Notes under the pieces: generated by a model
What the model saw: the letters and a program-made list of their open reading frames with translations, nothing else
What the model was told of the DNA's origin: nothing
Database searches by the model: none
Assembly (NCBI GenBank): GCA_029907355.1
Contig: JARYLZ010000004.1
Span: 5,007-69,006 of the forward strand
Source of the DNA: Bacteroidota bacterium
GTDB taxonomy: Bacteria > Bacteroidota > Ignavibacteria > SZUA-365
Direction of reading: 5' to 3'
DNA length: 64,000 bases
Part shown: positions 1 through 64,000 of the stretch, one piece after another
Layout of the letters: each line of letters begins with the position of its first letter
Position numbering within the stretch: the stretch's first letter is position 1
Translations under genes and position numbers: made by a program

Positions 1-1361
1 AAGATCTAGAGACGGAGGAAGTTCAGGAGGAAATTCCGGAACTTCGAGAAATGTTGTCTGATAAAGAAGAAGAAGAGAGGGGTGAAAGTGCCGAAACCAT
101 TGAACCGGTCGCCGAATCGACGGATATGGATGATCCAGTCGGGCAAGAAATTGCGGAACACGAAGAAGATGAGCATACGTGGGAGGATTTCGCCGAGGAA
201 GACGACGGATGCAATCAGCGAACGTGGTATGACCGTGACGATGACAGGGACTACCCGACTCCCGCGAACGTTTCGCTAAAGGAACATCTAATACAGCAGG
301 TCCATTTGCTCGAACTGGAGCAGAGGTTGATCTTTCTTGCCGAAGAAATCATCTGGAATGTCGATGAAGACGGTTATCTTCGGAGGCATCTTGGTGAAAT
401 CTTGCACGATGTGAACCACGAGCACGACACGGGAATCACCGTGGAAGAGGCGGAAAAAGTGCTCACAAAGATCCAAAGACTTGACCCACCAGGCTTCGCT
501 GCACGGAATCTCCGAGAATGCCTCCTCGTTCAGGTCGAGGTCGCCGAAGATCATAGCACCGCACGGATCATCGCGAAAAAAATCCTGCAAGATTGTTTCG
601 ACCATTTCCAAAAAAAACATTTCGAAAAAATCCAACAGGAACTCCATATCGACGAAGGTCTTCTCCGTAAAGCTATCGAGTACATCACGCGCCTGAACCC
701 CAAGCCGGGGGAGGGGACATTCACACCGGAGTTGAATCAAGTTATCCCCGATTTCTCCGTCACGCGAGAAAAAGATGAACTCATCATTACCCTGAATGAC
801 CATGGAATACCGCCGCTTCGACTGAGCAAAAGGTACATGGAAATGTACCGTCAACGCAGAAAGGACCCGGAAACCCGTCGCTTTATCAAACAGAAAATGG
901 ACTCTGCGAAGTGGTTCATTCAAGCGATTTCGCAACGTCGTCAAACCATGCTTGCCGTGATGCATGCGATCGTGGAAAAGCAACGCGATTGGTTCGAGAA
1001 CGGGCCGGGGTATTTAAAACCCCTGATTTACCGAGATATCGCCGATGTGATCCGGATGGATATTTCGACGATCTCGCGGACGGTGAATCGGAAGTACGTT
1101 CAGACAGAGTGGGGCGTCTATGAACTACGATATTTTTTCAGCGAGGGTATACCAACGGCGAACGGCATAGAAGTCTCGAACACCGAGGTGAAAAATCTCA
1201 TTAAGCGAATCATCGAAGAAGAAAATCCTAAAAAACCTCTCAGCGACGAGGCTATTACCGCGAAACTGAGGGAACGTGGCTTTGATATTGCAAGGCGGAC
1301 CGTAGCAAAATACCGCGAAGCCCTCGGCATTCCCGTCTCCCGCCTCCGGGTTAGATTCTAA
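1..1361 (+). CDS. rpoN: RNA polymerase sigma-54 factor, 5'-partial; the reading frame is open to the window edge and the track's Met at 51 is internal
   Basis: C-terminal RpoN box 'ARRTVAKYRE' and an HTH 'ISTISRTVNRKYV'. Upstream of that is an acidic, Glu-rich region II-like stretch. The frame carrying 51..1361 has no stop back to nt 3. Confidence 0.85.
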   Translation, partial: DLETEEVQEEIPELREMLSDKEEEERGESAETIEPVAESTDMDDPVGQEIAEHEEDEHTWEDFAEEDDGCNQRTWYDRDDDRDYPTPANVSLKEHLIQQVHLLELEQRLIFLAEEIIWNVDEDGYLRRHLGEILHDVNHEHDTGITVEEAEKVLTKIQRLDPPGFAARNLRECLLVQVEVAEDHSTARIIAKKILQDCFDHFQKKHFEKIQQELHIDEGLLRKAIEYITRLNPKPGEGTFTPELNQVIPDFSVTREKDELIITLNDHGIPPLRLSKRYMEMYRQRRKDPETRRFIKQKMDSAKWFIQAISQRRQTMLAVMHAIVEKQRDWFENGPGYLKPLIYRDIADVIRMDISTISRTVNRKYVQTEWGVYELRYFFSEGIPTANGIEVSNTEVKNLIKRIIEEENPKKPLSDEAITAKLRERGFDIARRTVAKYREALGIPVSRLRVRF

Positions 1362-1370
1362 TCCCTTCTC

Positions 1371-1913
1371 ATGCAACAGCGAAATTCAACCCACTCCACT
1401 ACCGTCGTCGGTGTGATCCGCGATGGAAAGGCGGTTATCGGTGCCGACGGCCAGGTTACGATCGGCCAAACCGTGATGAAACATAACGCACGAAAAGTCC
1501 GGAAGATGTTTAACGGGACTGTCCTTGCAGGCTTTGCCGGGTCGGCGGCTGACGCACTCACTCTTTCGGATAAATTCGAAGAAAAGCTCGAACAATATCA
1601 TGGGAATTTCGAACGTGCAGCCGTTGAACTCGCCCGCGATTGGCGGACAGATAAATATCTCCGAAGGTTGGAAGCATTACTCGCCGTGCTCACTACGGAA
1701 AAAGCTCTCATCATATCGGGAACGGGCGACGTCATCGAACCTGACGACGGGATCATCGCGATAGGGTCCGGGGGTAGTTATGCATTGGCTGCCGCTCGCG
1801 CCCTCATGCGCTTTACGGATCTCCCTGCACGAAGCATCGTCGAAGAGTCATTGCGTATTGCAGCGGACATCTGCATATACACCAACAGAAATCTCCTCAT
1901 AGAAGAGCTCTAA
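1371..1913 (+). CDS. hslV: ATP-dependent protease subunit HslV
   Basis: Aligns along its full length with HslV: 'TTVVGV..GADGQVT.G.TVMK...[10 protein letters not shown]...[14 protein letters not shown]...ICIYTN'. It lies immediately upstream of hslU. Confidence 0.9.
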
Positions 1914-1921
1914 TTTATTGA

Positions 1922-3280
1922 ATGGAAAAGGATTATACCCCTTTACCCGAAGAAGAACTAACACCGAAAAGGATCGTAGAGGAACTTGACCGCTTCATCG
2001 TCGGTCAAGAGGATGCAAAACGCTCCGTCGCCATCGCTCTACGAAACAGGTGGAGAAGGCAAATGGTCGATCCAGCTTTCCGTGATGAGATCATGCCGAA
2101 CAATATCATCCTGATCGGACCGACTGGCGTAGGGAAAACAGAAATCGCTCGCCGCCTTGCCCGATTGACGGGTGCGCCGTTCATCAAGGTCGAAGCGACC
2201 AAGTACACGGAGGTCGGCTATGTCGGACGTGATGTCGAATCCATCATCCGCGATCTGGTGGAGATCGCCGTAAACCAAGTCCGTGCCGAGAAAACCCGCG
2301 AGGTTCAAAAAAAGGCGGAAGATCTCGCCGAGGAACGATTGCTTGACATACTTTACCCGGAACGCAAGATGCCGGATGGGGATGAACCCCGACATTCGGA
2401 AACGCGTGAGAAAATACGGGAAAGACTCCGCGCCGGTCTTTTCGACGACAAGATGGTGGAAATCGATCTCACGATAACCGGTGCGCCGACGATGCAGATC
2501 TTCGGGCCGTTGGGTTTCGAGGATATGGGAATCGACTTCCAAAATCTGCTCCGCTCAATGCTCCCGAAAAAAACGCGATCGCACAAACTCACTGTGAAAG
2601 AGGCGAGAATTCTCCTCCAACAGGACGAGGCTCAAAAACTCATCGACACGGAACACGTGACGAAAACGGCCCTCGAACGCGTGCAGATGTCGGGTATCGT
2701 GTTCCTCGATGAGATTGATAAGATCGCCGGAAAAAGCACACAGAGCTCGAACATAGATGTATCCCGAGAAGGGGTTCAACGGGACCTTCTCCCGATCGTC
2801 GAAGGGACCACCGTCAACACGAAATACGGGCCGGTGAAGACCGACCATATTCTCTTCATCGCTTCGGGAGCTTTTCACGTGTCGAAACCCTCCGACCTCA
2901 TCCCTGAGTTACAGGGACGCTTCCCGATTCGGGTGGAACTTCAAAGCCTGACAACGGAAGATTTCGTCAAGATTCTCACGCTTCCGGAAAACGCCCTCCT
3001 CAAGCAATATCAAGCATTGCTGGCGACGGAAGGCGTTACTCTCCGATTCACCGACGATGCGATACGCGCTGTCGCACAAACAGCGGCCGAGGTCAACGAG
3101 AACGTCGAAAACATCGGAGCGCGGCGGTTGCATACAATCCTGACGACCCTCCTCGAACAAATCCTTTTCGAGGTTCCCAACCCATCGCTACCCTCCGAGA
3201 TCGTCATCGACGCAGCCGCTGTCGAACATCGACTGGTTGGTATCGTCCGGGACAAGGACTTGAGCCGCTATATCCTTTGA
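1922..3280 (+). CDS. hslU: ATP-dependent protease ATPase subunit HslU
   Basis: Walker A '[15 protein letters not shown]' within an AAA+ architecture. Length 452 aa. Adjacent to hslV. Confidence 0.9.
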
Positions 3281-3286
3281 TGGGAT

Positions 3287-3916
3287 TTGCCGATGGAACG
3301 ACAAGAGAAAAACGTTCCCGCAATCGCCCGCTTCTGGCTGCTGCTTCTTGCGTTTGGGACGATTTTATGGATCGGGGGATTCACCGTGAGAGCTATCATC
3401 GCGAATGAGTTCTTCATCCCCGGCACGCTTGAGTTCCACCCCGAAATCACTATGGACCAAGAGTGTACGCTGTTTCAACTGCTCTACGCGACGTCGATAT
3501 TGGTTTTAATCTGTTATCTCGTCGTGTTGGTCTCGGCGGTCATGACTCTCCGAACACTTCCGCTCCGCGTGAAGGAAAACGGTTGGCTTCTCATGGCGGC
3601 GCTTCTCTTTTTCCTCTTTCTGCCGGTAGAAGCATTCACCGGTTACCTCGACGTCAAGTTCATCCTTCTCTGGAGGAAAACGCTCACGGCGATTCAAGCA
3701 CAAGGGTTGCAGGTATATGCCGAGTTCAGCGGGGCGATGCGCGAAACCTTATCGCATCGGATCGGCGCATTGGGCGGCTTACCCGTCATCGCGACGCTCT
3801 GTTATTTCACTGCGATAGCGGTCATCGTCTTCAAACCCTTGAGGACGGTTCTGCACGGTGATGAAACGTGCGGAATGCCCAGAGAGCATGAGGGCGCCCT
3901 CGCCGGAGAATCCTGA
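3287..3916 (+). CDS. hypothetical integral membrane protein with about four TM helices
   Basis: Four long hydrophobic segments. No recognisable catalytic motif. Confidence 0.45.
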   Translation: MPMERQEKNVPAIARFWLLLLAFGTILWIGGFTVRAIIANEFFIPGTLEFHPEITMDQECTLFQLLYATSILVLICYLVVLVSAVMTLRTLPLRVKENGWLLMAALLFFLFLPVEAFTGYLDVKFILLWRKTLTAIQAQGLQVYAEFSGAMRETLSHRIGALGGLPVIATLCYFTAIAVIVFKPLRTVLHGDETCGMPREHEGALAGES

Positions 3917-3927
3917 GGAGATTTCCC

Positions 3928-4197
3928 ATGGCGAAGCTGAAGCGGGAAGATATCCTCGAGGAACTCCGCCGCATTTGCGAACAGGTTGGTTACACCCTCC
4001 GATTCGAACGAGGCGATTTCGTCGGTGGGGCGTGCATTCTGCACAAGGAACGCGTTCTCGTGGTGAACACCCGTTCCTCCATCGAGCGGAAAATCGCCGT
4101 CATCGTCCGCGCTCTCGCGGAAATCGGGGTGGAAGGTGTGTACCTGAAACCCGCTATCCGTGAGCTCATCGAGGCAGAGCTGGGACATAAGCCATGA
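3928..4197 (+). CDS. hypothetical small protein of 89 aa
   Basis: Compact ORF with ordinary codon usage. Its stop overlaps the downstream HAD gene start as ATGA. No motif recognised. Confidence 0.35.
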   Translation: MAKLKREDILEELRRICEQVGYTLRFERGDFVGGACILHKERVLVVNTRSSIERKIAVIVRALAEIGVEGVYLKPAIRELIEAELGHKP

Positions 4198-4883
4198 TCC
4201 GGGCGGTTGTATTCGATCTCGACAATACCCTCGTCGACTTCATGCGGATGAAGAGAAACGCAGTCGAAGCGGGGATCCGTGCGATGATCGATGCCGGGCT
4301 GGCGCATACGGCTGAGGAGATCGACCGGACCGTCAACGAGATTTACGAGGAACAGGGTATCGAGTACCAGCGCGTCTTCAACATGCTTCTCGAACGGTTG
4401 ACGGGATCCGTTGAACATAAGATCTTGGCCGCCGGCATTATTGCGTACCGACGAGCGAGGGAAGCAATGCTCGTCCCGTACCCGCACGTTCACATGACAC
4501 TCTTTCGGCTTGCACGCATGGGCTTGAAGCTGGGCATCGTCTCCGATGCGCCACAGCTCGAGGCCTGGCTGCGCCTGTGTTATTTGAATCTCCATCACAT
4601 CTTCGACGCCGTCGTGACATTCGAGGACACCGGCCTTCGGAAACCCGATCCCGCTCCCTTCCGACGGGTACTCTCGCTCCTCGGCACCGAACCGAACGAG
4701 ACGCTCATGGTCGGGGATTGGGAGGAACGGGACATCATCGGGGCGGCGAATGTCGGTATGCTTACCGCATTCGCTCGGTATGGAGACACGTTCGGAACGT
4801 GCACGACGAGCGCTGATTACGAACTGCCCGACATTCGCCGCCTTATCGATATCGTCCGCGAGGCGAATGAGGGGAAAGGCTGA
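4194..4883 (+). CDS. HAD-superfamily hydrolase (phosphatase)
   Basis: N-terminal HAD motif I 'VVFDLDNTLVDF' and a distal 'GD' motif. Length 229 aa. Confidence 0.75.
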   Translation: MIRAVVFDLDNTLVDFMRMKRNAVEAGIRAMIDAGLAHTAEEIDRTVNEIYEEQGIEYQRVFNMLLERLTGSVEHKILAAGIIAYRRAREAMLVPYPHVHMTLFRLARMGLKLGIVSDAPQLEAWLRLCYLNLHHIFDAVVTFEDTGLRKPDPAPFRRVLSLLGTEPNETLMVGDWEERDIIGAANVGMLTAFARYGDTFGTCTTSADYELPDIRRLIDIVREANEGKG

Positions 4884-5278
4884 TGATCGTCGGTATCGGG
4901 ATCGATCTCGAGGAGGTCGGGCGTGTCGAAAAAGCCATCGAACGATGGGGCTCTCGTTTTCTGGAACGCATGTTTACGGACGAGGAAATTGCATACTGCT
5001 GCGGGAAGTTCCACCCTGCGCATCATTTTGCCGCGCGATTCGCAGCAAAGGAAGCGTTCGTCAAAGCGACAGGACTCGGCCGAAACAGTGGTTTCCGCTG
5101 GCGAGACGTCTCCGTGGTTAACGATGCTGCGGGAAAACCCTTTTTCCGACTGGCAGGAACTCACGACAATTTCCAGCCCCCAAACCGTATCCACCTTTCC
5201 ATCTCTCATATCCATTCCCACGTCGTCGCCGTCGTCGTCATCGAACGTCCGGAAGACAATGTGGAGTCAGAACCCTGA
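4883..5278 (+). CDS. acpS: holo-[acyl-carrier-protein] synthase (4'-phosphopantetheinyl transferase)
   Basis: 'MIVGIGIDLEEV...FAAKEAFVKA' is the AcpS signature. About 130 aa. Confidence 0.8.
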   Translation: MIVGIGIDLEEVGRVEKAIERWGSRFLERMFTDEEIAYCCGKFHPAHHFAARFAAKEAFVKATGLGRNSGFRWRDVSVVNDAAGKPFFRLAGTHDNFQPPNRIHLSISHIHSHVVAVVVIERPEDNVESEP

Positions 5279-5290
5279 CAAGGAGGCTGC

Positions 5291-6757
5291 ATGGTCCCCC
5301 GCACACGACGAATCCTGCTCATCGGTCCCGTTTTCTTCGCTCTTGCCTGCAGTGGTTGCTCGAAGGATGACAATGGAACCCAACCGCCGTCGAATAACAC
5401 GATCAGCGATGGCATCAGGCCGATCGTTTTCGTCCACGGTGCCCTCGAGGCTGCCGACGCTTTCGTCCCCTTGACCCAGCTTTTTGTAGCGAACGGTTAT
5501 ACGTGGGAACAATTGCATCCGGTAGATTTCGTCAACGTCCAGAGTGTATCGGGTACGGACGTGTCGGCCATGACCAATCAGCTCGCTTCCACCGTAGCCT
5601 CCGTCCTCGCATCATCAGGCGCAGATCGTGTCGATCTCGTCGCGCACGGTATTGGGGCACAAGCCGTGCAGAGGTATCTCGTCCAGAACGAAGGAACCGG
5701 CCGGACGGCGCATGTCGCCTTCCTTGCCGGGGTGTTCGATCCGTCCGTCAAGCTCAATGGGAGCCTCGTCCCCGGTCCATGCAAGTACATGGCTCTTCGA
5801 AGCAATGGAATGGACGCTCTCCAGAGCGGGAACAGCGGGCAGGGTATTCTGGAAGGCGCGGAAAATAGGGTCATCGCCGATGTTGATCACCAATACATCC
5901 TTACCGCCTCAGCATCCTTCAGCGCGCTCTATTCGTTCTTCACTGGACAACAACCTTCGACCGTCTCTCTCCCCGCGCCGGTGAACTTGAAGGAGTATAC
6001 CATTCGCTTCCGCGTGGTCAGCTTGTTCGACAACGCGCCCGTCGCAGGTGCAACCGTCAGTCTTTTCAGACTGAAAAAGAACCTTGCCGAACGCCAGACC
6101 GGTGGGCCATCTCCCGCGAAAACTGATGCCGACGGTTATGTCACGTTCACCCACCAAGTGAACCCGTTTTTCGACCTTGAAATCGCAGTAAGTGCAACGG
6201 GGTATCACGACATGCATATTTACCGTCAGCCATGGCGGGCGGATTCGCGCTTCGAACGATTGAAAGTGCTGCCGAAAACAGGGGGAAGTGCCTACCTCCA
6301 ATCCATCGTCCAGGAACTTCCCTTCAGCAATGGTCATGCCACGGTGCTCGTTTCCACCCCTTACCGGGCGTGGTACGATGGGCGAGATCGAGCAGTGATT
6401 GAAGCATACAATCAACAGGAACCGCCCGATTTCTATGGTTACAAGAAGGTGGAACTGGTCAACCCGCGCACAGCACCACTCCCGACATCGACGACGGCAG
6501 GGAAGAACACTTTCCTCATGTTCGTCTCCGACTTCGGCATGGATAAGACCGATGGCGGGGGGCCCGCAAACCAAGCCCTTCTCGAGTCGTTCGGCATCAG
6601 TTCCTATGATGTGTTCCTCAATACATCGGATGTATCGCTCAATTACGGCATCGTCACGGTGAACACGAAACAGCTCGCATTCCGGAATTTCCGCTCTCAG
6701 GGAACCACGCCGAACAATGGCGGAATCAGCATCGTCCAGTTCGACTACACCGAATGA
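5291..6757 (+). CDS. lipoprotein with an N-terminal alpha/beta-hydrolase (lipase-like) domain and a C-terminal Ig/CarbopepD-reg-like domain; the nucleophile elbow is atypical
   Basis: Signal peptide plus lipobox 'ALACSGC'. Lipase-like 'IVFVHG...DLVAHGIGAQAV', in which the expected GxSxG serine appears as Gly (AHGIG). Confidence 0.55.
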   Translation: MVPRTRRILLIGPVFFALACSGCSKDDNGTQPPSNNTISDGIRPIVFVHGALEAADAFVPLTQLFVANGYTWEQLHPVDFVNVQSVSGTDVSAMTNQLASTVASVLASSGADRVDLVAHGIGAQAVQRYLVQNEGTGRTAHVAFLAGVFDPSVKLNGSLVPGPCKYMALRSNGMDALQSGNSGQGILEGAENRVIADVDHQYILTASASFSALYSFFTGQQPSTVSLPAPVNLKEYTIRFRVVSLFDNAPVAGATVSLFRLKKNLAERQTGGPSPAKTDADGYVTFTHQVNPFFDLEIAVSATGYHDMHIYRQPWRADSRFERLKVLPKTGGSAYLQSIVQELPFSNGHATVLVSTPYRAWYDGRDRAVIEAYNQQEPPDFYGYKKVELVNPRTAPLPTSTTAGKNTFLMFVSDFGMDKTDGGGPANQALLESFGISSYDVFLNTSDVSLNYGIVTVNTKQLAFRNFRSQGTTPNNGGISIVQFDYTE

Positions 6758-6808
6758 TCGCATCACGCCAATTAAGCGATCCGTTACGAAATCAGAAGGA
6801 ATGTTGTT

Positions 6809-7759
6809 ATGCGCACGCGGGTCACCGAGATGTTCGGGATTCGTTACCCCGTCATTCAGGGCGGAATGGTATGGGTCGCTGGTTGGAGACTGGCTGCGGC
6901 CGTTTCGGAAGCGGGCGGCCTCGGGTTGATCGGTTCTGGCTCCATGAAAGCCGACGTACTCCGCGAGCACATCAGGAATGCCCATCAAGCAACACGCATG
7001 CCGTTCGGCGTGAATGTCCCTCTCTTACGGGAAGACGCGGAGGAACTGTTGCTTACCGCCCTTGAGGAAGGGATCACCATTTTTTTCACCTCGGCAGGTA
7101 ACCCGGAAAAATTCACGAAGCCACTCCTTGACAAACATTGCACGGTCGTGCACGTTGTCTCGTCGGTACGACAGGCAATCAAGGCATACATGGCGGGTTG
7201 CCATGCAGTAGTGGGCGAAGGGGTCGAAGCTGGCGGTCACAACGGCCCTGCCGAGATCTCAACGATGTGTCTGATCCCTCAACTGGTCGATGCCGTCCCG
7301 ATCCCGGTCATCGCTGCAGGAGGCATTGCGGATGGCAGAGGGTTGGCCGCAGCGCTTGCACTGGGAGCCGAAGCCGTCCAGGTGGGGACGCGATTTATCA
7401 CAGCGGTTGAATCATCGGCCCATGACACGTTCAAGCGCCTGGTGCTCGAAGCTGCGGATGATGGAACGGTTCTGACATTCCGTGCCCTCGCGCCGGTCCG
7501 TCTTCTGCGGACGCCGTTTGCCCGGCGCGTCATCGAGGCAGAACAACGCGGCGCCACGGTGGATGAACTTCGTCGACTTCTCGGTCGAAAAAGGGAGATG
7601 CGAGGCATGTCCGAAGGAGATGTCGAAGAAGGGCAATTCGAAGCGGGGCAGTGTGCCGCTCTCGTGAAAGACATCGCCCCGGCCTCCGCAATCATCGAAC
7701 GGATGATCACCGGGTGCCATAACGCCATCATGCGCGTCGCACGATTCACCGACTCGTGA
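6809..7759 (+). CDS. nitronate monooxygenase family protein, possibly enoyl-ACP reductase FabK
   Basis: 'YPVIQGGMVWVAGWRLAAAVSEAGGLGLIG' is the NMO/FabK FMN-binding signature. Length 316 aa. Confidence 0.7.
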   Translation: MRTRVTEMFGIRYPVIQGGMVWVAGWRLAAAVSEAGGLGLIGSGSMKADVLREHIRNAHQATRMPFGVNVPLLREDAEELLLTALEEGITIFFTSAGNPEKFTKPLLDKHCTVVHVVSSVRQAIKAYMAGCHAVVGEGVEAGGHNGPAEISTMCLIPQLVDAVPIPVIAAGGIADGRGLAAALALGAEAVQVGTRFITAVESSAHDTFKRLVLEAADDGTVLTFRALAPVRLLRTPFARRVIEAEQRGATVDELRRLLGRKREMRGMSEGDVEEGQFEAGQCAALVKDIAPASAIIERMITGCHNAIMRVARFTDS

Positions 7760-8784
7760 AAAAGAGCAGCCTTGCGCACCGATTGAACACTCCCTACATT
7801 GTCGACATGAACGCCGCGTATACCTTCTTGCCGCTACGTCTGAAGTATCTCCGCAGTACATTGTCCCTTGCCCTCTTCGTCACCGCTTCCATCCCGTGTC
7901 GTGGCGGGGGCGGCGAATCCGTTTTCGAGTTCCTGCGTATCCCGATGAATGCCCGTGCCGCTGCCCTCGGCAACACATTTCTCACGGTTCGGGACGATCC
8001 TGCAGCGATCTTTTCCAACCCTGCACTGATCGGTACAATCAAGAAGCCGGCCGCATCCCTCGGGTTCGTAAAGTATCTCATGGACATGAATGCGGGGTAC
8101 GCGTGCTACGGTCAATCGCTCAAAAGCATCGGCTGGGTCGGCGGAGGTGTCGTCTATATGAATTACGGAGATTTTACGGAAACGGATCGACTCGGAAATA
8201 TCATCGGCACGTTTGGGGTTCAAGATATCGCCGTGACTGCCGCGTATGGAAATCGGTGGGAAGCGCTTCATTACGGTGCTGCGATCAAGTTTATCCATTC
8301 TTCTATCGCGGAATGTTCGTCAACAGGACTTGCATTCGATGCTGGGATTGTCTACGAAATCCCATCGGAAAACATCCTCCTCGCAGCGAGTGTTTCGAAC
8401 GTCGGTGCCCAATTGTCACCGTTCGGTGATTCACGGGAAAGTCTTCCCTTCGAGTTTCGCGTCGGAGCCAGCACGAAACTCGAACATTTACCCCTTACTC
8501 TCGAATTGGATTTCCACAAGTTGAACGAATCTCGCGAGAACTTCCTCGATCATTTCTCGGCGTTCTCCATCGGCGGGGAATTCGTCCTCACCCCGAACCT
8601 GCGCGCACGTGTGGGGTACAACAACGAAATGCGCCGCGAACTGAAAATCGGGGAAAGAGCAAAACTCGCCGGTTTTTCCACCGGTTTCGGGATTTCCGTC
8701 TCAACATATGCCGTCGATTACGCTTTCACATCGTTCGGCGAGATCGGCTCGTTGCACCGTGTCTCGGTAGGCATCGTGTTCTGA
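7756..8784 (+). CDS. outer-membrane beta-barrel protein of the PorQ/PorV(LptO)-like T9SS-associated family; the specific family call is tentative
   Basis: 'FLRIPMNARAAALGNTFL...DPAAIFSNPA' N-terminal motif. The sequence has an alternating beta-strand character and a C-terminal 'VGIVF' ending in Phe. GTG start; an alternative ATG lies at 7807. Confidence 0.5.
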   Translation: MKKSSLAHRLNTPYIVDMNAAYTFLPLRLKYLRSTLSLALFVTASIPCRGGGGESVFEFLRIPMNARAAALGNTFLTVRDDPAAIFSNPALIGTIKKPAASLGFVKYLMDMNAGYACYGQSLKSIGWVGGGVVYMNYGDFTETDRLGNIIGTFGVQDIAVTAAYGNRWEALHYGAAIKFIHSSIAECSSTGLAFDAGIVYEIPSENILLAASVSNVGAQLSPFGDSRESLPFEFRVGASTKLEHLPLTLELDFHKLNESRENFLDHFSAFSIGGEFVLTPNLRARVGYNNEMRRELKIGERAKLAGFSTGFGISVSTYAVDYAFTSFGEIGSLHRVSVGIVF

Positions 8785-8803
8785 AATCGAAGGGAGACCT
8801 TCG

Positions 8804-9805
8804 ATGTCCGATCCTCAGCGACGCCTTCGTCTCGTAAGCGTGATCATCGTACTTCTCCTTGCGTGGGGGACGGGCGGATACATGCTGCTGGAAGGATTCG
8901 CATTGCTCGATGCCATGTACATGACGATGATCACGCTCGCAACAGTAGGGTATGGCGAGGTAAGGCCGCTCTCCGATGCAGGGAGGGTCTTCACCATCTT
9001 TCTCATTTTGATGGGCGTTGGGACCCTTGCCTACGGTGCGACGCAACTAACGGAATTGCTGCTTGACGGCGAGGTCTTCAAGAGGAAACGAAGAGAGAAA
9101 AAGGTGGCACGAATGAAGAACCATGTGATCATTTGCGGGTACGGCCTCATCGGACGGAATCTGGCGGAACGTCTCGGCAAGTCCGATGTGCCGTTCGTGA
9201 TCATCGAGTCCGATCCCGATACCTTATCGCGTCTACAGAGAGAAGGAATCATATTCATTGAGGGAGATGCGTGCGAGGACGCCGTCCTGCAAAGGGCGGC
9301 GATCCGGGAGGCGCGGGCGGTCGTCACGACGTTGAGCAACGATGCGGACAACGTCTATATCATACTTGCTGTCCGAGCCATGAACCCGTCGGTGTACATC
9401 GTCGCCCGCGCGGAACAACCGGAAAGCATTCCCAAATTGCGACAGGCGGGGGCGAATCGAGTGATCTCACCGGTTGAAATCGGCAGCCATTACATGGCCA
9501 ACGCCGTGCTTCACCCGTCCGTCGTGGATTTCATGGACGTCGTCGCGGAAACGAAACTCGATAAGTCGAGCGATCTGGAAATTGAGGAAGTTCATGTAGC
9601 GACAGGATGCCCATTGGACGGGCGAATGTTGAAAGACACCGGTATCCGGACCGATCGAAACATCATCGTGCTCGCCGTGAAATCCGGCAACGGAAACCTC
9701 GTGTACAACCCACCGGAGGAGTATGTGATCCGAGCAAACGACACGCTTATCTGCATCGGTTTTCTCGACCAGCTCACCCTTCTCCAAAAAGAGGCGGAAC
9801 ACTGA
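8804..9805 (+). CDS. potassium channel protein with RCK (TrkA-N/TrkA-C) domains
   Basis: Selectivity filter 'TVGYGEV'. Rossmann 'ICGYGLIGRNLAERL'. C-terminal TrkA-C-like region. Confidence 0.8.
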   Translation: MSDPQRRLRLVSVIIVLLLAWGTGGYMLLEGFALLDAMYMTMITLATVGYGEVRPLSDAGRVFTIFLILMGVGTLAYGATQLTELLLDGEVFKRKRREKKVARMKNHVIICGYGLIGRNLAERLGKSDVPFVIIESDPDTLSRLQREGIIFIEGDACEDAVLQRAAIREARAVVTTLSNDADNVYIILAVRAMNPSVYIVARAEQPESIPKLRQAGANRVISPVEIGSHYMANAVLHPSVVDFMDVVAETKLDKSSDLEIEEVHVATGCPLDGRMLKDTGIRTDRNIIVLAVKSGNGNLVYNPPEEYVIRANDTLICIGFLDQLTLLQKEAEH

Positions 9806-9813
9806 ACCAACGC

Positions 9814-10617
9814 ATGCGCGATTCCATTTCTTCGATTTCGCTGTTGCGTGCCCTTCGCGATTTCGGGGCGGCGGCTCGTGCGGTACCGCGCGATATCAGC
9901 GTTGTCCTCATCGGGGCATCACTCGTGAGCATTGCCTCGTGGTACTTCGGGAGCAGGCGGTTTTTCCGCTTCATGTTCTACCCGTTCCTCGGTGACCGCC
10001 CCTTATACGAACTCTACGAGTTTCTCTACTGGTTCGGATGCGAATTCGTTCTTTGTTTCGTTGTCCCGTTCCTCCTCGCATTGATTATTCTCCACCGGAA
10101 GCCGCGGGATATCGGCGTATGCATCGGCGATTGGAAATTCGGGCTGAAGTTCGCATGTGCCTTTCTCGTCTTCATGATTCCCATCCTTTGGGTTGTCTCC
10201 GATTCCCCCGTATTCCAAACGGTGTACCCTCATGCCCAGATTGTCAAGGGAGATTGGAGGCTTTTCCTGGCTTACGAAGCCGGTTTCATCTTTTACTTCA
10301 TCGGCTGGGAATATCTGTGGCGCGGTTTCGTCTTATTCGGGCTTGAAAAACACCTGGGCGGTGGACCATCAGTGCTCATCCAGATGTTGCCTTTCGTGAT
10401 TCTCCATAGCGGGAAACCGGTTCTGGAAACGCTCGGCGCAGTCGTGGCAGGGATCGCACTGGGTGCTCTCGCTCTTCGAACACGATCATACTGGTACGGT
10501 GTTCTGACCCACTGGTCGGTTATGTTGACGATCGATCTGTTTACTACCCTCCGTTTCCGAACGGGTGCCGCTGGCATCGGTATTCACGCCCTGTTCCAGC
10601 TTGTCGGCCTGTCATAA
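9814..10617 (+). CDS. CPBP-family (CAAX/Abi-like) intramembrane protease
   Basis: Multi-TM protein carrying motifs 'WEYLWRG' (ExxxR) and 'FVILH' (FxxxH). The track ORF 9607..10617 reaches upstream only because the frame happens to be open across the K+-channel 3' end; the first Met after that stop is at 9814. Confidence 0.65.
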   Translation: MRDSISSISLLRALRDFGAAARAVPRDISVVLIGASLVSIASWYFGSRRFFRFMFYPFLGDRPLYELYEFLYWFGCEFVLCFVVPFLLALIILHRKPRDIGVCIGDWKFGLKFACAFLVFMIPILWVVSDSPVFQTVYPHAQIVKGDWRLFLAYEAGFIFYFIGWEYLWRGFVLFGLEKHLGGGPSVLIQMLPFVILHSGKPVLETLGAVVAGIALGALALRTRSYWYGVLTHWSVMLTIDLFTTLRFRTGAAGIGIHALFQLVGLS

Positions 10618-10683
10618 CCGTTTGTATATTTCTCGCCATCGGCGGCTACTACCGAGAGGAAACGAGCAAGAAGAAGGAAAGAA

Positions 10684-11403
10684 ATGCGTCTCTGTGTGAA
10701 TATCGACCACATTGCTACACTACGGGAAGCCCGGGGTGGAAACGAACCTGACCCGTTAACCGCGGCTCATCTCTGCGAACTGGCGGGTGCCGAAGGCATC
10801 GTCTGCCACCTGCGAGAGGACCGGAGGCACATCAACGACCGTGATCTTCGCTTACTCCGGGAAACGGTGAAGACGAAACTGGACCTCGAGATGGCTGCCA
10901 TCGATGAAATTCTTGGAATTTGCATCGAGACGCTGCCGGATCTCGCTACATTCGTCCCCGAACGACGGCAGGAACGCACCACCGAATCAGGTCTCGACGT
11001 CATACGCAATGCTAGTCGCATCGCGGAAGCCGTCGCTCGACTCCACGAACACGATATCGAGGTCAGTCTTTTCGTGGACCCTTTAGAGGAACAAATCGAA
11101 GCGGCGGCGGAAGTCGGGGCGGATATCGTTGAATTGCACACGGGGGATTTCGCAGCGGCCAGGAGCCAGGAGGAATTGATCGTCCAGGTTCAAAAACTCA
11201 GAGCGGCAGCAGCTTGCGCTCGATCGCTCGATCTCGGCGTGAATGCAGGTCATGGTCTCAATTACTTGAATATCCGTTATCTGCACGACATTCCTGAAAT
11301 CGAAGAAGTAAGCATCGGTCATGCTATCATTGCACGAGCGGTTTTCGTAGGATTGGAAAAGGCTGTTTCCGATATGGTTCGACTCGCCGCTGGGAAATCA
11401 TGA
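10684..11403 (+). CDS. pdxJ: pyridoxine 5'-phosphate synthase
   Basis: 'NIDHIATLREARGG.EPDP' and 'GAEGI..HLRED.RHI' signatures. Length 239 aa. Confidence 0.9.
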   Translation: MRLCVNIDHIATLREARGGNEPDPLTAAHLCELAGAEGIVCHLREDRRHINDRDLRLLRETVKTKLDLEMAAIDEILGICIETLPDLATFVPERRQERTTESGLDVIRNASRIAEAVARLHEHDIEVSLFVDPLEEQIEAAAEVGADIVELHTGDFAAARSQEELIVQVQKLRAAAACARSLDLGVNAGHGLNYLNIRYLHDIPEIEEVSIGHAIIARAVFVGLEKAVSDMVRLAAGKS

Positions 11404-11512
11404 GAGGATGAACACACCCATATTTTCCTTCCAAAGAAAAATCAAATCATGAAAAACTACTCGCGAAAATTGTTTCTCCCATGGAATTTTTCTATACTTG
11501 CACTGATGTTCA

Positions 11513-11586
<74 letters not shown>

Positions 11587-11600
11587 CTCGCGAGAGGAAA

Positions 11601-11624
11601 AATCGGAGAAAGTCCGATTTTTTC
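11601..11624 (+). terminator. intrinsic terminator after tRNA-Val
   Basis: Stem AATCGGA/TCCGATT with loop gaaag, followed by TTTTT. Confidence 0.5.
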
Positions 11625-11638
11625 GTATAGAAAACGGC

Positions 11639-13570
11639 GTGAAAATGGCTGAAAAGAACAACATAACTATCAACTTGCCGAATGGTGACCATCGCACGTA
11701 CCCGCGCGGCATTACCGGGGCGGAGATTGCGTGGGATCTCGGGCGCAAACTTGGTGAAGAGGCCCTTGCCGTCTTCGTGGATGGGATCCTCCGTGACCTC
11801 GGCCAACCACTTACCGAGGATGCATCGGTACAGTTCGTGACCTTCGACGACGAGAAAGGCAAGGAAATTTATTGGCATAGCACCAGCCATCTGATGGCTC
11901 ACGCGGTCGAGACCCTCTGGTCTGGGGCTCGGTTCGGTGTGGGACCCGCGATAGAACAAGGTTTCTATTACGATATCGATGTCGATCATACGATCACACC
12001 GGAAGACCTCGAGAAGATCGAGAGCCGGATGAAAGAACTCGCGCAAGCCGATACCCCTTTCGAACGGAGAGAACTCTCGAAAGACGAGGCTCTTGCCTTC
12101 TTCAAACAGAAAGGCGATCCATATAAGGTAGAGATCATCGAGGGACTCGATGATAAGGTTGAGAGGATCAGCCTTTATACGGAGGGTTCATTCACTGATC
12201 TATGCCGTGGACCACACATCCCTACCACCGGCAAGATCAAACATATCAAACTCCTTTCCGTCTCCGGTTCCTATTGGAAAGGGGATGCATCGAACAAACG
12301 TCTCCAGCGCATATACGGAATCTCGTTCCCGAAGAAGAGCGACTTGGACGAGTTCCTGCGGTTGCTTGAGGAAGCCAAGAAAAGGGATCACCGGAAATTG
12401 GGTCGTGAACTCGAACTCTTTACGTTCCATGATATCGCCCCTGGTGCGCCGTTCTGGCTTCCCCGTGGGATGATCATCTTCCGTGAGCTCGAACACCTCA
12501 TCCGCGAGATGCTCGACGCCGCAGGCTATGAGGAAATCCTCACACCCATTCTCGTGAAGAAAGACCTGTGGGAGCAATCAGGTCACTGGGAGCATTACAA
12601 GGAATATATGTTCCTCGTGGAGGTTGAGAAGGAGATTTACAGCCTCAAACCCATGAACTGTCCGGAGAGCACTCTGGTATACCGGCAGAAAGTTCGCAGT
12701 TACCGGGACCTGCCTCTCCGCTACTCGGAGATCGGGCGTAACCATAGGAATGAACTATCGGGCGTCCTGAACGGGATGTTCCGAGTCCGCCAGTTCCACA
12801 TGGATGATGCACATCTCTTCGTGCGACCCGATCAAATTCTCAGTGAAATTACGGCGTTGCTCCGGCTGGTAAACCGATTCTATGCCATTTTCGATTTCCA
12901 GCCGACCTTCGGTCTCGCAACCAGGCCCGACCATGCGATGGGTGACCCGGAACTGTGGACCCTCGCCGAGGATGGACTTCGCCGGGCGCTGGAAGCAAAT
13001 GAGATCCCGTACACGCTCCACCCGGGCGACGGAGCTTTCTACGGACCGAAAATCGATATCACGATCCATGATGCCTTGCATCGCTCCTGGCAGCTCGCCA
13101 CGATCCAACTCGATTTCCAGATGCCGGAAAGATTCCAGCTCGAATACATTGACGAACATAATGAACGTCGGCGCCCTGTCATGATCCATCGCGCCATCAT
13201 GGGTTCACTCGAACGTTTTATTGGCGTACTCGTGGAACATTTTGGAGGAGCGTTCCCTGTATGGCTCGCACCTGTCCAATCCGTCGTCCTTCCGATAAGC
13301 GACCAACACGCTGCGTATGCTGCCGAGGTGAAGGAAACCCTTCGTTCATCCGGTATCCGTTGTGAACTCGATGCACGAAACGAAAAAATCGGGCACAAGA
13401 TTCGCGACTGGGAAATGCAAAAAGTTCCGTTCATGCTTATCGTAGGAGAAAAGGAGCGGCAGGCGAAAACCGTGTCTGTCCGCAAGAGACGGGAAGGGGA
13501 TATCGGGTCCTTCCCACTCGATGAATACATGTCCATGATCAAAGGGATGATCAAACGGAAAGAAACATAA
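11639..13570 (+). CDS. thrS: threonine--tRNA ligase
   Basis: 643 aa with a TGS-like N-terminus, class II core motifs and an anticodon-binding C-terminus. Sits directly upstream of infC-rpmI-rplT. Confidence 0.95.
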   Translation: MKMAEKNNITINLPNGDHRTYPRGITGAEIAWDLGRKLGEEALAVFVDGILRDLGQPLTEDASVQFVTFDDEKGKEIYWHSTSHLMAHAVETLWSGARFGVGPAIEQGFYYDIDVDHTITPEDLEKIESRMKELAQADTPFERRELSKDEALAFFKQKGDPYKVEIIEGLDDKVERISLYTEGSFTDLCRGPHIPTTGKIKHIKLLSVSGSYWKGDASNKRLQRIYGISFPKKSDLDEFLRLLEEAKKRDHRKLGRELELFTFHDIAPGAPFWLPRGMIIFRELEHLIREMLDAAGYEEILTPILVKKDLWEQSGHWEHYKEYMFLVEVEKEIYSLKPMNCPESTLVYRQKVRSYRDLPLRYSEIGRNHRNELSGVLNGMFRVRQFHMDDAHLFVRPDQILSEITALLRLVNRFYAIFDFQPTFGLATRPDHAMGDPELWTLAEDGLRRALEANEIPYTLHPGDGAFYGPKIDITIHDALHRSWQLATIQLDFQMPERFQLEYIDEHNERRRPVMIHRAIMGSLERFIGVLVEHFGGAFPVWLAPVQSVVLPISDQHAAYAAEVKETLRSSGIRCELDARNEKIGHKIRDWEMQKVPFMLIVGEKERQAKTVSVRKRREGDIGSFPLDEYMSMIKGMIKRKET

Positions 13571-14181
13571 CCCCCAAAACATTCCCTCATCGCAACGGAG
13601 GCACCACGAGTACCGACAAACTGCAACAACGCACGCGGATAAACGGCGAAATCACCGCTCGGCAAGTCCGCGTCATCGGCCCCGACGGCGGCCAAGTCGG
13701 CATTTTCCCTCTCGACCGCGCATTACGCATGGCACAGGAACAAGAACTCGACCTCGTCGAGATCGCCCCCCAGGCCCAGCCGCCTGTTTGCCGTATCATG
13801 GACTATGGGAAATTCAAATACGAACAGCAGAAGAAAGAAAAGCTCTTAAAGAAAAAACAGCAAGTCATTCTCGTTAAGGAAGTGCGTTTTCATCCCAATA
13901 TCGACACCCATGATTTCGAGTTCAAGGTTCGGCATGCTAGGCAGTTTCTCCTCGACGGCAACAAGGTCAAAGCCTCAGTCGTGTTCCGTGGCCGCCAGAT
14001 GGCGCACCAAGAGTTCGGTGTCGCCGTGCTCGATCGGATGCGGGAACTCCTTGACGATATCGCTTTCCTCGAAAGGGAACCGAATCTCGAAGGCCGGGCT
14101 CTCATCGCGATCTTCGCCCCCGATAAAAAGAAAATTGCAGCATACATGAAAAAAGCGTCCGGAGACGGTGCCGGATCATGA
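13567..14181 (+). CDS. infC: translation initiation factor IF-3; a non-AUG start is inferred and the exact start codon is uncertain
   Basis: The conserved IF-3 N-terminus 'RINGEI..VRVIGPDG.QVGI' is encoded in frame upstream of the first ATG at 13729. No in-frame ATG/GTG/TTG precedes it. An in-frame ATA at 13567 overlaps the thrS stop (ATAA). Confidence 0.7.
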   Translation: MTPKTFPHRNGGTTSTDKLQQRTRINGEITARQVRVIGPDGGQVGIFPLDRALRMAQEQELDLVEIAPQAQPPVCRIMDYGKFKYEQQKKEKLLKKKQQVILVKEVRFHPNIDTHDFEFKVRHARQFLLDGNKVKASVVFRGRQMAHQEFGVAVLDRMRELLDDIAFLEREPNLEGRALIAIFAPDKKKIAAYMKKASGDGAGS

Positions 14182-14226
14182 TCCGCCTCTCGCGACAATA
14201 CAGCAATCAACATACAAGGAGACGTT

Positions 14227-14427
14227 ATGCCGAAATTCAAAGGGAAATCCGGCGCAAAGAAACGCTTTAAAGTAACGGCTACCGGGAGACTGAAACGGGA
14301 AAAAGCATTTCGGAGTCATATCCTGACGAAAAAATCCGCGAAACGGAAACGCACACTCCGGAAATCGACACTTGTCGATCGGACCCAGGAAAAAAGTATC
14401 AAAGCGATTATTCTGGCGAAATCATAA
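14227..14427 (+). CDS. rpmI: 50S ribosomal protein L35
   Basis: '[20 protein letters not shown]' within a 66-aa basic protein. Confidence 0.9.
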
Positions 14428-14439
14428 CGAGGGTCATTT

Positions 14440-14787
14440 ATGCCAAGAGCGAAGAAATCCGTTGCATCCCGCGCGCGACGCAAGAAAGTCTTGCAACACG
14501 CAAAAGGTGCATTTCAAGCACGAAGCAAGATTTATACGGTCGCAAAACATTCCGTTGAGAAAGGCTTGCAGTACGCGTATCGCGACCGACGGACGAAAAA
14601 ACGTTCTTTCCGGAGTCTGTGGATCGCTCGTATCAACGCAGCGGCGAGAATGAATGGCGTCAATTACTCCGCTCTTCTCGACGGGCTCAAGAAGAAGAAC
14701 ATCGATATCAACAGGAAGATTCTCGCCGACTTAGCCGTCAACGATCCGTCTGCATTTGCGGAAATAGTTAAGTTCGCGACTACTTAA
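14440..14787 (+). CDS. rplT: 50S ribosomal protein L20
   Basis: '[18 protein letters not shown]...' over 115 aa. Confidence 0.9.
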
Positions 14788-14806
14788 AGAGTCAAAAAAC
14801 GGCGCT

Positions 14807-14846
14807 GGGCGGTGCGCCGTGTGCGGCGCACCGCCCGTTTCATTTC
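14807..14846 (+). terminator. strong intrinsic terminator after rplT
   Basis: 13-bp GC-rich stem GGGCGGTGCGCCG/CGGCGCACCGCCC with loop TGTG, followed by GTTTCATTTC. Confidence 0.7.
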
Positions 14847-14870
14847 ACAACTTGCCGTACTACGATAACT

Positions 14871-15899
14871 GTGATGGACATCATCGACGCTCTCCAGACA
14901 CTTTCGGAAGAAATCAAGAACACGGCGAAACAAATCTCTTCCTTGAAGGATGCAGAGGAATTCCGCGTACGTTTCCTCGCACGGAAAGGCATCATTGCCG
15001 AGCTGTTCGAAGCAATGAAGGAACTCGATGCTTCCGAGAAACCACAGGTAGGAAAACGTCTCAACGAGCTTCGTGAAACGGCGCGTAAATTGTACATGGA
15101 GGCTCGGGAACGCTTTGAAAAGGGTCCCGCAATCACATCCGTTCCAATCGATAGAACCCTTCCGGGGAGAACCCTCCCCGTCGGGCATCAGCATATCATA
15201 ACAAGAACGATCGACGAAATTACGGCTATCTTCATCTCCATGGGCTTTAGTATTGCGTGCGGACCGGAAATCGAGACGGACTGGTATAATTTCGAAGCCC
15301 TCAATTTCCCTCCTGACCACCCTGCCCGTGACATGCAGGACACGTTCTTCATCGGGAACGATCTCATGCTGAGAACCCATACGACTCCGGTGCAAATACG
15401 CGCGATGGAAAACGGGAAACCGCCGATCCGCATCGTCATGCCGGGCAGGGTTTTCCGCAACGAAGTCATCAGTGCCCGCAGCCACATCCAATTCCATCAG
15501 GTGGACGGCCTCTATGTGGATGAGCATGTCACCTTCGCGGATTTGAAAGGGACCTTGGTCGCTTTCGCAAAGCGGTATTACGGGACGGCCTTAAGGTATC
15601 GGTTCCGCCCTAGCTTCTTTCCGTTTACAGAACCGAGCGCGGAGATGGATATTACCTGCTATCTCTGCGGAGGGAAAGGGTGCCGCGTATGCAAGAATAC
15701 CGGTTGGCTCGAGATACTCGGCTGCGGGATGGTGGATCCGAACGTATTCCGTGCTGTGAATTATGACCCGGACCGCTACACGGGATATGCATTCGGGATC
15801 GGCATAGAACGAACCGCTATGCTTCGTTACGGTATCGATGATATTCGCATCTTGTTTGAAAACGATCTCCGTATCAATCGGCAATTCATTTGGCCATGA
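14871..15899 (+). CDS. pheS: phenylalanine--tRNA ligase alpha subunit
   Basis: Class II motifs 'FRNE...', 'FPFTEPSAEMDI' and 'GFAFGIGIER'. Confidence 0.95.
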   Translation: MMDIIDALQTLSEEIKNTAKQISSLKDAEEFRVRFLARKGIIAELFEAMKELDASEKPQVGKRLNELRETARKLYMEARERFEKGPAITSVPIDRTLPGRTLPVGHQHIITRTIDEITAIFISMGFSIACGPEIETDWYNFEALNFPPDHPARDMQDTFFIGNDLMLRTHTTPVQIRAMENGKPPIRIVMPGRVFRNEVISARSHIQFHQVDGLYVDEHVTFADLKGTLVAFAKRYYGTALRYRFRPSFFPFTEPSAEMDITCYLCGGKGCRVCKNTGWLEILGCGMVDPNVFRAVNYDPDRYTGYAFGIGIERTAMLRYGIDDIRILFENDLRINRQFIWP

Positions 15900-18316
15900 A
15901 CATTTCGCTCCCCTGGTTAAACGACTACATCGACCTGTCGGAGTCCCCTCAGGAAATAGCGTCCATTCTGACGAGTATTGGACTCGAAGTTGAAGAGATC
16001 GAAAATACCCGCGCTGCGTTCGAAGGTATCGTCGTCGCGCGCGTTCTTTCTTGTAAACCGCACCCTAACTCCAACAGGCTCCATGTCTGTACGGTTGATG
16101 GGGGAGCCGGTCCGGAAACCGTCGTGTGCGGAGCACCGAATGTCCGTGAAGGACAGATGGTCGTTTTCGCACGGGTCGGGTCCACGGTACCGAGAACCGG
16201 CATGCGGGTGGAGCGGAAAGAGATCCGAGGTGTCCTATCGAATGGGATGATATGCTCCTCTTACGAACTCGGGATCGATGAGGACCATAGCGGGATATTG
16301 GTTCTCGAAGAAAATGCTCCTCTTGGATCGCCTGCCCACGAAGTGCTCAGCCGACACGATGTCCGTTTCGTCATCGGGATTACGCCGAACCGTGGCGATG
16401 CACTTTCGCACATAGGCGTAGCACGTGATCTCTCCGCCGTTCTCCGGCGACCGCTCCGTTACCCTGTACCGCGATTCTGTATAGAGGGTTTCGGAGAAGC
16501 CCTCCCCATCCATATCGAGGATGCGATGCTTTGCTCCAGATATTCCGCAGCGCGTATCAGGGGCGTCAAGATTCGACCTTCACCCGCTTGGCTTCGAAAC
16601 GCTGTTGAAAATGTGGGCTTGCGGTCCATCAACAACATCGTGGACACGACGAATTTCGTGATGTTCGAGATCGGTCAACCGATGCATGCATTCGATCTTC
16701 ACAAGCTCGAAGGACCGCGTATTCTCGTTCGAGCGGCGGGGGAAGGGGAACGCTTCACCACTCTTGACGGCGTGGAAAGAACCTTGCCGCAGGGTGCAGT
16801 GTTGATATGCGACGGGGAGAAACCGGTCGCACTGGGCGGTATCATGGGCGGGATGAATTCGGAAATCTCAAATGATACCACGGAGGTTCTCCTTGAAAGC
16901 GCTTCTTTCAATCCCACCATAACGCGGAGAACTTCTCGTCGTTTGCTCTTGGCGTCCGAATCATCTTTCCGGTTCGAGCGCGGGACCGACCCATCGCGAA
17001 CCGTATGGGCATTACAGCGAGCCATCGATATCATTACGGATACAGCGGGGGGGGAAGTATGCGGCATTAGCGATATTATCACTATGCCCGTTTGCCAACG
17101 AACCGTTGCCTTGGATCCGCAGAACTGCGAGCGCATTCTCGGCTATCACGTCGAGCCCGAAAGCATTCGGGAAATCCTGGAATTTCTTGAGTTCCATCTC
17201 GATATCGTCAACGGCGTCTTCCATTGCACGGTACCACCATTCCGAAACGATATAGAAAGGGAAATCGATCTCATCGAGGAGATTGCTCGTATCTCGGGTT
17301 ATGATAACATCCCCGTTCCGGAACGAATGACACTCCACGCAGCCCCACCTTATAACGACGAAGCGTTTCGTTCAGCATGCAGACGTGCTGCAATTACTTG
17401 TGGCTTCGATGAGATTCTCTCCCCAACACTTATTGAGAGAAAATATGCACACGCCTCTCCTGTAGAAGGGGTCATCGAGGTGTTAAACCCTGTGAACACC
17501 GAGCGTCCATGTCTGCGTCCGAGTCTCATGCCGTCCATGATGGAGACGGTTTCGAGAAATCTTCGCTGCGGCATCAGGACACTGAGAATTTTCGAAATCG
17601 GCACGATATTTATCGATACCGCACCAAGCGAGAAACGATCGTTCGATTCTATCCGACAGAAGACAGCTATTGCATTCGCATTGACGGGATACGCTGAGGA
17701 ACGTTCCTGGTACAGTCGAGAGCGCCCTTTCGATTTTTTCGATTTGAAAGGTTTACTCACCACTTTTTTCACGCACCTTCATCTTGAAAATAAAATTAGA
17801 TTTAATTATGATGGACAAAAATCTTCAAGTGAGTTAGCTTTATCCCTTGAAATTGATGGAAATTCACTCGGAGAACTCAAGGAACTTTCTCAATACGTCA
17901 GGAAACTTTACGATATAGACCAACCCGTGTATTACGCGGAGTTCGATTTGGACTTGATCGAACGGTACCAGGAAACAAGCTTAAAATTTGTCCCCGTCAG
18001 CCGTTACCCAATGGTACGGAGAGACTTATCCTTCATTGTGCCGGAGAATGTTGAAACCGGTGATATCATCGAAATGGTCAAAAGTCTGGGAATCAAGATT
18101 CTTCGGGATATCGCGTTGCTTGATGTATTCCGTCACGAAGATTTCGGCGTGGGGAATAAGAGTATCGCGATAACCTTATCCATGCAATCGGACACGTCGA
18201 CTCTGACCGACCATGAGATCAACATGGTCGTGATGACCGTAGTCGAAAGGATAGAAAAAACCTTCAGCGCCTCTTTGCGGTCCACGGAATCCACACGACT
18301 TCCAGGGAAGGGTTAA
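15890..18316 (+). CDS. pheT: phenylalanine--tRNA ligase beta subunit
   Basis: 808 aa with tRNA-binding, B3/B4, B5 and FDX-ACB domain order. Overlaps the pheS stop. Confidence 0.95.
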   Translation: MAMNISLPWLNDYIDLSESPQEIASILTSIGLEVEEIENTRAAFEGIVVARVLSCKPHPNSNRLHVCTVDGGAGPETVVCGAPNVREGQMVVFARVGSTVPRTGMRVERKEIRGVLSNGMICSSYELGIDEDHSGILVLEENAPLGSPAHEVLSRHDVRFVIGITPNRGDALSHIGVARDLSAVLRRPLRYPVPRFCIEGFGEALPIHIEDAMLCSRYSAARIRGVKIRPSPAWLRNAVENVGLRSINNIVDTTNFVMFEIGQPMHAFDLHKLEGPRILVRAAGEGERFTTLDGVERTLPQGAVLICDGEKPVALGGIMGGMNSEISNDTTEVLLESASFNPTITRRTSRRLLLASESSFRFERGTDPSRTVWALQRAIDIITDTAGGEVCGISDIITMPVCQRTVALDPQNCERILGYHVEPESIREILEFLEFHLDIVNGVFHCTVPPFRNDIEREIDLIEEIARISGYDNIPVPERMTLHAAPPYNDEAFRSACRRAAITCGFDEILSPTLIERKYAHASPVEGVIEVLNPVNTERPCLRPSLMPSMMETVSRNLRCGIRTLRIFEIGTIFIDTAPSEKRSFDSIRQKTAIAFALTGYAEERSWYSRERPFDFFDLKGLLTTFFTHLHLENKIRFNYDGQKSSSELALSLEIDGNSLGELKELSQYVRKLYDIDQPVYYAEFDLDLIERYQETSLKFVPVSRYPMVRRDLSFIVPENVETGDIIEMVKSLGIKILRDIALLDVFRHEDFGVGNKSIAITLSMQSDTSTLTDHEINMVVMTVVERIEKTFSASLRSTESTRLPGKG

Positions 18317-18319
18317 ATT

Positions 18320-18655
18320 ATGGAAACGGGTCTTCAGCATGCAGCGGAAAATCTGCTTTTAAAGAACATTCAAACGGGTCTTCAGAATATTCGCGAACGC
18401 GTCACACTCGTTGTTGCGAAGATTCGCGATTTGCAAACGCGAAACGAGCAACTTCTTCATCGGGTAGAAGAATTAGAGCAAAAGATAAGCGAACTTGAGA
18501 AGCACCATCAAATTAGCGGGTGGGGGAATTCCAACCAGACTGGCTCTGCTATTGATGTTGGTGAAGGTTTATTATATCTTACTGTTGATGAACGAGAGGC
18601 GCTCGAACGGCAGATCGATGATCTGCTCGCAAGAGTTCAGTCCCATCTGCGTTGA
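18320..18655 (+). CDS. coiled-coil protein, possibly a ZapB-like cell-division factor
   Basis: Heptad-rich 'RDLQTRNEQLLHRVEELEQKISELEKHH'. It sits immediately upstream of zapA. Confidence 0.3.
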   Translation: METGLQHAAENLLLKNIQTGLQNIRERVTLVVAKIRDLQTRNEQLLHRVEELEQKISELEKHHQISGWGNSNQTGSAIDVGEGLLYLTVDEREALERQIDDLLARVQSHLR

Positions 18656-18718
18656 AATTTGATAAACGGCGCTCCGCCTCGTGAAAGGAATGTGACGAAA
18701 GAGACCTCGTGGACGACA

Positions 18719-19003
18719 ATGGAACAAAAGAGCATCCGCGTTCAAATATTCGGAAAGGAGTATCCCCTGCGAGTCGATGACGAGCAGATTACCCTTCAAG
18801 CGGCTCAACGTGTCAGTAAAATGATGGAAGAGTTGCATGGACAACTTCCTGACCAGCCGCCCGTCACCCTTGCAGTCCTCTCCGCGCTGAACGTGTCGGA
18901 AGCGTTGTTCCACGAACAGCGTTTCACAATGCAAACACTCAAACAAGTCGAACAGGATGTTTCCGCACTCTCCCGTATGCTCGATGAAGCATTGGAAAGT
19001 TAA
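18719..19003 (+). CDS. zapA: cell division protein ZapA
   Basis: 'KSIRVQIFGKEYPLRVDDE' N-terminus with a C-terminal coiled coil. The likely start is the internal Met of track ORF 18659..19003. Confidence 0.7.
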   Translation: MEQKSIRVQIFGKEYPLRVDDEQITLQAAQRVSKMMEELHGQLPDQPPVTLAVLSALNVSEALFHEQRFTMQTLKQVEQDVSALSRMLDEALES

Positions 19004-19029
19004 GCGCGGACTTGTCCTTGACTTTTCAT

Positions 19030-19270
19030 TGTCGTTTTCCGGGCCGCATTTCCAAAACGTTCCAGGCACCGTTTAAAAGAACCAACGCATTTTCATCGGG
19101 AATCTGACTCTTTTCATCGATTGCAGGCCTCATCCGCTCTCAGCGGACCGTGCCCGGCAAAATCGGGCGGGCAGTGGAAGCAAAAGATGATAAGGCATTT
19201 ACCCACTGTGCATGAGAGGGTTCTTTTCTAAACCCTTCCGCTGGAACGGAGGAAGTGCGGTCCCTTTTTA
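19030..19270 (+). ncRNA. candidate structured small RNA, possibly 6S/SsrS-like
   Basis: An intergenic region of about 250 nt with no ORF. Local hairpins are CCGCtctcaGCGG, GCCCGgcaaaatCGGGC and AGGGTTcttttctAACCCT. The distal pairing CGGGCCGCA/TGCGGTCCC could close a long irregular helix. zapA-ssrS synteny is known in E. coli. Confidence 0.2.
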
Positions 19271-19288
19271 CGTCAGGAGGAGAACGAC

Positions 19289-20857
19289 ATGCAGATCGAA
19301 TGGTATGTGTTGATTCCCCTCATTGTCCTCTGTGCCACCGTCTCCTTTTTAATAGGATGGCTGGCGAGCCAAAGGATGGGGAAAAACAAGATTGTCGAAG
19401 CGGAAAATCGGGCGAGAGAAATTCTCGAAGCCGCGGAAAAGAAAGCTTCGACACTTAAAAAAGAGAAACTGCTCGAAGTGAAGGATGAGTGGTTCAAGAA
19501 AAAACAGGAGTTCGAGCGGGAAGCGAATAGGCAAAGAAATAAACTGCAAAATTTGGAGAAACAGCTCGCCAACCGTGAGGAGTCCATTGCGAGTAAGCTT
19601 GAGTTGATCGGGAAAAAGGAATCGGCTTTACGCCAGGCGGAGGAACGGTTCCAAAGAAAAGAAGCAGAGCTGGACGAGCGCCGAAAGCAACTCGAGTCCG
19701 TAATCCAACAGCAAACCGCTCGATTGGAAAGGATGTCCGGCCTTTCGCGGGAAGAGGCAAAGAAGATTCTCATGGAGAATCTCATCAACGATGCCAAGCT
19801 CGCTGCAGCCCAGCAGTTGAAGGAAATACGCGAGGAAATGAAGACCACCGCGAAAAATGAGGCCCGCAAGCTTATCATTCAAGCCATTCAGCGAACGGCA
19901 TCCGATCATTCTGTAGAAACAACGGTCAGTGTCTTGAACCTGCAAAACGAAGAGATGAAAGGAAGGATCATCGGACGTGAGGGACGTAATATCCGTGCGT
20001 TCGAGGCGGCTACTGGTATTGATGTCATCGTCGATGATACCCCGGAGGCTGTCATTCTTTCCGGTTTCGATCCTTTCAGAAGGGAGGTTGCGCGGATCGC
20101 CCTCGAAACGTTGATGGCGGATGGACGCATTCACCCAGCACGGATCGAGGAGGTCGTCGATAAAGTGAGGAAAGATCTCGAGGAAGAGATTTTCAAAACG
20201 GGGGAAAACACCCTGCTCGATCTGGGGATCCATTCTGCACACCCCGAGATCAAGCGTTATGTCGGAAAAATGCGCTACCGCTCGAGTTACGGCCAGAATC
20301 TGCTCCAGCACTCAGTGGAAGTCGCCTGGCTGTGCGGCATCATGGCCAGCGAATTGCATCTTGACGGGAAAATGGCAGTCCGTGCCGGTCTCCTCCACGA
20401 TATCGGGAAATGCGTCGACCGTAGTATCGAGGGGCCCCATGCCCTGCTCGGGATGGATCTCGTCAAGAAATACCGGGAACACCCAATCATCGTCAATGCA
20501 GTCGGGTCGCACCATGACGATATCGAAATGGAATCACCCTATGCGGCTCTCGTCCAGGCTGCAGATGCAATCAGTGGTGCACGGCCTGGAGCGCGACGTG
20601 AATCGCTGGAAGCATACGTAAAACGACTCGAGAAACTGGAGACGATCGCGAAAGGATTCGAAGGGGTTGCAAAGACGTATGCCATTCAAGCAGGGAGGGA
20701 GATCCGGGTCGTCGTCGAACATGACCGCATTGACGATTCCCTTGCAGACCAGCTCGCGAACGATATCGCAGAGAAGATCCAAGCGGAAATGGAATATCCG
20801 GGTCAGATCAAGGTGACCGTGATTCGCGAACGACGCTCAATCGCGTACGCGAAGTGA
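19289..20857 (+). CDS. rny: ribonuclease Y
   Basis: N-terminal TM helix and coiled coil. KH domain 'GREGRNIRAFEAATGIDV'. HD domain 'HS.EVA...GLLHDIGK'. Length 522 aa. Confidence 0.9.
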   Translation: MQIEWYVLIPLIVLCATVSFLIGWLASQRMGKNKIVEAENRAREILEAAEKKASTLKKEKLLEVKDEWFKKKQEFEREANRQRNKLQNLEKQLANREESIASKLELIGKKESALRQAEERFQRKEAELDERRKQLESVIQQQTARLERMSGLSREEAKKILMENLINDAKLAAAQQLKEIREEMKTTAKNEARKLIIQAIQRTASDHSVETTVSVLNLQNEEMKGRIIGREGRNIRAFEAATGIDVIVDDTPEAVILSGFDPFRREVARIALETLMADGRIHPARIEEVVDKVRKDLEEEIFKTGENTLLDLGIHSAHPEIKRYVGKMRYRSSYGQNLLQHSVEVAWLCGIMASELHLDGKMAVRAGLLHDIGKCVDRSIEGPHALLGMDLVKKYREHPIIVNAVGSHHDDIEMESPYAALVQAADAISGARPGARRESLEAYVKRLEKLETIAKGFEGVAKTYAIQAGREIRVVVEHDRIDDSLADQLANDIAEKIQAEMEYPGQIKVTVIRERRSIAYAK

Positions 20858-21516
20858 ACACTTCACGAAAGCATGCACGTGCCTCACGGCGACCGTATTT
20901 TCTTGTCGGATTGACAGGCGGTTATGGGGCGGGGAAATCGACTGTGGCAAGTATGCTCGCCGACCGTTTCCCCGTGATCGACAGCGATTTGGTCGCGAAA
21001 CAAATCGTCGAAACGGATCAAAAGGTCCGTTCGGCAATCCGAAAGGAATTTGGGGATAATGCCTTCCTTTCTGACGGTTCCATTGACCGTTCCTATATTG
21101 CTTCTATCGTTTTTCAAAACCCGGAAAAACTCAACTGCCTGAACGCCGTCGTCCACCCCCCGACAGTAGAAAAAATTTTCGAACTCGCTGAAAGAGAAGC
21201 AAAACGAGGAAACTTTATTGTAATCGTCGAATCGGCACTGATTTACGAAACGGGGCTTGAGCGTCTTTTCGATATCGTGCTTGCCGTGGTGGCGGCTCAA
21301 ACCGTCGTAGAGAGACGTCTCGCGGCAACGCGTGGGGAATCAATCGCTGCTGTTCGCTCAAGATATGCGAATCAGTGGTCACCGGCGGAGAAACAAGCGA
21401 AAGCCGATTTCAGCATTATCAACGAGGGTTCATTCGATACGCTTGCCCACGCGACACGGTTCGTCGCTGCATGTATCATTTCTATCGCTCGCCGGCATGG
21501 ATATTTTCACACGTGA
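20854..21516 (+). CDS. coaE: dephospho-CoA kinase
   Basis: P-loop 'GLTGGYGAGKSTVA'. Length about 200 aa. Confidence 0.8.
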   Translation: MNTSRKHARASRRPYFLVGLTGGYGAGKSTVASMLADRFPVIDSDLVAKQIVETDQKVRSAIRKEFGDNAFLSDGSIDRSYIASIVFQNPEKLNCLNAVVHPPTVEKIFELAEREAKRGNFIVIVESALIYETGLERLFDIVLAVVAAQTVVERRLAATRGESIAAVRSRYANQWSPAEKQAKADFSIINEGSFDTLAHATRFVAACIISIARRHGYFHT

Positions 21517-22717
21517 AAAAGAACGAATTCTTCAAACCTATCGTCGGTTGAACGTCGAAATCGTCCGAGGGGAAGGCGTGTACCTTATCGATCGCAAAGG
21601 GAAACGATATCTCGATGCCTTCGGGGGTCTTGCGGTCAATCTTCTCGGTCATAGACACCCGGAACTTATTCGAGCAATTTGTCACCAGCTTGAATGTTAC
21701 GTGCATCTATCGAATGTATTTATTCAGGAAGCTCAGCTGTCCCTCGCGGATCGTCTCTCCGCCCTGTCGGGATTGAACCGGGTTTTCTATTGTAACAGCG
21801 GCGCGGAAGCCGTCGAAGGGGCATTGAAGCTCGTTCGAAAGTGGGGTCGCGGTCTCGGAAGGCGAAAAGTCGTCTCGTTTGACGGTGGGTTTCATGGGAG
21901 AACGATGGGTGCGCTTTCGCTCATGTCGCAGGTCCGCTACCGTGATGGTTACGAACCCTTACTGGCAGAATGCTTTCAGGTTCCATTCAACGACGTCGAG
22001 GCGTTTTGCCGAGTCATAGACAGGCAAACCGCTGCGGTCTTTCTAGAATGCATTCAAGGGGAGAGGGGTGTCATCCCCATTCAAGAAGACCTTGTCAACA
22101 CATTGAAAGAATATCGACGACAATATGGTTTTCTTCTCGTTGTAGACGAAGTGCAAACTGGTCTCGGGAGAACGGGGACCTTCATCGCCGCTCGGAACTG
22201 GGATCTTGACCCTGATATCGTACTCCTTGCGAAAGGGCTCGGTGGAGGTCTACCACTCGGTGCTATCCTCACTCGCGAACAGATCGCAGGGGTATTCGGG
22301 ATAGGGGGACACGGAAGCACGATGGGGGGGAACCCGGTAGCTTGCCGAGCGGGTTGTGCGCTTCTTGATGTTCTTGAGAGAGACGACTTGTACGGCAGGG
22401 CACGAGTGATTGGGAACACAGTGATGGCACGTATCCGACAACTTCAGGGACAATACCCCGACTGGATAAAAGATGTTCGAGGGATCGGGTGCATTGTGGG
22501 TGTTGAATTTCTGTTTGGAGCGGAACAGATTGCTTGTCGGTGTTTGGAGAAAGGCTTGCTCGTAAACGTTACGCATGGCAATGTCATCCGTTTTCTCCCC
22601 CCCTTGACTTTCGGCGATGAACATGTCGCGAGAACATGCGATATCGTGGAAGAGGTCATCCATGAATTGGCCGAAAAAGAGTCGAATTATTCCGTCGGGA
22701 AGGTGAACGGGGTATGA
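21497..22717 (+). CDS. class-III PLP-dependent aminotransferase (acetylornithine/ornithine aminotransferase-like)
   Basis: 'DEVQTGLGRTGTFIA' and 'LLAKGLGGGLP'. The probable start is the internal Met 'MDIFTREKERILQ' of track ORF 21332..22717, overlapping the coaE 3' end by 20 nt. Confidence 0.75.
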   Translation: MDIFTREKERILQTYRRLNVEIVRGEGVYLIDRKGKRYLDAFGGLAVNLLGHRHPELIRAICHQLECYVHLSNVFIQEAQLSLADRLSALSGLNRVFYCNSGAEAVEGALKLVRKWGRGLGRRKVVSFDGGFHGRTMGALSLMSQVRYRDGYEPLLAECFQVPFNDVEAFCRVIDRQTAAVFLECIQGERGVIPIQEDLVNTLKEYRRQYGFLLVVDEVQTGLGRTGTFIAARNWDLDPDIVLLAKGLGGGLPLGAILTREQIAGVFGIGGHGSTMGGNPVACRAGCALLDVLERDDLYGRARVIGNTVMARIRQLQGQYPDWIKDVRGIGCIVGVEFLFGAEQIACRCLEKGLLVNVTHGNVIRFLPPLTFGDEHVARTCDIVEEVIHELAEKESNYSVGKVNGV

Positions 22718-24351
22718 TTCACCAGACCGATGTCCTCGTCATCGGAAGCGGTATTGCGGGGTTGTTCTATGCCTTGCGCATGGCCGATGAACGGCAAGTT
22801 GTCTTGGTCACGAAGAAAGAGACCGTAGAATCGAACACGAACTATGCGCAAGGGGGGATCGCGTCTGTCTTTGATGAGAACGATTCCTTCGAACTCCACA
22901 TCGAGGACACCATACGAGCAGGTGCAGGACTGTGCAAGCGCGAGGTGGTCGAGACGGTTGTCCGTGAAGGTCCCGCCCTCATACGCGAATTAATAGCCTG
23001 GGGCGTCCGATTCACGGAACGCAACGGAAAGCTCGATCTCGGGAGGGAAGGGGGCCATACGAGGCACCGGATCGTCCACGCACAAGACCTGACAGGGAAG
23101 GAAATTGAAAGTGCGCTTGTTCGCCATGTGCGGAATCACCCGAATGTGCGGATCCTGGAGAACCACGTTGCGGTTGAGCTCATTACCGAGCACAATCTCC
23201 GCCGCGGACATGCTTCATTGCATGAACCTGTCCATTGTTACGGAGCATATGTACTCGACACCGCCCGTTCTATCGTGGGGACCTTCCTCGCACCTGTGAC
23301 TGTTCTCAGCACTGGCGGTTGCGGTCAGGTGTATCTTCATACAACGAATCCTGCCATCGCAACGGGAGATGGTATCGCGATGGCATATCGGGCAGGGGCG
23401 CGCATCGCCAATCTGGAATTCATCCAGTTCCACCCGACGACTCTCTATCGTTCCGAGGATCACGAAGGGGATCGTGCATTCCTCATCTCGGAAGCCGTCC
23501 GAGGATTCGGTGCTCTACTTCGGACAAGTTCCGGTGAGCGGTTCATGGCTCAGTACGATGACAGGCTTGAACTTGCCCCTCGGGATATTGTAGCGCGTGC
23601 CATCGATGCGGAATTGAAGCGGCGGGGAGAGGAGTGCGTGTACCTCGACCTGACGCATCTCGACAGCGCGGAGGTACGCCGGTTCTTTCCCCATATCACC
23701 GAGACATGCGCGAGGTACGGTATCGATATCACACGGGACTGGATTCCGGTTGTCCCCGCCGCTCATTATGTGTGCGGCGGCGTCATGAGCGATCTCGAAG
23801 GAAGGTCTTCCATCGAAGGTCTCTTCGTTTGCGGAGAAACAGCCATGACCGGTCTCCATGGGGCGAACCGGTTGGCAAGCAACTCATTGCTCGAAGCCTT
23901 GGTTTTCGCCGACCGCGCCGCCCGCGCCACCCTCACCATGAAACCGGAACGTATCGATTCCGCGGAGATCCTCCCATGGGACGACAGTGATACCTATAAC
24001 GTCCGCGAGTGGGTTCTCATCTCCCATAACCGGAAAGAGATTCAAACACTGATGTGGGATTTCGTTGGTATTGTGCGTTCGACCCTTCGGCTCGAACGGG
24101 CGAAACGAAGGATAGATTTTCTCCTCCAGGAAATTGAGGACTTCTATAAGCGGACCCGTGTTTCCGCAAAACTCATTGAACTTCGTAACCTCGCCCTCGT
24201 CGCGAACTTGATCGTCACATGCGCCCTGCACAGGAAAGAAAGCAGGGGACTTCATTACACGACGGATTATCCAAGACCAGATCCTCACCTGGATGGCAAA
24301 GACACGATTCTTTCCATTTTTTCTCCACCCATCAATCACGTGGCCGTATGA
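22714..24351 (+). CDS. nadB: L-aspartate oxidase
   Basis: FAD motif 'DVLVIGSGIAGL' within a fumarate-reductase/succinate-DH flavoprotein family architecture. Length 545 aa. Confidence 0.85.
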   Translation: MIHQTDVLVIGSGIAGLFYALRMADERQVVLVTKKETVESNTNYAQGGIASVFDENDSFELHIEDTIRAGAGLCKREVVETVVREGPALIRELIAWGVRFTERNGKLDLGREGGHTRHRIVHAQDLTGKEIESALVRHVRNHPNVRILENHVAVELITEHNLRRGHASLHEPVHCYGAYVLDTARSIVGTFLAPVTVLSTGGCGQVYLHTTNPAIATGDGIAMAYRAGARIANLEFIQFHPTTLYRSEDHEGDRAFLISEAVRGFGALLRTSSGERFMAQYDDRLELAPRDIVARAIDAELKRRGEECVYLDLTHLDSAEVRRFFPHITETCARYGIDITRDWIPVVPAAHYVCGGVMSDLEGRSSIEGLFVCGETAMTGLHGANRLASNSLLEALVFADRAARATLTMKPERIDSAEILPWDDSDTYNVREWVLISHNRKEIQTLMWDFVGIVRSTLRLERAKRRIDFLLQEIEDFYKRTRVSAKLIELRNLALVANLIVTCALHRKESRGLHYTTDYPRPDPHLDGKDTILSIFSPPINHVAV

Positions 24352-24559
24352 TCATAACCCGCGCAGAAAGGGAATCTTCACGGAATTCCCCGACGGGCAG
24401 ACATAGGAATGTCAGTTCCCGCAGCCCTTTCCGCATGAATTCGCCGAAAGATTTTCTCTCGACCACGCCAAGGAGCGCTCCGATGTACAAAGTCGATCGT
24501 ATCCGAAATTTGAGCCAACGGGCAATCTACGTGTGACATATGATTCAGGATTAGGCAAA

Positions 24560-26473
24560 ATGCCATACCGGTATCTTGATACTATTCAATCACCCGAGGA
24601 TTTGAGAAAGCTCGACCCGAAAGATCTTCGGCCGTTATGTGAGGAAATTCGCGACATGCTGGTCAACACCGTCTCACAAACGGGCGGACATCTCGGGGCC
24701 GGTCTCGGAGCAGTCGAACTCACCGTCGCACTTCACTACACGTTTCAAACACCGCGGGATCGTCTCATCTGGGATGTAGGTCACCAGGCATACCCGCACA
24801 AGATCCTCACGGGACGGAAAGAACGATTCCACACCTTACGACAGCACGGTGGCCTGAGCGGATTCCTTAAGCGTTCGGAGAGCGAATACGATGTGATGGG
24901 TGCAGGTCACGCGAGCACGTCGATTTCCGCTGCTCTCGGTATTGCGACAGCCCGGGATTTTGCCCACGAGGATTATAAAGTCGTGGCTGTCATCGGTGAC
25001 GGTTCGATGACAGGCGGTATGGCGTACGAGGCGATGAACAACTGCGGTCTTCTGAAAAAAGACCTCATCGTCGTCCTGAACGACAACCGCATGTCAATCT
25101 CACCGAACGCCTGGTCCGTAGCGAATTACTTCAACGAACTCATTGCATCACCGACATATAATAGGCTTCGAAACAACATTTGGGATCTCGCTGGTCGTTT
25201 CGAACCGTTTGGTGACCGCATCCGACGTATCGCAGCGAAAGTGGAGGGAGGTCTCAAATCGATCATCACTCCCGGCATGTTGTTCGAAGCGTTAGGGTTC
25301 AGATATTTCGGTCCCGTCAACGGTCATAACGTCCTTTCTCTCATCCGCCTGTTCCGTGAAGTCAGGAACTGCTCCGGACCGCTCCTGGTGCACGTAGTGA
25401 CCCAGAAGGGGAAAGGGTATGAACCTGCGGAACGAGATGGACTGAATCTCCACGGTGTTTCTCCGTTTGACAAGATTACGGGGAAATCCCCCGTGAAAGA
25501 GGACGCTCCACCAGCCTATACCACTGTCTTCGGGAAAACACTCACCGAGCTTGCCTCGGGAAATGATCGCATTGTCGCGATTACTGCGGCAATGCTTTCG
25601 GGTACGGGGCTTGACATCTTTCAAGAACGATTTCCCGAGCGTTGTTTCGATGTGGGTATCGCAGAGGAGCATGCCGTAACATTCGCCGCCGGTCTTGCCA
25701 TCGAAGGTTTCAAACCTGTCGTGGCGATCTACTCGACATTTCTCCAACGTGCTTACGATCAGATCATACACGATGTCGCACTCCAAAACCTCCCGGTTAT
25801 CTTCGCCATCGACCGAGCGGGATTAGTAGGTGCTGACGGTCCCACTCATCATGGTGCGTTCGATCTCACGTACCTTCGTGTTATTCCCGGCATGGTGATC
25901 ATGGCCCCCTCCAATGAACAAGAACTGCGGGACATGCTCTGGACAGCAGTCCACTATAACAGCGGTCCGATTGCCATCCGATATCCACGAGGAAATGGTC
26001 GTGGGATCCCGCTTCGTTCGGATTTCCACTCGATCGAGATCGGGAAAGCGAACGTTCTCCGCGAGGGGCGGGATATCGCGATCCTTGCCGTCGGTCCCGT
26101 CGTCTATCATGCCTTGGACGCGGCCGACCTTCTCTCGAACAAAGGTGTTTCAGCACGCGTTGTCGATATGCGATTCATCAAACCACTCGATAGTGATCTG
26201 CTCGCCGAAGTGTTTTCCCACTATCGATATGTTCTTACCGTCGAAGACAATGCACGAATCGGGGGGTTCGGTGGTGCTATTTCGGAGTTCATGTCAGCAC
26301 GGACAGAGACACAGGATATCCGTCTCCACACGCTCGGCCTTCCTGATGCTTTCGTGGAACACGGGACACAGGAAGAGCTCTATCACGATGTTGGTATCGA
26401 TAGGGACGGCATCTTTCGCGCTTCTCTTCAACTTGTGGGGAAAGAAAAGACTGAAAGAGTGAGTGATCTATGA
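24560..26473 (+). CDS. dxs: 1-deoxy-D-xylulose-5-phosphate synthase
   Basis: TPP-binding 'GDGSMTGGMAYEA' and 'HQAYPHKILTGR', followed by a transketolase-like C-terminus. The start is taken at 'MPYRYLDTI'. Confidence 0.9.
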   Translation: MPYRYLDTIQSPEDLRKLDPKDLRPLCEEIRDMLVNTVSQTGGHLGAGLGAVELTVALHYTFQTPRDRLIWDVGHQAYPHKILTGRKERFHTLRQHGGLSGFLKRSESEYDVMGAGHASTSISAALGIATARDFAHEDYKVVAVIGDGSMTGGMAYEAMNNCGLLKKDLIVVLNDNRMSISPNAWSVANYFNELIASPTYNRLRNNIWDLAGRFEPFGDRIRRIAAKVEGGLKSIITPGMLFEALGFRYFGPVNGHNVLSLIRLFREVRNCSGPLLVHVVTQKGKGYEPAERDGLNLHGVSPFDKITGKSPVKEDAPPAYTTVFGKTLTELASGNDRIVAITAAMLSGTGLDIFQERFPERCFDVGIAEEHAVTFAAGLAIEGFKPVVAIYSTFLQRAYDQIIHDVALQNLPVIFAIDRAGLVGADGPTHHGAFDLTYLRVIPGMVIMAPSNEQELRDMLWTAVHYNSGPIAIRYPRGNGRGIPLRSDFHSIEIGKANVLREGRDIAILAVGPVVYHALDAADLLSNKGVSARVVDMRFIKPLDSDLLAEVFSHYRYVLTVEDNARIGGFGGAISEFMSARTETQDIRLHTLGLPDAFVEHGTQEELYHDVGIDRDGIFRASLQLVGKEKTERVSDL

Positions 26474-26575
26474 TACATCGATCATGACAGCTGTTCTTCA
26501 TCGAAACGGCACCGCAAAGGAAAAGACCACTTCACCCCAAGGTAGTCCCTGAGAGCTTCCCGCCTGAAAGTCCTC

Positions 26576-27880
26576 GTGATCCTGCATCGCATCATCTTTC
26601 CCGCTTGTTTCCTTGTTGTCTATGGGATCTCTTCGGCAACAGGAATTCATCGAGGAGGAAACGACCCGAAACGCCATACGAGAGTCCAGGATACCGTCCG
26701 ACTGACGGAGGGCGTGCAGTATTTGGTACTCCGCGAAACTCCCTCGAAAATGACCGCGCATGTGTTACTTGTCGACCTTTCAAGGGGTGACCTCGGTGTG
26801 CGTGTCGGGAAGGCCTTGGAGAACATCGCAGGACTCGAACGAGTATACGAAACGATACACCGATACGACAGTCTCCGATCTTCGTGCGTCGTGCTCGGAG
26901 GAGTAAACGCGAATTTCTGGGCTGCAGGAACGAACCACCCGATCGGCCCGACTGTCATTGAAGGCGTCATCCTAAAGAATAAGAAGTACAAGAATTGGTC
27001 TGCGATTGCATTCGGAACCGATAAATCGATCACGATCGACACGTTCAACCTCGTAGTATCCCTTCGTACTCCATACGGCATTCTCCCCGTTGCTACCTTC
27101 AACGAACGTCTCGATTCCACTTCGGTGGTCGTTTATACACCCTACTACGGCACGTCGGTTCCCTTCGTAGATATCTCTGCCATCCTTCTCGCAAGTGCGG
27201 ACACGGTGACGGACGATTTGGAGGGAGGGAACGGTGTGACGGCACTCATCGATTCCGTCTGGTCGGTTAGTCCCGAAGGGGGAACACTCAAGGCACAATT
27301 CGAATACATGACACCGCCATTGGCGAATTCTCTGGTACCCTGTCGTGTTACGCTTGTCGATACAGGATTTGTTCCTATCCCGAGGAATGGGGGAGTTCTT
27401 TCCTTCGGGAGAGGTGCTTTCCCCATGTTCTTCAGTGTCATGGTTGGGGATACATTTACTCTGGAATCCCGTTTGAAACCAACCGTTCCAGTGCCTGTTC
27501 GGGAAATGGTAAGCGGTTCCCCGCGGCTTCTACGAAACGGCCAGGTGAGTATCGAATGGCAGGAAGAGGGCTTGAGAAAACCTCGATTCGTAACCCATGA
27601 TTACGCGAGAACCGCCATCGGCATTTCGCGGGATAGGCGGATCCTTATCCTTGTCACGGTTGAACCGCCGGACAGACGTGCCCGCAAGCGTGGAGCATCG
27701 CTCGAGACGCTTGCCGAGCTTCTGAGGATCTATGGAGCATCGGACGGCTTCAATCTCGATGGAGGCAGTTCTGCAACAATGGTTGTCCTCGGGGAAACCG
27801 TATCACCTCCACGGGGAAACCGTTTGAGCAGGAAAGTGTCGACCGTCCTGATGGTCGTCAAAATGGTGACCGGCTTATGA
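26576..27880 (+). CDS. secreted phosphodiester-glycosidase-family protein (NAGPA/DUF2233-like)
   Basis: N-terminal signal-like segment. 'NANFW' and 'NLDGGSSATMVV' motifs characteristic of this family. Confidence 0.55.
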   Translation: MILHRIIFPACFLVVYGISSATGIHRGGNDPKRHTRVQDTVRLTEGVQYLVLRETPSKMTAHVLLVDLSRGDLGVRVGKALENIAGLERVYETIHRYDSLRSSCVVLGGVNANFWAAGTNHPIGPTVIEGVILKNKKYKNWSAIAFGTDKSITIDTFNLVVSLRTPYGILPVATFNERLDSTSVVVYTPYYGTSVPFVDISAILLASADTVTDDLEGGNGVTALIDSVWSVSPEGGTLKAQFEYMTPPLANSLVPCRVTLVDTGFVPIPRNGGVLSFGRGAFPMFFSVMVGDTFTLESRLKPTVPVPVREMVSGSPRLLRNGQVSIEWQEEGLRKPRFVTHDYARTAIGISRDRRILILVTVEPPDRRARKRGASLETLAELLRIYGASDGFNLDGGSSATMVVLGETVSPPRGNRLSRKVSTVLMVVKMVTGL

Positions 27881-29022
27881 CGCAATCCACCACAAAGCGG
27901 CCGTGGAGGCAGGCCGAGAACTCAATCGATGAGCACCTGATGCAGCATTGCCTCGTTCTCGCCGCGAAAGGGAAGCACACTGTTGAACCGAACCCACTGG
28001 TCGGGTGCGTTATTGTCCGGAAGGGAAAAGTCGTCGGGCAGGGATGGCATCGGAAGTTCGGAGGTCCTCACGCGGAACAGTATGCGCTTCGGTCCGCAGG
28101 TACGGCCGCGAAAGGGGCCACTCTCTATGTGAATCTCGAGCCTTGCGCACATGCGGGGAAAACACCACCGTGTACGGATGCGATTATCGGCGCCGGCATT
28201 CGACGTGTCGTGGTTGGGATGATCGACCCAAACCCAATCGTTTCAGGAGCGGGAATTGAACAACTCCGTTCAGCGGGTATCGAGTGCCACGTCGGGGTAT
28301 TGGAAGAGGAATGCAAGCGGCTGAATGCAAGATTCATTATCAATATCTTAAAAAAAAGACCCTACATCGTTTTGAAAGCTGCCGTTTCGATGGATGGGTA
28401 CATCGCTTCACTGAACACCAAATCGCAATGGGTCTCCGGCGAGCATTCCCGGATCGCCGCACATAGGCTGCGTGCCGAAATGGATGCCGTGCTCATCGGG
28501 GCGGAGACACTGCGGAATGATAATCCCCTTTTGACGGTTCGGCATGTGGCAGGGCGTTCGCCGCGTCGTATCATTCTTACCTCCTCATTTCGTCTGCCGA
28601 TGTCCGCCAGGCTATTCAAGGATAGAGCAGCCGAGACCATCATTCTCACATCGCAGAAATCACTTTGTGCATGTGCCCGGAAAGCACTTGCCATCGAACG
28701 GAAAGGTATACGCATCATCGAGATTCCCTCCCGAGATATGCGTGTCCCTCTCTCCACGGCGATGAACACCCTTTTCAACCAGGGGATATATAGCCTTCTC
28801 GTTGAGGGTGGTGCGAACGTCTATGCACAGTTCATTTCGCAGGGACTTGTTGATCGAATCGAATTCTTCATTGCCCCGAAGCTGTTCTTGAAAGGTGTGA
28901 GCGCTTTTCCGATGATGAGTTCCGTTTCCAGAAATCTGATACGTACGTTTCGTGTTGACAACGTCGAAAAGTTGGGTGAAGATATCCACGTCGTATATAC
29001 TCCAATCCTCCAGGAAGTGTAA
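27877..29022 (+). CDS. ribD: bifunctional diaminohydroxyphosphoribosylaminopyrimidine deaminase / 5-amino-6-(5-phosphoribosylamino)uracil reductase
   Basis: CMP/dCMP-deaminase zinc motifs 'HAEQYAL' and 'LEPCAH.G.TPPC', followed by a RibD C-terminal reductase domain. Confidence 0.9.
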   Translation: MTQSTTKRPWRQAENSIDEHLMQHCLVLAAKGKHTVEPNPLVGCVIVRKGKVVGQGWHRKFGGPHAEQYALRSAGTAAKGATLYVNLEPCAHAGKTPPCTDAIIGAGIRRVVVGMIDPNPIVSGAGIEQLRSAGIECHVGVLEEECKRLNARFIINILKKRPYIVLKAAVSMDGYIASLNTKSQWVSGEHSRIAAHRLRAEMDAVLIGAETLRNDNPLLTVRHVAGRSPRRIILTSSFRLPMSARLFKDRAAETIILTSQKSLCACARKALAIERKGIRIIEIPSRDMRVPLSTAMNTLFNQGIYSLLVEGGANVYAQFISQGLVDRIEFFIAPKLFLKGVSAFPMMSSVSRNLIRTFRVDNVEKLGEDIHVVYTPILQEV

Positions 29023-29663
29023 TGTTCACGGGCATCGTTGAAACCTGCGGAAAAATCATTTCTATCTTTCCATTCGGTAAAGGGAAGCGTATCGAGGTTT
29101 CCATGGAGAAAGCGCTAAACGAGCTTTCCCCCGGTGAGAGCGTTGCTATCAATGGGGTTTGCCTAACAGTCGTAACGTGTACCTCGGCCGTTTTTTCTGT
29201 GGATATATCAGAAGAAACCGTCCGCAAATCCACGATGCAATTTGTTCGCCCTGGTGATCGTGTCAACCTCGAGAGAGCAATCCACGCGAATGCGAAATTC
29301 GGAGGACATTTCGTTCTCGGTCATGTCGACTGCATCGGTCATGTCTTGGGTATCGAAAAAAGATCATCTTGCTGGATGTATGCCTTTTCGTTTGCGGAAC
29401 GAATGAAGAAATATCTTGTGCCCGAGGGATCCATTGCCATTGATGGTGTGAGTCTCACGATATCCGCAGTAGAAGGCGAGTCCTTCTCGGTCGCCGTTGT
29501 TCCATATACTTTCGAAAAAACGATTATCCAAGGTTATCAGCGTGGGACAGCAGTCAATTACGAGTTTGATATTATCGGGAAATACGTCATTTCAGCACTA
29601 GAAAATTCTTCTTTCACGAAAAAGTTTCTCACTCTTAAGCACCTTGGAGACCTTGGCTATTAA
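29022..29663 (+). CDS. ribE: riboflavin synthase alpha subunit
   Basis: 'MFTGIVE' start and an internal duplication with 'GHFVLGHVD'. Length 213 aa. Confidence 0.85.
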   Translation: MFTGIVETCGKIISIFPFGKGKRIEVSMEKALNELSPGESVAINGVCLTVVTCTSAVFSVDISEETVRKSTMQFVRPGDRVNLERAIHANAKFGGHFVLGHVDCIGHVLGIEKRSSCWMYAFSFAERMKKYLVPEGSIAIDGVSLTISAVEGESFSVAVVPYTFEKTIIQGYQRGTAVNYEFDIIGKYVISALENSSFTKKFLTLKHLGDLGY

Positions 29664-29755
29664 ATATGACAACTACCGAGAATATTATCGAAATGTCTTC
29701 AATAATGATTTCTTCTGATCTTCGCAACGGTATAAATGTAAAACAATTGCAGTGG

Positions 29756-30895
29756 TTATTTCATACTCTTTCTAAATGATTCCCGAGATATATGCTGTAC
29801 ATGCTCGTGAATGATTTCCAGAGTTTTTTCTGCCGCAATCGCCCAGTCGAAAGAATTTGCCCACTCTCTTGCGTTTACACTCATTTTTCTTCTGAGATCA
29901 GCATCATCAAGGAGAATTCTCATTGCTGACGCAAGAGACTCGATATTCCCATATGGATAAAGAATACCTGTTACATTGTTTTTCACGGAATCCCGTAGTC
30001 CAGGGACATCCGCCGCGATGACGGGTACCCCGCATGCATTCGCCTCTATGACAGTCAAACCCCAACCTTCTTTGGATGAAGGCTGAACGGCAAAACGCAT
30101 TTTGTGGAGTAAAGGGGCTTTCTTCTTTTCATCGATGAAACCATGAAAATGAACTTGATCTCGAAGATCGAGCTTCTTTGTGACATTCTCTAACCTCGTT
30201 CGATCATCACCATCGCCGATAATATCTAGGGTGAGTTCGGGGTAATCTTTTCGAAGAAGGGAACACGCTTCAAGGAGATGATCAATTGATTTATACCTTT
30301 TCAAACGCCCGAAATAGCAAATACGGTATGGTTCATGCTCATCATTGAGAGAAGGGTAGTAGATTTCTTTATTGACACAGTAATTGATAATGGTAACCTG
30401 GTCACGCCGGAATCCCCACTCAGTATATTCACGGTAAGTACTGGGCGAACCAACGATGAAAGGGACATTTCGATAAACGGGTTTAATGAGTCTCTCAAAA
30501 AGAAAGATATAAAATGCAAATGGAAAAATTGCCTCGAGAAAAATACTTCGACCGAACAGATGATGGGTTACGGCAATGATCGGCTCGCGCACGAATAGAG
30601 GGGTGAAAAAAGGTATTTTGTTGATATCGTCAATAACGACGTCGAAATGTTCTTTCCGAAATTTCAATAAATATCGGATAGGAACGAGATAATTAAAGAG
30701 AAATCTTCCGCCTTGACGGATAATTCGAATACCGTTGCGCAATTCTTCTCGTGACGAACCCCTGTATCGATGACAGAAGAGTGTGACATCATGTCCGCGG
30801 CGTGCGATGCGTTCGAAAACCTCGTGGAGGTGAACCTCTGCACCGCCGGCTAATGGATTCGTTATATCCTGCCAGTTGAGAACGAGAATTTTCAT
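29756..30895 (-). CDS. glycosyltransferase family 4
   Basis: N-terminal 'GGAEVH' and a C-terminal GT-B 'E..G...IEA.A.G.PV' motif. Confidence 0.8.
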   Translation of the reverse strand: MKILVLNWQDITNPLAGGAEVHLHEVFERIARRGHDVTLFCHRYRGSSREELRNGIRIIRQGGRFLFNYLVPIRYLLKFRKEHFDVVIDDINKIPFFTPLFVREPIIAVTHHLFGRSIFLEAIFPFAFYIFLFERLIKPVYRNVPFIVGSPSTYREYTEWGFRRDQVTIINYCVNKEIYYPSLNDEHEPYRICYFGRLKRYKSIDHLLEACSLLRKDYPELTLDIIGDGDDRTRLENVTKKLDLRDQVHFHGFIDEKKKAPLLHKMRFAVQPSSKEGWGLTVIEANACGVPVIAADVPGLRDSVKNNVTGILYPYGNIESLASAMRILLDDADLRRKMSVNAREWANSFDWAIAAEKTLEIIHEHVQHISRESFRKSMK

Positions 30896-30912
30896 GTAAA
30901 GTACGAACAGCT

Positions 30913-31713
30913 TTATACAGAATTTATTTTCACCGTATCCTGTCGAACTTTTTCAGCAATTACACCAATCGAAAGTGCTGTGTGAAGCTGAAAAGAGGTC
31001 CCTTCTAAACGCTTTCTGAGACGTGACCGAAACAAAGCGAGAGATTTAATGAGAACAGGATACATGGGGAGGCGTATCCCCAGTCGAAGCAATACCTCGC
31101 GCGTTGCACGGTAAAAAAAACTCGGGTACATCCATTCACCGTATGCTGCTCGGAATACTAACCCAAGAGATTCCAGGATTCGTACCAACTCGTTGATGGA
31201 GAATTCGCGTTCCCAGCCTGCAAACCAGGCGTTGAGAGGGATCAATAGGTGTTTGATAAGAGTGTAGACATGCCAACGCTGTGGCACATCGACGAGAAGC
31301 AACCCTCCATCTTTCAATACACGGATATTTTCTTCAAGAATGCGGCGAGAATCGTCGAGTCTGAAATGTTCGAGTAGACCTTGGTGGAAAACCACGTCAA
31401 ATGTCCTGTCCTTAAAAGGCAATCGAAATGCATCACCGCCAATGATCGTGATATCGACACCCTCTGGTTTAAGTGATGACATTAACCGCAAAGCATGGAA
31501 CGCGTAATCGAGAAGGAACAATTCCGCTCCATCTTTCGCCATGAAAAACGTGTCTCTTCCTGTTCCAGCACCGACTTCAAGGATTCGTGAACCTTTCAAA
31601 GGACGGATTGAAGAAAGGTGCTTCCTGATGCGATCCGTGTTCGGGTATACCTCACGCGGGTCGGACTTTGTTTTCCAAAAATTTTCCCAGTTCTGTTTTG
31701 TCGACTGCTTCAT
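30913..31713 (-). CDS. class I SAM-dependent methyltransferase
   Basis: Motif I 'ILEVGAGTGRD'. Length 266 aa. Confidence 0.75.
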   Translation of the reverse strand: MKQSTKQNWENFWKTKSDPREVYPNTDRIRKHLSSIRPLKGSRILEVGAGTGRDTFFMAKDGAELFLLDYAFHALRLMSSLKPEGVDITIIGGDAFRLPFKDRTFDVVFHQGLLEHFRLDDSRRILEENIRVLKDGGLLLVDVPQRWHVYTLIKHLLIPLNAWFAGWEREFSINELVRILESLGLVFRAAYGEWMYPSFFYRATREVLLRLGIRLPMYPVLIKSLALFRSRLRKRLEGTSFQLHTALSIGVIAEKVRQDTVKINSV

Positions 31714-31845
31714 TCGTCAATATCGGCGAAAATGCATCTTCCGATAATATATATTATGTAAAGTATGATTTTTTACTCATTGTACACCGTTTTTCATATT
31801 CCCTCTCGTAAATGTACGCAATCCTTATGCTGCGTTCGATGCTAC

Positions 31846-32640
31846 CTACCACTCACGCAATCGTTTCGGGATACCTTCCAATGGGAGTGAAACCTGATAG
31901 AATTCTCGTGTAACCCTTTGCCAATACTCTCCCGTGATCTTTCCTCTTCCCAGCACAGCACAATACGCAAGACCGGTACGTTTCAAACCTTCGTTCGCTT
32001 CGAACGGATCGATGACGATTGCACCATTCGGTGGGATTCGGTATTTATCGCGTGAAAGCTGCTTCCCTCGATCAAGGTAAAAAGTCACTGCAACCGTGAC
32101 TGAGCTGTCACTTTCGGGATTTGAGAGAATCAGACGCGCTTGAACGTCGGGATCGGCAACAAAATGTTGGCACAATAAAGCTTCCGCGCCTTCGCCGTCA
32201 GCCACCGGAAGCGCAGTGTTGAAGGGTCTTTCCTTCTCCTGTCGATGGAACTGCCAGTATTGTGCGGCCACGTTCCCGCCGTCAGAAATAATTCGGATTG
32301 TTCCTTGGAATATTTTGCCAAGGAGACGTGCCGACGGGTCGTAATTTACTTTACCGAATATAGGAAGGAAATATGCTTCCTCATCAAGGAGCGTTCCCGA
32401 TGTATCATAAACAAGGACGTTGACGACTGCGCCGCTTCCCTCAACGTCTGTGATGACAAGATGGTTCTCAAAGTTTTGGGGGTCCGAAACGAAGTAATTC
32501 AGCACGAGTTGATCCCCAACTCGCAAACTTCTTCGTTCTTGCTCCTCTCCTCCGATCTGGGCAAGTGTGGCGCCGTGCAAAAAGATGCCCCAAAGAACAG
32601 CGGTGAAAGAAGCCGTTCTGATGCTCGGGAGGAAATTCAC
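31846..32640 (-). CDS. secreted hypothetical protein, tandem paralog B, with an internal two-fold repeat
   Basis: Signal peptide present. Shares with the upstream paralog the pattern 'F.SDP......HhVh.DV.G.G..h.h..h...G.L.......L..FGK.NY.P' and the terminal 'GKITGEYWQ'. Confidence 0.5.
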   Translation of the reverse strand: MNFLPSIRTASFTAVLWGIFLHGATLAQIGGEEQERRSLRVGDQLVLNYFVSDPQNFENHLVITDVEGSGAVVNVLVYDTSGTLLDEEAYFLPIFGKVNYDPSARLLGKIFQGTIRIISDGGNVAAQYWQFHRQEKERPFNTALPVADGEGAEALLCQHFVADPDVQARLILSNPESDSSVTVAVTFYLDRGKQLSRDKYRIPPNGAIVIDPFEANEGLKRTGLAYCAVLGRGKITGEYWQRVTREFYQVSLPLEGIPKRLREW

Positions 32641-33410
32641 CGAATCTTTGTCACGCCTTCAAGAGGTAAAGCGAGGCGGTATTTTTCAATTTGTGAAGAT
32701 TGCCAATACTCGCCTGTGATTTTACCGGGTCCGACGACAACGATATATGCCGTCCCGGTCATTTTCAGTCCCTTCGTTACCTTGTAGGGGTTGATTCGCA
32801 CGATCCCGTTCGGCTGAATGATGAACTTTTCGGTAGCTACCAGCCCCCCGTCGTCCGAGTACATCTTTACATTGATAGTCACAGGCCGCATATCCTCTGC
32901 ATTGGCCACGACAATGGTCGCCTCGATAGATTTATCCGATACGAAATGCTGACAGACGAGTTTGTCGTACCCCTCGCCTGCCGACGCAGGAACGGCGATG
33001 TTCATATACCCGTTCTTCGGGGTTGTGTACATCTCCCAGTACTGGCCGATCAAGTTCCCGCCGTCGCTTTCGATACGAACCGTTCCCTGGAACTTCGGGT
33101 TCTGGTTGTACCCATGCTGGTAGGCGTTGAGATACGTCAGAGGATTGTAATTCAATTTCCCGAATGCTTGGAGGGTCTCATAGCGTTCATAGACGAGGCG
33201 TCCATCATCGCTGAAAATTGAGATACGAATGTTCGGTCCGACACCGTCGACGTCGCTGACGACGACGTGTGTCTGGATTTGCTCGGGATCGGACGCGAAG
33301 TTGCTGATGATCAATTTACTTCCCGTCTGTGCGTGTGAAGGCATCAGCCCGGAACACACGGCGAACGTAATGGCAATCGCAGCCACGGTCGTGTTGCGCG
33401 CTTTCAGCAT
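32637..33410 (-). CDS. secreted hypothetical protein, tandem paralog A, with an internal two-fold repeat
   Basis: Start taken at 'MLKARNTTVAAIAITFAVCSGLMPSHAQ' (signal peptide), with AGGAGG 11 nt upstream. Each half ends in '..GEYW'. Paralogous to 31846..32640. Confidence 0.5.
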   Translation of the reverse strand: MLKARNTTVAAIAITFAVCSGLMPSHAQTGSKLIISNFASDPEQIQTHVVVSDVDGVGPNIRISIFSDDGRLVYERYETLQAFGKLNYNPLTYLNAYQHGYNQNPKFQGTVRIESDGGNLIGQYWEMYTTPKNGYMNIAVPASAGEGYDKLVCQHFVSDKSIEATIVVANAEDMRPVTINVKMYSDDGGLVATEKFIIQPNGIVRINPYKVTKGLKMTGTAYIVVVGPGKITGEYWQSSQIEKYRLALPLEGVTKIR

Positions 33411-34249
33411 TGAGATAGTCCTCCTGGGAGATGTTGTAAAACGATACGATGCGGAGCAAGAAAACGTTGTACCCACGCGCGGTAGGTCTGCACAGGGAGT
33501 TCGAGAAAAGCTTCCGCGTACTGTGCCGTTCGCTCGAAGGTTATGGCGCGATACGCATTCAACCCCAAAATATGGTGCCCGTAATCGAGCGACGCAAGTT
33601 GGCTTACGTACATCGCAGTCGCCTTACGTTTCGTTGCGATGTGCTCGCTGATATCAATGACGATGTTGGCCGGAAGAGGTGTCCAGACCTCGAATGCCCG
33701 GACCAGACAGTTGTCCAAGCCGACCATCCCGCATGCAGAGGCGAAAGCGATATTGACCCGTCGGTGATCTTCATGGTTATCGAATATCGATGGAAGATAC
33801 AAAAGACGGGGTTGTTTCTCAACGAGTACCTTCGCCAGCAAATCACAAGCGCATTTCGACGCGAGTTCCGCCGGCGCGAGATCTAGATATCGAACACTCC
33901 GAACGCCGAGAGCGTCCATCGCCTGTCGAAATTCCGCTAAGCGCGTTCGCCGTGTTTCTTCGTCCGTTATCCACTCCTGGCGGATACTCCCAGCGTTGTT
34001 GGAACACAGGACAACAGTGAGTTGATCCCCATGGGCGACGTGCAGAGCGATAGTCCCTCCCACCCCGAACGTCTCATCATCGGCATGGGGAGAGAGGACG
34101 ACCACACTCCCCTCCCCTTCGTATGGAAAAAGTGCCTGCCTCGGATATACGGTGAGATTCTGATTGATGACGAGTTCGAGATAGTTTCTCGCGCGCCCTA
34201 CGAGACGTTTTCGGGAAAACCGATTGGCCATGCGATCCAAAATTTTCAT
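33404..34249 (-). CDS. PIG-L/LmbE-family N-acetylglucosaminyl deacetylase
   Basis: 'VVVLSPHADDETFGVGGTI' zinc-binding signature. Confidence 0.75.
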   Translation of the reverse strand: MKILDRMANRFSRKRLVGRARNYLELVINQNLTVYPRQALFPYEGEGSVVVLSPHADDETFGVGGTIALHVAHGDQLTVVLCSNNAGSIRQEWITDEETRRTRLAEFRQAMDALGVRSVRYLDLAPAELASKCACDLLAKVLVEKQPRLLYLPSIFDNHEDHRRVNIAFASACGMVGLDNCLVRAFEVWTPLPANIVIDISEHIATKRKATAMYVSQLASLDYGHHILGLNAYRAITFERTAQYAEAFLELPVQTYRAWVQRFLAPHRIVLQHLPGGLSQC

Positions 34250-34800
34250 TCTCTTTCCTTAGGGAGTTTCCCTTTTGAAAAAATTGTTCGTGTACCCATC
34301 CGAAGAACAGTAATTTTACCGGTGATCGTATACCCTGCCTTCATAATGCCGCGAATCGAAGGGAGATTGCCTTTTTCTGCGTAAATCCAGGTTCGTGTAC
34401 ACGCCAGGTTCATATCATCCGCCCAGTTTATCCATTCGAGAGCTGCAGGGTAGTACCCTCTCCCCCGGTACAATGGAGCAGTGACACAATCATACACGCA
34501 AAGGTTCCCTTCCGGTATAATCCACTTTCGGTCGATTTCATCGATGTGGAGTTCGTTTCCAGTCACCCAGCAAAGAAAGACGACGCGTTCACCGTTGTTC
34601 CCCCAAACTGCGCAGTGACCGTCGCGAAAGCGACGCCTATACTCATCGTGATAGGGGAAATCGCTCATCGCGAGCCATGGGAACTCTGACGGGACGACGG
34701 TCGATGTGAAAGAGACATCGGGCGACGTGCGGGGAGGTTCTCCCGTTCTCGTCCGCCGAGAGAAAAATATCAGTGTTGCAAGATTCACCCCATGACACAT
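34246..34800 (-). CDS. GNAT-family N-acetyltransferase
   Basis: Motif A-like 'VTAPLYRGRGYYPAAL'. Confidence 0.5.
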   Translation of the reverse strand: MCHGVNLATLIFFSRRTRTGEPPRTSPDVSFTSTVVPSEFPWLAMSDFPYHDEYRRRFRDGHCAVWGNNGERVVFLCWVTGNELHIDEIDRKWIIPEGNLCVYDCVTAPLYRGRGYYPAALEWINWADDMNLACTRTWIYAEKGNLPSIRGIMKAGYTITGKITVLRMGTRTIFSKGKLPKERE

Positions 34801-34808
34801 CGCTCGCT

Positions 34809-35972
34809 CTATTCTTCAGCGTATTGGGCTAGGTTGAAACGGGTCAGTCGTCGAACTACGTTTCGAAAACCCCGATACGACCGAGCGGAACAGTAACGAA
34901 GCGAGACCGATGGGGGCACGATATGCCAATGTCTGCTCCGTGTTTCCTCGGCACCAAGATCACGTTTATACCGTTCCGTCCCCCGTAAAAGGTCAAGAAC
35001 AATCTCTCCGCTTCGCTCTCCATTCGCTGAATCCCAATACGGTAAGCAATCCCAGAGGTACGATAGATTCCCGAACCCCGGTGTGAGGAAACTCGCGGCG
35101 GGATCCATTCCTGAGAGAAAGTAGGAGAACGTGTTTCCCGACCGAAAAAGTAAGATGGTGTGGATGACGTGATCCCCGAACCACACTTCGGAATGCACAA
35201 AAGCATCCCCACAGAGACGGGCAAGGAGGAGAAGGAAGTCGACGTTCCGCTGCTCAGAAAAAAACGATCTTTCCCTGAAACGCTGCCGATTCAAGGAAAT
35301 GAGCGTTGACAACGCCTTGTCCGTCGTTCCCTGGAACACACGAATTCCTAGACGATGGGAGATGCGATGCTCTTCCCAGTGTCTTAGAGCACGACGTATC
35401 GACGGGTGCACACACGAAGCATCGGCAGCGCGGCAATGTTTCCAGCATGCTAATCGCAAGCTACGAAAAACGGACCCCGGGTTCGTTTCGACCCGCCACT
35501 CCTTTGGGATCTCTGCCGATTCGATGCTGTCCCCGGTTCTTACCTCGTTGAACTGATACCATGCGTGAGGAAACACACTTCGGCAGAACGCGAACACGGC
35601 TTCCCACGCTTTATTGATGTACTGGTCAGGCGAGATAAGCTCGAAATAGGGAGTAAGCCCTTCACCGATCCAGTGGATATGTTCCCATGCCACGGACGTG
35701 CCGATGCGTCTTCTCTGGATGAAGAAAGGGGCTGCGAAGAGAATGTCATCCCCCTCTGTTCCCGTCAGCAAGCATAATTCGCGCTGCGGATTCCCCTCAC
35801 CGAACGATTCCCACCAGGCAGCAATCCATTCCCAACGTTGGAAAAAGGTCGCCCTGGATAATCGCCCGCTCGCATAGATCTCCCTCCACCATCTCTTCAG
35901 GCGTTCGTCGTGGAAATCCGTTCGTTCGATTTTCACGTGCCGCCTCTCCAACCGACGATCCGGGCGGGACAC
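34809..35972 (-). CDS. FemAB/CelD-like (BioF2-like) acyl/aminoacyl-transferase family protein
   Basis: About 390 aa with the GNAT_acetyltr_2-type architecture that is commonly placed in glycan loci. Confidence 0.45.
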   Translation of the reverse strand: MSRPDRRLERRHVKIERTDFHDERLKRWWREIYASGRLSRATFFQRWEWIAAWWESFGEGNPQRELCLLTGTEGDDILFAAPFFIQRRRIGTSVAWEHIHWIGEGLTPYFELISPDQYINKAWEAVFAFCRSVFPHAWYQFNEVRTGDSIESAEIPKEWRVETNPGSVFRSLRLACWKHCRAADASCVHPSIRRALRHWEEHRISHRLGIRVFQGTTDKALSTLISLNRQRFRERSFFSEQRNVDFLLLLARLCGDAFVHSEVWFGDHVIHTILLFRSGNTFSYFLSGMDPAASFLTPGFGNLSYLWDCLPYWDSANGERSGEIVLDLLRGTERYKRDLGAEETRSRHWHIVPPSVSLRYCSARSYRGFRNVVRRLTRFNLAQYAEE

Positions 35973-36502
35973 CCGACAGCGATGGCACGGGGGGGGATAT
36001 CATGCGTGACAGTTGTGTTCGCTCCGATCACTGCGCCATCGCCGATGGTCACGCCGGCAAGAACGACACTCATCGTCCCGATCCATACGTCCTTTCCGAT
36101 ACAGATGGGACGCTTTACCCCGCCCTGCTCCCGAATAGGGATATCCGTGCTCTTGAACGTGTGATGGGCATCGATGATCGAGACGAAACCCGCGATGAGG
36201 GTATCCTTTCCGATCCGCACAGACCCTGAAACGGTACAGTGTTGCGAGATGAAAACGTTTTCCCCGATATCCATTTCATCTTTGCACTCGACGATCAACC
36301 AGCTGTCCTGCAGGATTTGTACACCGGCACCGATTTGGATTCTCCCTCCCTCATGCACATCAATGTGTACACGCCTTCCGAAAGAAACCGAGGGGTGGAT
36401 TTCATGTCCGGCACGGCGCAATCTTCCGACAACCGCTTTCCGTTCAAGACTCTCCCAGGAGACGAATACACGTTGAAGGAAAGATGGGACCCAACGGAAC
36501 AT
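35933..36502 (-). CDS. hexapeptide-repeat (LbH) sugar O-acetyltransferase
   Basis: Repeated [LIV]G..... hexads 'IGKDVWIGTMSVVLAGVTIGDGAVIGANTTV'. Confidence 0.75.
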   Translation of the reverse strand: MFRWVPSFLQRVFVSWESLERKAVVGRLRRAGHEIHPSVSFGRRVHIDVHEGGRIQIGAGVQILQDSWLIVECKDEMDIGENVFISQHCTVSGSVRIGKDTLIAGFVSIIDAHHTFKSTDIPIREQGGVKRPICIGKDVWIGTMSVVLAGVTIGDGAVIGANTTVTHDIPPRAIAVGCPARIVGWRGGT

Positions 36503-36506
36503 CGCG

Positions 36507-37805
36507 TCATTTCCCCGGGATAGTAATATTTTCTATTTCATGCCGATGGCGATAGAGATAGAGGAGAGAAACCGTCCCTGCGATGGACCATATCAGAACC
36601 GTACTCAACGCCGCCCCCAATGCACCGAGCCAGCGAATGAACAGGTAATGGGAGAAAACAGTCAAGCATAGTTGCACAAAGCTGATCATTGCTGCGGCCG
36701 AAGCCCGGCCGATCGAAAGAACGAGCGTCGTGAGAGGGTTGCCGAAAATCGTCCAGGCATATCCGATGAAGAGAATGGAAAACAGTGGGATGGAGGGGGT
36801 ATAGTTCGGGAACATAGACGGAATCATCAGGACGATGACCGCCCCGTAGATCATGGAGAGTCCGATCAACGGGAGCGTCACCTGCAACGTACGACGTACG
36901 TAATGGCGCATGTCATCCAGGCAGCGCAGAGCCATTGCTTTCGGGAAAAACACGGTCGACACGGAACCCGTAAGAACGATGAGAGGTGTGCACAAGCGCA
37001 CGGCCGCCGCATAGTGCCCAATTTCATCCGGCTGGTTGGAAAGCAAGGGAGGGAGCATGAACATGTCGATCCGCATGAGAAACATCGTAGAAAAAGACGT
37101 GAGCATCATCCATCTGCCAAACGTGACAACCTCCCTCCCGATTTCTTTCCACCCGTACGAGGCGAAATCGGGTTCTTTCCGAATGCTGACAGCGCCTGCG
37201 AGACCTACGACGAACGGCACTGTCACGTATGCCGAGTACACGAGATTCAGCGAAAACATGCCTCCCAGGATTCCCGCCACGATCACCCCGATCTTCCCGA
37301 AGCTTTCCATGACACGCAATGCAGTCAATCGGGCGAACTCTTGACGCGCTTGAAAGACTGCTTGCGAAAACTCGAAGATTCCACTCCCCACGACGCCGAC
37401 ACTGAGTAAACGGAATGGAAATGCGAGCGCAGGCATGCGGAACACGTGTACAGCCAGAATCGGCGCGGTACAGAATAGGAGAATGCCTGTACCCACGATG
37501 GCGATGATCTTCACCCTCCATGCGAATCGGAGATGCGCCCATGCACGATGTTTATCGGTTTTTTCATAGAGCGCGAAGAAACGAATGAAACTCGCATGAA
37601 GCCCCGAATCCGTGAACTGATTCACTGTGGCAAGAACCGTGATGAATACACCGTACAGAGCGTACTCCGCCGGCGTAACAAGTTTCAACAGGAGGAGCGT
37701 GATGAGAAACGTCAGGAATTTCGCAAGGACATCACCAGCGAAAACTATGCCGCTTTCACGTGCGGTCGAAGGGATCGCATTCCTGACGTGCTCAAACAAA
37801 GGCAT
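36507..37805 (-). CDS. Wzx-like oligosaccharide flippase (polysaccharide biosynthesis protein)
   Basis: 432 aa with about 12 TM segments, placed within a glycan locus. Confidence 0.7.
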   Translation of the reverse strand: MPLFEHVRNAIPSTARESGIVFAGDVLAKFLTFLITLLLLKLVTPAEYALYGVFITVLATVNQFTDSGLHASFIRFFALYEKTDKHRAWAHLRFAWRVKIIAIVGTGILLFCTAPILAVHVFRMPALAFPFRLLSVGVVGSGIFEFSQAVFQARQEFARLTALRVMESFGKIGVIVAGILGGMFSLNLVYSAYVTVPFVVGLAGAVSIRKEPDFASYGWKEIGREVVTFGRWMMLTSFSTMFLMRIDMFMLPPLLSNQPDEIGHYAAAVRLCTPLIVLTGSVSTVFFPKAMALRCLDDMRHYVRRTLQVTLPLIGLSMIYGAVIVLMIPSMFPNYTPSIPLFSILFIGYAWTIFGNPLTTLVLSIGRASAAAMISFVQLCLTVFSHYLFIRWLGALGAALSTVLIWSIAGTVSLLYLYRHRHEIENITIPGK

Positions 37806-38934
37806 CGGTCAATGCGGGGATTTGCTCATAGTTCCGGATAAGGGTGCGATAGGCTCTGATCGTCTGTTCGGCTGTCGCCGACCATGTATACCGTGCTCTG
37901 ACCCGTTCACGCAAGGGGGTCGTTGGGCGGGTGTCGGAAAGTGCCCGCATGAGTGCGTCGCGCACCGATTGAACAGATGCCGGGTCGCAATAAATGGCTT
38001 CATCCCCGAAATATTCGGATGCAGACCCATATTGCGTACATACAATTCTACAGCCGGCTGCTGCAGCTTCGAGGCTCGTGAGCCCCGGTGTTTCAAACCA
38101 GCTCGGTTGAGCGTGGATGCGTGCCGAAGCGAAGAACGGCCATGTTTCCTCCCAGGGGCGCCCCCCATAGTGATACAAGCGTACTCTGAATTTCCTGGAC
38201 TCGAACTGGCATTGGGACCAGTATGCCCTCTCGGCCATATTTACGTTGCCGAGGAGGATTAAAGGCATGTCGATTCCTTCCATTGCGCGGATCAATGTCC
38301 TTTGATTTTTCCTCCGCTCAATACGTCCGACGCAGAGGATATACTCAGCAGGGACACCGTCCGGCAGGTTCATCTCCCCATCGAGGAAACGGCAACCGTT
38401 TCGGACTATGAGCATCGGTGATTGCGTACCGAATCGTTCCCGAAGCATTTCCGCTTCGATCATGGAATTCGGGAGGATGAGGTCCGCATTCGCGAGAACG
38501 TTCGACAAGCATCTCCGGAAGTAGGGATTGTAATGAACGCTCTTCAATCTCCTTTCGAGCAGTTTCGCGATACGAGGACCGTTCAATTGTCGTGCGAGAA
38601 AGAGGATCGCTTTCTTCCACAGCGCGACAGCGCCCCCTCGTTCCTCGTAGGTTTCCATATCCCAATAAATGGGGGACAGCACAACCGGAATACCCTCTGA
38701 GCGCGCCTCACGGAGAGATGAACGATACTGGTGAACGAGTAAAAGGTTGAAAGCGTGTACCAGGTCGAATGCCTTAAGCATCGAGCGGGGGAGCGTGCAC
38801 TGTCCGTCTGAGACGAGTTCCAGACGGACTTCAACTCCCCTCTTCACCAATTCTTCCCTCGTCGCGAGGATCTGCGTTGTGTCTCCGCCCGGGTTCGTCA
38901 GGAGATTATTCCGGGCTAAGAAAAGGACCTTCAT
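37792..38934 (-). CDS. glycosyltransferase family 4
   Basis: 'MKVLFLARNNLLTNPGGDTTQI' and a GT-B C-terminal domain. Confidence 0.8.
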   Translation of the reverse strand: MKVLFLARNNLLTNPGGDTTQILATREELVKRGVEVRLELVSDGQCTLPRSMLKAFDLVHAFNLLLVHQYRSSLREARSEGIPVVLSPIYWDMETYEERGGAVALWKKAILFLARQLNGPRIAKLLERRLKSVHYNPYFRRCLSNVLANADLILPNSMIEAEMLRERFGTQSPMLIVRNGCRFLDGEMNLPDGVPAEYILCVGRIERRKNQRTLIRAMEGIDMPLILLGNVNMAERAYWSQCQFESRKFRVRLYHYGGRPWEETWPFFASARIHAQPSWFETPGLTSLEAAAAGCRIVCTQYGSASEYFGDEAIYCDPASVQSVRDALMRALSDTRPTTPLRERVRARYTWSATAEQTIRAYRTLIRNYEQIPALTDAFV

Positions 38935-38955
38935 GGTCGGAACGCTCCTCGATTC

Positions 38956-40011
38956 TCACGCCATGGCATGGAGATAGGCGGCAATATGTTCACCGGCAAC
39001 CCTCTCCCACGAGAGGTTTCGGACGAAGGCAGATGCACGACGGATACGTTCTTTCGTGGCAAGAATATCGGGTTTCACGAGAAGGTTCGTCAAGAAATTC
39101 AGGAGTTCCTCTCCGCTGGTAAAGTAGAATGTATGTTCCCTGATAGCGGGGAAAGATTCGAAATAGCGTCTCTTGATTTCCGACAAGGCAGGGACGATAA
39201 CCGGCCGGCCGGCTCGGAAGGCATCGAGAATTCCGAGGTAACCCGTCCCAATGACATAGTTAGCGGCGGCATAGAAGGGACCGATTTCCGTGGTTGGGGG
39301 ATGACGTGTAATGTTCAGGGATCCGCCAGCCAGAGCCTTGAGGTCATGAACCAGTTGTCCACAACCCACGAGAACGAGATGCACCGGCACACCAGCAACG
39401 TTTGCGGCCTTCGCGAGACATTCGGTGGTCTCCTTGATGCCAGTGTCTTCCGCCCATCGCCCGATAAACACGTAAGTATGATGATGCTCCCATGGAGGGG
39501 CCGTGTTGTCATGGATCGGCGCTCCGAGGTACACATGGTCAATCCGCTGGCCGTACAAGGCACGAACGTACTCCCCTACACCGAACGTAACATTCATGCA
39601 CCGGGCGGTGAAACGTCGAAGCACCACATCAACATAGCGCACGGGCCACGAATCGAAGCCATGAAACGTTGTAGCGAATACGGGGTGGCGAAAGAAAAGA
39701 CGAAATGGGAGAAACCAGTGGAAGAAGGTGCCATAATCATGAAAATGGAGAACGTCCGCTGCCGCAAAAACCCGCCGATGCTTCCAGATCCAGAACCAGC
39801 GCAATAAACGGGTGAAAGGCCGAACTCTTCTGACCCCGAACCGGAGGACGCGTACACCGTCTGGAGCATTCAGTTCCTTGCCGTTGTTCGACTCCGTGAT
39901 GATGGTGACCTCATGACCGCCTTTCGTCATTTCCGACGCAAGCGCATGGACGGCCAACTCCACCCCTCCGATGTCCGGGAGATAGCGATCTGTCAGGAAA
40001 ACGATCTGCAT
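38956..40011 (-). CDS. glycosyltransferase (GT4-like)
   Basis: 'MQIVFLTDRYLPDIGGVELAVHAL' N-terminal GT-B fold. Confidence 0.7.
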   Translation of the reverse strand: MQIVFLTDRYLPDIGGVELAVHALASEMTKGGHEVTIITESNNGKELNAPDGVRVLRFGVRRVRPFTRLLRWFWIWKHRRVFAAADVLHFHDYGTFFHWFLPFRLFFRHPVFATTFHGFDSWPVRYVDVVLRRFTARCMNVTFGVGEYVRALYGQRIDHVYLGAPIHDNTAPPWEHHHTYVFIGRWAEDTGIKETTECLAKAANVAGVPVHLVLVGCGQLVHDLKALAGGSLNITRHPPTTEIGPFYAAANYVIGTGYLGILDAFRAGRPVIVPALSEIKRRYFESFPAIREHTFYFTSGEELLNFLTNLLVKPDILATKERIRRASAFVRNLSWERVAGEHIAAYLHAMA

Positions 40012-40033
40012 CGACCCTGGACCTTCGTCTGCA

Positions 40034-41227
40034 TCAGTGCCTGTTCTTGATGTTCACCTTCATGTAGAATTCATATCGGGGCGGTTCGGCGGTTTCGCAG
40101 GTATAGCCGTAATCCTTGACGAACACACCGTCTAAAAACTGATCCGTCGGGTCCCAGGGTTTATCGAAATCCGCTCCGGGTTTGTAAAGGAAATCGATCG
40201 CCTTTACTGCGTTCCATTTCACCTCCCATGATTCCCGATTGTCGCGGTGGAGATCGATGAAATGGGTAATGTGGTCGGAGGAATTGTATTCCGGGAAACC
40301 GCTATAGAGTTCGACGTTTCCGCAAGATGTGTTTTCAACATGACGGATTGCGAGAGAACGGACGAGTTTATGCAAGGCGCTCCCGTACTCACCATCCGAG
40401 CCGTGAGTCAAGACAATTGTCGGGCACGGTTCCTCAATCCTCCTCGCGAGAGCGCGTTCGATAGCAACATGGAGAAAGGAGGTCTCCCCGAAACTCAGTG
40501 CGAAATCCGTCCCGGGAACTTCCCCGATCTGGACGATTCTTTTTCGCTCGACAACGGTGTCGACGGGTAACACGGAGATGTCGATCCCGAGAATCGCCGC
40601 GTATCTCTTGATGGTTTCGAGCTTATTGATCCCTGCACGATCGGTCACGATGCGGAGATGCCTGTCTTTGAAATAACCGGCGCTGTTATACCCTCCAAGG
40701 AGATCCGATGGTTGTTCCGAAGTTCCCGCCGAACCATCCGCACCGTTGGAGACGAGAATCACCTTGACATTCCATCCCTTTCGTGCGGCATAGGCGAGCA
40801 AACCTCCGGCCAAGAGAACCTCATCGTCCGGATGTGCAAAAACGCCGAGAAGTATTTTCCCTTTCCCGCTATCCTGAAGGATACGCGCGGCGAGATCGTG
40901 AAATCCTCTTTGTAGTAGATCCCGTGGTGACTTCAGATACCCCTCATGGTCATCTTCGTCGAAGACGGAGAGGAAATAATCAATCTTGTTCTTCTCACCG
41001 GGAACGCTGTTGTACATGTAATCGTGTTTGTAGACGACCGGGTGATCGACGCCGGGCCATTCATCGAAATCCCATGTTCCATGGGATATACCTCGAGGGA
41101 TATCGTAACCGCGCCGGAACATGGAAGGATCGGCTTTGAACGGAATCTCCGTTTGCGAGAGAGCGATCTTGTTGGCCAGGACCGATAAGGCGGCAACACC
41201 GAGAACGAACCATGCCTCTATTCGCAT
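40034..41227 (-). CDS. exported PIG-L/LmbE-family deacetylase with an N-terminal extension
   Basis: Signal peptide plus 'ILLGVFAHPDDEVLLAGGLL'. Confidence 0.7.
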   Translation of the reverse strand: MRIEAWFVLGVAALSVLANKIALSQTEIPFKADPSMFRRGYDIPRGISHGTWDFDEWPGVDHPVVYKHDYMYNSVPGEKNKIDYFLSVFDEDDHEGYLKSPRDLLQRGFHDLAARILQDSGKGKILLGVFAHPDDEVLLAGGLLAYAARKGWNVKVILVSNGADGSAGTSEQPSDLLGGYNSAGYFKDRHLRIVTDRAGINKLETIKRYAAILGIDISVLPVDTVVERKRIVQIGEVPGTDFALSFGETSFLHVAIERALARRIEEPCPTIVLTHGSDGEYGSALHKLVRSLAIRHVENTSCGNVELYSGFPEYNSSDHITHFIDLHRDNRESWEVKWNAVKAIDFLYKPGADFDKPWDPTDQFLDGVFVKDYGYTCETAEPPRYEFYMKVNIKNRH

Positions 41228-41235
41228 TGGAACTC

Positions 41236-42282
41236 CTATTCCATAATGAATGGGATCACGCGATCTTTACGCCCCCAAGTAATCCGGAGCAAGTACATCC
41301 CGCGTGGCATTGCCGGGCGTTCCGTTGCGAGGAAAACGGGAACGAGGTGTCGACCCGGTACAGCTGCCATGTACTCGAACACCTTCAAGGAACGACCGAA
41401 CTCGTCATAAACCTCCAGTTTCAGACATCCAGCCTCCGTGCTCGAAAAATCAACGAGGAGATACCGGGATTCTGATCTGCCGAATGGAATGGGGTAGACT
41501 TCCGGATCGGTCAAACCATGAGTCGGGTTTTCCCCGAAGTATTCCGCTTTCATAATGATCTCTACAAGCCGTTCTGCGATAGCAAGATGGCCTTGAGCCG
41601 TCGGATGGATACCATCCCTCCCGATGCAGGACGAATCAGTAAAAGAGTAAGGGATTTCGAGAAATCGTCCCGAGCATTCCATCGCCGTTCGGCAGATCGC
41701 TTCCTGGTAACGTGATAGATGGAAACCCGTACCGCCATACCGTTCGTAGAGGGAAGGCGGCGAGAAAAAGGAGAAACGATACTCGTTCAGGGGCGGAAGC
41801 CCGAGAAAAATCGGTACAGCACCGATCCCCTGTATCTTCCGGCATATGAGTCTGAGATTCGAGATAAAACGTTCAAGCGGCACACGGGGTGAGGTTGTGA
41901 ATCCGTGTATGTATAGATCATTCGTACCAAAAGAGACAACTACGATAGAGGGGCCAAAAGTCAGCACATCTCTGTCGATACGCAGGAGAGCATCATCCGT
42001 CGTCTCCCCTGCTCGGCCGAGGTTCCGGACCGTATAACAATGACCTTCTGCACGAAACATCGAGTCGCAACGTGAGGGATAGGCGAGATCCGGCCTGAGA
42101 ACTCCATCGATCCACCCCTCTGTGATTGAATCCCCGAAAAAAAGAATGAGTCCCTGCGGGTCGCTGCGAGGTCCCGTTCCCGCCGATATCAGGACCGGCG
42201 AAAAGAGAAGAGCGAAGATGAAGCGGTTAACAGGGAAAGGCACCCTCGGCTGCAAGGATGCAAACTGTCGTTTCATGGGCAA
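41236..42282 (-). CDS. SGNH/GDSL esterase with a T9SS C-terminal sorting domain
   Basis: 'LILFFGDSITEGW' block I. The C-terminal 'LKLEVYDEFGRSLKVFE...GMYLLRIT...' resembles a Por-secretion tail. Confidence 0.65.
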   Translation of the reverse strand: MPMKRQFASLQPRVPFPVNRFIFALLFSPVLISAGTGPRSDPQGLILFFGDSITEGWIDGVLRPDLAYPSRCDSMFRAEGHCYTVRNLGRAGETTDDALLRIDRDVLTFGPSIVVVSFGTNDLYIHGFTTSPRVPLERFISNLRLICRKIQGIGAVPIFLGLPPLNEYRFSFFSPPSLYERYGGTGFHLSRYQEAICRTAMECSGRFLEIPYSFTDSSCIGRDGIHPTAQGHLAIAERLVEIIMKAEYFGENPTHGLTDPEVYPIPFGRSESRYLLVDFSSTEAGCLKLEVYDEFGRSLKVFEYMAAVPGRHLVPVFLATERPAMPRGMYLLRITWGRKDRVIPFIME

Positions 42283-42348
42283 AGGTATCTCCGATATCAG
42301 CAGCGTTAGGTTAGTCCTGCAGCCGTGGAGAGAAGAAACCGGAGGGGT

Positions 42349-45300
42349 TCAACCGGTCTCCAGTCTTTCCGGTGTTGGAGCCTGATGTTTCTCATGCATT
42401 AGCGCGATATGATCATGCATACCGATCGGCAAATGGAAACGATCCGTACCCTCAAGCGAGTGCTTCAACCGTTCAGCATATTCGTGCATTCTTCGTTCGA
42501 ACTCCTCCCGCGTGCGCTCCCTCTCGAGGAAAATCTGTTGATATCTTGCGAGGAAGTATCCGATCGTCTCGACACGGATTTTGATGCTCCCGACCGGTTT
42601 GTTCTCATCGATGTCTTTAAATGAAAAATACGGTGTATGAGAACACTCGATGATTTCCTGGACAAGAGAGTAAATCGGTGCATCGTGACCGCATCGAAAA
42701 CTGGAAAGCTCGAGAGCGACGAGATTCGGATGGCGTGCGACAAACTTCGCCGCCCACACCTTGCGCGAGGTGTTCTCACTGTATGAATTTTTCCAGACAT
42801 CGGAAATATCCATTGGGTGTGAAATTCTCCCCGCCCGAATATCCGGACCGAAAAGCTTTTCGAGGATGTCATGGTCTGTAGGGAGCGAGTCCTGAGAAAG
42901 AACCGGATAGCCGAGTTTCCTGAACTCATTAGGGATCCCGTGGTTGACACCGGGGTCGGCGTGATAGGGACGTCCGAGAACGACGACACCGATCCGCCTG
43001 TTATGTTCGAGTTCCTCGAGAATCTGTCTTCCCTGGGCGCGGAGAGTCTCTTGGAATCGTCGTAAGGCGGCGTAGCCTTCTTCCACCGCGCGGAGGTTCT
43101 CATCACGCCTGAGTTTCAACCGTCGCCCGAAAGCGGTGTACAACTGTTCAGCTGCAAGAGCGGGATCATTCAACCGAATGAAGGGGTTGATATATTCCAC
43201 GCCCGCTTTTCGGAACAGATCCTCTTCCTTGATGTATGCGGCTTTGACGGACTCAGGTGTCCCTGTCGCCGTCGGGCAGGCTTTCGATCCGACAACATGG
43301 AAGAGATCCGTCGGAAAATCATCGATGATGGGGAAGAAAAGCCACTCGAAATGGGTCAACCGGAGTTTCTTCGTAAGGAGATTGTGAACATGTGCGAGCG
43401 CCACTTTCGAGGGGAAACAGGGATCGATGCTCCCACGCTTCACCCCTTCTTTATAGAGTTCTTCCGATGTGAAATCCGAAAAGACGAAGTTCTGAAACGG
43501 CACACCGAGGCTTTCGAAATATGCGGTGAAGAAAGGCATTGTGGAGTATAGGTTCAGGACTCGTGGCACGGCTATTCGAATAGAGGAACGAAGGTGTGAA
43601 ACACCACCATTCCCCACCCGGAACATCCGAGAGAAGAGCCCCTTTGAATTGTTGGAATCGGTGTTTGCTTTCGCTGGCGACCATGCAAGTTGTGCTTGAG
43701 TTTCGAGAGTGCTCGGAAATTGTTTTTTCACATCGGATATATTTTTCGCAATCATGCGCATATCGTCGATATCTTCTACCGTTCCTTTCTCGCAGCTCGC
43801 AATGATGAGTCGGCTTGCACCGGGTTCTAAGGGTATCTTCGAATGCCGATGCCGGAGACGTTCTTCTTCCGATTCGAAACGGGCAGAGCGCAGTAATTCA
43901 GGTCCTGATTTATATGGGAAGATATTCGATTTCTCTGTGAATTGTTCGTTGGTTTGAACATCGATGAAAGTCCTCATACACTTGTTTTTACAGAAATTGC
44001 AGCGCGTTTCCTCGTTCCGCAATGTTCTGAACCGGATTCGTGCAACGGCGTCGAGTCCGATAAAGGTTGTAGATCTGCCTTCTGAGTAAAGACGAGATGC
44101 TTCGACGGCACAACCAATAGCTCCTGCTTCACCGGTATGTTCATGGACGATAATGCGTGGTTCCATGTTCTTGGATCGGAAACGCGATCGAATAAAGTCC
44201 ACCTGTGCTTTGACAGCTGCCAGATTATGTTGCGTTCCGCCTTGAAGGACGAAGGTTTTCCCGAGTTTTGTCAGATTTGGAATTTGAGAAACATATAGCC
44301 AGATATTTTTCGGAAGAACGATGGCAAGACCTGCAAGTATCTCTTGCGGGGACCACCCTTTTCTTTGAAAATCGACTATATCGGACTGAAGAAAAACGGC
44401 ACATCCATAACCGAATTCAGGTGCGACTTTCGCTTGAAAAGCAATATCGGCGTATTCATCTACAGAGAACCCGAATGATTCAGCTGTACTTTGTAAAAAA
44501 TATCCATTTCCAGCGGAACACTGTGTATTTAACTTGAAATCAACGACTCTATTATCTTTTAAAATAATGAGTTTGATATCTTGACCTCCCACATCACATA
44601 TCACATCAACATTCTTATAAAAATGGAGTGCGGCCTGTGTATGTGCGACGGTTTCGACGAGAGCGATATCGGCACCGATGGAATTCTTCAAAATATCTTT
44701 CGCGTACCCGGTGGTACCGACCGCAAGAATATCGAGATCGGCCCCCTGTTCGAGAACCTGTCGATGAAGTTTCTTGATGATATCTTTGGTATCTTCTATC
44801 GGATTCCCATACGACAATTGGTAAGCTTTGAATGCGACACGCCCTTCCGTGTCGAGGAGAACTCCTTTCGTCGACGTCGACCCACCATCTATCCCGAGGA
44901 AAGCCTGGAAAACTGAGCCAGGTGTCAATTTTCTCGGCATGAAGGGTTTGACGGAAAATTCCTCTCTAAATGCTTCGAGTTCCTTTTCGTCCCGCACGAG
45001 AGGGGGAAGAGCTTTTCTGAGCTTATCGCGATGGTTACCTGTTGAGAGGATGCGTTCCAGTTCATTGATGCCACGATACGGCACAGGTATTTCATGGTTT
45101 TCCCGACCGAATTCCACCGCACCAATGGCTGCGTAATACTGACCTGACTCGGGAACGATGATGCAGTCTTCTGGGCATCTGCCTTCAGGGAGAGGGAATT
45201 CTCTTTCCTCCCAGAGATTTTTGATATTCCAACGCCAGCATTCCACCATTCCCCGGATGAAGGTGTTCGGTCCGCCAAGAAGCAAAACATCCGGTCTGAG

Positions 45301-45957
45301 TGTATGGCCGCGTGTCAAGACGGAGAGATTCTGCAAAACAATCGACTCAAAGAGAGACGCGATGAGTTCATCCGCCGGGACACCTTGCTTTTGCAAACCA
45401 TTGATATCGGTTTCAGCAAAAACGCCGCATTTGCCAGCAACAGGATGAATTTTCACTCCATTATATCGAGCCTCGCTCAGAGCCCCAGGGGGAAGGCGAA
45501 GTTTGGCGTTTATCTTGTCGATCACAGCTCCGGTCCCGCCTGCGCATTTATCGTTCATGGAAAAGATTTTCTTCTTTCTTCTCGTTATCGGGTCTTCTTT
45601 GAAGATGATGATTTTGGCGTCTTGTCCGCCGAGTTCGATCACCGACCCGGCCGTCGGCCATAATTTTTCGACCGCGACCGTGACGGCATTCACTTCTTGA
45701 ACAAATTGTGCGCCAATGAATGGAACAATAGAGTTTCCACCCGATCCTGTGACATAGACCGCGAAGTGTTTGGGGGAATACGAAAACTCCACATGAATCG
45801 CCCGTAAGAATTCCAGCACTTTTTCCTGTTGCCGTGTTTCGTGACGTTGATAATCGCGCCAGAGTATTTCCCCTGTCCGGTTCTCCACAACGACCGCCTT
45901 GACGGTCGTACTGCCGACATCGAGTCCAATGGAATACATGGTTGTCGCGTCGATCAT
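42349..45957 (-). CDS. fused CoA-substrate-specific enzyme activase (two BadF/BadG/BcrA/BcrD-type ATPase domains) plus DUF2229/HgdB-like domain
   Basis: Two ASKHA ATPase modules, 'YSIGLDVGSTTVKAVV' and 'FLGIDGGSTSTKGVLL'. A Cys cluster 'CNFCKNKC'. A C-terminal 'VVLGRPYH' DUF2229-type domain. The start is taken at 'MIDATT' (45957), forming an ATGA overlap with the upstream stop; track ORF 42349..45999 extends this with 14 extra codons. Confidence 0.75.
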   Translation of the reverse strand: MIDATTMYSIGLDVGSTTVKAVVVENRTGEILWRDYQRHETRQQEKVLEFLRAIHVEFSYSPKHFAVYVTGSGGNSIVPFIGAQFVQEVNAVTVAVEKLWPTAGSVIELGGQDAKIIIFKEDPITRRKKKIFSMNDKCAGGTGAVIDKINAKLRLPPGALSEARYNGVKIHPVAGKCGVFAETDINGLQKQGVPADELIASLFESIVLQNLSVLTRGHTLRPDVLLLGGPNTFIRGMVECWRWNIKNLWEEREFPLPEGRCPEDCIIVPESGQYYAAIGAVEFGRENHEIPVPYRGINELERILSTGNHRDKLRKALPPLVRDEKELEAFREEFSVKPFMPRKLTPGSVFQAFLGIDGGSTSTKGVLLDTEGRVAFKAYQLSYGNPIEDTKDIIKKLHRQVLEQGADLDILAVGTTGYAKDILKNSIGADIALVETVAHTQAALHFYKNVDVICDVGGQDIKLIILKDNRVVDFKLNTQCSAGNGYFLQSTAESFGFSVDEYADIAFQAKVAPEFGYGCAVFLQSDIVDFQRKGWSPQEILAGLAIVLPKNIWLYVSQIPNLTKLGKTFVLQGGTQHNLAAVKAQVDFIRSRFRSKNMEPRIIVHEHTGEAGAIGCAVEASRLYSEGRSTTFIGLDAVARIRFRTLRNEETRCNFCKNKCMRTFIDVQTNEQFTEKSNIFPYKSGPELLRSARFESEEERLRHRHSKIPLEPGASRLIIASCEKGTVEDIDDMRMIAKNISDVKKQFPSTLETQAQLAWSPAKANTDSNNSKGLFSRMFRVGNGGVSHLRSSIRIAVPRVLNLYSTMPFFTAYFESLGVPFQNFVFSDFTSEELYKEGVKRGSIDPCFPSKVALAHVHNLLTKKLRLTHFEWLFFPIIDDFPTDLFHVVGSKACPTATGTPESVKAAYIKEEDLFRKAGVEYINPFIRLNDPALAAEQLYTAFGRRLKLRRDENLRAVEEGYAALRRFQETLRAQGRQILEELEHNRRIGVVVLGRPYHADPGVNHGIPNEFRKLGYPVLSQDSLPTDHDILEKLFGPDIRAGRISHPMDISDVWKNSYSENTSRKVWAAKFVARHPNLVALELSSFRCGHDAPIYSLVQEIIECSHTPYFSFKDIDENKPVGSIKIRVETIGYFLARYQQIFLERERTREEFERRMHEYAERLKHSLEGTDRFHLPIGMHDHIALMHEKHQAPTPERLETG

Positions 45958-47828
45958 ACACCGTCCTTCACACCTAGCCTCTTCTCTTTCCTCGCGCATG
46001 AGAGAGCGAGACGTGGTGCAATTCCTACTAAGCCGTTTCTCCTCGGGAGGGGCTGGAACGGATCACGGAAGCTCTTATCCGCTTTTACGATATGTCGTAA
46101 ATCGTCTTCCGACATTCCGAGGCTGTGTAGGGTTTGTCGCATCTCCTCGCGGGCAACAGTCTTAGCTTCGCCGAGCGCCATCTGCACCCTGCTGTGGGCA
46201 TTGATCTCGCCTTCCCCCGATGTTTCGATTGGGAGAAAAAGAATATCGTGGAAATGGGTGGTAACCGCAGACTGGACACCGTCCGATTGCGTACTCGGCA
46301 TGCATCCGAATGGTTTCAAAGATAAAACCATGTGACAGAGTCTCTTTCGGGTAAAGTATATGGTCTTTGCTACCTCGAGATGTCCTTCCCCGCCTTCGAT
46401 TCTCGTGTGAAAATACGGGTGAGCGAGCTTCTGCAATTCCCCTTGGGGCGTAAGGGGAAATGGGACAAAGTCCAGAGCGCGACGCATGCGATTGTATTCC
46501 CGGGTCAAGAGAAATTCGGCAATACGGTACACCGTGATTTTCATCATCGAGGAAAGATGCGCCCTGGTGATCGTGTAAAGACGTGAGGGGAATTTCGTTT
46601 TCACCCAACGGCTTTTCTTTCGCATGTCATGCGCTTCCTGCCGTGCCAGGTAGAGAAGATAGAGAAGCCAGTTCGTAACCGGATCGACGAGCACCTGAGC
46701 CCCTTCACTCTCGAGGAAGCGAAACATCTCGAAATTCCCATCCCCCTCTGTTGTCTGCGCCCAGAATTCGCCCGTCAATTTCACGACCGGTCGTACCCGT
46801 GTCCGGTCGACCTCGATACGCGCAAAACGTTCGCGGCACCAGCGCATTCCCTTGACAAGTCTTCTCCCGAAAAGGTACTCACCCCATCTCAACGCCGAGA
46901 TCACGAAATCGACCACATGGGGAACATCTTGCGGGCGTTGTATGACGCGAAGCGATGCTTTTCGTTTCCAAGAAAACAATATCGAGGCCATATGTTCGAT
47001 ACATTCACGGAGGACCTCATCCGTCGCCCCGTGGTCTACTTCGTAAGGACGAATTTGATAGGCGGTGTCATTGAGCACATCGGCAATCATGATGGCGTGA
47101 AGGATGCCGAGCGTGAAATCCCGGTTAATGACCAATCCTGCGTCGACGCTCGACTGCTCGAGACCACCCGTTTGTTGAAGAATAAGGACACGGAAACCTT
47201 CGTACCCGGAATTGCGGAGGGCAAGGCGATACTCGGCTTCGTACATACCAAAACGGCAAGGACCGCATGCTCCCGCCGTGAAGAAGACATATTGATCGAT
47301 GATTTCCTGTTTGCCCATCCCCTTCGCTTCCAGGGAGTTCAAGTAGTCGATAAGATTCCCGATTGTGAAATACGCGGGATTGCAGTGTCCGTTATTGCAG
47401 TATTCACGCCCTGTCTGGTACGACTTGATAGTGGGCGTGGGAAGGAATTCGGCACGGTATCCAAGTCCCTGGAGCACAGCTTGGATCAACCGTTCATGCT
47501 TCCATGTCAATCCGCCGAAGAGCACCGTTGTAAAAGGACGCTGAGCACGGGTGAAGGGGCGTTCGACAGGCCGTATTGCATGCGTCACATCCAGGTTTGC
47601 TAGACCGAGTTCCCGCTTCAGACGATGGCACTCTTTCGCGATGAGAACATCGAAGTGGCTGGGCTCTTCTTTCTTTGTGCGGTGGAACCCGTTCCCATTG
47701 ACGCGATGCCCTGACGACCGTTTATGCGAGGGAGGATCAATCGGATACATACGGGTTTCCAAGCATATTTTTTCAATAAGATTCTCTACCGATTCGGGGA
47801 AGGGTCTCTGAAACGCGTGTCGATACAT
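45954..47828 (-). CDS. 2-hydroxyacyl-CoA dehydratase family (HgdB/FldC-like, 'activase-related') protein
   Basis: 'GACGPCRFG' and 'LKPFGCMP' Cys motifs typical of the dehydratase component family. Length 624 aa. Confidence 0.6.
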   Translation of the reverse strand: MYRHAFQRPFPESVENLIEKICLETRMYPIDPPSHKRSSGHRVNGNGFHRTKKEEPSHFDVLIAKECHRLKRELGLANLDVTHAIRPVERPFTRAQRPFTTVLFGGLTWKHERLIQAVLQGLGYRAEFLPTPTIKSYQTGREYCNNGHCNPAYFTIGNLIDYLNSLEAKGMGKQEIIDQYVFFTAGACGPCRFGMYEAEYRLALRNSGYEGFRVLILQQTGGLEQSSVDAGLVINRDFTLGILHAIMIADVLNDTAYQIRPYEVDHGATDEVLRECIEHMASILFSWKRKASLRVIQRPQDVPHVVDFVISALRWGEYLFGRRLVKGMRWCRERFARIEVDRTRVRPVVKLTGEFWAQTTEGDGNFEMFRFLESEGAQVLVDPVTNWLLYLLYLARQEAHDMRKKSRWVKTKFPSRLYTITRAHLSSMMKITVYRIAEFLLTREYNRMRRALDFVPFPLTPQGELQKLAHPYFHTRIEGGEGHLEVAKTIYFTRKRLCHMVLSLKPFGCMPSTQSDGVQSAVTTHFHDILFLPIETSGEGEINAHSRVQMALGEAKTVAREEMRQTLHSLGMSEDDLRHIVKADKSFRDPFQPLPRRNGLVGIAPRLALSCARKEKRLGVKDGV

Positions 47829-47978
47829 CGCAGTGACACGCAGGGCTCCCAGCAGATCCCTTCCTGTGTATGATTTTATTCTTCAGTGTATCAGAAAACG
47901 GGTTCAGAGGAATTATGCCGGGTGTGTCATAGAAAAATACGAAAAGACATTGAGATAGGCATACCCTCGCCCACGAGA

Positions 47979-48011
47979 AAGGCGACAGCGATTATCGATC
48001 GCTGTCGCCTT
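47979..48011. terminator. perfect 14-bp inverted repeat (hairpin) with no flanking T-tract
   Basis: AAGGCGACAGCGAT-tatcg-ATCGCTGTCGCCTT, located 50 nt beyond the stop of the minus-strand 979-aa gene. Confidence 0.35.
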
Positions 48012-48063
48012 CGATGAGAGTCTACCGGATAGATGGAGAATCCCTTTCTATTCCCAGCCTTCA

Positions 48064-51003
48064 TTATTTCAGCAAGAGCATCGTCCCCATCGTCTCGACA
48101 CCTTCCAGGGAGAGGACGGATCGATAGACCCCGCTCGGAAGATCTCTCGCGTTCCATGCTGGTCGGTACCAGCCGGGGTTTTGAACTTCATCGACCAGGA
48201 TGGCAACGGTTTGGCCGAGGGTATTTTCCACACGCAACTGTACATGCCCACGACGGTGGAGGTAATAGGGGATGACCGTCACGGGACGGAAGGGATTCGG
48301 GTAGTTCTTGTACAGCGTGAATCCTAATGCCTCGGGTACAAGATCGGTGGGGCTCGTCATCCGACCTTCGCCGGAAACCGTCAGACGCGTTGGGGATGTC
48401 GCAGCATTGCTGAGTATGGAGATCGTCGCATTGACAGCACCGATCGTCGCAGGGGCGAAACGCAGCGTGTCGATGAACATCCTGCCCGGCGGGATGGTTA
48501 CGGAAACAGGTCGCGCCGAGTAGGCGGGATTATCCGAGACGATATCGGCGATCCGAAGCGTGTCTGTGCGATGGTTCGTAATGATGAACACCGTGTCTTT
48601 GTATTCGCCGATCGACACGTTCCCGAAGTTGATCGCCTCGGGGGCGATCGACACGTCCGTTTCACCAATCCCCGATACAGGGATCCGATCCGGCGAAGTC
48701 GTGGAGTTGCTATACATGGTGAGCTCTCCGGTATTCGGACCGAGAATGGACGGTGAGAAGCGGACAGTCAACGCGTATGTCGAAACAGGACTCACGAGGA
48801 AGCGATCGGGGATGGCGCGGAACGCGATGTTGTCGGAAAGGATTTCCGATACGCGCAAAGTGTCCGTGCCGTTGTTTTTGATCTGGATGACTGTATCGCG
48901 GGACGTCCCGACCGGGACTCTCCCAAATGCGATATTCGCCGGTGTCAGGAGAATATCCACTTCCCCAAAACCTATCCCCGTCACGTACAGCGTGTCTTTC
49001 GAAGTCGGCGCATTGCTCGTTATCGTCAAACGAGCGTTCACATTACCCGGGACTCGCGGTGCGAAGGTGACGGTTTGGCGGAACGTCCCACCGGGGAGAA
49101 TGTTGACGACGGGGTTCGAGACGGTGAAGGCGGTGTTCGACGACTTGATCTCCGTGATTTTCAACGTATCGAGACCGGCGTTTGAAAACGTGATGACGGT
49201 ATCTTTTCTGAGGCCGAGTTTCACATACCCGAATGCGATGAAGCGCTGTTCGAGCTCTAGAGCAGCGGTACCTGTCCCTTCGCCCGTGACGGTAATCGTA
49301 TCGGGGGAAGTCCAAGAGTCGCTTTCGAGAATGATATGACCGATGGCTGGTCCGACAGCGCTTGGAGTGAAGCGAATGCTGTCGTTCTGGCTCGCGCCGG
49401 AGGCAATGACCATAGAAGTCGGGCGAGGCGTGAATGCAGGGTTATCGGACCTGATCGAGTGGATATGCAGGGTGTCTCCCCCCGTGTTTGTGAGGAGAAC
49501 GACACGGTCACGGCGTGAACCGACGCCAACCACACCGAAACTGACGGACTTGGAAGAGAGGGTCAGAGCGGGCTGTGATTTCGGGTAGCTCCCATCTGCG
49601 AGAACCTTGAACGCGTAGATATTGCCGTTTGTATAATCCGCTCTGTAATCTTCCCACGCGAACATTCCGCCTCCGTTCCCGTCGGCAACAGCGATGGGCA
49701 TGTTCTGCATATTCTTCGCTCCACACACGAGAACACCGTTCGGCTGCCACAGCGGATTACCGTTCCGATCAAGTCGTTGCGCGTAGATATCTGCATTGAG
49801 ATTTCCGTCGCGCCTGTCCTCCCACACGATGATGACGCCTCCCATCCCATCTCGGATGACATACGGCGTGAACTGGTTGCCGGGTGCCGTGCATACGGGG
49901 ACCCCGTCTTTCGTCCAGATTTCTTTCCCATCCTTATCGAGGAATTGCGCGTAAATATCGCACGTGCTGCCGCCCCGATAATCTTCCCATGCTACGACGG
50001 CGCAACCATTATCCATTCCCACAATGGAAGGGTGATCCGAGGCGGCGTTGTGTGAGTGGATTTTCGATCCCGGCCACATCGCATTGCCATCGGCATCGAG
50101 GCGTTGGGTATAGATGGCGACCGTGCTCGTACGGTAGTCCGCCCATGCCGACACGACACCGTGCAGACCGTCGTAATCGATGAAGGGGTACCCCTGGCTG
50201 CCGGCGACTGTGCACAGCCCGACCCCATTGCCTCGCCAGTACAGGTTCCCTTTCGGCCCAACGCGCTGGCAATAGAGATCGTACTGTCCGCTCGGACCTC
50301 CGAGGAACCACTGCCATGCCACGAAAGCGCCGTTCGCACCGTCCGTACAGATCGATGGTGAGTATTGGTACATGCCGCTCTGCGGCACGATGGGTGCGAC
50401 GTATCCTGCGCCGCCCCATGGGAAATTCCCCAGCGAGTCGACACGGACAAGCATGATTTGGTTGTCGAAGTTCCCACCAGGGACGTTGTCCATGAACGCG
50501 ACGTACACCCCGCCGAGACTGTCGCTACAGATGACAGGGTCGCTCTGGTATTTTTCCTTGATGATCGGCGGGGTCAGATCGATTCCATCGGCCGTCCAGA
50601 GCATCTGCCCCGTTGAATCGATGTGCTGCATGTACACATCGTTGTGCTGAAACCTGTTGTCTTTCCAGACGATGAACGCGCCGCCTTTTTCATCACCCGT
50701 GATCTGGGGTTTGTTCTGCGAACCCGGCATCGTACAGACAGGTGCCCCGTTGACCCCCCAACGGATATTTCCATTCGCATCGACATGTTGGGCGAAGACC
50801 TCCGTGATGTTCTGGAGGAACCGTTCGTCTTCCCAGGTAAGAATCATACCGCCTCGCCCGTCACTGATAGCGCGGACGAGTCGTTGGTTTCTCTGTTCCG
50901 TGCATATCGGGTTGTTGGCGTAAGGGTTGGACGACCATTGCGCCGTGGATTGAACGGCCATGATCAGGGCGAACGCACAGGAGATCGTGGCAATACGAGA
51001 CAT
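48064..51003 (-). CDS. T9SS-secreted repeat protein, adhesin-like
   Basis: Signal peptide. About nine tandem ~52-aa repeats of the form 'DG.GG.hh.W.D.R......DIYAQ.hD..GN.hW..NGV.VC.A.G.Q'. About five ~100-aa Ig-like domains 'FG.V.VG.SR...V.I.N.G.D.L.I..I.SDN.AF' (choice-of-anchor-D-like). Canonical T9SS CTD 'NYPNPF...LPSGVY'. Confidence 0.8.
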   Translation of the reverse strand: MSRIATISCAFALIMAVQSTAQWSSNPYANNPICTEQRNQRLVRAISDGRGGMILTWEDERFLQNITEVFAQHVDANGNIRWGVNGAPVCTMPGSQNKPQITGDEKGGAFIVWKDNRFQHNDVYMQHIDSTGQMLWTADGIDLTPPIIKEKYQSDPVICSDSLGGVYVAFMDNVPGGNFDNQIMLVRVDSLGNFPWGGAGYVAPIVPQSGMYQYSPSICTDGANGAFVAWQWFLGGPSGQYDLYCQRVGPKGNLYWRGNGVGLCTVAGSQGYPFIDYDGLHGVVSAWADYRTSTVAIYTQRLDADGNAMWPGSKIHSHNAASDHPSIVGMDNGCAVVAWEDYRGGSTCDIYAQFLDKDGKEIWTKDGVPVCTAPGNQFTPYVIRDGMGGVIIVWEDRRDGNLNADIYAQRLDRNGNPLWQPNGVLVCGAKNMQNMPIAVADGNGGGMFAWEDYRADYTNGNIYAFKVLADGSYPKSQPALTLSSKSVSFGVVGVGSRRDRVVLLTNTGGDTLHIHSIRSDNPAFTPRPTSMVIASGASQNDSIRFTPSAVGPAIGHIILESDSWTSPDTITVTGEGTGTAALELEQRFIAFGYVKLGLRKDTVITFSNAGLDTLKITEIKSSNTAFTVSNPVVNILPGGTFRQTVTFAPRVPGNVNARLTITSNAPTSKDTLYVTGIGFGEVDILLTPANIAFGRVPVGTSRDTVIQIKNNGTDTLRVSEILSDNIAFRAIPDRFLVSPVSTYALTVRFSPSILGPNTGELTMYSNSTTSPDRIPVSGIGETDVSIAPEAINFGNVSIGEYKDTVFIITNHRTDTLRIADIVSDNPAYSARPVSVTIPPGRMFIDTLRFAPATIGAVNATISILSNAATSPTRLTVSGEGRMTSPTDLVPEALGFTLYKNYPNPFRPVTVIPYYLHRRGHVQLRVENTLGQTVAILVDEVQNPGWYRPAWNARDLPSGVYRSVLSLEGVETMGTMLLLK

Positions 51004-51165
51004 GGAAGCTCCTGAAATGGAAGTGATGGGATAATCCTATGGTTCGAATACGTATGCTCTTAGGAGATGTGCCTCAACCCGAATAAGTGCGGTGAGCGTA
51101 TTCTCCACTCGATTTCATTTTGAATGATGAAAAAATGTATAACCAAAACTACGATTTCTCCAATA

Positions 51166-51189
51166 GAAAAAAGCGGATCCATCCACCGC
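51166..51189 (-). terminator. weak intrinsic terminator downstream of the YihY-family gene
   Basis: The minus strand reads GCGG-tggatggat-CCGC followed by TTTTTT. Confidence 0.3.
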
Positions 51190-51236
51190 AAATAGAACTC
51201 AAGAGGGGATATTTCTGCAGTGACGACGAAGCCATC

Positions 51237-52268
51237 TTATCGAAACGTATTCCCTCCCCTTTCGGCATTGCACTCGTGAGATTCCACGTTCGACTCGATT
51301 CCCAGAGATCGAACAACATTGCGCATACTTTCCTGGGTGAAAAGTTTCCTCAGCGATCTTCTTTCCATTGCCATCTGGCCTATTTCCGCCGCGAGGAGGA
51401 TCGTCACACTCGAATAGTACACCCAGACGGCCGTTGCGACAATGACGGCGTACGGGCCGTAGATTTTTCCCATCGACCAGAGGTTGGACGCGTAGTATGA
51501 GAAAAGCGCTTTGGCAACGGCCCAGAGCACGGCGGCCACGGCACTCGAGAGAGCGACGACACGCACGGGGAGACGGCGGTCCGGGATCAGAAGAAAAATG
51601 ACGCAGAACAGGAAAAAATTCACGAGAGTGGATGACACGTGGATGAAAGTGCCTTGAAGGAACCAGTGTTGGAAATACTCCCCCGCCAACTGGGCGGCGA
51701 CCCCCTTGACGAGCGTCAACCCGTAACTGAGCGTCGTGATCAGAACCAGCGATATGCCGACGAGAGAGAGGAGCGCGAGATCCTTGATCTTCGAAAAAAC
51801 GATACTCCTCGTATCCCTCACGTTGAAAATGCGGTTGAGAACGGTTCGCATCGTGGCGAAGAGAGCGCTCGACGTCCACGCCAGTCCGATGATCCCGACC
51901 ACGCCGGCAATATGAGAGCCGCGCACGAAATCCAAGATGAGTGTAAGAACGCGTGAGCGGATATATTCCCGCTCATACGGGAACAGGCGAAGAGAATCGA
52001 GATACCCGTCGATGGTCCGCATCGCTGCTGCGGAATCGAGGTACAGCCCCAATATGTAAAAGAGCACCAGCACGAGAGGGATGAAACACAGCATGGAGTT
52101 GAACGCGATGGCTGCACCGGATAGGAATATGTGGTTGTCTTCCATCCGTTCCATCAAGCGGTTGAGGTACATCCATACCGCTCGGATGCCGGTGCGCGAT
52201 ACCAGGTGCCGCATGAACGTGGGGATGCAGGCCTCCAGGCGTTTCATCCCTGTTCGCGCTTTTTTCAT
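51237..52268 (-). CDS. YihY/BrkB-family membrane protein
   Basis: '[21 protein letters not shown]' N-terminal signature and six TM segments. Confidence 0.8.
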
Positions 52269-54490
52269 GCGCGTACTAAGAGACGTTCAAGGGCCTTGAA
52301 GTAGAGGTCCGCGAGTTCCAAGATTGAAATCTTGATGTCTTCGTTCATGCGCAACTCATCTCCGCCGACCACCCCCGCCTTGAGAATATCGACATTGTGC
52401 TTTGCGGCGATGCGGAAAAGCGCGTTATCGTCCTGCGGGGCACAGCTGACGATAATTCGCGATTGCGACTCGCCGAAGTACAGGGCATCCCTCCGGAACG
52501 GCACGGGTACCCGTAATACCGCCCCGATCGGTCGCGGGCCTGTGATACAGCACTCCGCGAACGCGACGGCGAGTCCGCCCTCTGAAACGTCGTGCGCGGA
52601 ATGAAGGACCCTTTCCCGGATCATCTCTCGAACCGCCGATTGCACACGAATTTCCTCTTGGATATCGAAATACGGGGCATCGCCTGCAACGACACCGTGT
52701 ACATGCGAAAGGTATTCGCTCCCGCCGATATCCTCGCGGGTTTGTCCCAGGAGGAAGACGGAATCACCCGGAGAGGTGAAAAAGGATGTGGTGATGAGAT
52801 CGATATCCTCGATGAGACCCAGCATACCGATAACCGGCGTCGGATATACGGCACCTTCGGGATCCTCATTATAGAAACTCACGTTCCCCCCAGTCACCGG
52901 CGTCCCGAGCGCGCGGCATGCTTCACCCATTCCCCGGACGGCTTCGGCGAACTGGTAAAAGATCTCCGGCTTGTATGGGTTCCCGAAATTCAAGCAGTTC
53001 GTGATCGCAAGAGGTTCTGCCCCGGTACAGACGACGTTCCGCGCCGCCTCAGCCACAGCGATCATCGTACCTTTCCGGGGATTCAGGTACACGTACCGGC
53101 CGTTGCAGTCGGTCGAGACGGCGAGCGCTTTCCGTGTCCCTTTGATCCTGATGACGGCGGCGTCTCCTCCAGGCCCTTGAACGGTGTTTGTCCTGACACT
53201 CGTATCGTATTGCTCATAAGCCCATTTTTTCGAAGCGATGTTCGGCGCAGAGATCAGGAGACGTAGGATATATGTCGTGTCGCGGGGTACGGGTATGGAA
53301 GAAGGGTGGAAAGCCCCCGTTACATCGAGGTAAGTCGGACGCTGTTCTTCTCTCGTGTAAACGGGTGCACCACCACCGAGGACGAAGCTTTCGGCGGGGG
53401 CGTGTGCAACGATCTCCCCGCCGTGAGATACCGTTACGTAACCGTCATCCGTTACTTCACCGATAATGACGGCGTGGAGGTCCCACTTTTTAAAAATCTC
53501 CCGAACACGGTCCTCGCATCCTTTCCTGACGACCACGAGCATGCGCTCTTGGGATTCCGAGAGCATGATTTCATAGGCGCTCATGTTCTCTTCCCTCACC
53601 GGTACGCGGTCCAGGTCAATGCGCATACCTGCTTCGCCGCGGGCCGACATTTCCGTCGCCGAACAGGTGATTCCCGCCGCTCCCATATCTTGGATTCCGA
53701 TGACAAGGCCCTCCCGAATGATCTCCAGCGTCGCTTCGAGGAGGAGCTTTTCCGTGAACGGGTCGCCGACTTGGACGGAGGGACGCTTCGATTCCGAATC
53801 CTCGGAAAGTTCGACGGAGGCGAACGTGGCTCCGTGTATCCCGTCACGACCCGTCGAAGACCCGACGATCATGACAGGATTCCCCTTCCCTGACGCTGTC
53901 GCCGAGGCGATGCGCCCCTGCTGGACGATACCCACAGCCATTGCATTGACGAGGGGATTCCCCTGGTAGGACCTATCGAAGAATAGTTCCCCCGCGACGG
54001 TAGGAACGCCGAAACAGTTCCCGTAATGGCCGATCCCGCTGACAACGCCACGGACAAGGTACCGTACACGCGGTTGGGACGGATCGCCGAAACGGAGAGA
54101 GTCGCAAGCGGCAATCGGGCGTGCCCCCATCGTGAACACATCCCGCAGGATACCACCCACGCCGGTCGCGGCTCCTTGAAAGGGTTCGACAGCCGATGGA
54201 TGGTTATGACTCTCGATTTTGAAGGCGACGGCTTGCCCGTCCCCGATTTCGACGAGACCTGCGTTCTCCTGCCCCGCCTCGACAAGCAGGCGCCCGCCTG
54301 AGCGCGGCAATGTTTTCAGGAGCGCGATGGAATTCTTGTAACTGCAGTGTTCACTCCACATCACGCTGTACATGCCGAGTTCCGTGTACGTCGGCGTACG
54401 CCCGAGAATCTCGAGTATGCGAGAATACTCCTCGTCGGAGAGCCCGAGTTCTCGTGCGAGTTCCGGGGTAACCTCCGGATCTTTCTTCAT
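52265..54490 (-). CDS. purL: phosphoribosylformylglycinamidine synthase subunit PurL
   Basis: '[16 protein letters not shown]' plus duplicated AIRS/AIRS_C domains. Length 741 aa. Confidence 0.9.
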
Positions 54491-54677
54491 GGTTGCTCGA
54501 TCGGATATGGTTTGAAGGTTTGGACGCGTCTCACCATGATTGAAATTAACGAAACATGCACCCGAATCCGTATCCCCTCAACTCAACGTTTCGGGAACGG
54601 GCTCCTCCACCCTCGATGTTTGGGGTCAGAGCGGTGAAATCGCATGATAACCCGCGAGGTATGCGCGGGAAACTCGA

Positions 54678-56144
54678 TCAGGGTTGCATGAGACGCACGA
54701 TGGAATCGAAAACACCACTGGCGGCAGTCCAGAAAGCGAGTTTTCTTCGGGCGTTTTTCGCGAGAGGAACGGGCAGACCTGGAATTTTGGAAACATCTAC
54801 TTGGGCGATGTTCGCCCCATAGGTTTCGTTCATTGTCCGGATGAATTCGTTGGCGATGATGGCCTGCCCCTTACTCGACGGGTGTATTCCGTCGAAACTG
54901 AAAAGCCCTCCCGAGATGAATTGGGTCGTGAAGGTTTCACCCGCAATGGTAATTCCGCGATCGGCGGCTTCGTTGAATAATCGGCGAATGTTCACGAGAG
55001 CGATATTCGGCTGACCCGGTTTGTTGTTGAGCCGGTTGATCGCCCCCTCGATACTCGCATTATAGGCTTGAATAGCCGATGAAACGCTGGTTAGTTCTTG
55101 AATGTCGAGAACGAGTGCGTCCGGCCAGGGGTTTCTGGGATCGAGGCCGAAAGGTTTCGTCGTATCGATCCTCGACGGGATGACGTTCACAAGCGGTTCT
55201 TTCAGTTTCTCAGCGAGATCACGGTACCATTTCCCTGTCGGAAGTCCTATCGACGGCACGTACGTCATGCCGGTCAGAGGAATCAGTACATTCTTCAACC
55301 TCATGAAATTCGTCGTGTCGGTGCCTGTCGTCATGCCGTGAAGCTGGTAGTAGAGTTTCACGCTTCCCGGTGGTGCACCGGCTAGAGAAGATAGAGCCGC
55401 ACTGATAATCGGTCCGACTGTCGTGAAGAAGGGGATCGCGTTGATATCTGGGATGTTCCCCACAAGGATGAACGCTTGCGGTGCGCCCTGACGAAGAGCC
55501 GTTAGGGCGCTGGTGATGGAGATATCGAACGCGTTCGAGGGAACCGGTGCCGAAGGTGAAGTTCCTCCACTCGTCGCGAAGCCAAGGACGTCGTTGTTTC
55601 CCAACCAGAACGTTACGAGGGTGGGCTGACGCGCAAGAGCCTGTTTAACCACGGACTTCCCGTATTTCTGATCGCGGAGTATCAGCGTAAAGAACGGATT
55701 CCCCCGCGATGTCGATTTCTGCCGGAAATCGGTTTCATCGGTCGCGTCGAGTGAAACCGCTCCGGGGATGCCGAGATTATCGTATGGGCGGGACAAGGTG
55801 TCATACGGCGATTTCACCGGCAGAAGGCTTTTCTCCGAAGTCACGAGCTGGATGGGGTTGAGGGATACGAGCGTAATACGTTCACCCGTCCCCGGTTCCG
55901 AGATGAGGGGTTGGACGAACGATACCCCGAGGCGGTCCGCTATCAATTTCGGGTAGCTGTACAGCTGTGCCCCTTCATAGAGAGCCCCGTTCTGATAGCC
56001 TGCAGTGACGGAGTTCCCGATGGCAACGTAAACGGATGGATCGATCGGCCCGAGTGAATTCGGACCGCTGGGTGTGATTTCGTCCGAACACCCTACACAC
56101 AGCGCGAGCAGAACGCACAAACCGAATGAAGCGTATCGCATCAT
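54678..56144 (-). CDS. SGNH-hydrolase-like lipoprotein
   Basis: Lipobox 'LALCVGCSD', then 'AIGNSVTAGY' block I-like and 'GIHPS' block V-like motifs. Confidence 0.5.
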   Translation of the reverse strand: MMRYASFGLCVLLALCVGCSDEITPSGPNSLGPIDPSVYVAIGNSVTAGYQNGALYEGAQLYSYPKLIADRLGVSFVQPLISEPGTGERITLVSLNPIQLVTSEKSLLPVKSPYDTLSRPYDNLGIPGAVSLDATDETDFRQKSTSRGNPFFTLILRDQKYGKSVVKQALARQPTLVTFWLGNNDVLGFATSGGTSPSAPVPSNAFDISITSALTALRQGAPQAFILVGNIPDINAIPFFTTVGPIISAALSSLAGAPPGSVKLYYQLHGMTTGTDTTNFMRLKNVLIPLTGMTYVPSIGLPTGKWYRDLAEKLKEPLVNVIPSRIDTTKPFGLDPRNPWPDALVLDIQELTSVSSAIQAYNASIEGAINRLNNKPGQPNIALVNIRRLFNEAADRGITIAGETFTTQFISGGLFSFDGIHPSSKGQAIIANEFIRTMNETYGANIAQVDVSKIPGLPVPLAKNARRKLAFWTAASGVFDSIVRLMQP

Positions 56145-56156
56145 AACCGATCTCCT

Positions 56157-57434
56157 TTAAAAGCGGTACGTGATGTCGACCCCGACGAGTTGGGCGTTGC
56201 CTCGGTACGTTCCGTCCAAGGCGACACCATCGGGGTACGTCGTCTTCGTGGTGGTTCGCTCCTGGAACAAGAGATCGTTGTACGCGAAATCAAGTGTGAC
56301 ATTGGGAAGGACGTTCATGCCGAACCCGATACACAGCCCATGGCGATTCGCATCCGGCAGGATCGGTTCGAGATGTTCATCGGGGACGGGGTTGAGATCG
56401 TAGAAGTAACCACCGCGCACCGTGATCCCGAGAAGGGGGATAGCATACTCCGCGCCGAAGCGGAAGATGAACGCGTCCTTGTAGTTCTTCGGCATGACGG
56501 CGTCACTCTGTTTGACGGTAGGATTCACCGTCGCATCGTTCACGAAATCAATCGTCAACTTGTCGTATGCGGACCACCCGATCCCCTGTACATCGAATTC
56601 CACCTGGAGGTTCTCGGTGGGGGTCCAGGCGACACCAGCAAACCATGTGGCCGGCATCGCAATGGATGTACGGACATCCCCGCCGGGGAACAACGATGCG
56701 AGTGATGCAGGAGGATGAAAATCCGCCGTGCCATCGAAGTCGACATCCGTCCGAGCGCGGTACGTGAAGCCCAGCGAGAGATTCTCTAAGGGGTGGACGA
56801 GGATACCAGCATTCCATGAGAACGCAGGCTTCCCCGTCCCATCGAGCTCGAGCGACATAGAGGGATCGAATGTGGTTACCGCGCGGCTGAGCATAACACG
56901 CGAGAGGACGAGATTCGCACCGACACCGATCGCCAAAGCGTCGTTCACGGCATAGGAAACAGTCGGCATGATGTAGTAGGTCTGAAGATCGACTTGCCGG
57001 GTAATGGATTTCCCGATCCACTCGTCATCCCATTTCGTCCCGAGACCGTATGGGGTCACGAGACCGATCCCCACGCCTAAACCCTTTAAGAGACCGTCGT
57101 TCCACGTATTGGTCACATAGATGTTTGGGGGGAAGAAAACCTGGCGTTTCATTTCCCATTCGTCGTTCCGCGTGAGGTTGATCGGACCGTAGAAGATATA
57201 CCGAGGAGCGATGAAGGTTGCGCCTGCCATGATCGTTGTGCCGCGCTGGAAAGACAATCCTGCCGGGTTGAAGAACAGCGCAGAAGGGTCGGATGCCCGT
57301 GCACAGAAAGCGCCGGCTTGAGCCATCGAACGCGCTCCATGTTCATTGAGCTGGAATCCTCCGGCGAAGACATCCACGCCGGCAAGTGCGACGACCAGCC
57401 ATGCGACACTCGTGAGTGGAATCAAGCGATGCAA
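56157..57434 (-). CDS. FadL/TodX-family outer-membrane long-chain fatty acid / hydrophobic compound transporter
   Basis: 'GGFQLNEHGARSMAQAGA..A.DPSALFFNPAGL' N-terminal hatch and a C-terminal '...ITYRF'. Confidence 0.8.
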   Translation of the reverse strand: MHRLIPLTSVAWLVVALAGVDVFAGGFQLNEHGARSMAQAGAFCARASDPSALFFNPAGLSFQRGTTIMAGATFIAPRYIFYGPINLTRNDEWEMKRQVFFPPNIYVTNTWNDGLLKGLGVGIGLVTPYGLGTKWDDEWIGKSITRQVDLQTYYIMPTVSYAVNDALAIGVGANLVLSRVMLSRAVTTFDPSMSLELDGTGKPAFSWNAGILVHPLENLSLGFTYRARTDVDFDGTADFHPPASLASLFPGGDVRTSIAMPATWFAGVAWTPTENLQVEFDVQGIGWSAYDKLTIDFVNDATVNPTVKQSDAVMPKNYKDAFIFRFGAEYAIPLLGITVRGGYFYDLNPVPDEHLEPILPDANRHGLCIGFGMNVLPNVTLDFAYNDLLFQERTTTKTTYPDGVALDGTYRGNAQLVGVDITYRF

Positions 57435-57762
57435 GGGAGCCTCCGCAAATTTTAACTATGGATTGAACGCAGATGCGATGACCTCTCCGCATGCGTACCG
57501 TAGTCTTCGTGTTCCACTATGTAAGAGTGGATTTCCTATCCTGCGAAGCGCAGTTCTCCGCTCAGGCGGGCAAAAGCTACGGAACAGGGCATGGAAATAC
57601 AATGATATCACACGAAAGGGCAAAAGCTCGCCTTCACTCGCATCATAACATGTATGTCCCATGAAGTTTCTCGTCGAAAAGTATTTCTCCATTCCAATCC
57701 TTTTTACCATCTTTTTTCCCAATGAACGACGCGGTAATGATTTCACATCGAAAGAGGTGAAC

Positions 57763-59181
57763 ATGAAACGATGTTTTCTCCCATTTTTTTTCATCGTCGT
57801 GTCGACCGCTACGGGCCAGGTCGATTTCAACCGTTATTTCATCGACCGAACTATGCGTGTCGATTATTTCCACACCGGGACGAAGGATTCGGAGGTTTTC
57901 GCTCTCGACCGCGTGTACAAAGAAGGGCCATGGCCGGGAAGTCTCGTGAACCTGATCGACACACTCAATCTCGGCGAATATTTTCTCCGCGTTTATGACG
58001 CCTCCACACATGCACTCATCTACTCGCGCGGGTATTGCACCGTCTTCAACGAGTGGCAAACGACGGATGAGGCCTTGAAGGGAATTCGGAAAACGATTTC
58101 CGAAACCGTTCGATTCCCCTTTCCCAAGCGCCCCGTCCAAATGACGATCAGCAGGCGCGACAAGTTCTCGCATTTCCATGAAATCTACTCCGTTGTGATC
58201 GATCCCAACGACCCCGTGCAGATTTGCACAGAAATCCGTCACAAGAGCCCAGACATCATCAACCTCATGGACAACGGCGACATTCACCGTAAAGCGGATA
58301 TTCTCATACTCGGCGACGGTTATACAGCGGGCGAGATCGAAAAATTCAGACGGGACGCTGAACATTTCAACAATGTCATGTTTTCGACAAGCCCGTTTCG
58401 AGAGCGCCGCAAGGATTTCAATGTGCGTGCCGTCTGGTACCCCTCCATTGAATCCGGCATCGACCGTCCGGACGTGAATGTTTGGAAGAACACGCCGATC
58501 GGTTGTTCCTACAATACCTTCGGTTCCGAACGGTATGTCCTCACGGAAGCGAACCAAGCCCTGCGCGATATCGCCTCTGCGGTCCCCTACGACTTCATTT
58601 GTATTCTCATCAATGACGACCGGTACGGAGGAGGCGGAATTTACCATCTCTACACGACAACGTACACGATAGAAAAGAATCCGAATCAAGCATGGCGTCG
58701 GGATTACGTGTATGTTCACGAATTCGGTCACGCATTCGGCGGACTTGCCGATGAGTATTACAGCTCCTCCACGGGTTACAACGAATTCTATCCGGAGGGG
58801 GTCGAGCCGTGGGAACCGAACATCACCCGACTCTTCGATCCGACACACGTGAAATGGCAAAACCTCCTCACGCCCGCGATCGATATCCCGACACCGTGGA
58901 ACAAGGAAAACTACGATTCCCTTACTGCAAGACTCTCCCGGTTCCGGGTGAAGACTTCGACGGGCACCGTCAACATCGACTCGATGCGCACGGTACAGCA
59001 ATCCATACTTCGCAACCCGGCTCTCCTAGGGAAAGTCGGTGCTTTCGAGGGGGCAGGGTACCTCTCCAACGGCATGTACCGGCCCTCGCTTGATTGCCGC
59101 ATGTTCACCTTGAGTTTGACGGATTTCTGCGCCGTGTGCCGTTCCGCAATCGAGCGCCAGATCGATTTCTACGCAAACTGA
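57763..59181 (+). CDS. M64-family (IgA-peptidase-like) zinc metallopeptidase
   Basis: 'VHEFGHAFGGLADEY' HExxH zinc site. The M64 N-domain begins at 'MKRCFLPFFF' (signal peptide) with GAGGTG upstream. Confidence 0.8.
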   Translation: MKRCFLPFFFIVVSTATGQVDFNRYFIDRTMRVDYFHTGTKDSEVFALDRVYKEGPWPGSLVNLIDTLNLGEYFLRVYDASTHALIYSRGYCTVFNEWQTTDEALKGIRKTISETVRFPFPKRPVQMTISRRDKFSHFHEIYSVVIDPNDPVQICTEIRHKSPDIINLMDNGDIHRKADILILGDGYTAGEIEKFRRDAEHFNNVMFSTSPFRERRKDFNVRAVWYPSIESGIDRPDVNVWKNTPIGCSYNTFGSERYVLTEANQALRDIASAVPYDFICILINDDRYGGGGIYHLYTTTYTIEKNPNQAWRRDYVYVHEFGHAFGGLADEYYSSSTGYNEFYPEGVEPWEPNITRLFDPTHVKWQNLLTPAIDIPTPWNKENYDSLTARLSRFRVKTSTGTVNIDSMRTVQQSILRNPALLGKVGAFEGAGYLSNGMYRPSLDCRMFTLSLTDFCAVCRSAIERQIDFYAN

Positions 59182-59370
59182 GAACCATTTCACCCCCCGT
59201 TCAGAAGAACCCAGCGCTTCAGGGGATCGTCGTACCCGTAGGACAGTGAGGATGTTCGCTTGCGTTTCCCTTCCTTTGCAATGACGGTCATACCGCATGC
59301 GTTCACGTGGATGGTTCGTATGGTATCGAGAAGGGTTTTCTCGTCTCCCTCCCCAACGCATTGATCCCCT

Positions 59371-60471
59371 ATGTCTTCCGTCCGATTGGTCGATATATCC
59401 AAACGGTACAACGGGCGTGAACGGCCTGCCGTATTCAGGCTCAACCTCGAAATCTTTGACGGGGAATTCGTGGTTCTCGTCGGGCCTTCCGGCTGCGGCA
59501 AAACGACGACGTTGCGTATCATCGCTGGACTCGAGGAAGCGACGAGCGGCGACGTGTTCATCGGGGAGCGGCGTGTGAACGATGTCCCTCCTCGGGATCG
59601 CGACGTCGCTATGGTTTTCCAGCACTACGCGTTATACCCACATATGACGGTGCGGGAAAATCTCTCGTTCGGTTTGAGACTCCGCAAGGTACCGCGCGAC
59701 GAAATCACCCGCCGGGTGGAAGAAACCGCTCAGCTGCTCGGGATCGCGGAATATCTCGACGAGCGGCCTGCATCGCTTTCCGGGGGACAGCGACAACGCG
59801 TCGCTCTCGGCCGCGCCATCGTCCGCAAAGCGAATGTTTTCCTCTTCGACGAGCCCCTCTCGAACCTCGACGCCAAACTCCGCGTGCAGATGCGTTCAGA
59901 GATCAAGAAACTCCATCAGCGCCTTGCTTCCACGATGATCTACGTTACGCACGATCAAGTGGAAGCCATGACGATGGGGGACCGCATCGCCGTCATGAAA
60001 GACGGTCTCATTCACCAAGTGGACACGCCCATCAATCTCTATGAACAGCCCTCCGATCTCTTCGTCGCCGGCTTCATCGGCACTCCCGCCATGAACACCA
60101 TCCCTGCCGTTATCGAGGAGAAGACAGGGGCCCTCGTCATCGACGGGGATATACGCGTGATTCCGCCTGAGATCCATTTCGCCCCTTTTTACCGATTCGC
60201 CGGTTCCCCGTTTTTCATTGGGATCCGACCGGAACACGTCCATTTGTCACCGGATTCTTGCCAAGAGCCTTTTGCGTTCGAGGCGACCCACGAGATTTCG
60301 GAATTCCTCGGTAACGAGGCGCTCGCCGTTTTCCGGCTGAATGTCACCAACATCGTCGTTCGCATGGGAGTTCCTCGGACCTTCCATGACAATGAACGCG
60401 TACGACTTTTCCTCGACATGGCTCACGCAGTTTGGTTCGACGGGCATACGGAACGGAACATTTCGCTTTAA
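59371..60471 (+). CDS. ABC transporter ATP-binding protein, MalK/UgpC/MsmX-like with a C-terminal TOBE domain
   Basis: Walker A 'GPSGCGKTT'. Signature 'LSGGQRQRVALGRA'. Walker B 'FLFDEPLSNLD'. Confidence 0.85.
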   Translation: MSSVRLVDISKRYNGRERPAVFRLNLEIFDGEFVVLVGPSGCGKTTTLRIIAGLEEATSGDVFIGERRVNDVPPRDRDVAMVFQHYALYPHMTVRENLSFGLRLRKVPRDEITRRVEETAQLLGIAEYLDERPASLSGGQRQRVALGRAIVRKANVFLFDEPLSNLDAKLRVQMRSEIKKLHQRLASTMIYVTHDQVEAMTMGDRIAVMKDGLIHQVDTPINLYEQPSDLFVAGFIGTPAMNTIPAVIEEKTGALVIDGDIRVIPPEIHFAPFYRFAGSPFFIGIRPEHVHLSPDSCQEPFAFEATHEISEFLGNEALAVFRLNVTNIVVRMGVPRTFHDNERVRLFLDMAHAVWFDGHTERNISL

Positions 60472-60546
60472 AGCGGCAACCCGGTTTGACATTGGTCGGC
60501 CGGGCCATGATATTTTCCTGAAAGAACACAGACGGAGCGTATCTCG

Positions 60547-61266
60547 ATGGCGAAACGGAAGAGATGGGAGATTCCCGAGCTTCAAAAGATCGGGAAATTC
60601 CGACCGGCAGCGCGCCGTATCCTTTCCCACCGCCTTGACGATCTTCTCCGTCTCGCGAACGATTTCAAAGAAACCGGTGCACCGGAAACCCTGCACCAAT
60701 TCCGCATCGCCATACGGCGCCTCCGTTACCCGCTCGAAACACTCATCTCGCAGTTCCCCCGGCGTGTCATGCTGCGTTTTCTCGAGGAGCTGAACGCTCT
60801 CCAGGATGCAGCAGGTGCTGCGCGGGATATGGATGTTCTCATTCAGAAAATGCAAGAGGGCGAGGAGCGGTTCGCTTGGAACATCCGGCGTATCGTTTTC
60901 ATCGACCTGGCGGAGGAGCGGACGGAATGTTACCGCGCGCTTGACGACATACTCAATCTTTTCCTCCTTAGCCCGAACCTCTACGATTTCAAGAACGCTA
61001 TCCGTTTCGATGCATACATCGAGAGGCAAAGCGAAGGAAATGCCGACAGTGGCGACGAGAGAAGCGATACCGTCACGGCTCTTCCCCCGGATGTATCCCC
61101 CAGTGGAAAGAAAGGACTGGATACGACCGCTCTCGTTTCCCTCTCTCATGACGAGGAACAGGTGCAAGATCACACCCCGCGAAAACCCGACGCAACACCA
61201 TGTGTCGACACGGGCGATCGAAGTCTTGAAAAAGCCGGGAACGATCCCGGTCTCGAATGCTCGTGA
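60547..61266 (+). CDS. CHAD-domain protein
   Basis: 'LHQFRIAIRRLRY' conserved His/Arg helices. Confidence 0.6.
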   Translation: MAKRKRWEIPELQKIGKFRPAARRILSHRLDDLLRLANDFKETGAPETLHQFRIAIRRLRYPLETLISQFPRRVMLRFLEELNALQDAAGAARDMDVLIQKMQEGEERFAWNIRRIVFIDLAEERTECYRALDDILNLFLLSPNLYDFKNAIRFDAYIERQSEGNADSGDERSDTVTALPPDVSPSGKKGLDTTALVSLSHDEEQVQDHTPRKPDATPCVDTGDRSLEKAGNDPGLECS

Positions 61267-61298
61267 GCCCCCCTTTCTCAACGCTGAGGACCCCAGCG

Positions 61299-61757
61299 AT
61301 GGAAATCAAGAAAATCCTCGTTCCCATTGATTTCTCGGATTATTCGAAAAATTCTCTCAAGTATGCTGTGGCGTTCGCGTCGCGTTTCGATGCCGAAATC
61401 ATTCTCGTTTACGTGGTGGAACCGATTATTTACCCCGCCGATTTCAGCTTCGGCCAGATAGCCATCCCCGCCATGGATGCCGAGCTTCGCTCTCAGGGAG
61501 AACAGCAATTACGAAAACTGATCGAGACCGAGGCGGGCAAGAACGTAACAGCACGCGCAATCGTCAGGAGCGGGAAACCGTTCGTCGAAATCAATCAGCT
61601 CGCGCGGGAAGAGAATGTCGACCTCATCATCCTGGCATCACACGGTCACACGGGAATCGAGCATGTTTTCTTCGGTAGTACGGCGGACAAAGTCGTCCGC
61701 AAAGCCCCGTGTCCGGTCCTTACATTGCGGGAAAAGAAAGGGTCACCGTGCGAGTGA
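61299..61757 (+). CDS. universal stress protein (UspA family)
   Basis: 'KILVPIDFS', 'ASHGHTG' and 'GSTADKVVRKAPCPVL'. Start taken at 'MEIKK'. Confidence 0.8.
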   Translation: MEIKKILVPIDFSDYSKNSLKYAVAFASRFDAEIILVYVVEPIIYPADFSFGQIAIPAMDAELRSQGEQQLRKLIETEAGKNVTARAIVRSGKPFVEINQLAREENVDLIILASHGHTGIEHVFFGSTADKVVRKAPCPVLTLREKKGSPCE

Positions 61758-61835
61758 TGCTTCTTTGAATACGCCTCTCGAGCGCGTTATACAGGCGTGG
61801 ATGCCCTTTCTGCATCGGACACTGCATCGAAAAAC

Positions 61836-62294
61836 TTATTCCGTTCTCTTCCTATCGAAAATTTTCTGGAGGGCATCCGCTTCCTCCTGGGTCGACGCCA
61901 AGCCCGGGACGATAATATTCGTCCCGGATTTATTCACCGGCTGGGCGGGGGTGAAGCGTGCATAGACCTTCCCCTCGATGACGAGAACGACGGTCGGGAC
62001 TCTTCTCACGAGCAGGTTCTTCCATTTCGCAGCGCCGTAATCGGTCAAGAATATCGAGAGGTCGAAAGTTCCGTTTTCCCCGGGTTTGAAAAAGAGGCTC
62101 TGTACGAGATAGTCGTTGATCACGACATCGCCAACCCGCACGAGGTCCCCTTTCCTGTCGGCAAGCCGCGCCGCTAAGGGATCGTCTTCCTCAAGCGGCC
62201 GTATCTGGAGAATATCGCGCACGCGGCTTGTCTGTGTACTGCCGCAACCGGCCAATACAGCGAGAAAAAGAAAAATAGGCAAAACGGATCTCAT
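61836..62294 (-). CDS. hypothetical lipoprotein
   Basis: Lipobox 'LAVLAGCGS'. Length 152 aa with no recognisable motif. Confidence 0.4.
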   Translation of the reverse strand: MRSVLPIFLFLAVLAGCGSTQTSRVRDILQIRPLEEDDPLAARLADRKGDLVRVGDVVINDYLVQSLFFKPGENGTFDLSIFLTDYGAAKWKNLLVRRVPTVVLVIEGKVYARFTPAQPVNKSGTNIIVPGLASTQEEADALQKIFDRKRTE

Positions 62295-62501
62295 GAGATC
62301 AGCCCCCCCGTGTCTTCGTCCACATGGAAAATAGCGTTGGTCTTTCCGATCTCAAAGTCTCTTTTCACTTTTCTTCCCATATTCTCTCGCGACTCGAGAA
62401 AGCGAGCCAAAGCAACCATGTGTAATAGGAACGCGGATATCTTTCTCGAATTTTGTAAAATGTTATGATGCAGATGCATGTGAAGAATTGAAAAACTCGT
62501 C

Positions 62502-63848
62502 GTGTTCGAAGTATCTCGATTCCCGTGCTTTCCCCATCTCTTCCCCTACTCGTTCTTTCTCTTCGTGTCAGCCCAGACAATCCTCGCCCAACCGCGAGTG
62601 ATGACTTTCGATGAGGCGGTCCGCATCGCCGTCGAGAGGAACGAGAGAGCGGCCATTGCGACCGCAACGGTGGATGCCGCTCAGGCGCGTGTTGCCATAG
62701 CACGATCTTCTTTTTTCCCTATGGTTTCCTTGACGGGTACATACAACCGTCGACCGTTCGAGAGTGTCCGCATCGTCGGGGACGACCGGATCACGATTCA
62801 GAGTTATCATGCGTTCGCTGCGACTGCGAACGTTTCCGTCCCCCTCATCGCTCCCTCTCTCTTCGCGAACCTATCCGTTTCCCGTGCCGAGCGTAACGCC
62901 ATTACCGTCGAATCCCGCAACGACATACGCCGCCTCGCTTTCGAAACGGCATCGGCCTTTTTGGAAGCTCTGGGGACCGCCGAGGTAGCAGCGGCATCGG
63001 AGCGACGTCTCGATTTTGCGCGGCAAAATCTCGATGCCTCGCGCGCGCGATTCGACGCCCAGCTCGTCGGTCGCAACGATCTCACCCGCGCGGAATTGGA
63101 GTACGCTACGGCAGAACGAGAACATACGAATGCGCGCAGCGCACACGAAACCGCTATGTTCCGACTCGCTTTCCTCCTGGGAGGGCAAAGGCCGGACTCC
63201 CTGGTCGTTCCGAGCGCATTATTGACCGAAGCCGTCGGGTTCCGCCCCGACGAAGAGGAACTGATCCATCGCGCAGAATCATGCCGCCCGGATTTGCGGG
63301 CAAAGACCGAACATGCAGCGGCTCTCGGTTTCGCTACGACAGCCGCAATGCTCGGCGCTCTTCCAACACTCAGCGCCATCGGACAGTACCGTCTCACGAA
63401 CGAGAGCGGTTTCAGCGGGCGAACCTGGAACTGGTTCGTCGGAGCTTCCCTGAACTGGAACATCCTCGACGGCGGGTTGTGGCTCGCCCAACGAGAAGAA
63501 CGCGATGCACTTCACCGAGTCGCGGAGTGGGAACTCTCCCAAGCACGAAGGGGCATTTCGCTGGAAATCCGCAGTGCCGTCACGGCCCTCGAAAACGCAC
63601 GTGCTGCTCTCAAACAAGCTGAAGTCGCTCTCGAAGCCGCACGGAGGAATGCGGAAGAAACACGTGAATTGTACCGGCAGGGACTGATCGATGCCGTGAC
63701 CGCGGCAGATGCCAACGTCCGGCTCTACGAAGCGGACGTCGCCCGAACGCGACAACGATATGCCCTCGCGTCCGCTCTCTTGAACGTCTACGACACGACG
63801 GGATTGGATCCGTTCGGGCAGGACATCGACAGCGAGGCGGGACGATGA
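62502..63848 (+). CDS. TolC-family outer-membrane efflux protein
   Basis: Signal peptide, duplicated coiled-coil/OEP repeats, and the characteristic length. Confidence 0.75.
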   Translation: MFEVSRFPCFPHLFPYSFFLFVSAQTILAQPRVMTFDEAVRIAVERNERAAIATATVDAAQARVAIARSSFFPMVSLTGTYNRRPFESVRIVGDDRITIQSYHAFAATANVSVPLIAPSLFANLSVSRAERNAITVESRNDIRRLAFETASAFLEALGTAEVAAASERRLDFARQNLDASRARFDAQLVGRNDLTRAELEYATAEREHTNARSAHETAMFRLAFLLGGQRPDSLVVPSALLTEAVGFRPDEEELIHRAESCRPDLRAKTEHAAALGFATTAAMLGALPTLSAIGQYRLTNESGFSGRTWNWFVGASLNWNILDGGLWLAQREERDALHRVAEWELSQARRGISLEIRSAVTALENARAALKQAEVALEAARRNAEETRELYRQGLIDAVTAADANVRLYEADVARTRQRYALASALLNVYDTTGLDPFGQDIDSEAGR

Positions 63849-64000
63849 ACTGTGTAACCATTCCCTTTCTGGGTCTTTGTGCTGTTCTCCTGTGTGGATG
63901 TCGGAGCGGGGACGGAGATCCGAAGAATGGTCGCTCCCCTGCCGGCAATCGCCTCACCTTCCCCGTCGAAGCAGTCCCAGTAGAGAACCGATCCCTCCTC
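63845..64000 (+). CDS. probable efflux periplasmic adaptor (MFP/HlyD-like) lipoprotein, 3'-truncated at the window edge
   Basis: ATGA overlap with the TolC stop. Lipobox 'LLCGCRS'. The downstream position after an OEP gene supports the call. Confidence 0.4.
   Translation, partial: MNCVTIPFLGLCAVLLCGCRSGDGDPKNGRSPAGNRLTFPVEAVPVENRSLL

Follow-up and report, generated by a model that had tools for sequence, protein, structure and literature searches.

A lineage-specific gene array places a predicted split ether-lipid reductase next to genes for a putative exported glycoconjugate

In a 64,000-nt stretch of a Bacteroidota genome (contig JARYLZ010000004.1; hereafter the window), fifteen minus-strand genes form an array headed by a two-gene enzyme of predicted PlsA/PlsR-Ger type and continued by glycan genes. 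The reading that we prefer, with a probability of about one half, is that of a lineage-specific envelope operon of separable modules, in which ether-lipid formation goes together with an amino-sugar glycoconjugate at the cell surface. The gene arrangement itself is genuine and is conserved within one uncultured Bacteroidota lineage; the pair and the glycan genes may serve a common product.

Layout and boundaries of the array

A preliminary description of the window had reported an 18-kb co-directional array with short gaps or overlaps, and the ORF list agrees: the minus-strand run is uninterrupted from 47828 to 29756. It holds 15 ORFs, not the 17 counted at first, and the functions named in that description also total 15. 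The features are listed below.

47975..48009, minus strand: terminator-like hairpin of intrinsic type (12-bp stem, 5-nt loop, T-run), which terminates the upstream choice-of-anchor-D gene
45954..47828, minus strand: g1, predicted Red2 (PlsR-equivalent), the catalytic subunit in a reductase of PlsA/Ger type (longest ORF 624 aa)
42349..45957, minus strand: g2, Act1-Act2-Red1, with two BcrAD_BadFG ATPase domains and DUF2229 (1202 aa; Pfam)
41236..42276, minus strand: g3, exported SGNH/GDSL esterase with a T9SS-sorting-like C-terminal tail (Pfam; signal peptide)
40034..41227, minus strand: g4, PIG-L/LmbE-family deacetylase with an N-terminal signal/anchor segment (Pfam E 5e-13)
38956..40011, minus strand: g5, cytoplasmic GT4 glycosyltransferase (Pfam)
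37792..38934, minus strand: g6, cytoplasmic GT4 (Glycos_transf_1) glycosyltransferase (Pfam)
36507..37805, minus strand: g7, MOP/Wzx-type flippase, about 10-12 membrane spans (Pfam Polysacc_synt_3; hydropathy)
35933..36502, minus strand: g8, hexapeptide-repeat (LbH) O-acetyltransferase-like protein (Pfam, NCBIfam)
34809..35972, minus strand: g9, Acetyltransf_6 (FemAB/VimA-like) acyl- or aminoacyl-transferase (Pfam E 1.5e-11; start codon uncertain)
34246..34800, minus strand: g10, small GNAT-like protein (sub-threshold Pfam match)
33404..34249, minus strand: g11, cytoplasmic PIG-L/LmbE deacetylase (Pfam E 6.9e-22)
32637..33410, minus strand: g12, exported protein built from two beta-sandwich repeats of TM1070/ASRT-like type (NCBI places the start at M23, giving 257 aa)
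31846..32640, minus strand: g13, exported g12 paralog (62% identical in L093, L095 and L096)
31714..31845, minus strand: AT-rich gap of 132 nt that closes the conserved core g1-g13 (sequence)
30913..31713, minus strand: g14, class I SAM methyltransferase; accessory and less well conserved (Pfam)
29756..30895, minus strand: g15, GT4 glycosyltransferase, last gene of the array (Pfam; generic GT4 relatives in PDB)

The spacing is likewise as first described, with ATGA overlaps, small gaps and the single 132-nt AT-rich exception. ATGA overlaps join g1 to g2 (45957-45954, read in the sequence; the g2 start ATG overlaps the g1 stop codon), g10 to g11 and g12 to g13. Apart from the 132-nt gap between g13 and g14, which is possibly an internal promoter, and a 66-nt gap between g2 and g3 (42283-42348; 72 nt if the g3 ATG is at 42276), the intergenic gaps measure 3-22 nt, and from g1 to g13 every gap is at most 72 nt. 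The hairpin at 48009-47975 has a dG of -29.9 kcal/mol (z -6.3), and none of 200 shuffled sequences folded equally well; it sets the array off, at its 5' end, from the upstream choice-of-anchor-D gene. No terminator-like site was found in the g2/g3 gap. Beyond g15 lies a convergent riboflavin synthase gene. As had been stated, Pfam and NCBIfam profile searches find no Wzy, Wzz or Wza among the 15 ORFs.

Identity of the g1-g2 pair

The first two genes had been taken for a CoA-thioester dehydratase with its activase, and their place among radical enzymes of the BCR/HAD superfamily was supported. Pfam recovers the double BcrAD_BadFG activase in g2, whose ATPase domains match HgdC, HadI and DCCP-R; the DUF2229 domain had been overlooked. 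As for g1, its "dehydratase-family" label is supported by a predicted fold matching BCR/HAD catalytic subunits (HadB/HadC, BzdN, MbdN/O, DCCP) but not by profiles, since the 624-aa protein matches no Pfam or NCBIfam model. Translation of g1 may begin at M1 (47828) or at M28 (47747), and the 544-aa NCBI call cuts off conserved residues. The g2 homolog in L001 also has 1202 aa.

The CoA-thioester assignment was not upheld. First, g2 aligns with Listeria PlsA over residues 1-667 (E 2e-102) and 678-981 (E 4e-38) and g1 over residues 1000-1263, so that the pair is colinear along its whole length with this fused 1484-aa protein, which is encoded by the sole DUF2229 gene of its chromosome. Secondly, C149, C191 and C509 of g1 are conserved in the Red2 region of Listeria PlsA, and the Brevibacillus partner protein has all four cysteines. 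Thirdly, a Pfam search finds the HGD-D domain in neither g1 nor g2. The full-length PlsA colinearity, DUF2229 and the fused double activase speak against a 2-hydroxyacyl-CoA dehydratase with its activase. Together, g1 and g2 are predicted from these alignments to encode a complete split PlsA/PlsR-Ger-type enzyme of the BCR/HAD superfamily. This family reduces glycerolipid esters to ethers, and from the colinearity with PlsA the substrate is expected to be a glycerolipid ester rather than a CoA thioester. Because identity to the PlsA of a plasmalogen-producing species is only 25-32%, the substrate could differ.

Comparison with known systems places the pair closest to the lipid-reducing branch. 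The anaerobic plasmalogen synthase PlsA/PlsR is encoded by two genes in Clostridium perfringens and is fused in Listeria, Enterococcus, Lactococcus and Bifidobacterium. It shares with g1-g2 two BcrAD_BadFG activase domains, DUF2229 (Red1), a second reductase domain (Red2) and, in Listeria, three Cys motifs of Red2. However, the Red2 gene here precedes the activase-Red1 gene instead of following it; g1, with about 600 aa, exceeds the Listeria Red2 region (about 485 aa) and carries a fourth invariant Cys; identity is no higher than 25-32%; and the pair, whose activity is predicted, heads a glycan array and is not free-standing. Glycerol ester reductase (Ger), known as Tmari_0479 in Thermotoga maritima and from Desulfatibacillum alkenivorans, is, like PlsA, defined in the literature by BBD together with a second reductase part. 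All alkyl-ether producers have the BBD core in common, and BBD-only "architecture 2" homologs were reported in Acidobacteriota and other phyla. The pair has the BBD core and occurs in those same phyla. Ger, in contrast, consists of one polypeptide, in which small HGD-D/DUF2229 fragments come after the BBD core, whereas the second reductase part is here a protein of its own, encoded upstream and picked up by none of the HMMs. No mention of such a protein was found in the publications consulted. The (R)-2-hydroxyacyl-CoA dehydratases HgdAB/HadBC (activator HgdC/HadI), the benzoyl-CoA reductases and the double-cubane protein DCCP belong to the same superfamily and work by ATP-driven electron injection into Fe-S centres, as is predicted for the pair; they differ in that g1-g2 lacks the HGD-D signature and a CoA-metabolism context, has its double activase fused to a catalytic domain, and is homologous over its whole length to the lipid-reducing branch.

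Downstream genes and their predicted product

Most family names given earlier to g3-g15 were reproduced by HMM searches: two PIG-L/LmbE deacetylases, three GT4 enzymes, the Acetyltransf_6 (FemAB-like) protein, the hexapeptide (LbH) transferase, the MOP/Wzx flippase and the methyltransferase. The two secreted paralogs are also real, g12 and g13 being 41% identical (E 7e-66) and both carrying signal peptides. The GNAT call for g10 has a sub-threshold Pfam match (E 0.002, 18.8 bits against a cut-off of 20.7); the gene is conserved in related loci at 31-38% identity. For the "T9SS-sorted GDSL esterase", g3, Pfam supports GDSL, while the T9SS part is weakly supported: the tail matches TIGR04183 below cut-off (E 0.011, 15.6 bits, cut-off 23), and the tail of the neighbouring cargo protein scores the same. 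The g7 protein falls below the cut-off of the MOP flippase model NF007773. No close relative of solved structure was found for g5, and g9 matches neither NCBIfam (including TIGR03019) nor PDB. The nearest solved relatives of g11 are diacetylchitobiose deacetylases.

It can be seen that g3-g13 combine cytoplasmic sugar-building and sugar-modifying enzymes with a multi-span MOP flippase and four exported proteins (g3, g4, g12 and g13, all with signal peptides). In g4 the hydrophobic segment covers residues 5-24, and its predicted site of action is therefore outside the cytoplasm. The flippase and the four exported proteins indicate that the array product leaves the cytoplasm, which agrees with a glycoconjugate exported to the cell surface and speaks against a thiol that stays in the cytoplasm.

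The preliminary description had seen Bsh/Msh-like logic in these genes. Spelled out, this reading would have a 2-hydroxyacyl-CoA-dehydratase-type enzyme, acting on a CoA thioester by ketyl-radical chemistry, feed an unusual acyl group to a cytoplasmic low-molecular-weight-thiol or amino-sugar pathway of that type. Mycothiol and bacillithiol synthesis (MshA/B/C/D, BshA/B/C) do use the same GT4, PIG-L/LmbE and GNAT classes. However, the BshA, BshB, MshA and MshB models score only 54-96 bits against cut-offs of 182-462 (g11 with BshB1: 54 against 182), and the array has no BshC- or MshC-like gene for adding cysteine, no CoA-transferase and no 2-hydroxyacid dehydrogenase. With the missing HGD-D domain, the PlsA colinearity of the pair throughout and the exported proteins, the dehydratase and thiol-pathway reading is largely refuted, and we regard it as very improbable.

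A second alternative concerns the glycan half: a Vim-like "linking sugar" or surface-anchor pathway, in which a deacetylase frees an amino-sugar amine, g9 adds an amino acid and T9SS cargo is then attached to the flipped glycan; the ether-lipid pair would be only co-located or co-regulated. In Porphyromonas and Tannerella, VimA adds Ser or Gly after deacetylation; g9 belongs to the same Acetyltransf_6 family, the array has two deacetylases and GT4 enzymes, and a T9SS cargo gene lies directly upstream, with a T9SS-like tail on g3. The logic resembles that of the Wbp/Vim pathway in T9SS-bearing Bacteroidota, with N-deacetylation of an amino sugar, FemAB-like transfer and a GT4 step in this order. 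But VimE is a CE4 deacetylase, not PIG-L; WbpA/B/E/D genes are lacking from the array; g9 reaches none of the curated FemAB or PEP-CTERM models and does not hit TIGR03019; and the T9SS tail matches stay below cut-off. We consider this alternative unlikely.

Conservation of the linkage and its possible meaning

The neighbourhood search proposed earlier shows that the pair recurs beside the same glycan genes in relatives. Homologs of g4 (47-55% identity) are always preceded by g1-g2, in 6 of the 6 loci with upstream flank, and glycan genes stand at 7 of 87 g1-centred loci. The order g1-g13 is colinear in L088, L089, L093, L095 and L096 and partly so in L001, L002, L010, L038, L043, L066, L069 and L094. 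Thus g3-g13 trail the pair in fixed order in one Bacteroidota-related lineage, the only one (about 13 loci) with glycan genes downstream of the pair. In some relatives g6 is swapped for another gene of like size; g14 was seen in L095 only, about 1 kb past g13. As had been supposed, the coupling appears undescribed: a literature search found no paper on an HgdB/activase-type pair linked to glycan genes.

A weaker but serious contender is that the lineage ancestor acquired a chance neighbourhood of two or three independent modules (the pair of PlsAR/Ger type, a locus for a surface glycan, and g12/g13 as a periplasmic pair), which were inherited together, perhaps on one transcript yet with unrelated products (bulk membrane ether lipids and a conventional undecaprenyl-linked oligosaccharide). 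The pair is self-sufficient: g1 relatives occur in at least 592 species-level genomes, g2 follows g1 directly at 76 of the 77 loci whose flanks are long enough, and at 79 of the 87 species-level loci the neighbours are other than the glycan genes and vary by lineage. The two-gene module is old, autonomous and widespread. Since g12/g13-like genes form their own unit in other lineages, the array has a modular make-up; a small ORF of L002, c3, which accompanies the pair in other phyla, marks a module boundary between g2 and the glycan genes. The array-bearing loci also share upstream TolX, GDSL, PurL and BrkB genes, with PurL 71-76% identical (about 72%). They are therefore not independent observations, the conserved adjacency may reflect a gene order passed on by descent and not selection for coupling, and the evidence for functional coupling is moderate. 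A flippase and GT4 enzymes without a polymerase would also fit Bacteroidota-type oligosaccharide or protein O-glycosylation loci. Against mere juxtaposition, g2 and the glycan genes have stayed together at all of the roughly 13 loci, unbroken by insertion, inversion or loss, despite insertions just upstream of g1 (Band_7/NfeD, choice-of-anchor D); the modules adjoin with very short gaps and no terminator; and g5-g11 keep their order at identities down to 27-57%.

Under the envelope-operon reading, one promoter between the hairpin and g1 (about 47829-47974) would serve all array genes. ATP hydrolysis by the g2 ATPase domains would drive low-potential electrons into the Fe-S centres of Red1/Red2, which, in the manner of PlsA and Ger, would convert the sn-1 acyl ester of a glycerolipid into an alkenyl or alkyl ether. 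On the inner side of the membrane, the enzymes encoded downstream might build a short glycan of amino sugars on a lipid, by GlcNAc-type transfer and N-deacetylation, followed by re-acylation or aminoacylation and by O-acetylation and methylation. The flippase would carry this glycan outward, where the exported deacetylase and esterase could trim it. If the ether lipid from g1-g2 were the carrier, an ether-anchored amino-glycolipid would result; this functional link, the simplest one, is a conjecture. Profile and PDB searches found no signature in the GT4 or PIG-L sequences that distinguishes a glycerolipid from an undecaprenyl phosphate acceptor. The eukaryotic GPI-anchor core offers a parallel in logic only: the PIG-A GT4 enzyme transfers GlcNAc to a glycerolipid, PIG-L then removes the N-acetyl group, and acylation and flipping follow, so that families (GT4, PIG-L) and sequence of reactions on a membrane lipid are alike. 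The lipid part of GPI is in many cases an alkyl-acyl glycerol. Unlike GPI synthesis, the array shows no sign of an inositol-lipid acceptor, mannosyltransferases, ethanolamine-phosphate transfer or transamidase, and one of its PIG-L enzymes is exported.

Outside the array lineage, the pair adjoins lipid genes in Acidobacteriota and Ignavibacteria. A Tes/GDGT-MAS homolog (7TOL, E 2.7e-63) lies a few kb away in five Acidobacteriota loci, and DAG-kinase-family and MGDG-synthase-type genes are near the Brevibacillus pair. About 15 Ignavibacteria-type loci have two SQS_PSY genes and an amino oxidase gene directly upstream of the pair; these neighbours are HpnCDE-like.

Layout and gene families of the array

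An unbroken run of 15 minus-strand ORFs, numbered g1 to g15 in the order of transcription, extends from 47828 to 29756 in the ORF table of the window. The preliminary description had counted 17 genes here, and its own list of functions also sums to 15. What it said of the spacing, namely gaps of 66 nt or less or ATGA overlaps with one exception of 132 nt, was borne out by the ORF table and the sequence. ATGA overlaps are found at g1/g2 (read directly from the sequence as GGTGTATGATCG), g10/g11 and g12/g13; apart from the 66-nt and 132-nt gaps, the remaining intergenic gaps are 3-22 nt.

Features of the array and its upstream boundary
48009-47975, minus: 12-bp hairpin, then a T-run (folding: dG -29.9 kcal/mol, z -6.3)
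45954-47828, minus: g1, 624 aa
42349-45957, minus: g2, 1202 aa
42283-42348: g2/g3 gap, 66 nt
31714-31845: AT-rich gap, 132 nt

The hairpin and T-run sit 3' of the stop codon of a choice-of-anchor-D/T9SS-cargo gene, just upstream of g1, and therefore give the array a clean 5' boundary. The array is followed at its 3' end by a convergent riboflavin synthase gene. Rfam and tRNA scans detected no element inside the array. A sigma-70 promoter scan gave fewer matches than were obtained in shuffled sequences; the sigma-70 model is ill-suited to Bacteroidota and the scan was uninformative. It also overlooked the hairpin (48009-47981), which folding established. GC content is 0.45-0.48 over window positions 28001-32000, where g14, g15 and the 132-nt gap are located, against 0.52-0.57 in most of the window. 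Genes g14 and g15 fall outside the conserved core and are the least conserved array genes among relatives. Because of the low GC content and the poor conservation, the g14-g15 end may be a later addition to the array.

Families were assigned by Pfam and NCBIfam profile searches on the array ORFs.

Families of the array genes (all minus strand)
g2: double BcrAD_BadFG ATPase plus DUF2229
g3: GDSL esterase
g4, g11: PIG-L/LmbE deacetylases
g5, g6, g15: GT4 glycosyltransferases
g7: MOP/Wzx flippase
g8: hexapeptide acetyltransferase
g9: Acetyltransf_6 (FemAB-like)
g10: GNAT, sub-threshold match
g12, g13: no family assignment; paralogs (41% identity) with signal peptides
g14: methyltransferase

These searches confirmed the families named from the sequence alone (double ATPase, GDSL, two LmbE, three GT4, FemAB-like, LbH, flippase and methyltransferase); a GNAT match in g10 does exist, but it is sub-threshold. 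The 624-aa product of g1 matched nothing in Pfam or NCBIfam, 24 aligned members of its family had no Pfam match at E up to 1, and a PDB sequence search with g1 found nothing. Nor was paralogy detectable by BLASTP between g1 and the C-terminal half of g2. PDB searches with g5, g9, g11 and g15 returned no matches or generic ones only and did not identify the acceptor.

The g1-g2 pair and its relatives

The single polypeptide of g2 contains two BcrAD_BadFG (activase) stretches (PF01869, E 5.5e-77; TIGR00241 also marks two stretches), followed at residues 808-1039 by DUF2229 (PF09989, E 3.2e-50). The BBD core, defined as two activase domains and then a DUF2229 reduction domain (PMC13159169), is thus present. 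The predicted fold of g1 is of the HadB/DCCP type, i.e. a second reductase/dehydratase-like domain (Red2, the PlsR part) placed in the adjacent gene. The comparison was made with a Listeria monocytogenes chromosome that PLSDB wrongly lists as a plasmid and that has one DUF2229 gene. This 1484-aa B-B-D ORF is by architecture the fused PlsA form. Anaerobic activity has been reported for Listeria pls orthologs (PMC9702350), which may include this ORF. At 25-32% identity, the pair and the Listeria ORF are colinear. First, g2 aligns with Listeria residues 1-667 at 32% identity (E 2e-102) and with Listeria residues 678-981 at 28% (E 4e-38). Secondly, residues 86-393 of g1 align with Listeria residues 1000-1263 (25%, E 2e-21), directly after the part matched by g2. 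Three of the four invariant cysteines of g1 lie in the corresponding Listeria motifs (NNxxC, GxCR and PFxC). The alignments and the cysteine motifs argue that g1 and g2 together reconstitute an Act1-Act2-Red1-Red2 architecture (two activase ATPase domains, then the first and second reductase domains), the set-up described for plasmalogen synthase PlsA/PlsR and glycerol ester reductase Ger. Enzymes of this family turn an sn-1 acyl ester into a vinyl or alkyl ether, and g1-g2 would be expected to do likewise.

In PlsA/PlsR systems plsA comes first and plsR second, whereas in the array the Red2 gene (g1) comes first and is translationally coupled to g2. Brevibacillus laterosporus carries the same two genes, at 38-40% identity, in the PlsA-then-PlsR order. 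The pair belongs to a known kind, the PlsAR/Ger homologs, as a distinct split variant. Published surveys of Acidobacteriota and other phyla describe 'Ger architecture 2' homologs that consist of the BBD core and lack the second reductase part, and the published Ger/PlsA accounts examined do not mention a separate upstream Red2 partner. Our comparisons indicate that the missing part is supplied by an adjacent g1-type gene, a conserved gene of about 600 aa upstream that is invisible to HMMs. A very common gene pair labelled 'activator of 2-hydroxyglutaryl-CoA dehydratase' would accordingly move to the ether-lipid (PlsA/Ger) branch.

The NCBI start of g1 (544 aa, P0001, the deposited protein record) lies about 80 codons inside the longest ORF, omitting window positions 47588-47828. 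A segment at about residues 57-80 of g1 (ExxRLxxE) is conserved in the family alignment and absent from the 544-aa call; because the call drops it, the deposited start is probably too short.

The pair had been read earlier as a dehydratase and its activase acting on a CoA thioester. The catalytic-subunit fold of that reading stood, since g1 shares it with the (R)-2-hydroxyacyl-CoA dehydratases (HgdAB/HgdC, HadBC/HadI). The rest did not: a search for the HGD-D signature (PF06050) that allowed E values up to 1 found it neither in g1 or g2 nor in any of 24 members of the g1 family; HgdC/HadI systems have a stand-alone activator of about 260 aa, whereas the activase of the array is a fused double domain within g2; and neither a CoA-transferase nor a 2-hydroxyacid dehydrogenase occurs among the 15 ORFs or their flanks.

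In a scan of one genome per species, at least 592 genomes contained a g1 relative. The best 80 of these, at about 50% identity, came from Ignavibacteria, Bacteroidota, many Acidobacteriota, Dadabacteria, Poribacteria, Zixibacteria and Marinimicrobia. Of the 77 loci whose flank is long enough, 76 have g2 immediately downstream of g1. Beyond g2 no neighbour of g1 is universal, and the recurrent ones are lipid genes. A rough NJ tree of g1 supports only the grouping of contexts by taxon.

Recurrent neighbours of the pair in homologous loci (L numbers)
L003 6819-9919: two SQS_PSY genes plus amino oxidase, upstream of the pair; also in L004-L009, L013, L014, L018, L044, L050 and L052
L079 9196-11460: Tes/GDGT-MAS homolog
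L058 14682-16772: Tes/GDGT-MAS homolog
L027 10465-12552: Tes/GDGT-MAS homolog
L034 6356-8452, minus: Tes/GDGT-MAS homolog
L022 3384-5021: Tes/GDGT-MAS homolog
L002 15411-15692: c3 ORF (13 loci in all)
L085 15307-15600: c3 ORF
L030 15297-15608: c3 ORF

Loci of the Ignavibacteria type have two SQS_PSY genes and an amino oxidase gene, the HpnC/D/E layout of squalene synthesis, immediately upstream of the pair; downstream of the pair these same loci carry a PMT_2 (ArnT-like) gene in convergent orientation. In five Acidobacteriota loci a clear homolog of GDGT-MAS/Tes, the tetraether lipid synthase of archaea (7TOL, E 2.7e-63), is no more than a few kb away from the pair; in L079 it comes directly after g2, and it often has a second radical-SAM gene (cluster c37) beside it. 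These lipid neighbours fit the published idea that branched GDGTs in Solibacter are products of PlsAR and Tes homologs, and the pair together with Tes appears to be a candidate cluster for making branched GDGTs in Acidobacteriota. Directly after g2 in 13 loci we found an ORF of about 95 aa with no Pfam match (cluster c3). The loci bearing it belong to Acidobacteriota, Dadabacteria, Poribacteria and Marinimicrobia and include one array-bearing locus; tblastn detected no copy in the window. Possibly c3 encodes a third enzyme component. The pair being abundant in Acidobacteriota and sometimes beside tetraether-synthase homologs, a concrete gene set for the ether bonds of branched GDGTs can be put forward, consisting of the g1 and g2 homologs, Tes and possibly the c3 ORF. 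Branched GDGTs are widely used palaeoclimate markers.

The Brevibacillus pair has a split lanthipeptide dehydratase upstream (L101 94-3161) and, about 2.5 kb downstream (L101 11196-14205), a DAG-kinase-family gene, an MGDG-synthase-type glycosyltransferase and an alpha/beta-hydrolase. The PLSDB 'plasmid' records L100 (NZ_CP030101.1, 2.9 Mb) and L101 (NZ_CP011076.1, 1.38 Mb) are evidently chromosomes or chromids. With hardly any annotation (12 and 16 features), such megabase-sized records can mislead plasmid statistics, but here they were useful in supplying a Listeria PlsA sequence.

Pathway class of the glycan genes

Cell location was assigned from hydropathy and N-termini. The GT4s, g11, the acyltransferases and the methyltransferase are predicted to be cytoplasmic, g7 to be a multi-span membrane flippase, and g3, g4, g12 and g13 to be exported. 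An exported PIG-L deacetylase, as g4 appears to be, is unusual because MshB and BshB are cytoplasmic. The GDSL esterase g3 had been called T9SS-sorted. Its tail (41236-41500) does resemble a sorting domain, as does that of the choice-of-anchor-D protein (48064-51003), but each scores about 15.5 bits against the TIGR04183 cut-off of 23; sorting domains of the array lineage seem too divergent for this curated model.

The gene mix of the array had been likened to low-molecular-weight-thiol or modified amino-sugar pathways (Bsh/Msh-like logic), a reading in which a CoA-dehydratase would feed a thiol pathway. All four models tried scored far below their cut-offs (BshA 87.3 against 273.7 bits, MshA 95.9 against 462.5, BshB1 54.2 against 182.5, MshB 29.4 against 224), and no cysteine-adding enzyme (BshC/MshC) was matched among the 15 ORFs. 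The thiol pathway was rejected on these scores and on the predicted topology, with a flippase and four exported proteins. We regard the combined reading as very improbable and largely excluded. Of a Wzx/Wzy-type O-antigen or capsule set, only the flippase g7 was found among the 15 ORFs; they include no polymerase, chain-length regulator, exporter or initiating phosphoglycosyltransferase. The earlier statement that Wzy, Wzz and Wza are missing agrees with the Pfam/NCBIfam searches, which detected none. Because these components and a cysteine-adding enzyme are lacking among the 15 ORFs, the Bsh/Msh scores are low, and a flippase and exported proteins are present, the predicted product is a short, modified amino-sugar glycan, flipped across the membrane and then completed outside the cytoplasm, probably neither a cytoplasmic thiol nor a polymerised O-antigen.

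The nearest described logic is that of the Vim pathway, in which deacetylation is followed by FemAB-like aminoacyl transfer (VimA) and a GT4 step (VimF). The glycan half might make a Vim-like anchor glycan for T9SS cargo. However, VimE is a CE4 deacetylase and those of the array are PIG-L, the array has no Wbp genes, and g9 carries an Acetyltransf_6 domain and does not match TIGR03019. We consider this alternative unlikely. Vim membership of g9 and g11 was rejected on the deacetylase family and the missing Wbp genes, and the pathway was retained as an analogy.

Distant homologs of g12 (L102 6292-8153; L103 1590-3399) end in an OmpA-type peptidoglycan-binding domain. Each is paired with a g13-like neighbour in a separate two-gene unit beside a TP_methylase gene, far from glycan or PlsA-like genes.

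Linkage of the pair to the glycan genes

The coupling was tested both ways, from g1 loci and from g4 homologs. Glycan genes follow the pair in seven g1-centred loci (L001, L002, L010, L038, L043, L066 and L069), and every metagenomic g4 homolog with upstream flank is preceded by g1-g2. Genes g1-g13 are colinear in L088, L089, L093, L095 and L096, and g5-g11 have diverged to 27-57% identity in these loci. In related loci insertions were found just upstream of g1 and never inside the array, which argues for an operon. Against coupling, the array-bearing loci also share TolX, GDSL, PurL and BrkB genes upstream (PurL 71-76% identical). They form a single, broadly syntenic lineage and do not count as independent events; elsewhere, in 79 of 87 loci, unrelated neighbours stand beside the pair. 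Checked as the preliminary description had asked, the pair and the glycan genes do recur together in relatives, but within this one lineage. The linkage is lineage-specific, its functional meaning is conjectural, and we found no account of it in the searchable literature.

Our best reading, with a probability of about 0.5, is an envelope operon. By ATP-driven electron transfer, g1-g2 would turn the ester of a glycerolipid into an ether, and the products of g3-g13 would assemble an amino-sugar glycoconjugate, flip it and trim it. An ether-anchored glycolipid would be the simplest connection between the modules, a conjecture. The main rival is adjacency without a shared pathway. The single syntenic lineage and the unrelated neighbours elsewhere are consistent with it, the uninterrupted array is less so, and we hold it to be a serious though somewhat less probable explanation. 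If the modules are merely adjacent, this is an ordinary surface-glycan locus beside an ordinary lipid gene pair. If the array is one pathway, it would point to ether-anchored glycolipids in uncultured Bacteroidota, and we know of no earlier gene cluster in which an anaerobic route to ether lipids is joined to one for a surface amino-sugar glycoconjugate.

The boldest reading, which we think improbable, is a bacterial GPI-like system. Here g1-g2 would make an alk(en)yl-glycerolipid, a GT4 would add GlcNAc and a PIG-L enzyme would de-N-acetylate it. The FemAB-like and GNAT enzymes would then attach an amino-acyl group bearing a free amine. Exposed by the flippase, the resulting ether-anchored amino-glycolipid might serve as membrane anchor for T9SS cargo or for the g12/g13 proteins.

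Just past the convergent riboflavin genes, on the strand opposite to the array, lies a gene for a NAGPA-family phosphodiester glycosidase (26576-27880); sugars in phosphodiester linkage on a surface glycan are a possible substrate.

Follow-up and report, generated by a model that had tools for sequence, protein, structure and literature searches.

Gene organization and surrounding cluster

Two genes, A and B, lie next to each other on the minus strand of the window, i.e., the whole stretch of 64,000 nucleotides that was analysed. They belong to a glycan cluster whose relevant features are:

29756..42282, minus strand: conserved cluster of 13 glycan genes (Pfam and NCBIfam), syntenic in L001 and 20+ MAG loci
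33404..34249, minus strand: cytoplasmic deacetylase of the PIG-L/LmbE type, upstream of A (PF02585, E 6.9e-22), syntenic in all type-1 loci
33420-33425, minus strand: AGGAGG, ribosome-binding site of A, 9 nt upstream of its ATG start
33404-33410, minus strand: 7 nt shared by the start of A and the stop of the PIG-L gene that precedes it
32637..33410, minus strand: gene A, 257 aa, ATG start, predicted exported protein made of a pair of ASRAH-like beta-sandwich modules
32637..32640, minus strand: GTGA overlap, stop of A and start of B
31846..32640, minus strand: gene B, 264 aa, GTG start, predicted exported two-module paralogue of A
30913..31713, minus strand: SAM methyltransferase (Methyltransf_11; PF08241, E 5.4e-18), downstream of B after an AT-rich gap of 132 bp

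The ribosome-binding site and both overlaps were read by inspection of the sequence, and the GTGA overlap points to translational coupling of A and B. Protein A is a 100% match to the hypothetical protein QHI48_01350 of a MAG. The first-pass annotation had described two adjacent overlapping genes, and both are indeed ORFs of the minus strand, with 264 aa for B as given; the overlap, reported as ATGA, reads GTGA and the protein reported as about 258 aa (A) has 257. A promoter and terminator scan around A and B gave nothing exceeding the shuffled expectation, and no further member of the A/B family was found in the 64-kb window.

The first seven genes of the cluster encode an SGNH protein, a PIG-L protein with a signal-like N-terminus, two GT4 proteins, a Wzx-type flippase, a hexapeptide acetyltransferase and an Acetyltransf_6 protein; the last six encode a 184-aa unknown protein, the other PIG-L, A, B, the methyltransferase and a further GT4. 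The location of the pair between a deacetylase and a methyltransferase is thus as first described. The whole order is kept in about 25 species-level uncultured Ignavibacteria/Bacteroidota MAGs, at 54-79% identity, i.e., the pair stays beside LmbE/GT4 genes in related genomes. No polymerase (Wzy), ligase or outer-membrane exporter was recognisable in the cluster with Pfam and NCBIfam.

Paralogy and module duplication

A and B have 41% identity over 228 aa (E 7e-60) and are tandem paralogues, as had been proposed. The N- and C-terminal halves also match each other, with 30% identity over 106 aa in A (E 1e-10) and 28% over 90 aa in B (E 4e-7), and the cross comparison of the N-half of B with the C-half of A gives E 5e-12. 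Judged by these alignments, the internal duplication is well beyond chance in both proteins; the two-fold repeat reported earlier is retained, with a module of ~100 aa, and the peptide strings quoted for it are found in A. Halves at the same position match better across the two proteins (N-half vs. N-half, E 7e-26; C-half vs. C-half, E 5e-39) than do the two halves of either protein. The duplication of the module is therefore older than that of the gene. The four modules are:

33027..33323, minus strand: module 1 of A, residues ~30-128, ending in GQYWE, strands 32-128 in the model
32661..32969, minus strand: module 2 of A, residues ~148-250, from CQHFVSD to TGEYWQ, strands 150-249, with Asn170 ending strand 2
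32245..32517, minus strand: module 1 of B, residues ~42-132, strands 44-132 in the model
31879..32187, minus strand: module 2 of B, residues ~152-254, strands 154-253, weak DUF5719 match at 153-212

Export and location

Signal peptides were predicted heuristically at:

33330..33410, minus strand: A, residues 1-27, MLKARNTTVAAIAITFAVCSGLMPSHA followed by Q
32560..32640, minus strand: B, residues 1-27, MNFLPSIRTASFTAVLWGIFLHGATLA followed by Q

Both have a positively charged N-terminus, a hydrophobic core of 12-15 residues (Kyte-Doolittle 2.38 for A and 1.89 for B) and small residues at -3/-1. The predicted cleavage precedes Gln28, which is invariant in 28 homologues of A and in 34 sequences for B. 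These features support the signal peptide formerly assigned to each protein; the N-terminal helices have a lower confidence in both AlphaFold models.

No conserved lipobox was found (Cys19 of A, in an F-A-V-C context, is unconserved) and the lipoprotein reading was rejected on this ground. Neither protein matches a type IX C-terminal sorting domain (Por_Secre_tail / CHU_C) at E<=10; the CHU_C matches seen in 4 of 31 relatives are at chance level only (E 0.01), and the C-terminal ~100 aa of A and of B are the second copy of the module. OmpA_C (PF00691) is absent from A and B in the Pfam scan, and there is no hydrophobic stretch beyond the signal peptide. Taking together the predicted signal peptides, the absence of a lipobox and of a type IX domain, and the existence of OmpA_C-fused paralogues (see below), the best reading of the sequences is that A and B are soluble periplasmic proteins.

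Fold and superfamily

The AlphaFold models (A: pLDDT 89.4, pTM 0.82; B: pLDDT 90.4, pTM 0.82) contain two 8-stranded beta-sandwiches per protein. With Foldseek against the PDB, 1nc7 (TM1070) is the sole low-rmsd solved match, for A (probability 1.00, TMt 0.75-0.77, rmsd 2.3-2.6 Å, 115-117 columns) as well as for B (probability 1.00, TMt 0.76, rmsd 2.4-2.6 Å). The remote-homology check suggested in the first-pass annotation thus returns an ASRAH-type fold, Thermotoga TM1070 being the orthologue of ASRT (PMC2739507). The full-length matches to GH2 glycosidases, birnavirus VP2 and arrestin are generic beta-sandwich artefacts (TM 0.13-0.20, rmsd 16-23 Å).

A broad profile of 168 modules (Neff ~7) was aligned with the ASRT alignment by HHalign at 85-92% probability (E 7e-7 to 6e-6, 93-103 columns), whichever of the four modules served as master, the reversed controls giving 0.2-0.3%. 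Profiles built solely from close relatives reach 6-26%, hence the link from A/B to ASRT is transitive. These family-only profiles were discarded as too weak as evidence, and the -glob mode gave nonsense.

In the Pfam scan, B has a match to DUF5719 (PF18986) of 15.9 bits (E 0.007), i.e., below the gathering cut-off of 26.2 bits, and A has none; the NCBIfam scan of both gave nothing. PF07100 has no match in A/B at E<=10 and there is no direct HMMER match to ASRT/TM1070. Weak DUF5719 matches occur in 8 of 31 family members, and the gathering score is passed by the L042 paralogue (26.6 bits, 43% identical) and by distant relatives (42-56 bits). At the level of sequence profiles, A and B are relatives of DUF5719 standing outside its curated membership rule. 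The A/B family profile gave only chance matches against all PDB sequences (HIF-3alpha, MmpS5; E 0.15-0.46).

The fold match to TM1070, the HHalign match to ASRT and the relatives passing DUF5719 place the modules in the ASRAH superfamily. The earlier statement that the proteins have no recognisable family is therefore right at curated Pfam and NCBIfam thresholds and wrong by remote homology. ASRAH domains, which occur as tetramers, dyads or tetrads, were defined as binders of small molecules, with pocket residues that differ from family to family, and sugar binding was predicted for them (De Souza, Iyer & Aravind 2009; PMC2739507). In our literature search, DUF5719 appeared in no paper and ASRAH solely in that of 2009.

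Conserved residues

Asn170 of module 2, conserved at >=90%, aligns with Asn38 of ASRT, i.e., Asn32 of TM1070, the nearly invariant hallmark Asn that closes strand 2 in ASRAH. In module 1 an invariant Asp53 occupies this position; the Asn feature is thus present in module 2 and substituted in module 1. The alignment shows no Trp at the place of the conserved Trp that starts strand 1 in ASRAH; Phe38 and Phe156 are invariant in strand 1, and the HHalign register at this N-terminal end is of low confidence. As for the ASRT signature SHEshChhN, its His is opposite a gap, Val167 stands at the position of its Cys, and the ligand residues are unconserved in the A/B family. The invariant polar residues include Cys153, Gln154, His155, Glu234, Tyr235 and Gln237; Asp159 and Trp236 are invariant as well. 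In more distant dyads Cys153 becomes Val or Ile, and the Cys is unconserved beyond this lineage.

Paralogous pairs and distant relatives

Every family gene (51 loci) has exactly two modules; 43 of the 51 loci are adjacent gene pairs on the same strand and the order A then B is strict. A second pair is found in the same genomes away from glycan genes, among housekeeping genes (HflX, RsmI-like, BatA). Its first member, A', ends in an OmpA-type peptidoglycan-binding domain, and OmpA_C is present only in such A' proteins (P0044, P0046-48, P0115, L042).

Single-dyad genes adjoin GT4/GT2 genes in two Ignavibacteria loci, and single-dyad genes also follow TonB_C proteins. Single-chain relatives with four modules exist, in a non-glycan context (sigma70, RecO, GlyRS, tetrad, HEAT-repeat protein). 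The second pair and the tetrads indicate that the glycan link is not universal for the family. In distant relatives the module is a repeated accessory domain beside GH26, Amidase_3, M10 or arylsulfotransferase. The A/B family profile retrieves Amidase_3 fusions, as in ASRAH family 2; fusions of ASRAH modules to N-acetylmuramoyl-L-alanine amidases are described in other phyla (PMC2739507).

Similarities with characterized and predicted families

ASRAH family 3 is a cell-surface lipoprotein of Actinobacteria with two ASRAH domains, linked and sometimes fused to glycosyltransferases (De Souza, Iyer & Aravind 2009; PMC2739507). By our own inference it is probably the present Pfam DUF5719 (PF18986), whose gathering score is passed by relatives of A/B. 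Like family 3, predicted to bind the polysaccharide of the linked enzymes, A and B are exported, contain two copies of that beta-sandwich module and have glycosyltransferase genes in their genomic neighbourhood. They differ from it in lacking the lipobox Cys and the N- and C-terminal extensions, in their diderm hosts (Ignavibacteria/Bacteroidota-like bacteria), in being tandem paralogous genes with a second, OmpA-fused pair per genome, and in their neighbours: a Wzx/GT4/PIG-L cluster instead of WhiB, a glycosyltransferase and an inactive zincin.

TM1070 (1nc7) and ASRT (2ii7; PF07100/DUF1362) share with A/B the eight-stranded beta-sandwich, with a profile match across nearly the whole domain. 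On the contrary they are single-domain cytoplasmic proteins, whereas A and B have two domains and signal peptides; the His/Cys pocket residues are absent from A/B and sequence identity is 8-9%. A working unit of four domains seems likely on both sides, as a homotetramer in ASRT/TM1070 and, presumably, as two dyads in A/B.

Proposed role and alternatives

We give an even chance to the reading that A and B associate in the periplasm, with four ASRAH domains in all, and that this heteromer binds the glycan of the cluster after flipping. The four domains as working unit are suggested by the oligomer habit of ASRAH, the two modules per gene, the adjacent pairs and the single-chain tetrads; the glycan link is suggested by the 13-gene synteny, the single-dyad genes beside GT4/GT2 and the glycosyltransferase linkage in Actinobacteria. 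The coupled transcript encoding A and B would also encode the enzymes of a Wzx-dependent pathway for a glycan or glycolipid; both proteins would be exported by Sec and cleaved by signal peptidase I, leaving an N-terminal Gln on both. Once assembled, they would match in two chains what ASRT/TM1070 form as a homotetramer and the tetrads as a single chain. When the flippase has brought the product to the periplasmic face, this heteromer may bind the sugar part of that product, and may either present the product to exported tailoring enzymes (the signal-bearing PIG-L deacetylase, the SGNH esterase) or accompany it through the periplasm. The OmpA-fused pair would be its wall-anchored counterpart.

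Exopolysaccharide tailoring machines have non-catalytic, beta-rich periplasmic modules, such as the PgaB C-terminal domain and the AlgX carbohydrate-binding module, which keep the growing glycan in place for a de-N-acetylase or for an acetyl-handling enzyme of SGNH type. The likeness is functional, with no claim of homology: in the operon of A/B, too, there are genes for a PIG-L deacetylase bearing a signal and for an SGNH protein. The PgaB and AlgX modules differ in being fused to enzymes, in their folds and in belonging to synthase-dependent systems with outer-membrane porins.

Several observations speak against the glycan-binding heteromer: (i) the ASRT His/Cys ligand residues are unconserved, sugar binding is a prediction of 2009 and ASRT was studied as a DNA-binding, DNA-looping protein (PMC8660804); (ii) the second pair lies among housekeeping genes and the tetrads between GlyRS and a HEAT-repeat protein; (iii) no polymerase, ligase or outer-membrane exporter that could take over the product is recognisable in the cluster; (iv) the profile link to ASRT is weak when close relatives alone are used. 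The role put forward in the first-pass annotation, that of a carrier or lectin pair in the periplasm working on what the pathway makes, agrees with the ASRAH sugar-binding prediction (PMC2739507) and with the conserved synteny; it would stand as an inference, and pairs and tetrads of the family also lie off glycan loci.

An extension of the glycan-binding reading, speculative and clearly improbable in our judgement, is that the four ancient paralogues constitute two ASRAH-only periplasmic machines. The soluble A/B would collect a lineage-specific amino-sugar glycolipid or glycan at the flippase and the peptidoglycan-anchored A'/B' would receive it, such a shuttle and dock replacing the missing polymerase, ligase and exporter. 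Such a route, if real, would give secreted ASRAH/DUF5719, a branch which has been an uncharacterised prediction with no known ligand since 2009, its first functional role, and would add a new type of transport for envelope glycoconjugates.

The locus is a compact test case: two small, soluble, confidently modelled proteins, a 13-gene pathway presumably making the ligand, and a peptidoglycan-anchored pair for comparison. If a ligand of A/B were shown, DUF5719-type domains would gain a function, the conserved lipoprotein of Actinobacteria among them, and there would be an insight into the envelope glycoconjugates of never-cultured Ignavibacteria-like bacteria; if they bind nothing, they are two more hypothetical beta-sandwich proteins. 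Either outcome is a solid improvement of annotation and no surprise.

It is rather unlikely that A and B are general envelope scaffolds binding peptidoglycan or outer-membrane parts, their position in the cluster being a lineage-specific accident of gene order. The OmpA_C of the paralogous pair and its housekeeping neighbours, the ASRAH-amidase fusions of other phyla (PMC2739507) and the single-dyad genes after TonB_C proteins go in this direction. However, an anchoring domain is absent from A and B, their genes are translationally coupled to the PIG-L gene, and a 13-gene order kept in about 25 species at such low identity outlasts usual neutral synteny.

A non-sugar ligand (a metal, a small metabolite or the lipid moiety of a glycolipid), with A/B as periplasmic sensor or carrier, is distinctly unlikely. 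It would suit the small-molecule definition and family-specific pockets of ASRAH (PMC2739507), the conserved Cys-x-His, which could ligate a metal, the four-module relatives in non-glycan contexts, and a cluster with three GT4, deacetylases, N-acyltransferases and no polymerase, which fits a glycolipid. Nevertheless, A/B have no hydrophobic stretch outside the signal peptide and the Cys is unconserved beyond this lineage.

That A/B are a novel periplasmic enzyme, e.g., for glycan modification or transfer in place of the missing polymerase or ligase, with CQH, GEYWQ and Asp/Glu as catalytic residues, is improbable. The lack of recognisable Wzy, ligase and exporter and the many invariant polar residues would be accounted for, but there is no match to a catalytic family in Pfam, NCBIfam or the PDB profile search, Cys153 is replaced in more distant dyads, and an accessory repeat next to true catalytic domains, as in the relatives, is usual for binding modules.

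Finally, tandem exported paralogues within a glycosylation-type cluster could be abundant envelope glycoproteins decorated by it, which is hardly credible: both are small proteins of compact beta-sandwiches that lack any low-complexity stretch of Ser/Thr, the Bacteroidota O-glycosylation motif D(S/T)(A/I/L/V/M/T) is in neither protein, and the sole N-x-S/T sequon falls within A's signal peptide.

Gene organization and internal repeats

The paralogous genes A and B are two adjacent minus-strand open reading frames:

32637-33410, minus strand: gene A, 257 aa, ATG start, AGGAGG nine bases upstream
31846-32640, minus strand: gene B, 264 aa, GTG start

Read from the sequence, the start of A and the stop of the upstream PIG-L (LmbE-type de-N-acetylase) gene share 7 nt, and the junction between the A stop and the B start is GTGA, not ATGA as in the first-pass annotation. 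Of the lengths given there (264 and about 258 aa), the former holds for B and the latter becomes 257 aa for A. The two proteins are tandem paralogues, as had been proposed (41% identity over 228 residues, E 7e-60), and the internal two-fold repeat described for both is recovered, the N- and C-halves being 30% identical over 106 aa in A (E 1e-10) and 28% over 90 aa in B (E 4e-7). With these minor corrections, the observation holds. Comparisons between the proteins are stronger than those within them (N vs. N, E 7e-26; C vs. C, E 5e-39). Since like halves are the closest, the duplication of the module (about 100 aa, two per protein) preceded that of the gene.

Export and location

Both N-termini look like signal-peptidase-I signals: (i) the start is charged, a hydrophobic core follows, and positions -3/-1 are occupied by small residues; (ii) a predicted cleavage directly ahead of a Gln, invariant in 28 (A) and 34 (B) aligned homologues. 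These features agree with the signal peptides claimed earlier. Gln at +1 is the pattern termed the Bacteroidetes Q-rule (PMC5837995). No conserved lipobox was found in A, B or their aligned homologues, and no type-IX C-terminal domain in A or B by domain-library scan, the 31 relatives scanned giving chance-level CHU_C hits at most. The lack of an anchor, of a lipobox and of a type-IX signal, together with the OmpA_C and TonB_C partners of relatives, suggests that A and B reside in the periplasm.

Fold and superfamily membership

The sole curated-library match is that of B to DUF5719, at 15.9 bits for a gathering cut-off of 26.2; the NCBIfam scan of A and B gave no match, nor did the family profile against PDB sequences. 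The confident AlphaFold models built on family alignments (A: pLDDT 89.4, pTM 0.82; B: pLDDT 90.4, pTM 0.82) each display an N-terminal helix, then a pair of all-beta domains, both with about eight strands. The top Foldseek ranks against PDB, GH2 enzymes, were discarded as meaningless (rmsd 16-18 Å, TM <0.2). The only real PDB match, for both models, is TM1070 (1nc7), the Thermotoga orthologue of ASRT, the sensory rhodopsin transducer from Anabaena, with probability 1.00, TM 0.76-0.77 and rmsd 2.3-2.6 Å over about 116 columns.

TM1070 and ASRT belong to the ASRAH superfamily of beta-sandwich domains, defined by De Souza, Iyer and Aravind, for which sugar binding was predicted and in which three families were described: (i) solo cytoplasmic ASRT-like proteins; (ii) tetrads fused to muramoyl-alanine amidases; (iii) an actinobacterial dyad lipoprotein linked to glycosyltransferase (PMC2739507).

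The ASRT query was checked against 2ii7 and its homologues were then gathered, the TM1070 sequence being also recovered. Module profiles from the A/B family alone match ASRT weakly, although the register is correct (E 0.006, 6% probability). A broad profile of 168 modules, including distant relatives retrieved when 1.84 billion representative proteins were scanned, matches it over 93-103 columns (85-92% probability, E 7e-7 to 6e-6) with any of the four window modules as master; reversed-sequence controls give 0.2-0.3%. In this alignment, Asn170 coincides with the hallmark Asn that closes strand 2. The place of that Asn is taken in module 1 by an invariant Asp, and no position can be assigned to the hallmark Trp. 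The His and Cys ligand residues of ASRT are not conserved in the A/B modules, as is also reported for the remaining secreted ASRAH families (PMC2739507).

Independently of this, DUF5719 is matched at E<=1e-5 by 22 of the 65 distant relatives scanned, several well above the gathering score; three relatives with this link are Amidase_3 fusions, resembling ASRAH family 2. A paralogue in a related MAG, 43% identical, reaches 26.6 bits, just above the cut-off. From these profiles and models it is concluded that the modules are ASRAH-superfamily, DUF5719-related domains; DUF5719 itself would be the actinobacterial ASRAH family. The remote-homology route suggested in the first-pass annotation (Foldseek on AlphaFold models, module profiles) thus led to TM1070/ASRT, and the statement that the proteins have no recognisable family does not hold, though A and B themselves fall below the curated DUF5719 threshold. 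The pair is a new paired, diderm-periplasmic form of ASRAH/DUF5719 dyad proteins.

Distribution and genomic context

The family is small, i.e., 202 of 1.84 billion representative proteins at E<=1e-3 and 15 at E<=1e-30 (family profile scan). The close homologues are all unnamed proteins of MAGs from uncultured bacteria, filed under Bacteroidota, Ignavibacteria or Chlorobiota. Every family gene has two modules, no more or fewer, and 43 of 51 loci contain adjacent same-strand pairs, three exceptions being contig ends. Three locus types can be distinguished.

In type 1 (about 25 loci; identity of A 54-79%), A then B lie within a 13-gene cluster identical in content to that of the window: SGNH (esterase-type), PIG-L, GT4, GT4, Wzx-type flippase, hexapeptide acetyltransferase, Acetyltransf_6, 184-aa unknown, PIG-L, A, B, methyltransferase, GT4. 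The pair is thus placed, as described earlier, between deacetylase and methyltransferase in a glycan locus, and is kept beside LmbE/GT4 genes in related genomes. The syntenic cluster is also present in L006, L008, L009, L011, L021, L025 and L027, MAG records titled "uncultured Chromatiales" or "Ectothiorhodospiraceae"; these labels are probably wrong.

Type 2 is another pair, which shares about 40-45% identity with A and B. An OmpA peptidoglycan-binding domain forms the C-terminal end of its first member, and the pair is surrounded by housekeeping genes (HflX, RsmI-like methylase, BatA, DUF92), not glycan genes. At least 17 MAGs hold types 1 and 2 together. In type 3 (three loci), a lone dyad gene follows a TonB_C protein, and GT4/GT2 genes come next in two of the three. 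Some more distant relatives are single chains of four modules, with sigma70, RecO, fused GlyRS and a 1293-aa HEAT-repeat protein as conserved neighbours; no glycan genes were found in their context.

L002-L005, L033-L051: type 2; e.g., L042 9968-11841, OmpA_C fusion of about 369 aa, then dyad of about 236 aa
L029 9845-10657, L030 9848-10657, L032 8576-9418: type-3 dyad genes, Ignavibacteria MAGs
L052 7992-9353, L053 7806-9302: four-module single chains, between GlyRS and HEAT-repeat gene

In L045, from 6294 onward, a third family member has its two modules inside a 484-aa ORF, about 3.7 kb upstream of the OmpA-fused pair.

Enzymes of the cluster

The cluster encodes three GT4s, a pair of de-N-acetylases, at most three proteins resembling N-acyltransferases, and one methyltransferase; no polymerase, ligase or exporter was recognised in its 13 genes (Pfam, NCBIfam). 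Speculatively, such a set suggests an amino-sugar glycan or glycolipid that is short and bears many modifications.

40034-41227, minus strand: first PIG-L, 397 aa, signal-like start by eye (MRIEAWFVLGVAALSVLANKIALS/Q)
33404-34249: second PIG-L

The PIG-L domain of the first covers residues 129-294, with about 125 residues ahead of it; this protein looks like an exported de-N-acetylase, and the second PIG-L looks cytoplasmic. By eye, the SGNH protein likewise opens with a signal-like segment.

Proposed role

The analysis shows signals for export, the fold, the tie to the superfamily, obligate A-B pairing, translational coupling to the glycan operon and a lasting synteny. A and B may associate as a four-domain heteromer, in view of the tetrameric state of TM1070, the superfamily's dyad/tetrad rule, the tetrads that occur in one chain and the pairing of family genes. 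After flipping, this heteromer would bind the sugar part of the cluster product, and it could serve tailoring enzymes that its own operon encodes for export, as the signal-like starts of the 397-aa PIG-L and SGNH proteins suggest. Taken as a whole, this function is given about even chances. The earlier interpretation, a periplasmic chaperone, carrier or lectin pair acting on the pathway product, is partly supported.

Several points speak against a tie to the glycan: both the type-2 pair and the four-module tetrads lie away from glycan genes, no ligand is demonstrated for any secreted ASRAH protein, and ASRT has been investigated as a DNA-looping protein (PMC8660804). An envelope scaffold with no relation to the glycan and a binder of a non-sugar ligand were considered as alternatives. 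The idea of a novel enzyme is weakened by relatives in which repeated copies of the module serve as accessory domains next to true catalytic domains. A glycoprotein substrate is weakened by the absence of the D(S/T)(A/I/L/V/M/T) motif from A and B (motif scan). The pair, unsurprising in itself, is a good, tractable way into an uncharacterised superfamily.

Other genes of the locus

34246-34800, minus strand: 184-aa protein, GNAT-like YRGRGYY motif by eye
26576-27880, plus strand: 434-aa protein beside the cluster, conserved next to the locus

The 184-aa protein has no Pfam or NCBIfam match, yet almost every syntenic locus retains it, with 29-40% identity. G+C is 0.446 across the methyltransferase and last GT4 genes (30000-32000), for 0.52-0.55 in neighbouring regions, and an AT-rich gap of 132 bp (31714-31845) lies between the stop of B and the start of the methyltransferase gene; these last two genes may thus be transcribed separately or have been added later. 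The 434-aa protein has no NCBIfam match. It is possibly a further glycan-processing enzyme; its counterpart in L001 matches PF09992 (NAGPA, phosphodiester glycosidase).

Follow-up and report, generated by a model that had tools for sequence, protein, structure and literature searches.

Gene pair and neighbourhood

The window, the whole 64,000-nucleotide stretch of Bacteroidota bacterium DNA that was analysed (GCA_029907355.1 JARYLZ010000004.1:5007-69006), carries two ORFs on the minus strand, where an earlier note made from the sequence alone had placed them. The upstream gene encodes the R subunit and the downstream gene the A subunit, with the following features:

45954..47828, minus strand: R subunit, PlsR/Red2-type predicted catalytic partner (maximal ORF, 624 aa)
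45954..45957, minus strand: ATGA overlap of R-gene stop and A-gene start (sequence read directly)
42349..45957, minus strand: A subunit, Act1-Act2-Cys linker-Red1 (BBD architecture, 1202 aa; PF01869 twice plus PF09989, TIGR00241)
44953..45957, minus strand: Act1 ATPase module, aa ~1-335 (GLDVGSTTVK, ELGGQDAK, LLLGGPN; proposed cluster Cys C138, C177)
44104..44898, minus strand: Act2 ATPase module, aa 354-618 (GIDGGSTSTK, DVGGQDIK, LQGGTQ; proposed cluster Cys C480, C519)
43792..44001, minus strand: Cys-rich linker, aa 653-722 (C653-x2-C656-x3-C660 ... C722 (CEKG); invariant in 27 homologs)
42553..43578, minus strand: Red1 (DUF2229 region), aa ~794-1135 (PF09989; C847 (DPCFP), C894 (ACPT), C1089 (FxCGHD))

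The R and A genes are tightly linked. The A-gene ATG (45957-45955) and the R-gene TGA (45956-45954) overlap as ATGA, and GAAGGA lies ~7 nt upstream of this ATG. The maximal extent of the large ORF is 42349-45999 (minus strand); from the MIDATT start it covers 42349-45957, equal to 1202 aa, which is also the start chosen in the NCBI model for this contig (P0121; 100% identity and coverage to the large protein). An identical 4-nt overlap is present in the closest syntenic relative, an Ignavibacteriae MAG (L088), and the ATGA coupling that the earlier note had read from the MIDATT start is thus borne out. R is the upstream gene in 73 of 74 distinct related loci, and the gap between the two genes is 250 nt or less in 63. 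The upstream gene had been described as 624 aa long with the motifs GACGPCRFG and KPFGCMP; both motifs are there and 624 aa is the maximal ORF, but the length of homologs, 590-610 aa, favours M27 (47750, 598 aa) over M1 as the start. The NCBI model for R (P0001, 544 aa) drops a conserved N-terminal helix with the invariant E66 and R69.

Downstream of the pair lies a co-oriented cluster that is context and not core, and two further genes of the window had been mentioned in the earlier note:

36507..42282, minus strand: co-oriented downstream cluster (spacing 8-66 nt or overlapping; this and the next five lines from Pfam)
41236-42282, minus strand: GDSL acylhydrolase
40034-41227, minus strand: PIG-L deacetylase
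38956-40011, minus strand: GT4
37792-38934, minus strand: GT1
36507-37805, minus strand: Wzx-type flippase
22714-24351: L-aspartate oxidase
6809-7759: NMO-family gene

The stretch from the A gene to the GDSL gene holds no terminator-like site, and the downstream gene order in L088 is the same as in the window; we infer that the pair is co-transcribed with this cluster. The neighbours are envelope and housekeeping genes, and genes for a CoA-transferase or for acyl-CoA or aromatic pathways are missing around the pair in the window. The placement had been called unusual in an organism with oxidative enzymes; L-aspartate oxidase and the NMO-family gene are indeed present, but the argument is weak. 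NadB can also run on fumarate in anoxic conditions, and the enoyl-ACP reductase FabK belongs to PF03060 (NMO); neither gene indicates an aerobic lifestyle.

Among related loci, a Tes/GDGT-MAS homolog (7tol, E 4e-62; NF045702, 318 bits) adjoins the pair in 6 of 85, all six being distinct and varied in arrangement, and in only 5 of the 32 with enough flank. The pair is often followed by a small protein of 84-95 aa. Apart from housekeeping genes, the neighbours that recur across distinct loci are limited to this protein, the Tes homolog, a second radical SAM gene, an LMF1-family membrane protein and a glyoxalase-family gene. Among the window ORFs scanned, which are part of all its ORFs, no gene for Tes or another radical SAM protein was found, and the small accessory protein common to 23 related loci is absent from the window. 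At one locus (L095), downstream of a BBD gene, the R subunit forms a fusion with a GltD-like NAD(P)H oxidoreductase and a ferredoxin, which suggests that the system consumes electrons overall. In Brevibacillus laterosporus, the pair lies downstream of RiPP-type genes (split LanB, nitroreductase, PqqD/M50), separated from them by a 287-nt gap, with dagK and an MGDG synthase gene downstream.

Domain anatomy of the two subunits

Pfam assigns to the A protein two BcrAD_BadFG stretches (PF01869, E 5e-77), of which Act2 at aa 354-618 is the best, and DUF2229 at aa 794-1025 (PF09989, E 3e-50); the TIGR00241 score is 204.6 bits (cutoff 125.4). With CNFCKNKC at aa 653-660, Pfam and sequence agree with the earlier description of a ~1200-aa protein that combines two ATPase modules, this motif and DUF2229. 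Act2 matches 1hux, 4eht, 9gai and 7yyl_E in PDB sequence comparison. In the AF2 model of the A protein (pLDDT 77.4), the ATPase parts match the folds of MbdQ/P, HadI and HgdC with TM 0.84-0.88, and DCCP-R is among both the sequence and the fold matches.

All 11 A-protein Cys and the ATPase motifs, including phosphate-1, phosphate-2 and adenosine, are invariant in alignment A2 (27 homologs); they are also kept in 12 of 12 proteins from three clades, the motifs with conservative substitutions. The earlier note had named unconserved Cys ligands or degenerate ATPase motifs as what would overturn its reading, and neither applies because the proposed ligands and the motifs are all invariant. C138/C177 and C480/C519 sit in C-A-G-G-T-G and C-x-V-F motifs, kept in all sequences, at the positions that bridge [4Fe-4S] in HgdC/HadI. 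The four conserved Cys of the linker, which we propose bind an extra Fe-S cluster or zinc, are kept also in the PlsA-type and L084 paralog clades, and the three Cys of Red1 in every clade compared.

The R protein matches no Pfam or NCBIfam model and has no significant sequence-level match to PDB chains, DCCP chains included. Its invariant Cys in a 28-sequence alignment are C149 (CNP), C188 and C191 (GACGPCRFG) and C509 (KPFGCMP); three are universal across three clades and one is clade-specific. The AF2 model of R (pLDDT 73.8, pTM 0.75) finds its best PDB matches in the DCCP structures 7yyl, 7yzm and 6eno (E 5e-4 to 2e-3, probability 1.00) and also matches MbdO/N and BzdN/O at probability 1.00, the TM of the top PDB matches being low (~0.30-0.47). 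The fold of R is predicted to be of the HgdA/B-BcrB/C-DCCP type with a three-Cys site. At the profile level, R aligns with residues 988-1402 of the Listeria PlsA-type fusion, its PlsR part (hhalign 98.7%, E 2e-16, 401 columns), and with a PlsR-like ORF adjoining the BBD paralog of L084 (hhalign 99.4% probability). The motifs C.P..T.G, G.CR, RPYE, GE and PF.C are common to R and PlsR-type proteins, and the window clade has signatures of its own, GACGPC, GEFWAQTTEGDGNF and GGEGHLEV. No sequence-level paralogy between Red1 and Red2 is detectable. The anatomy originally described, a fused double ATPase, Cys-rich linker and DUF2229 in one protein with a coupled Cys-motif partner of dehydratase/reductase fold, was therefore right, the fold of R being taken from the AF2 model.

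Relatives and comparable systems

The ATPase modules, the bridging-Cys positions and the predicted catalytic fold with its three-Cys site place the pair, as judged from sequence and models, in the BCR/HAD ('archerase') superfamily, with electron transfer itself a predicted property. The architecture is that of PlsA/PlsR-Ger, including the PlsR-type domain encoded by the adjacent gene. Glycerolipid esters are the substrates of the plasmalogen synthase PlsA/PlsR (Jackson 2021, cited in PMC12838417 and PMC9702350) and of Ger (PMC13159169), which turn them into vinyl or alkyl ethers; the earlier statement that this fused family has no characterised substrate is thus outdated. PlsA/PlsR, encoded by C. 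perfringens CPE1195/CPE1194 and by single genes in Listeria, Enterococcus and Lactococcus, shares with the window pair the two BcrAD/BadFG modules, CxxCxxxC...C, DUF2229 (Red1) and a PlsR-type Red2, with every proposed Cys ligand and ATPase motif kept. Proteins of Listeria, Fusobacterium, Haliovirga and Collinsella have the same Act1-Act2-DUF2229 architecture. Both groups include split as well as fused forms, and natural fusions occur in both orders (P0272, R-A, 1623 aa; P0285, A-R, 1579 aa). The two types differ in gene order, which is A then R in Fusobacterium but R then A in all but one of the 74 related loci, and in the R protein: at ~590-600 aa against ~400-420 in PlsR, R is extended at both termini, has motifs of its own and carries one more Cys (GACGPC). 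All parts of Ger (Thermotoga maritima Tmari_0479/AGL49404; Desulfatibacillum alkenivorans SHJ90043) are fused in one protein, with short PF09989 and PF06050 matches in the C-terminal part, whereas the second domain in the window is a separate gene invisible to Pfam. The authors of PMC13159169 describe a BBD core for Ger and PlsA and found it conserved in all alkyl-ether producers, and Ger is a proposed partner of membrane-spanning lipid synthases in brGDGT-type lipid synthesis.

The window pair is 62-80% identical to members of its own clade across phyla, and its A part is 30-33% identical to PlsA-type proteins. In an NJ tree drawn without the tested C. perfringens PlsA/PlsR, T. maritima Ger and D. 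alkenivorans Ger sequences, the window clade is separate from the PlsA-type clade holding the Listeria fusion, and the pair would accordingly not count as a PlsA-type ortholog among the proteins compared. Named clade matches come from Acidobacteriota (Bryobacteraceae, Blastocatellia), Ignavibacteria/Bacteroidota, Marinimicrobia, Latescibacteria, Alphaproteobacteria MAGs and Brevibacillus, mostly outside strict anaerobes; 'widespread in anaerobes', as the family had been characterised, is a poor fit to this clade. The BBD at locus L015, 59% identical to that of the window by BLASTP, has 79-96% identical matches, of which many belong to Bryobacteraceae MAGs and one to a 'Ca. Solibacter usitatus' MAG, where an R partner lies upstream of the BBD and a PAP2 lipid phosphatase upstream of the pair. 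The window pair falls in the same clade as these Bryobacteraceae and Solibacter-lineage pairs, and close relatives are present in Bryobacteraceae, the soil bacterial family to which a cultured producer of tetraethers that serve as palaeoclimate markers belongs.

ElbD is missing from S. usitatus, which produces brGDGTs as well as iso-C15 mono- and diethers. The sole BLAST matches listed for this species are Acid_0922 to PlsA (1188 aa) and Acid_0921 to PlsR (589 aa), with a published identity to C. perfringens of 30.2% (A) and 20.9% (R). These two genes have been hypothesised to form the ether bond in brGDGT synthesis (PMC10087280). The order and sizes of Acid_0921 followed by Acid_0922 match the window pair; the likeness to the Ellin6076 genes is drawn from gene size and order, BLAST values in the literature and closely related MAGs.

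Proposed mechanism and alternative substrates

We propose that the window pair is a self-contained ATP-driven Fe-S ester-to-ether lipid reductase of the PlsA/PlsR-Ger type within the BCR/HAD superfamily, an assignment by homology that we favour with modest confidence. Act1 and Act2 would form an internal pseudo-dimer bridged by a single [4Fe-4S] cluster, which C138/C177 and C480/C519 would hold and a cellular reductant would reduce. ATP hydrolysis would then drive a very-low-potential electron, possibly via the CxxCxxxC...C site, into a catalytic pair composed of Red1 (DUF2229, three Cys) and the PlsR-like Red2 encoded upstream (three universal Cys and one clade-specific). The substrate, by analogy, is most likely the ester-linked acyl chain of a membrane glycerolipid, which would become a vinyl or alkyl ether. 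Tes adjacency and the gene and lipid inventory of S. usitatus indirectly suggest such a lipid role, and the Bryobacteraceae and 'Ca. Solibacter usitatus' matches of the L015 BBD and the PAP2 lipid phosphatase were counted in its favour too. A different substrate is possible because of the 30-33% identity to PlsA-type proteins and the separate clade.

The same ATP-driven Fe-S reductase or dehydratase might act on a non-lipid carbonyl or ester, either a glycan or glycolipid intermediate of the GDSL/PIG-L/GT4 cluster or a peptide natural product. The pair heads the co-oriented cluster of GDSL, PIG-L, glycosyltransferase and flippase genes in both the window and L088, follows RiPP-type genes in Brevibacillus, and belongs to a clade that is ~30% identical to the PlsA type and carries its own signatures. 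However, the neighbours vary by lineage while the pair remains 62-80% identical across phyla, which favours one common cellular substrate over lineage-specific products; in addition, the recurrent neighbours are limited to the short set above, and the Brevibacillus RiPP-type genes are 287 nt away, with dagK and an MGDG synthase gene downstream of the pair. We thus consider a non-lipid substrate rather unlikely.

The best structural matches raise another candidate, a DCCP-like double-cubane reductase with a fused reductase partner that reduces small molecules (acetylene-, azide- or hydrazine-like). DCCP/DCCP-R and the class I benzoyl-CoA reductases (Mbd, Bzd) supply the top matches of R and of the ATPase modules and have the same ATP-driven low-potential electron transfer logic as proposed here. 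The TM values are low (0.30-0.43), though, and benzoyl-CoA reductase subunits score nearly equal. The [8Fe-9S] cluster of DCCP needs six Cys in one ~420-aa subunit, served by a separate DCCP-R; R has only four invariant Cys, too few for a double cubane, the ATPases are fused to a catalytic domain, and sequence profiles group R with PlsR rather than DCCP, which makes this reading highly improbable. Least probable of all, in our judgement, is a role in fermentation or aromatic degradation, either as a classical 2-hydroxyacyl-CoA dehydratase plus activator or as a class I aryl-CoA reductase. Homologs are publicly annotated as 'activator of (R)-2-hydroxyglutaryl-CoA dehydratase' or 'CoA activase', and the ATPase modules match HgdC, HadI and BcrA/D models; but neither protein matches PF06050 (HGD-D) at E <= 0.01, the activator is a fused tandem module on Red1 instead of a free homodimer, the genes of such pathways are missing from the neighbourhood, and the closest full-architecture homologs are of the PlsA/PlsR type.

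Several observations were counted against the lipid-reductase reading. The superfamily is oxygen-sensitive, and S. usitatus makes ethers at 21% O2. Cultured Acidobacteria that produce ethers are reported to have no Ger homolog (PMC13159169). The missing Tes and small protein in the window, the low frequency of Tes adjacency, the RiPP-type neighbours in Brevibacillus and the undetectable Red1/Red2 paralogy were weighed likewise.

Returning to the ester-to-ether reductase, a broader proposal can be attached to it. In Acidobacteria and further non-fermentative bacteria, the clade may be the so far missing ether-bond-forming enzyme for making brGDGTs and alkyl-ether lipids, acting alongside bacterial Tes homologs; we regard this as plausible but short of probable. 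Such an ether-forming system would be built from R, including its additional Cys, and the BBD subunit, joined in many genomes by the 84-95-aa accessory protein. If so, clade-specific features would explain how the enzyme works in oxygen-exposed cells, how reduction goes all the way to alkyl ethers, or both, and the Bacteroidota/Ignavibacteria-like organism of the window would be an unrecognised ether-lipid producer. A 2026 preprint reports BBD-only 'ger' matches in Acidobacteriota, Latescibacterota and Chloroflexota MAGs and judges the second reduction domain to be absent; if these matches belong to the window clade, the upstream Pfam-invisible gene would supply that domain.

Gene models and domain content of the pair

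The two ORFs lie on the minus strand where the earlier note placed them, and the ATGA overlap it proposed is real given the MIDATT start of the large protein, from which the residues of A are numbered here (ATG 45957-45955, upstream TGA 45956-45954).

45954-47828, minus strand: upstream partner (R) ORF
42349-45999, minus strand: large protein (A) ORF

GAAGGA lies about 7 nt 5' of this start, the NCBI model of the large protein (P0121, 1202 aa) begins at the same codon, and the closest syntenic relative, locus L088, has the identical overlap between the two genes. The likely start of R is M27 (47750), giving 598 aa, because its homologs span 590-610 aa. The public R model (P0001, 544 aa) begins at V81, thus removing a conserved N-terminal helix, and its name, 'activator of (R)-2-hydroxyglutaryl-CoA dehydratase', is wrong in kind, since R has no ATPase domain. 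A scan for promoters and terminators returned nothing exceeding chance.

The fused double ATPase with DUF2229 that had been read from the sequence is borne out by Pfam (two BcrAD_BadFG domains, E 5e-77; DUF2229 at aa 794-1025, E 3e-50), the arrangement termed BBD; NCBIfam gives the large protein a generic activase domain only. R has no match in Pfam or NCBIfam, and its sequence has no meaningful match in the PDB. Unconserved Cys ligands or degenerate ATPase motifs would have spoken against the earlier reading, and neither is found: 11 Cys are invariant in 27 homologs of A and four (C149, C188, C191 and C509) in 28 homologs of R, and the phosphate-1, phosphate-2 and adenosine motifs are intact and invariant in both ATPase modules.

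Invariant Cys of the large protein (27-homolog comparison)
Act1: C138, C177
Act2: C480, C519
Linker: C653, C656, C660 and C722
DUF2229: C847, C894, C1089

In its AF2 model (pLDDT 77.4), the large protein resembles the ATPase subunits MbdQ/P, HadI, HgdC and DCCP-R at a target-normalised TM of 0.79-0.88. The R model (pLDDT 73.8, pTM 0.75) is closest to DCCP and the benzoyl-CoA reductase catalytic subunits at a probability of 1.00, yet with TM of only 0.3-0.47.

Kinship with PlsA/PlsR and assignment

PlsA-type reference sequences were taken from chromosomes labelled plasmids in PLSDB; they comprise a single gene in Listeria monocytogenes (1475 aa), a split pair in Fusobacterium (975 + 404 aa) and fused forms in Haliovirga and Collinsella. 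By profile alignment, the partner matches the PlsR/Red2 part of the Listeria protein, residues 988-1402 (98.7% probability, E 1.6e-16, 401 columns), and the PlsR-like ORF 3' of the BBD paralog in locus L084 (99.4%, E 5e-21). The motifs C-x-P...T-x-G, G-x-C-R, RPYE, GE and PF-x-C are common to the partner and PlsR-type domains; C149, C191 and C509 are universal across clades, whereas C188 (GACGPC) is kept throughout the window clade and absent from most others. Judged by these alignments and motifs, at the level of sequence, the pair has every part (Act1, Act2, Red1 and Red2) known from Ger and from the plasmalogen synthase PlsA/PlsR (PMC12838417, PMC13159169). Unlike in those systems, Red2 is encoded upstream, in a gene that domain libraries miss. 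Natural fusions occur in either order (R-A in the database protein P0272, A-R in P0285).

The partner profile shows no similarity to the DUF2229 region by hhalign (probability 0.2), so the paralogy of Red1 and Red2 is a putative one, drawn from structure. No significant BLASTP match links the partner to the C-terminal half of the large protein, and the sole sequence hint lies in the PlsR-like ORF of L084, which matches PF09989 weakly and in part.

The pair very probably belongs to the PlsA/PlsR-Ger kind of ATP-driven Fe-S reductase. The reading as a classical HAD or BCR enzyme was rejected because PF06050 is absent and the context is wrong, and that as DCCP, to which the R model bears a structural likeness, because the Cys are too few. 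A redox-neutral dehydratase is also the poorer fit to locus L095, where one gene (3436-7251, P0275) joins an R-type subunit to both a GltD-like NAD(P)H oxidoreductase (Fer4_20 + Pyr_redox_2) and a 2x[4Fe-4S] ferredoxin domain; it comes immediately 3' of a BBD gene that shares 44% identity with that of the window. The fusion may be a built-in electron donor, which suits an electron-consuming enzyme. For the reductase so assigned, the best-supported substrate is an ester-to-ether lipid, on which we judge the chances evenly balanced. The claim that the family has no characterised substrate is outdated for the family as a whole and still holds for the window clade.

Few terrestrial palaeotemperature and pH proxies are used as widely as branched GDGTs, whose source organisms and ether-bond enzyme are still unresolved (PMC10087280, PMC13274423). 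According to Halamka et al., Solibacter usitatus produces iso-C15 mono- and diethers and brGDGTs without ElbD, and its PlsA and PlsR homologs are Acid_0922 (1188 aa, 30.2% to PlsA) and Acid_0921 (589 aa, 20.9% to PlsR); their sizes and gene order agree with the window clade. As a ground for caution, PMC13159169 reports no Ger homolog in cultured Acidobacteria that produce ethers. The A protein of the related locus L015 has 1188 aa and is 59% identical to the window's (BLASTP); its matches at 79-96% identity come in many cases from Bryobacteraceae MAGs, which supply its closest named ones, and in one case from a 'Ca. Solibacter usitatus' MAG, where a PAP2 lipid phosphatase and then the partner lie upstream of BBD. 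The pair is a sharply defined, highly conserved candidate of two (sometimes three) genes for brGDGT ether bonds, occurring in Bryobacteraceae, to which the brGDGT producer S. usitatus belongs, and sometimes adjoining Tes. Present labels such as 'activator of 2-hydroxyglutaryl-CoA dehydratase' mislead, and domain-based surveys could misread such loci as 'BBD-only', without a second reduction domain, because the second catalytic subunit is Pfam-invisible and upstream of the large gene. A profile for the R subunit would sharpen metagenomic surveys of ether-lipid potential.

Clade, distribution and gene linkage

Over 1031 aligned columns, the window A protein shares 62-72% identity with its MAG homologs from Ignavibacteriae, Bryobacteraceae, Alphaproteobacteria and Marinimicrobia (66-80% among themselves) and 50% with that of Brevibacillus; the PlsA-type clade shows 30-33% identity to the window clade but 38-49% within itself, and the L084 paralog 26-30%. 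In this comparison, which left out the experimentally tested C. perfringens, T. maritima and D. alkenivorans proteins, the pair falls in a separate, strongly conserved clade, which the description 'widespread in anaerobes' does not fit. A profile run against 1.84 billion cluster representatives yielded 2279 matches at E <= 1e-3, or 507 at the stricter E <= 1e-30; a genome-contig search with a single partner sequence as query gave one locus (L005). The argument that oxidative enzymes make the placement unusual is weak: they are NadB (22714-24351), which is able to use fumarate, and a PF03060 protein (6809-7759), a family that also takes in the enoyl-ACP reductase FabK.

Both genes are found in 74 of 85 distinct related loci. 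Of these 74, 63 have R first with no more than 250 nt to A, and 10 have R first with an inserted gene, often glyoxalase-family; a single locus, L095, has A first. The same reversed order, outside this count, occurs in the sole cultured-organism homolog found, Brevibacillus laterosporus B9 (L086, NZ_CP011076.1; 47% and 38% identity; described regions 9-7684 and 13770-17760), whose pair is preceded by RiPP-type genes (two nitroreductase-family genes, a PqqD/M50 gene and a split LanB dehydratase), a further ground for caution, although an Exo_endo_phos gene, dagK and MGDG synthase lie 3' of it. This record is a nearly unannotated 1.38-Mb 'plasmid'. In L084, a third-clade BBD (1062 aa) followed by the PlsR-like ORF (at most 453 aa) occupies 3285-7771(-), and a window-type partner gene lies divergently at 8049-9842(+); two paralogous systems therefore stand side by side in one genome.

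Neighbourhood clustering covered 80 metagenome loci and mostly yielded housekeeping genes (accA, dnaE) or alternative-frame ORFs; the set is no broad sample, because one soil/peat group, about 50% identical to the window partner, dominates it. Ten loci from soil or peat have a 164-aa glyoxalase/bleomycin-resistance-family gene that separates partner and large gene (L017, L024, L029, L030, L041, L044, L047, L048, L055 and L061; e.g. L055:12459-12953). In L055, the 10 kb downstream of the partner yielded no BBD gene; a B12-radical-SAM-like ORF and the conserved 84-95-aa protein described below stand there instead. About 1.5 kb upstream of the partner, the opposite strand encodes a membrane protein of about 460 aa from the lipase maturation factor family (LMF1 + LMF1_C) in ten related loci (L015, L022, L027, L035, L039, L040, L054, L056, L058 and L059; e.g. 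L054:369-1754).

Tetraether synthase homologs and surrounding genes

A radical SAM protein of 620-710 aa adjoins the pair, upstream, downstream or divergently, in six distinct loci. Its matches to GDGT-MAS (PDB 7tol, E 4e-62) and to NCBIfam Tes (318 bits, under the 450-bit equivalog cutoff) mark it by sequence as a genuine tetraether synthase homolog. Tes adjoins the pair in only 5 of 32 loci with sufficient flank, which also counsels caution.

Tes/GDGT-MAS homologs (PF23545 + PF04055)
L001:14084-16210
L003:4784-6865
L090:12358-14229
L091:12383-14470
L006:~8465-10255
L065:6477-8537, minus strand

A second radical SAM gene (331-335 aa) often stands beside the Tes homolog (L003:6977-7972, L091:14588-15595; also L023 and L065), and L090 further carries a B12-binding radical SAM gene (3784-5532). 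Just 3' of the large gene, 23 fetched loci (16 of the 38 distinct loci whose downstream flank is 3 kb or more) encode a conserved 84-95-aa protein with the motif MFEIYRE..Y.R.YRVVYFTEL.EHN..EI..ALAGEHF.DGF and no Pfam or NCBIfam match, which may be a third subunit or chaperone.

Conserved 84-95-aa protein
L088:11597-11884
L089:11622-11900
L090:11613-11894
L091:11682-11936
L001:13667-13921

By tblastn, neither Tes nor this small protein was found in the 64-kb window; the syntenic L088 does carry the latter, which there separates the large gene from the GDSL gene. In the window and L088, the pair instead leads a run of co-oriented genes for GDSL acylhydrolase, PIG-L, glycosyltransferases and flippase, which likewise calls for caution. 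The order kept with this Ignavibacteriae MAG is PurL, BrkB, a 979-aa Ig-like repeat protein (HYDIN/ASH/DUF1573), the pair, GDSL, PIG-L, GT4, GT1, flippase and acetyltransferase.

29756-42282, minus strand: genes downstream of the pair in the window
48064-54490, minus strand: genes upstream of the pair in the window

Farther downstream in the window are a second PIG-L, a methyltransferase and another GT4, and G+C falls to 0.45-0.48 at about 28-32 kb. A 488-aa GDSL-family lipase adjoining a FadL/TodX outer-membrane channel, of the long-chain fatty acid or hydrophobic-compound type, lies 7 kb upstream of the pair (54678-57434, minus strand), and a further lipase-like gene at 5291-6757.
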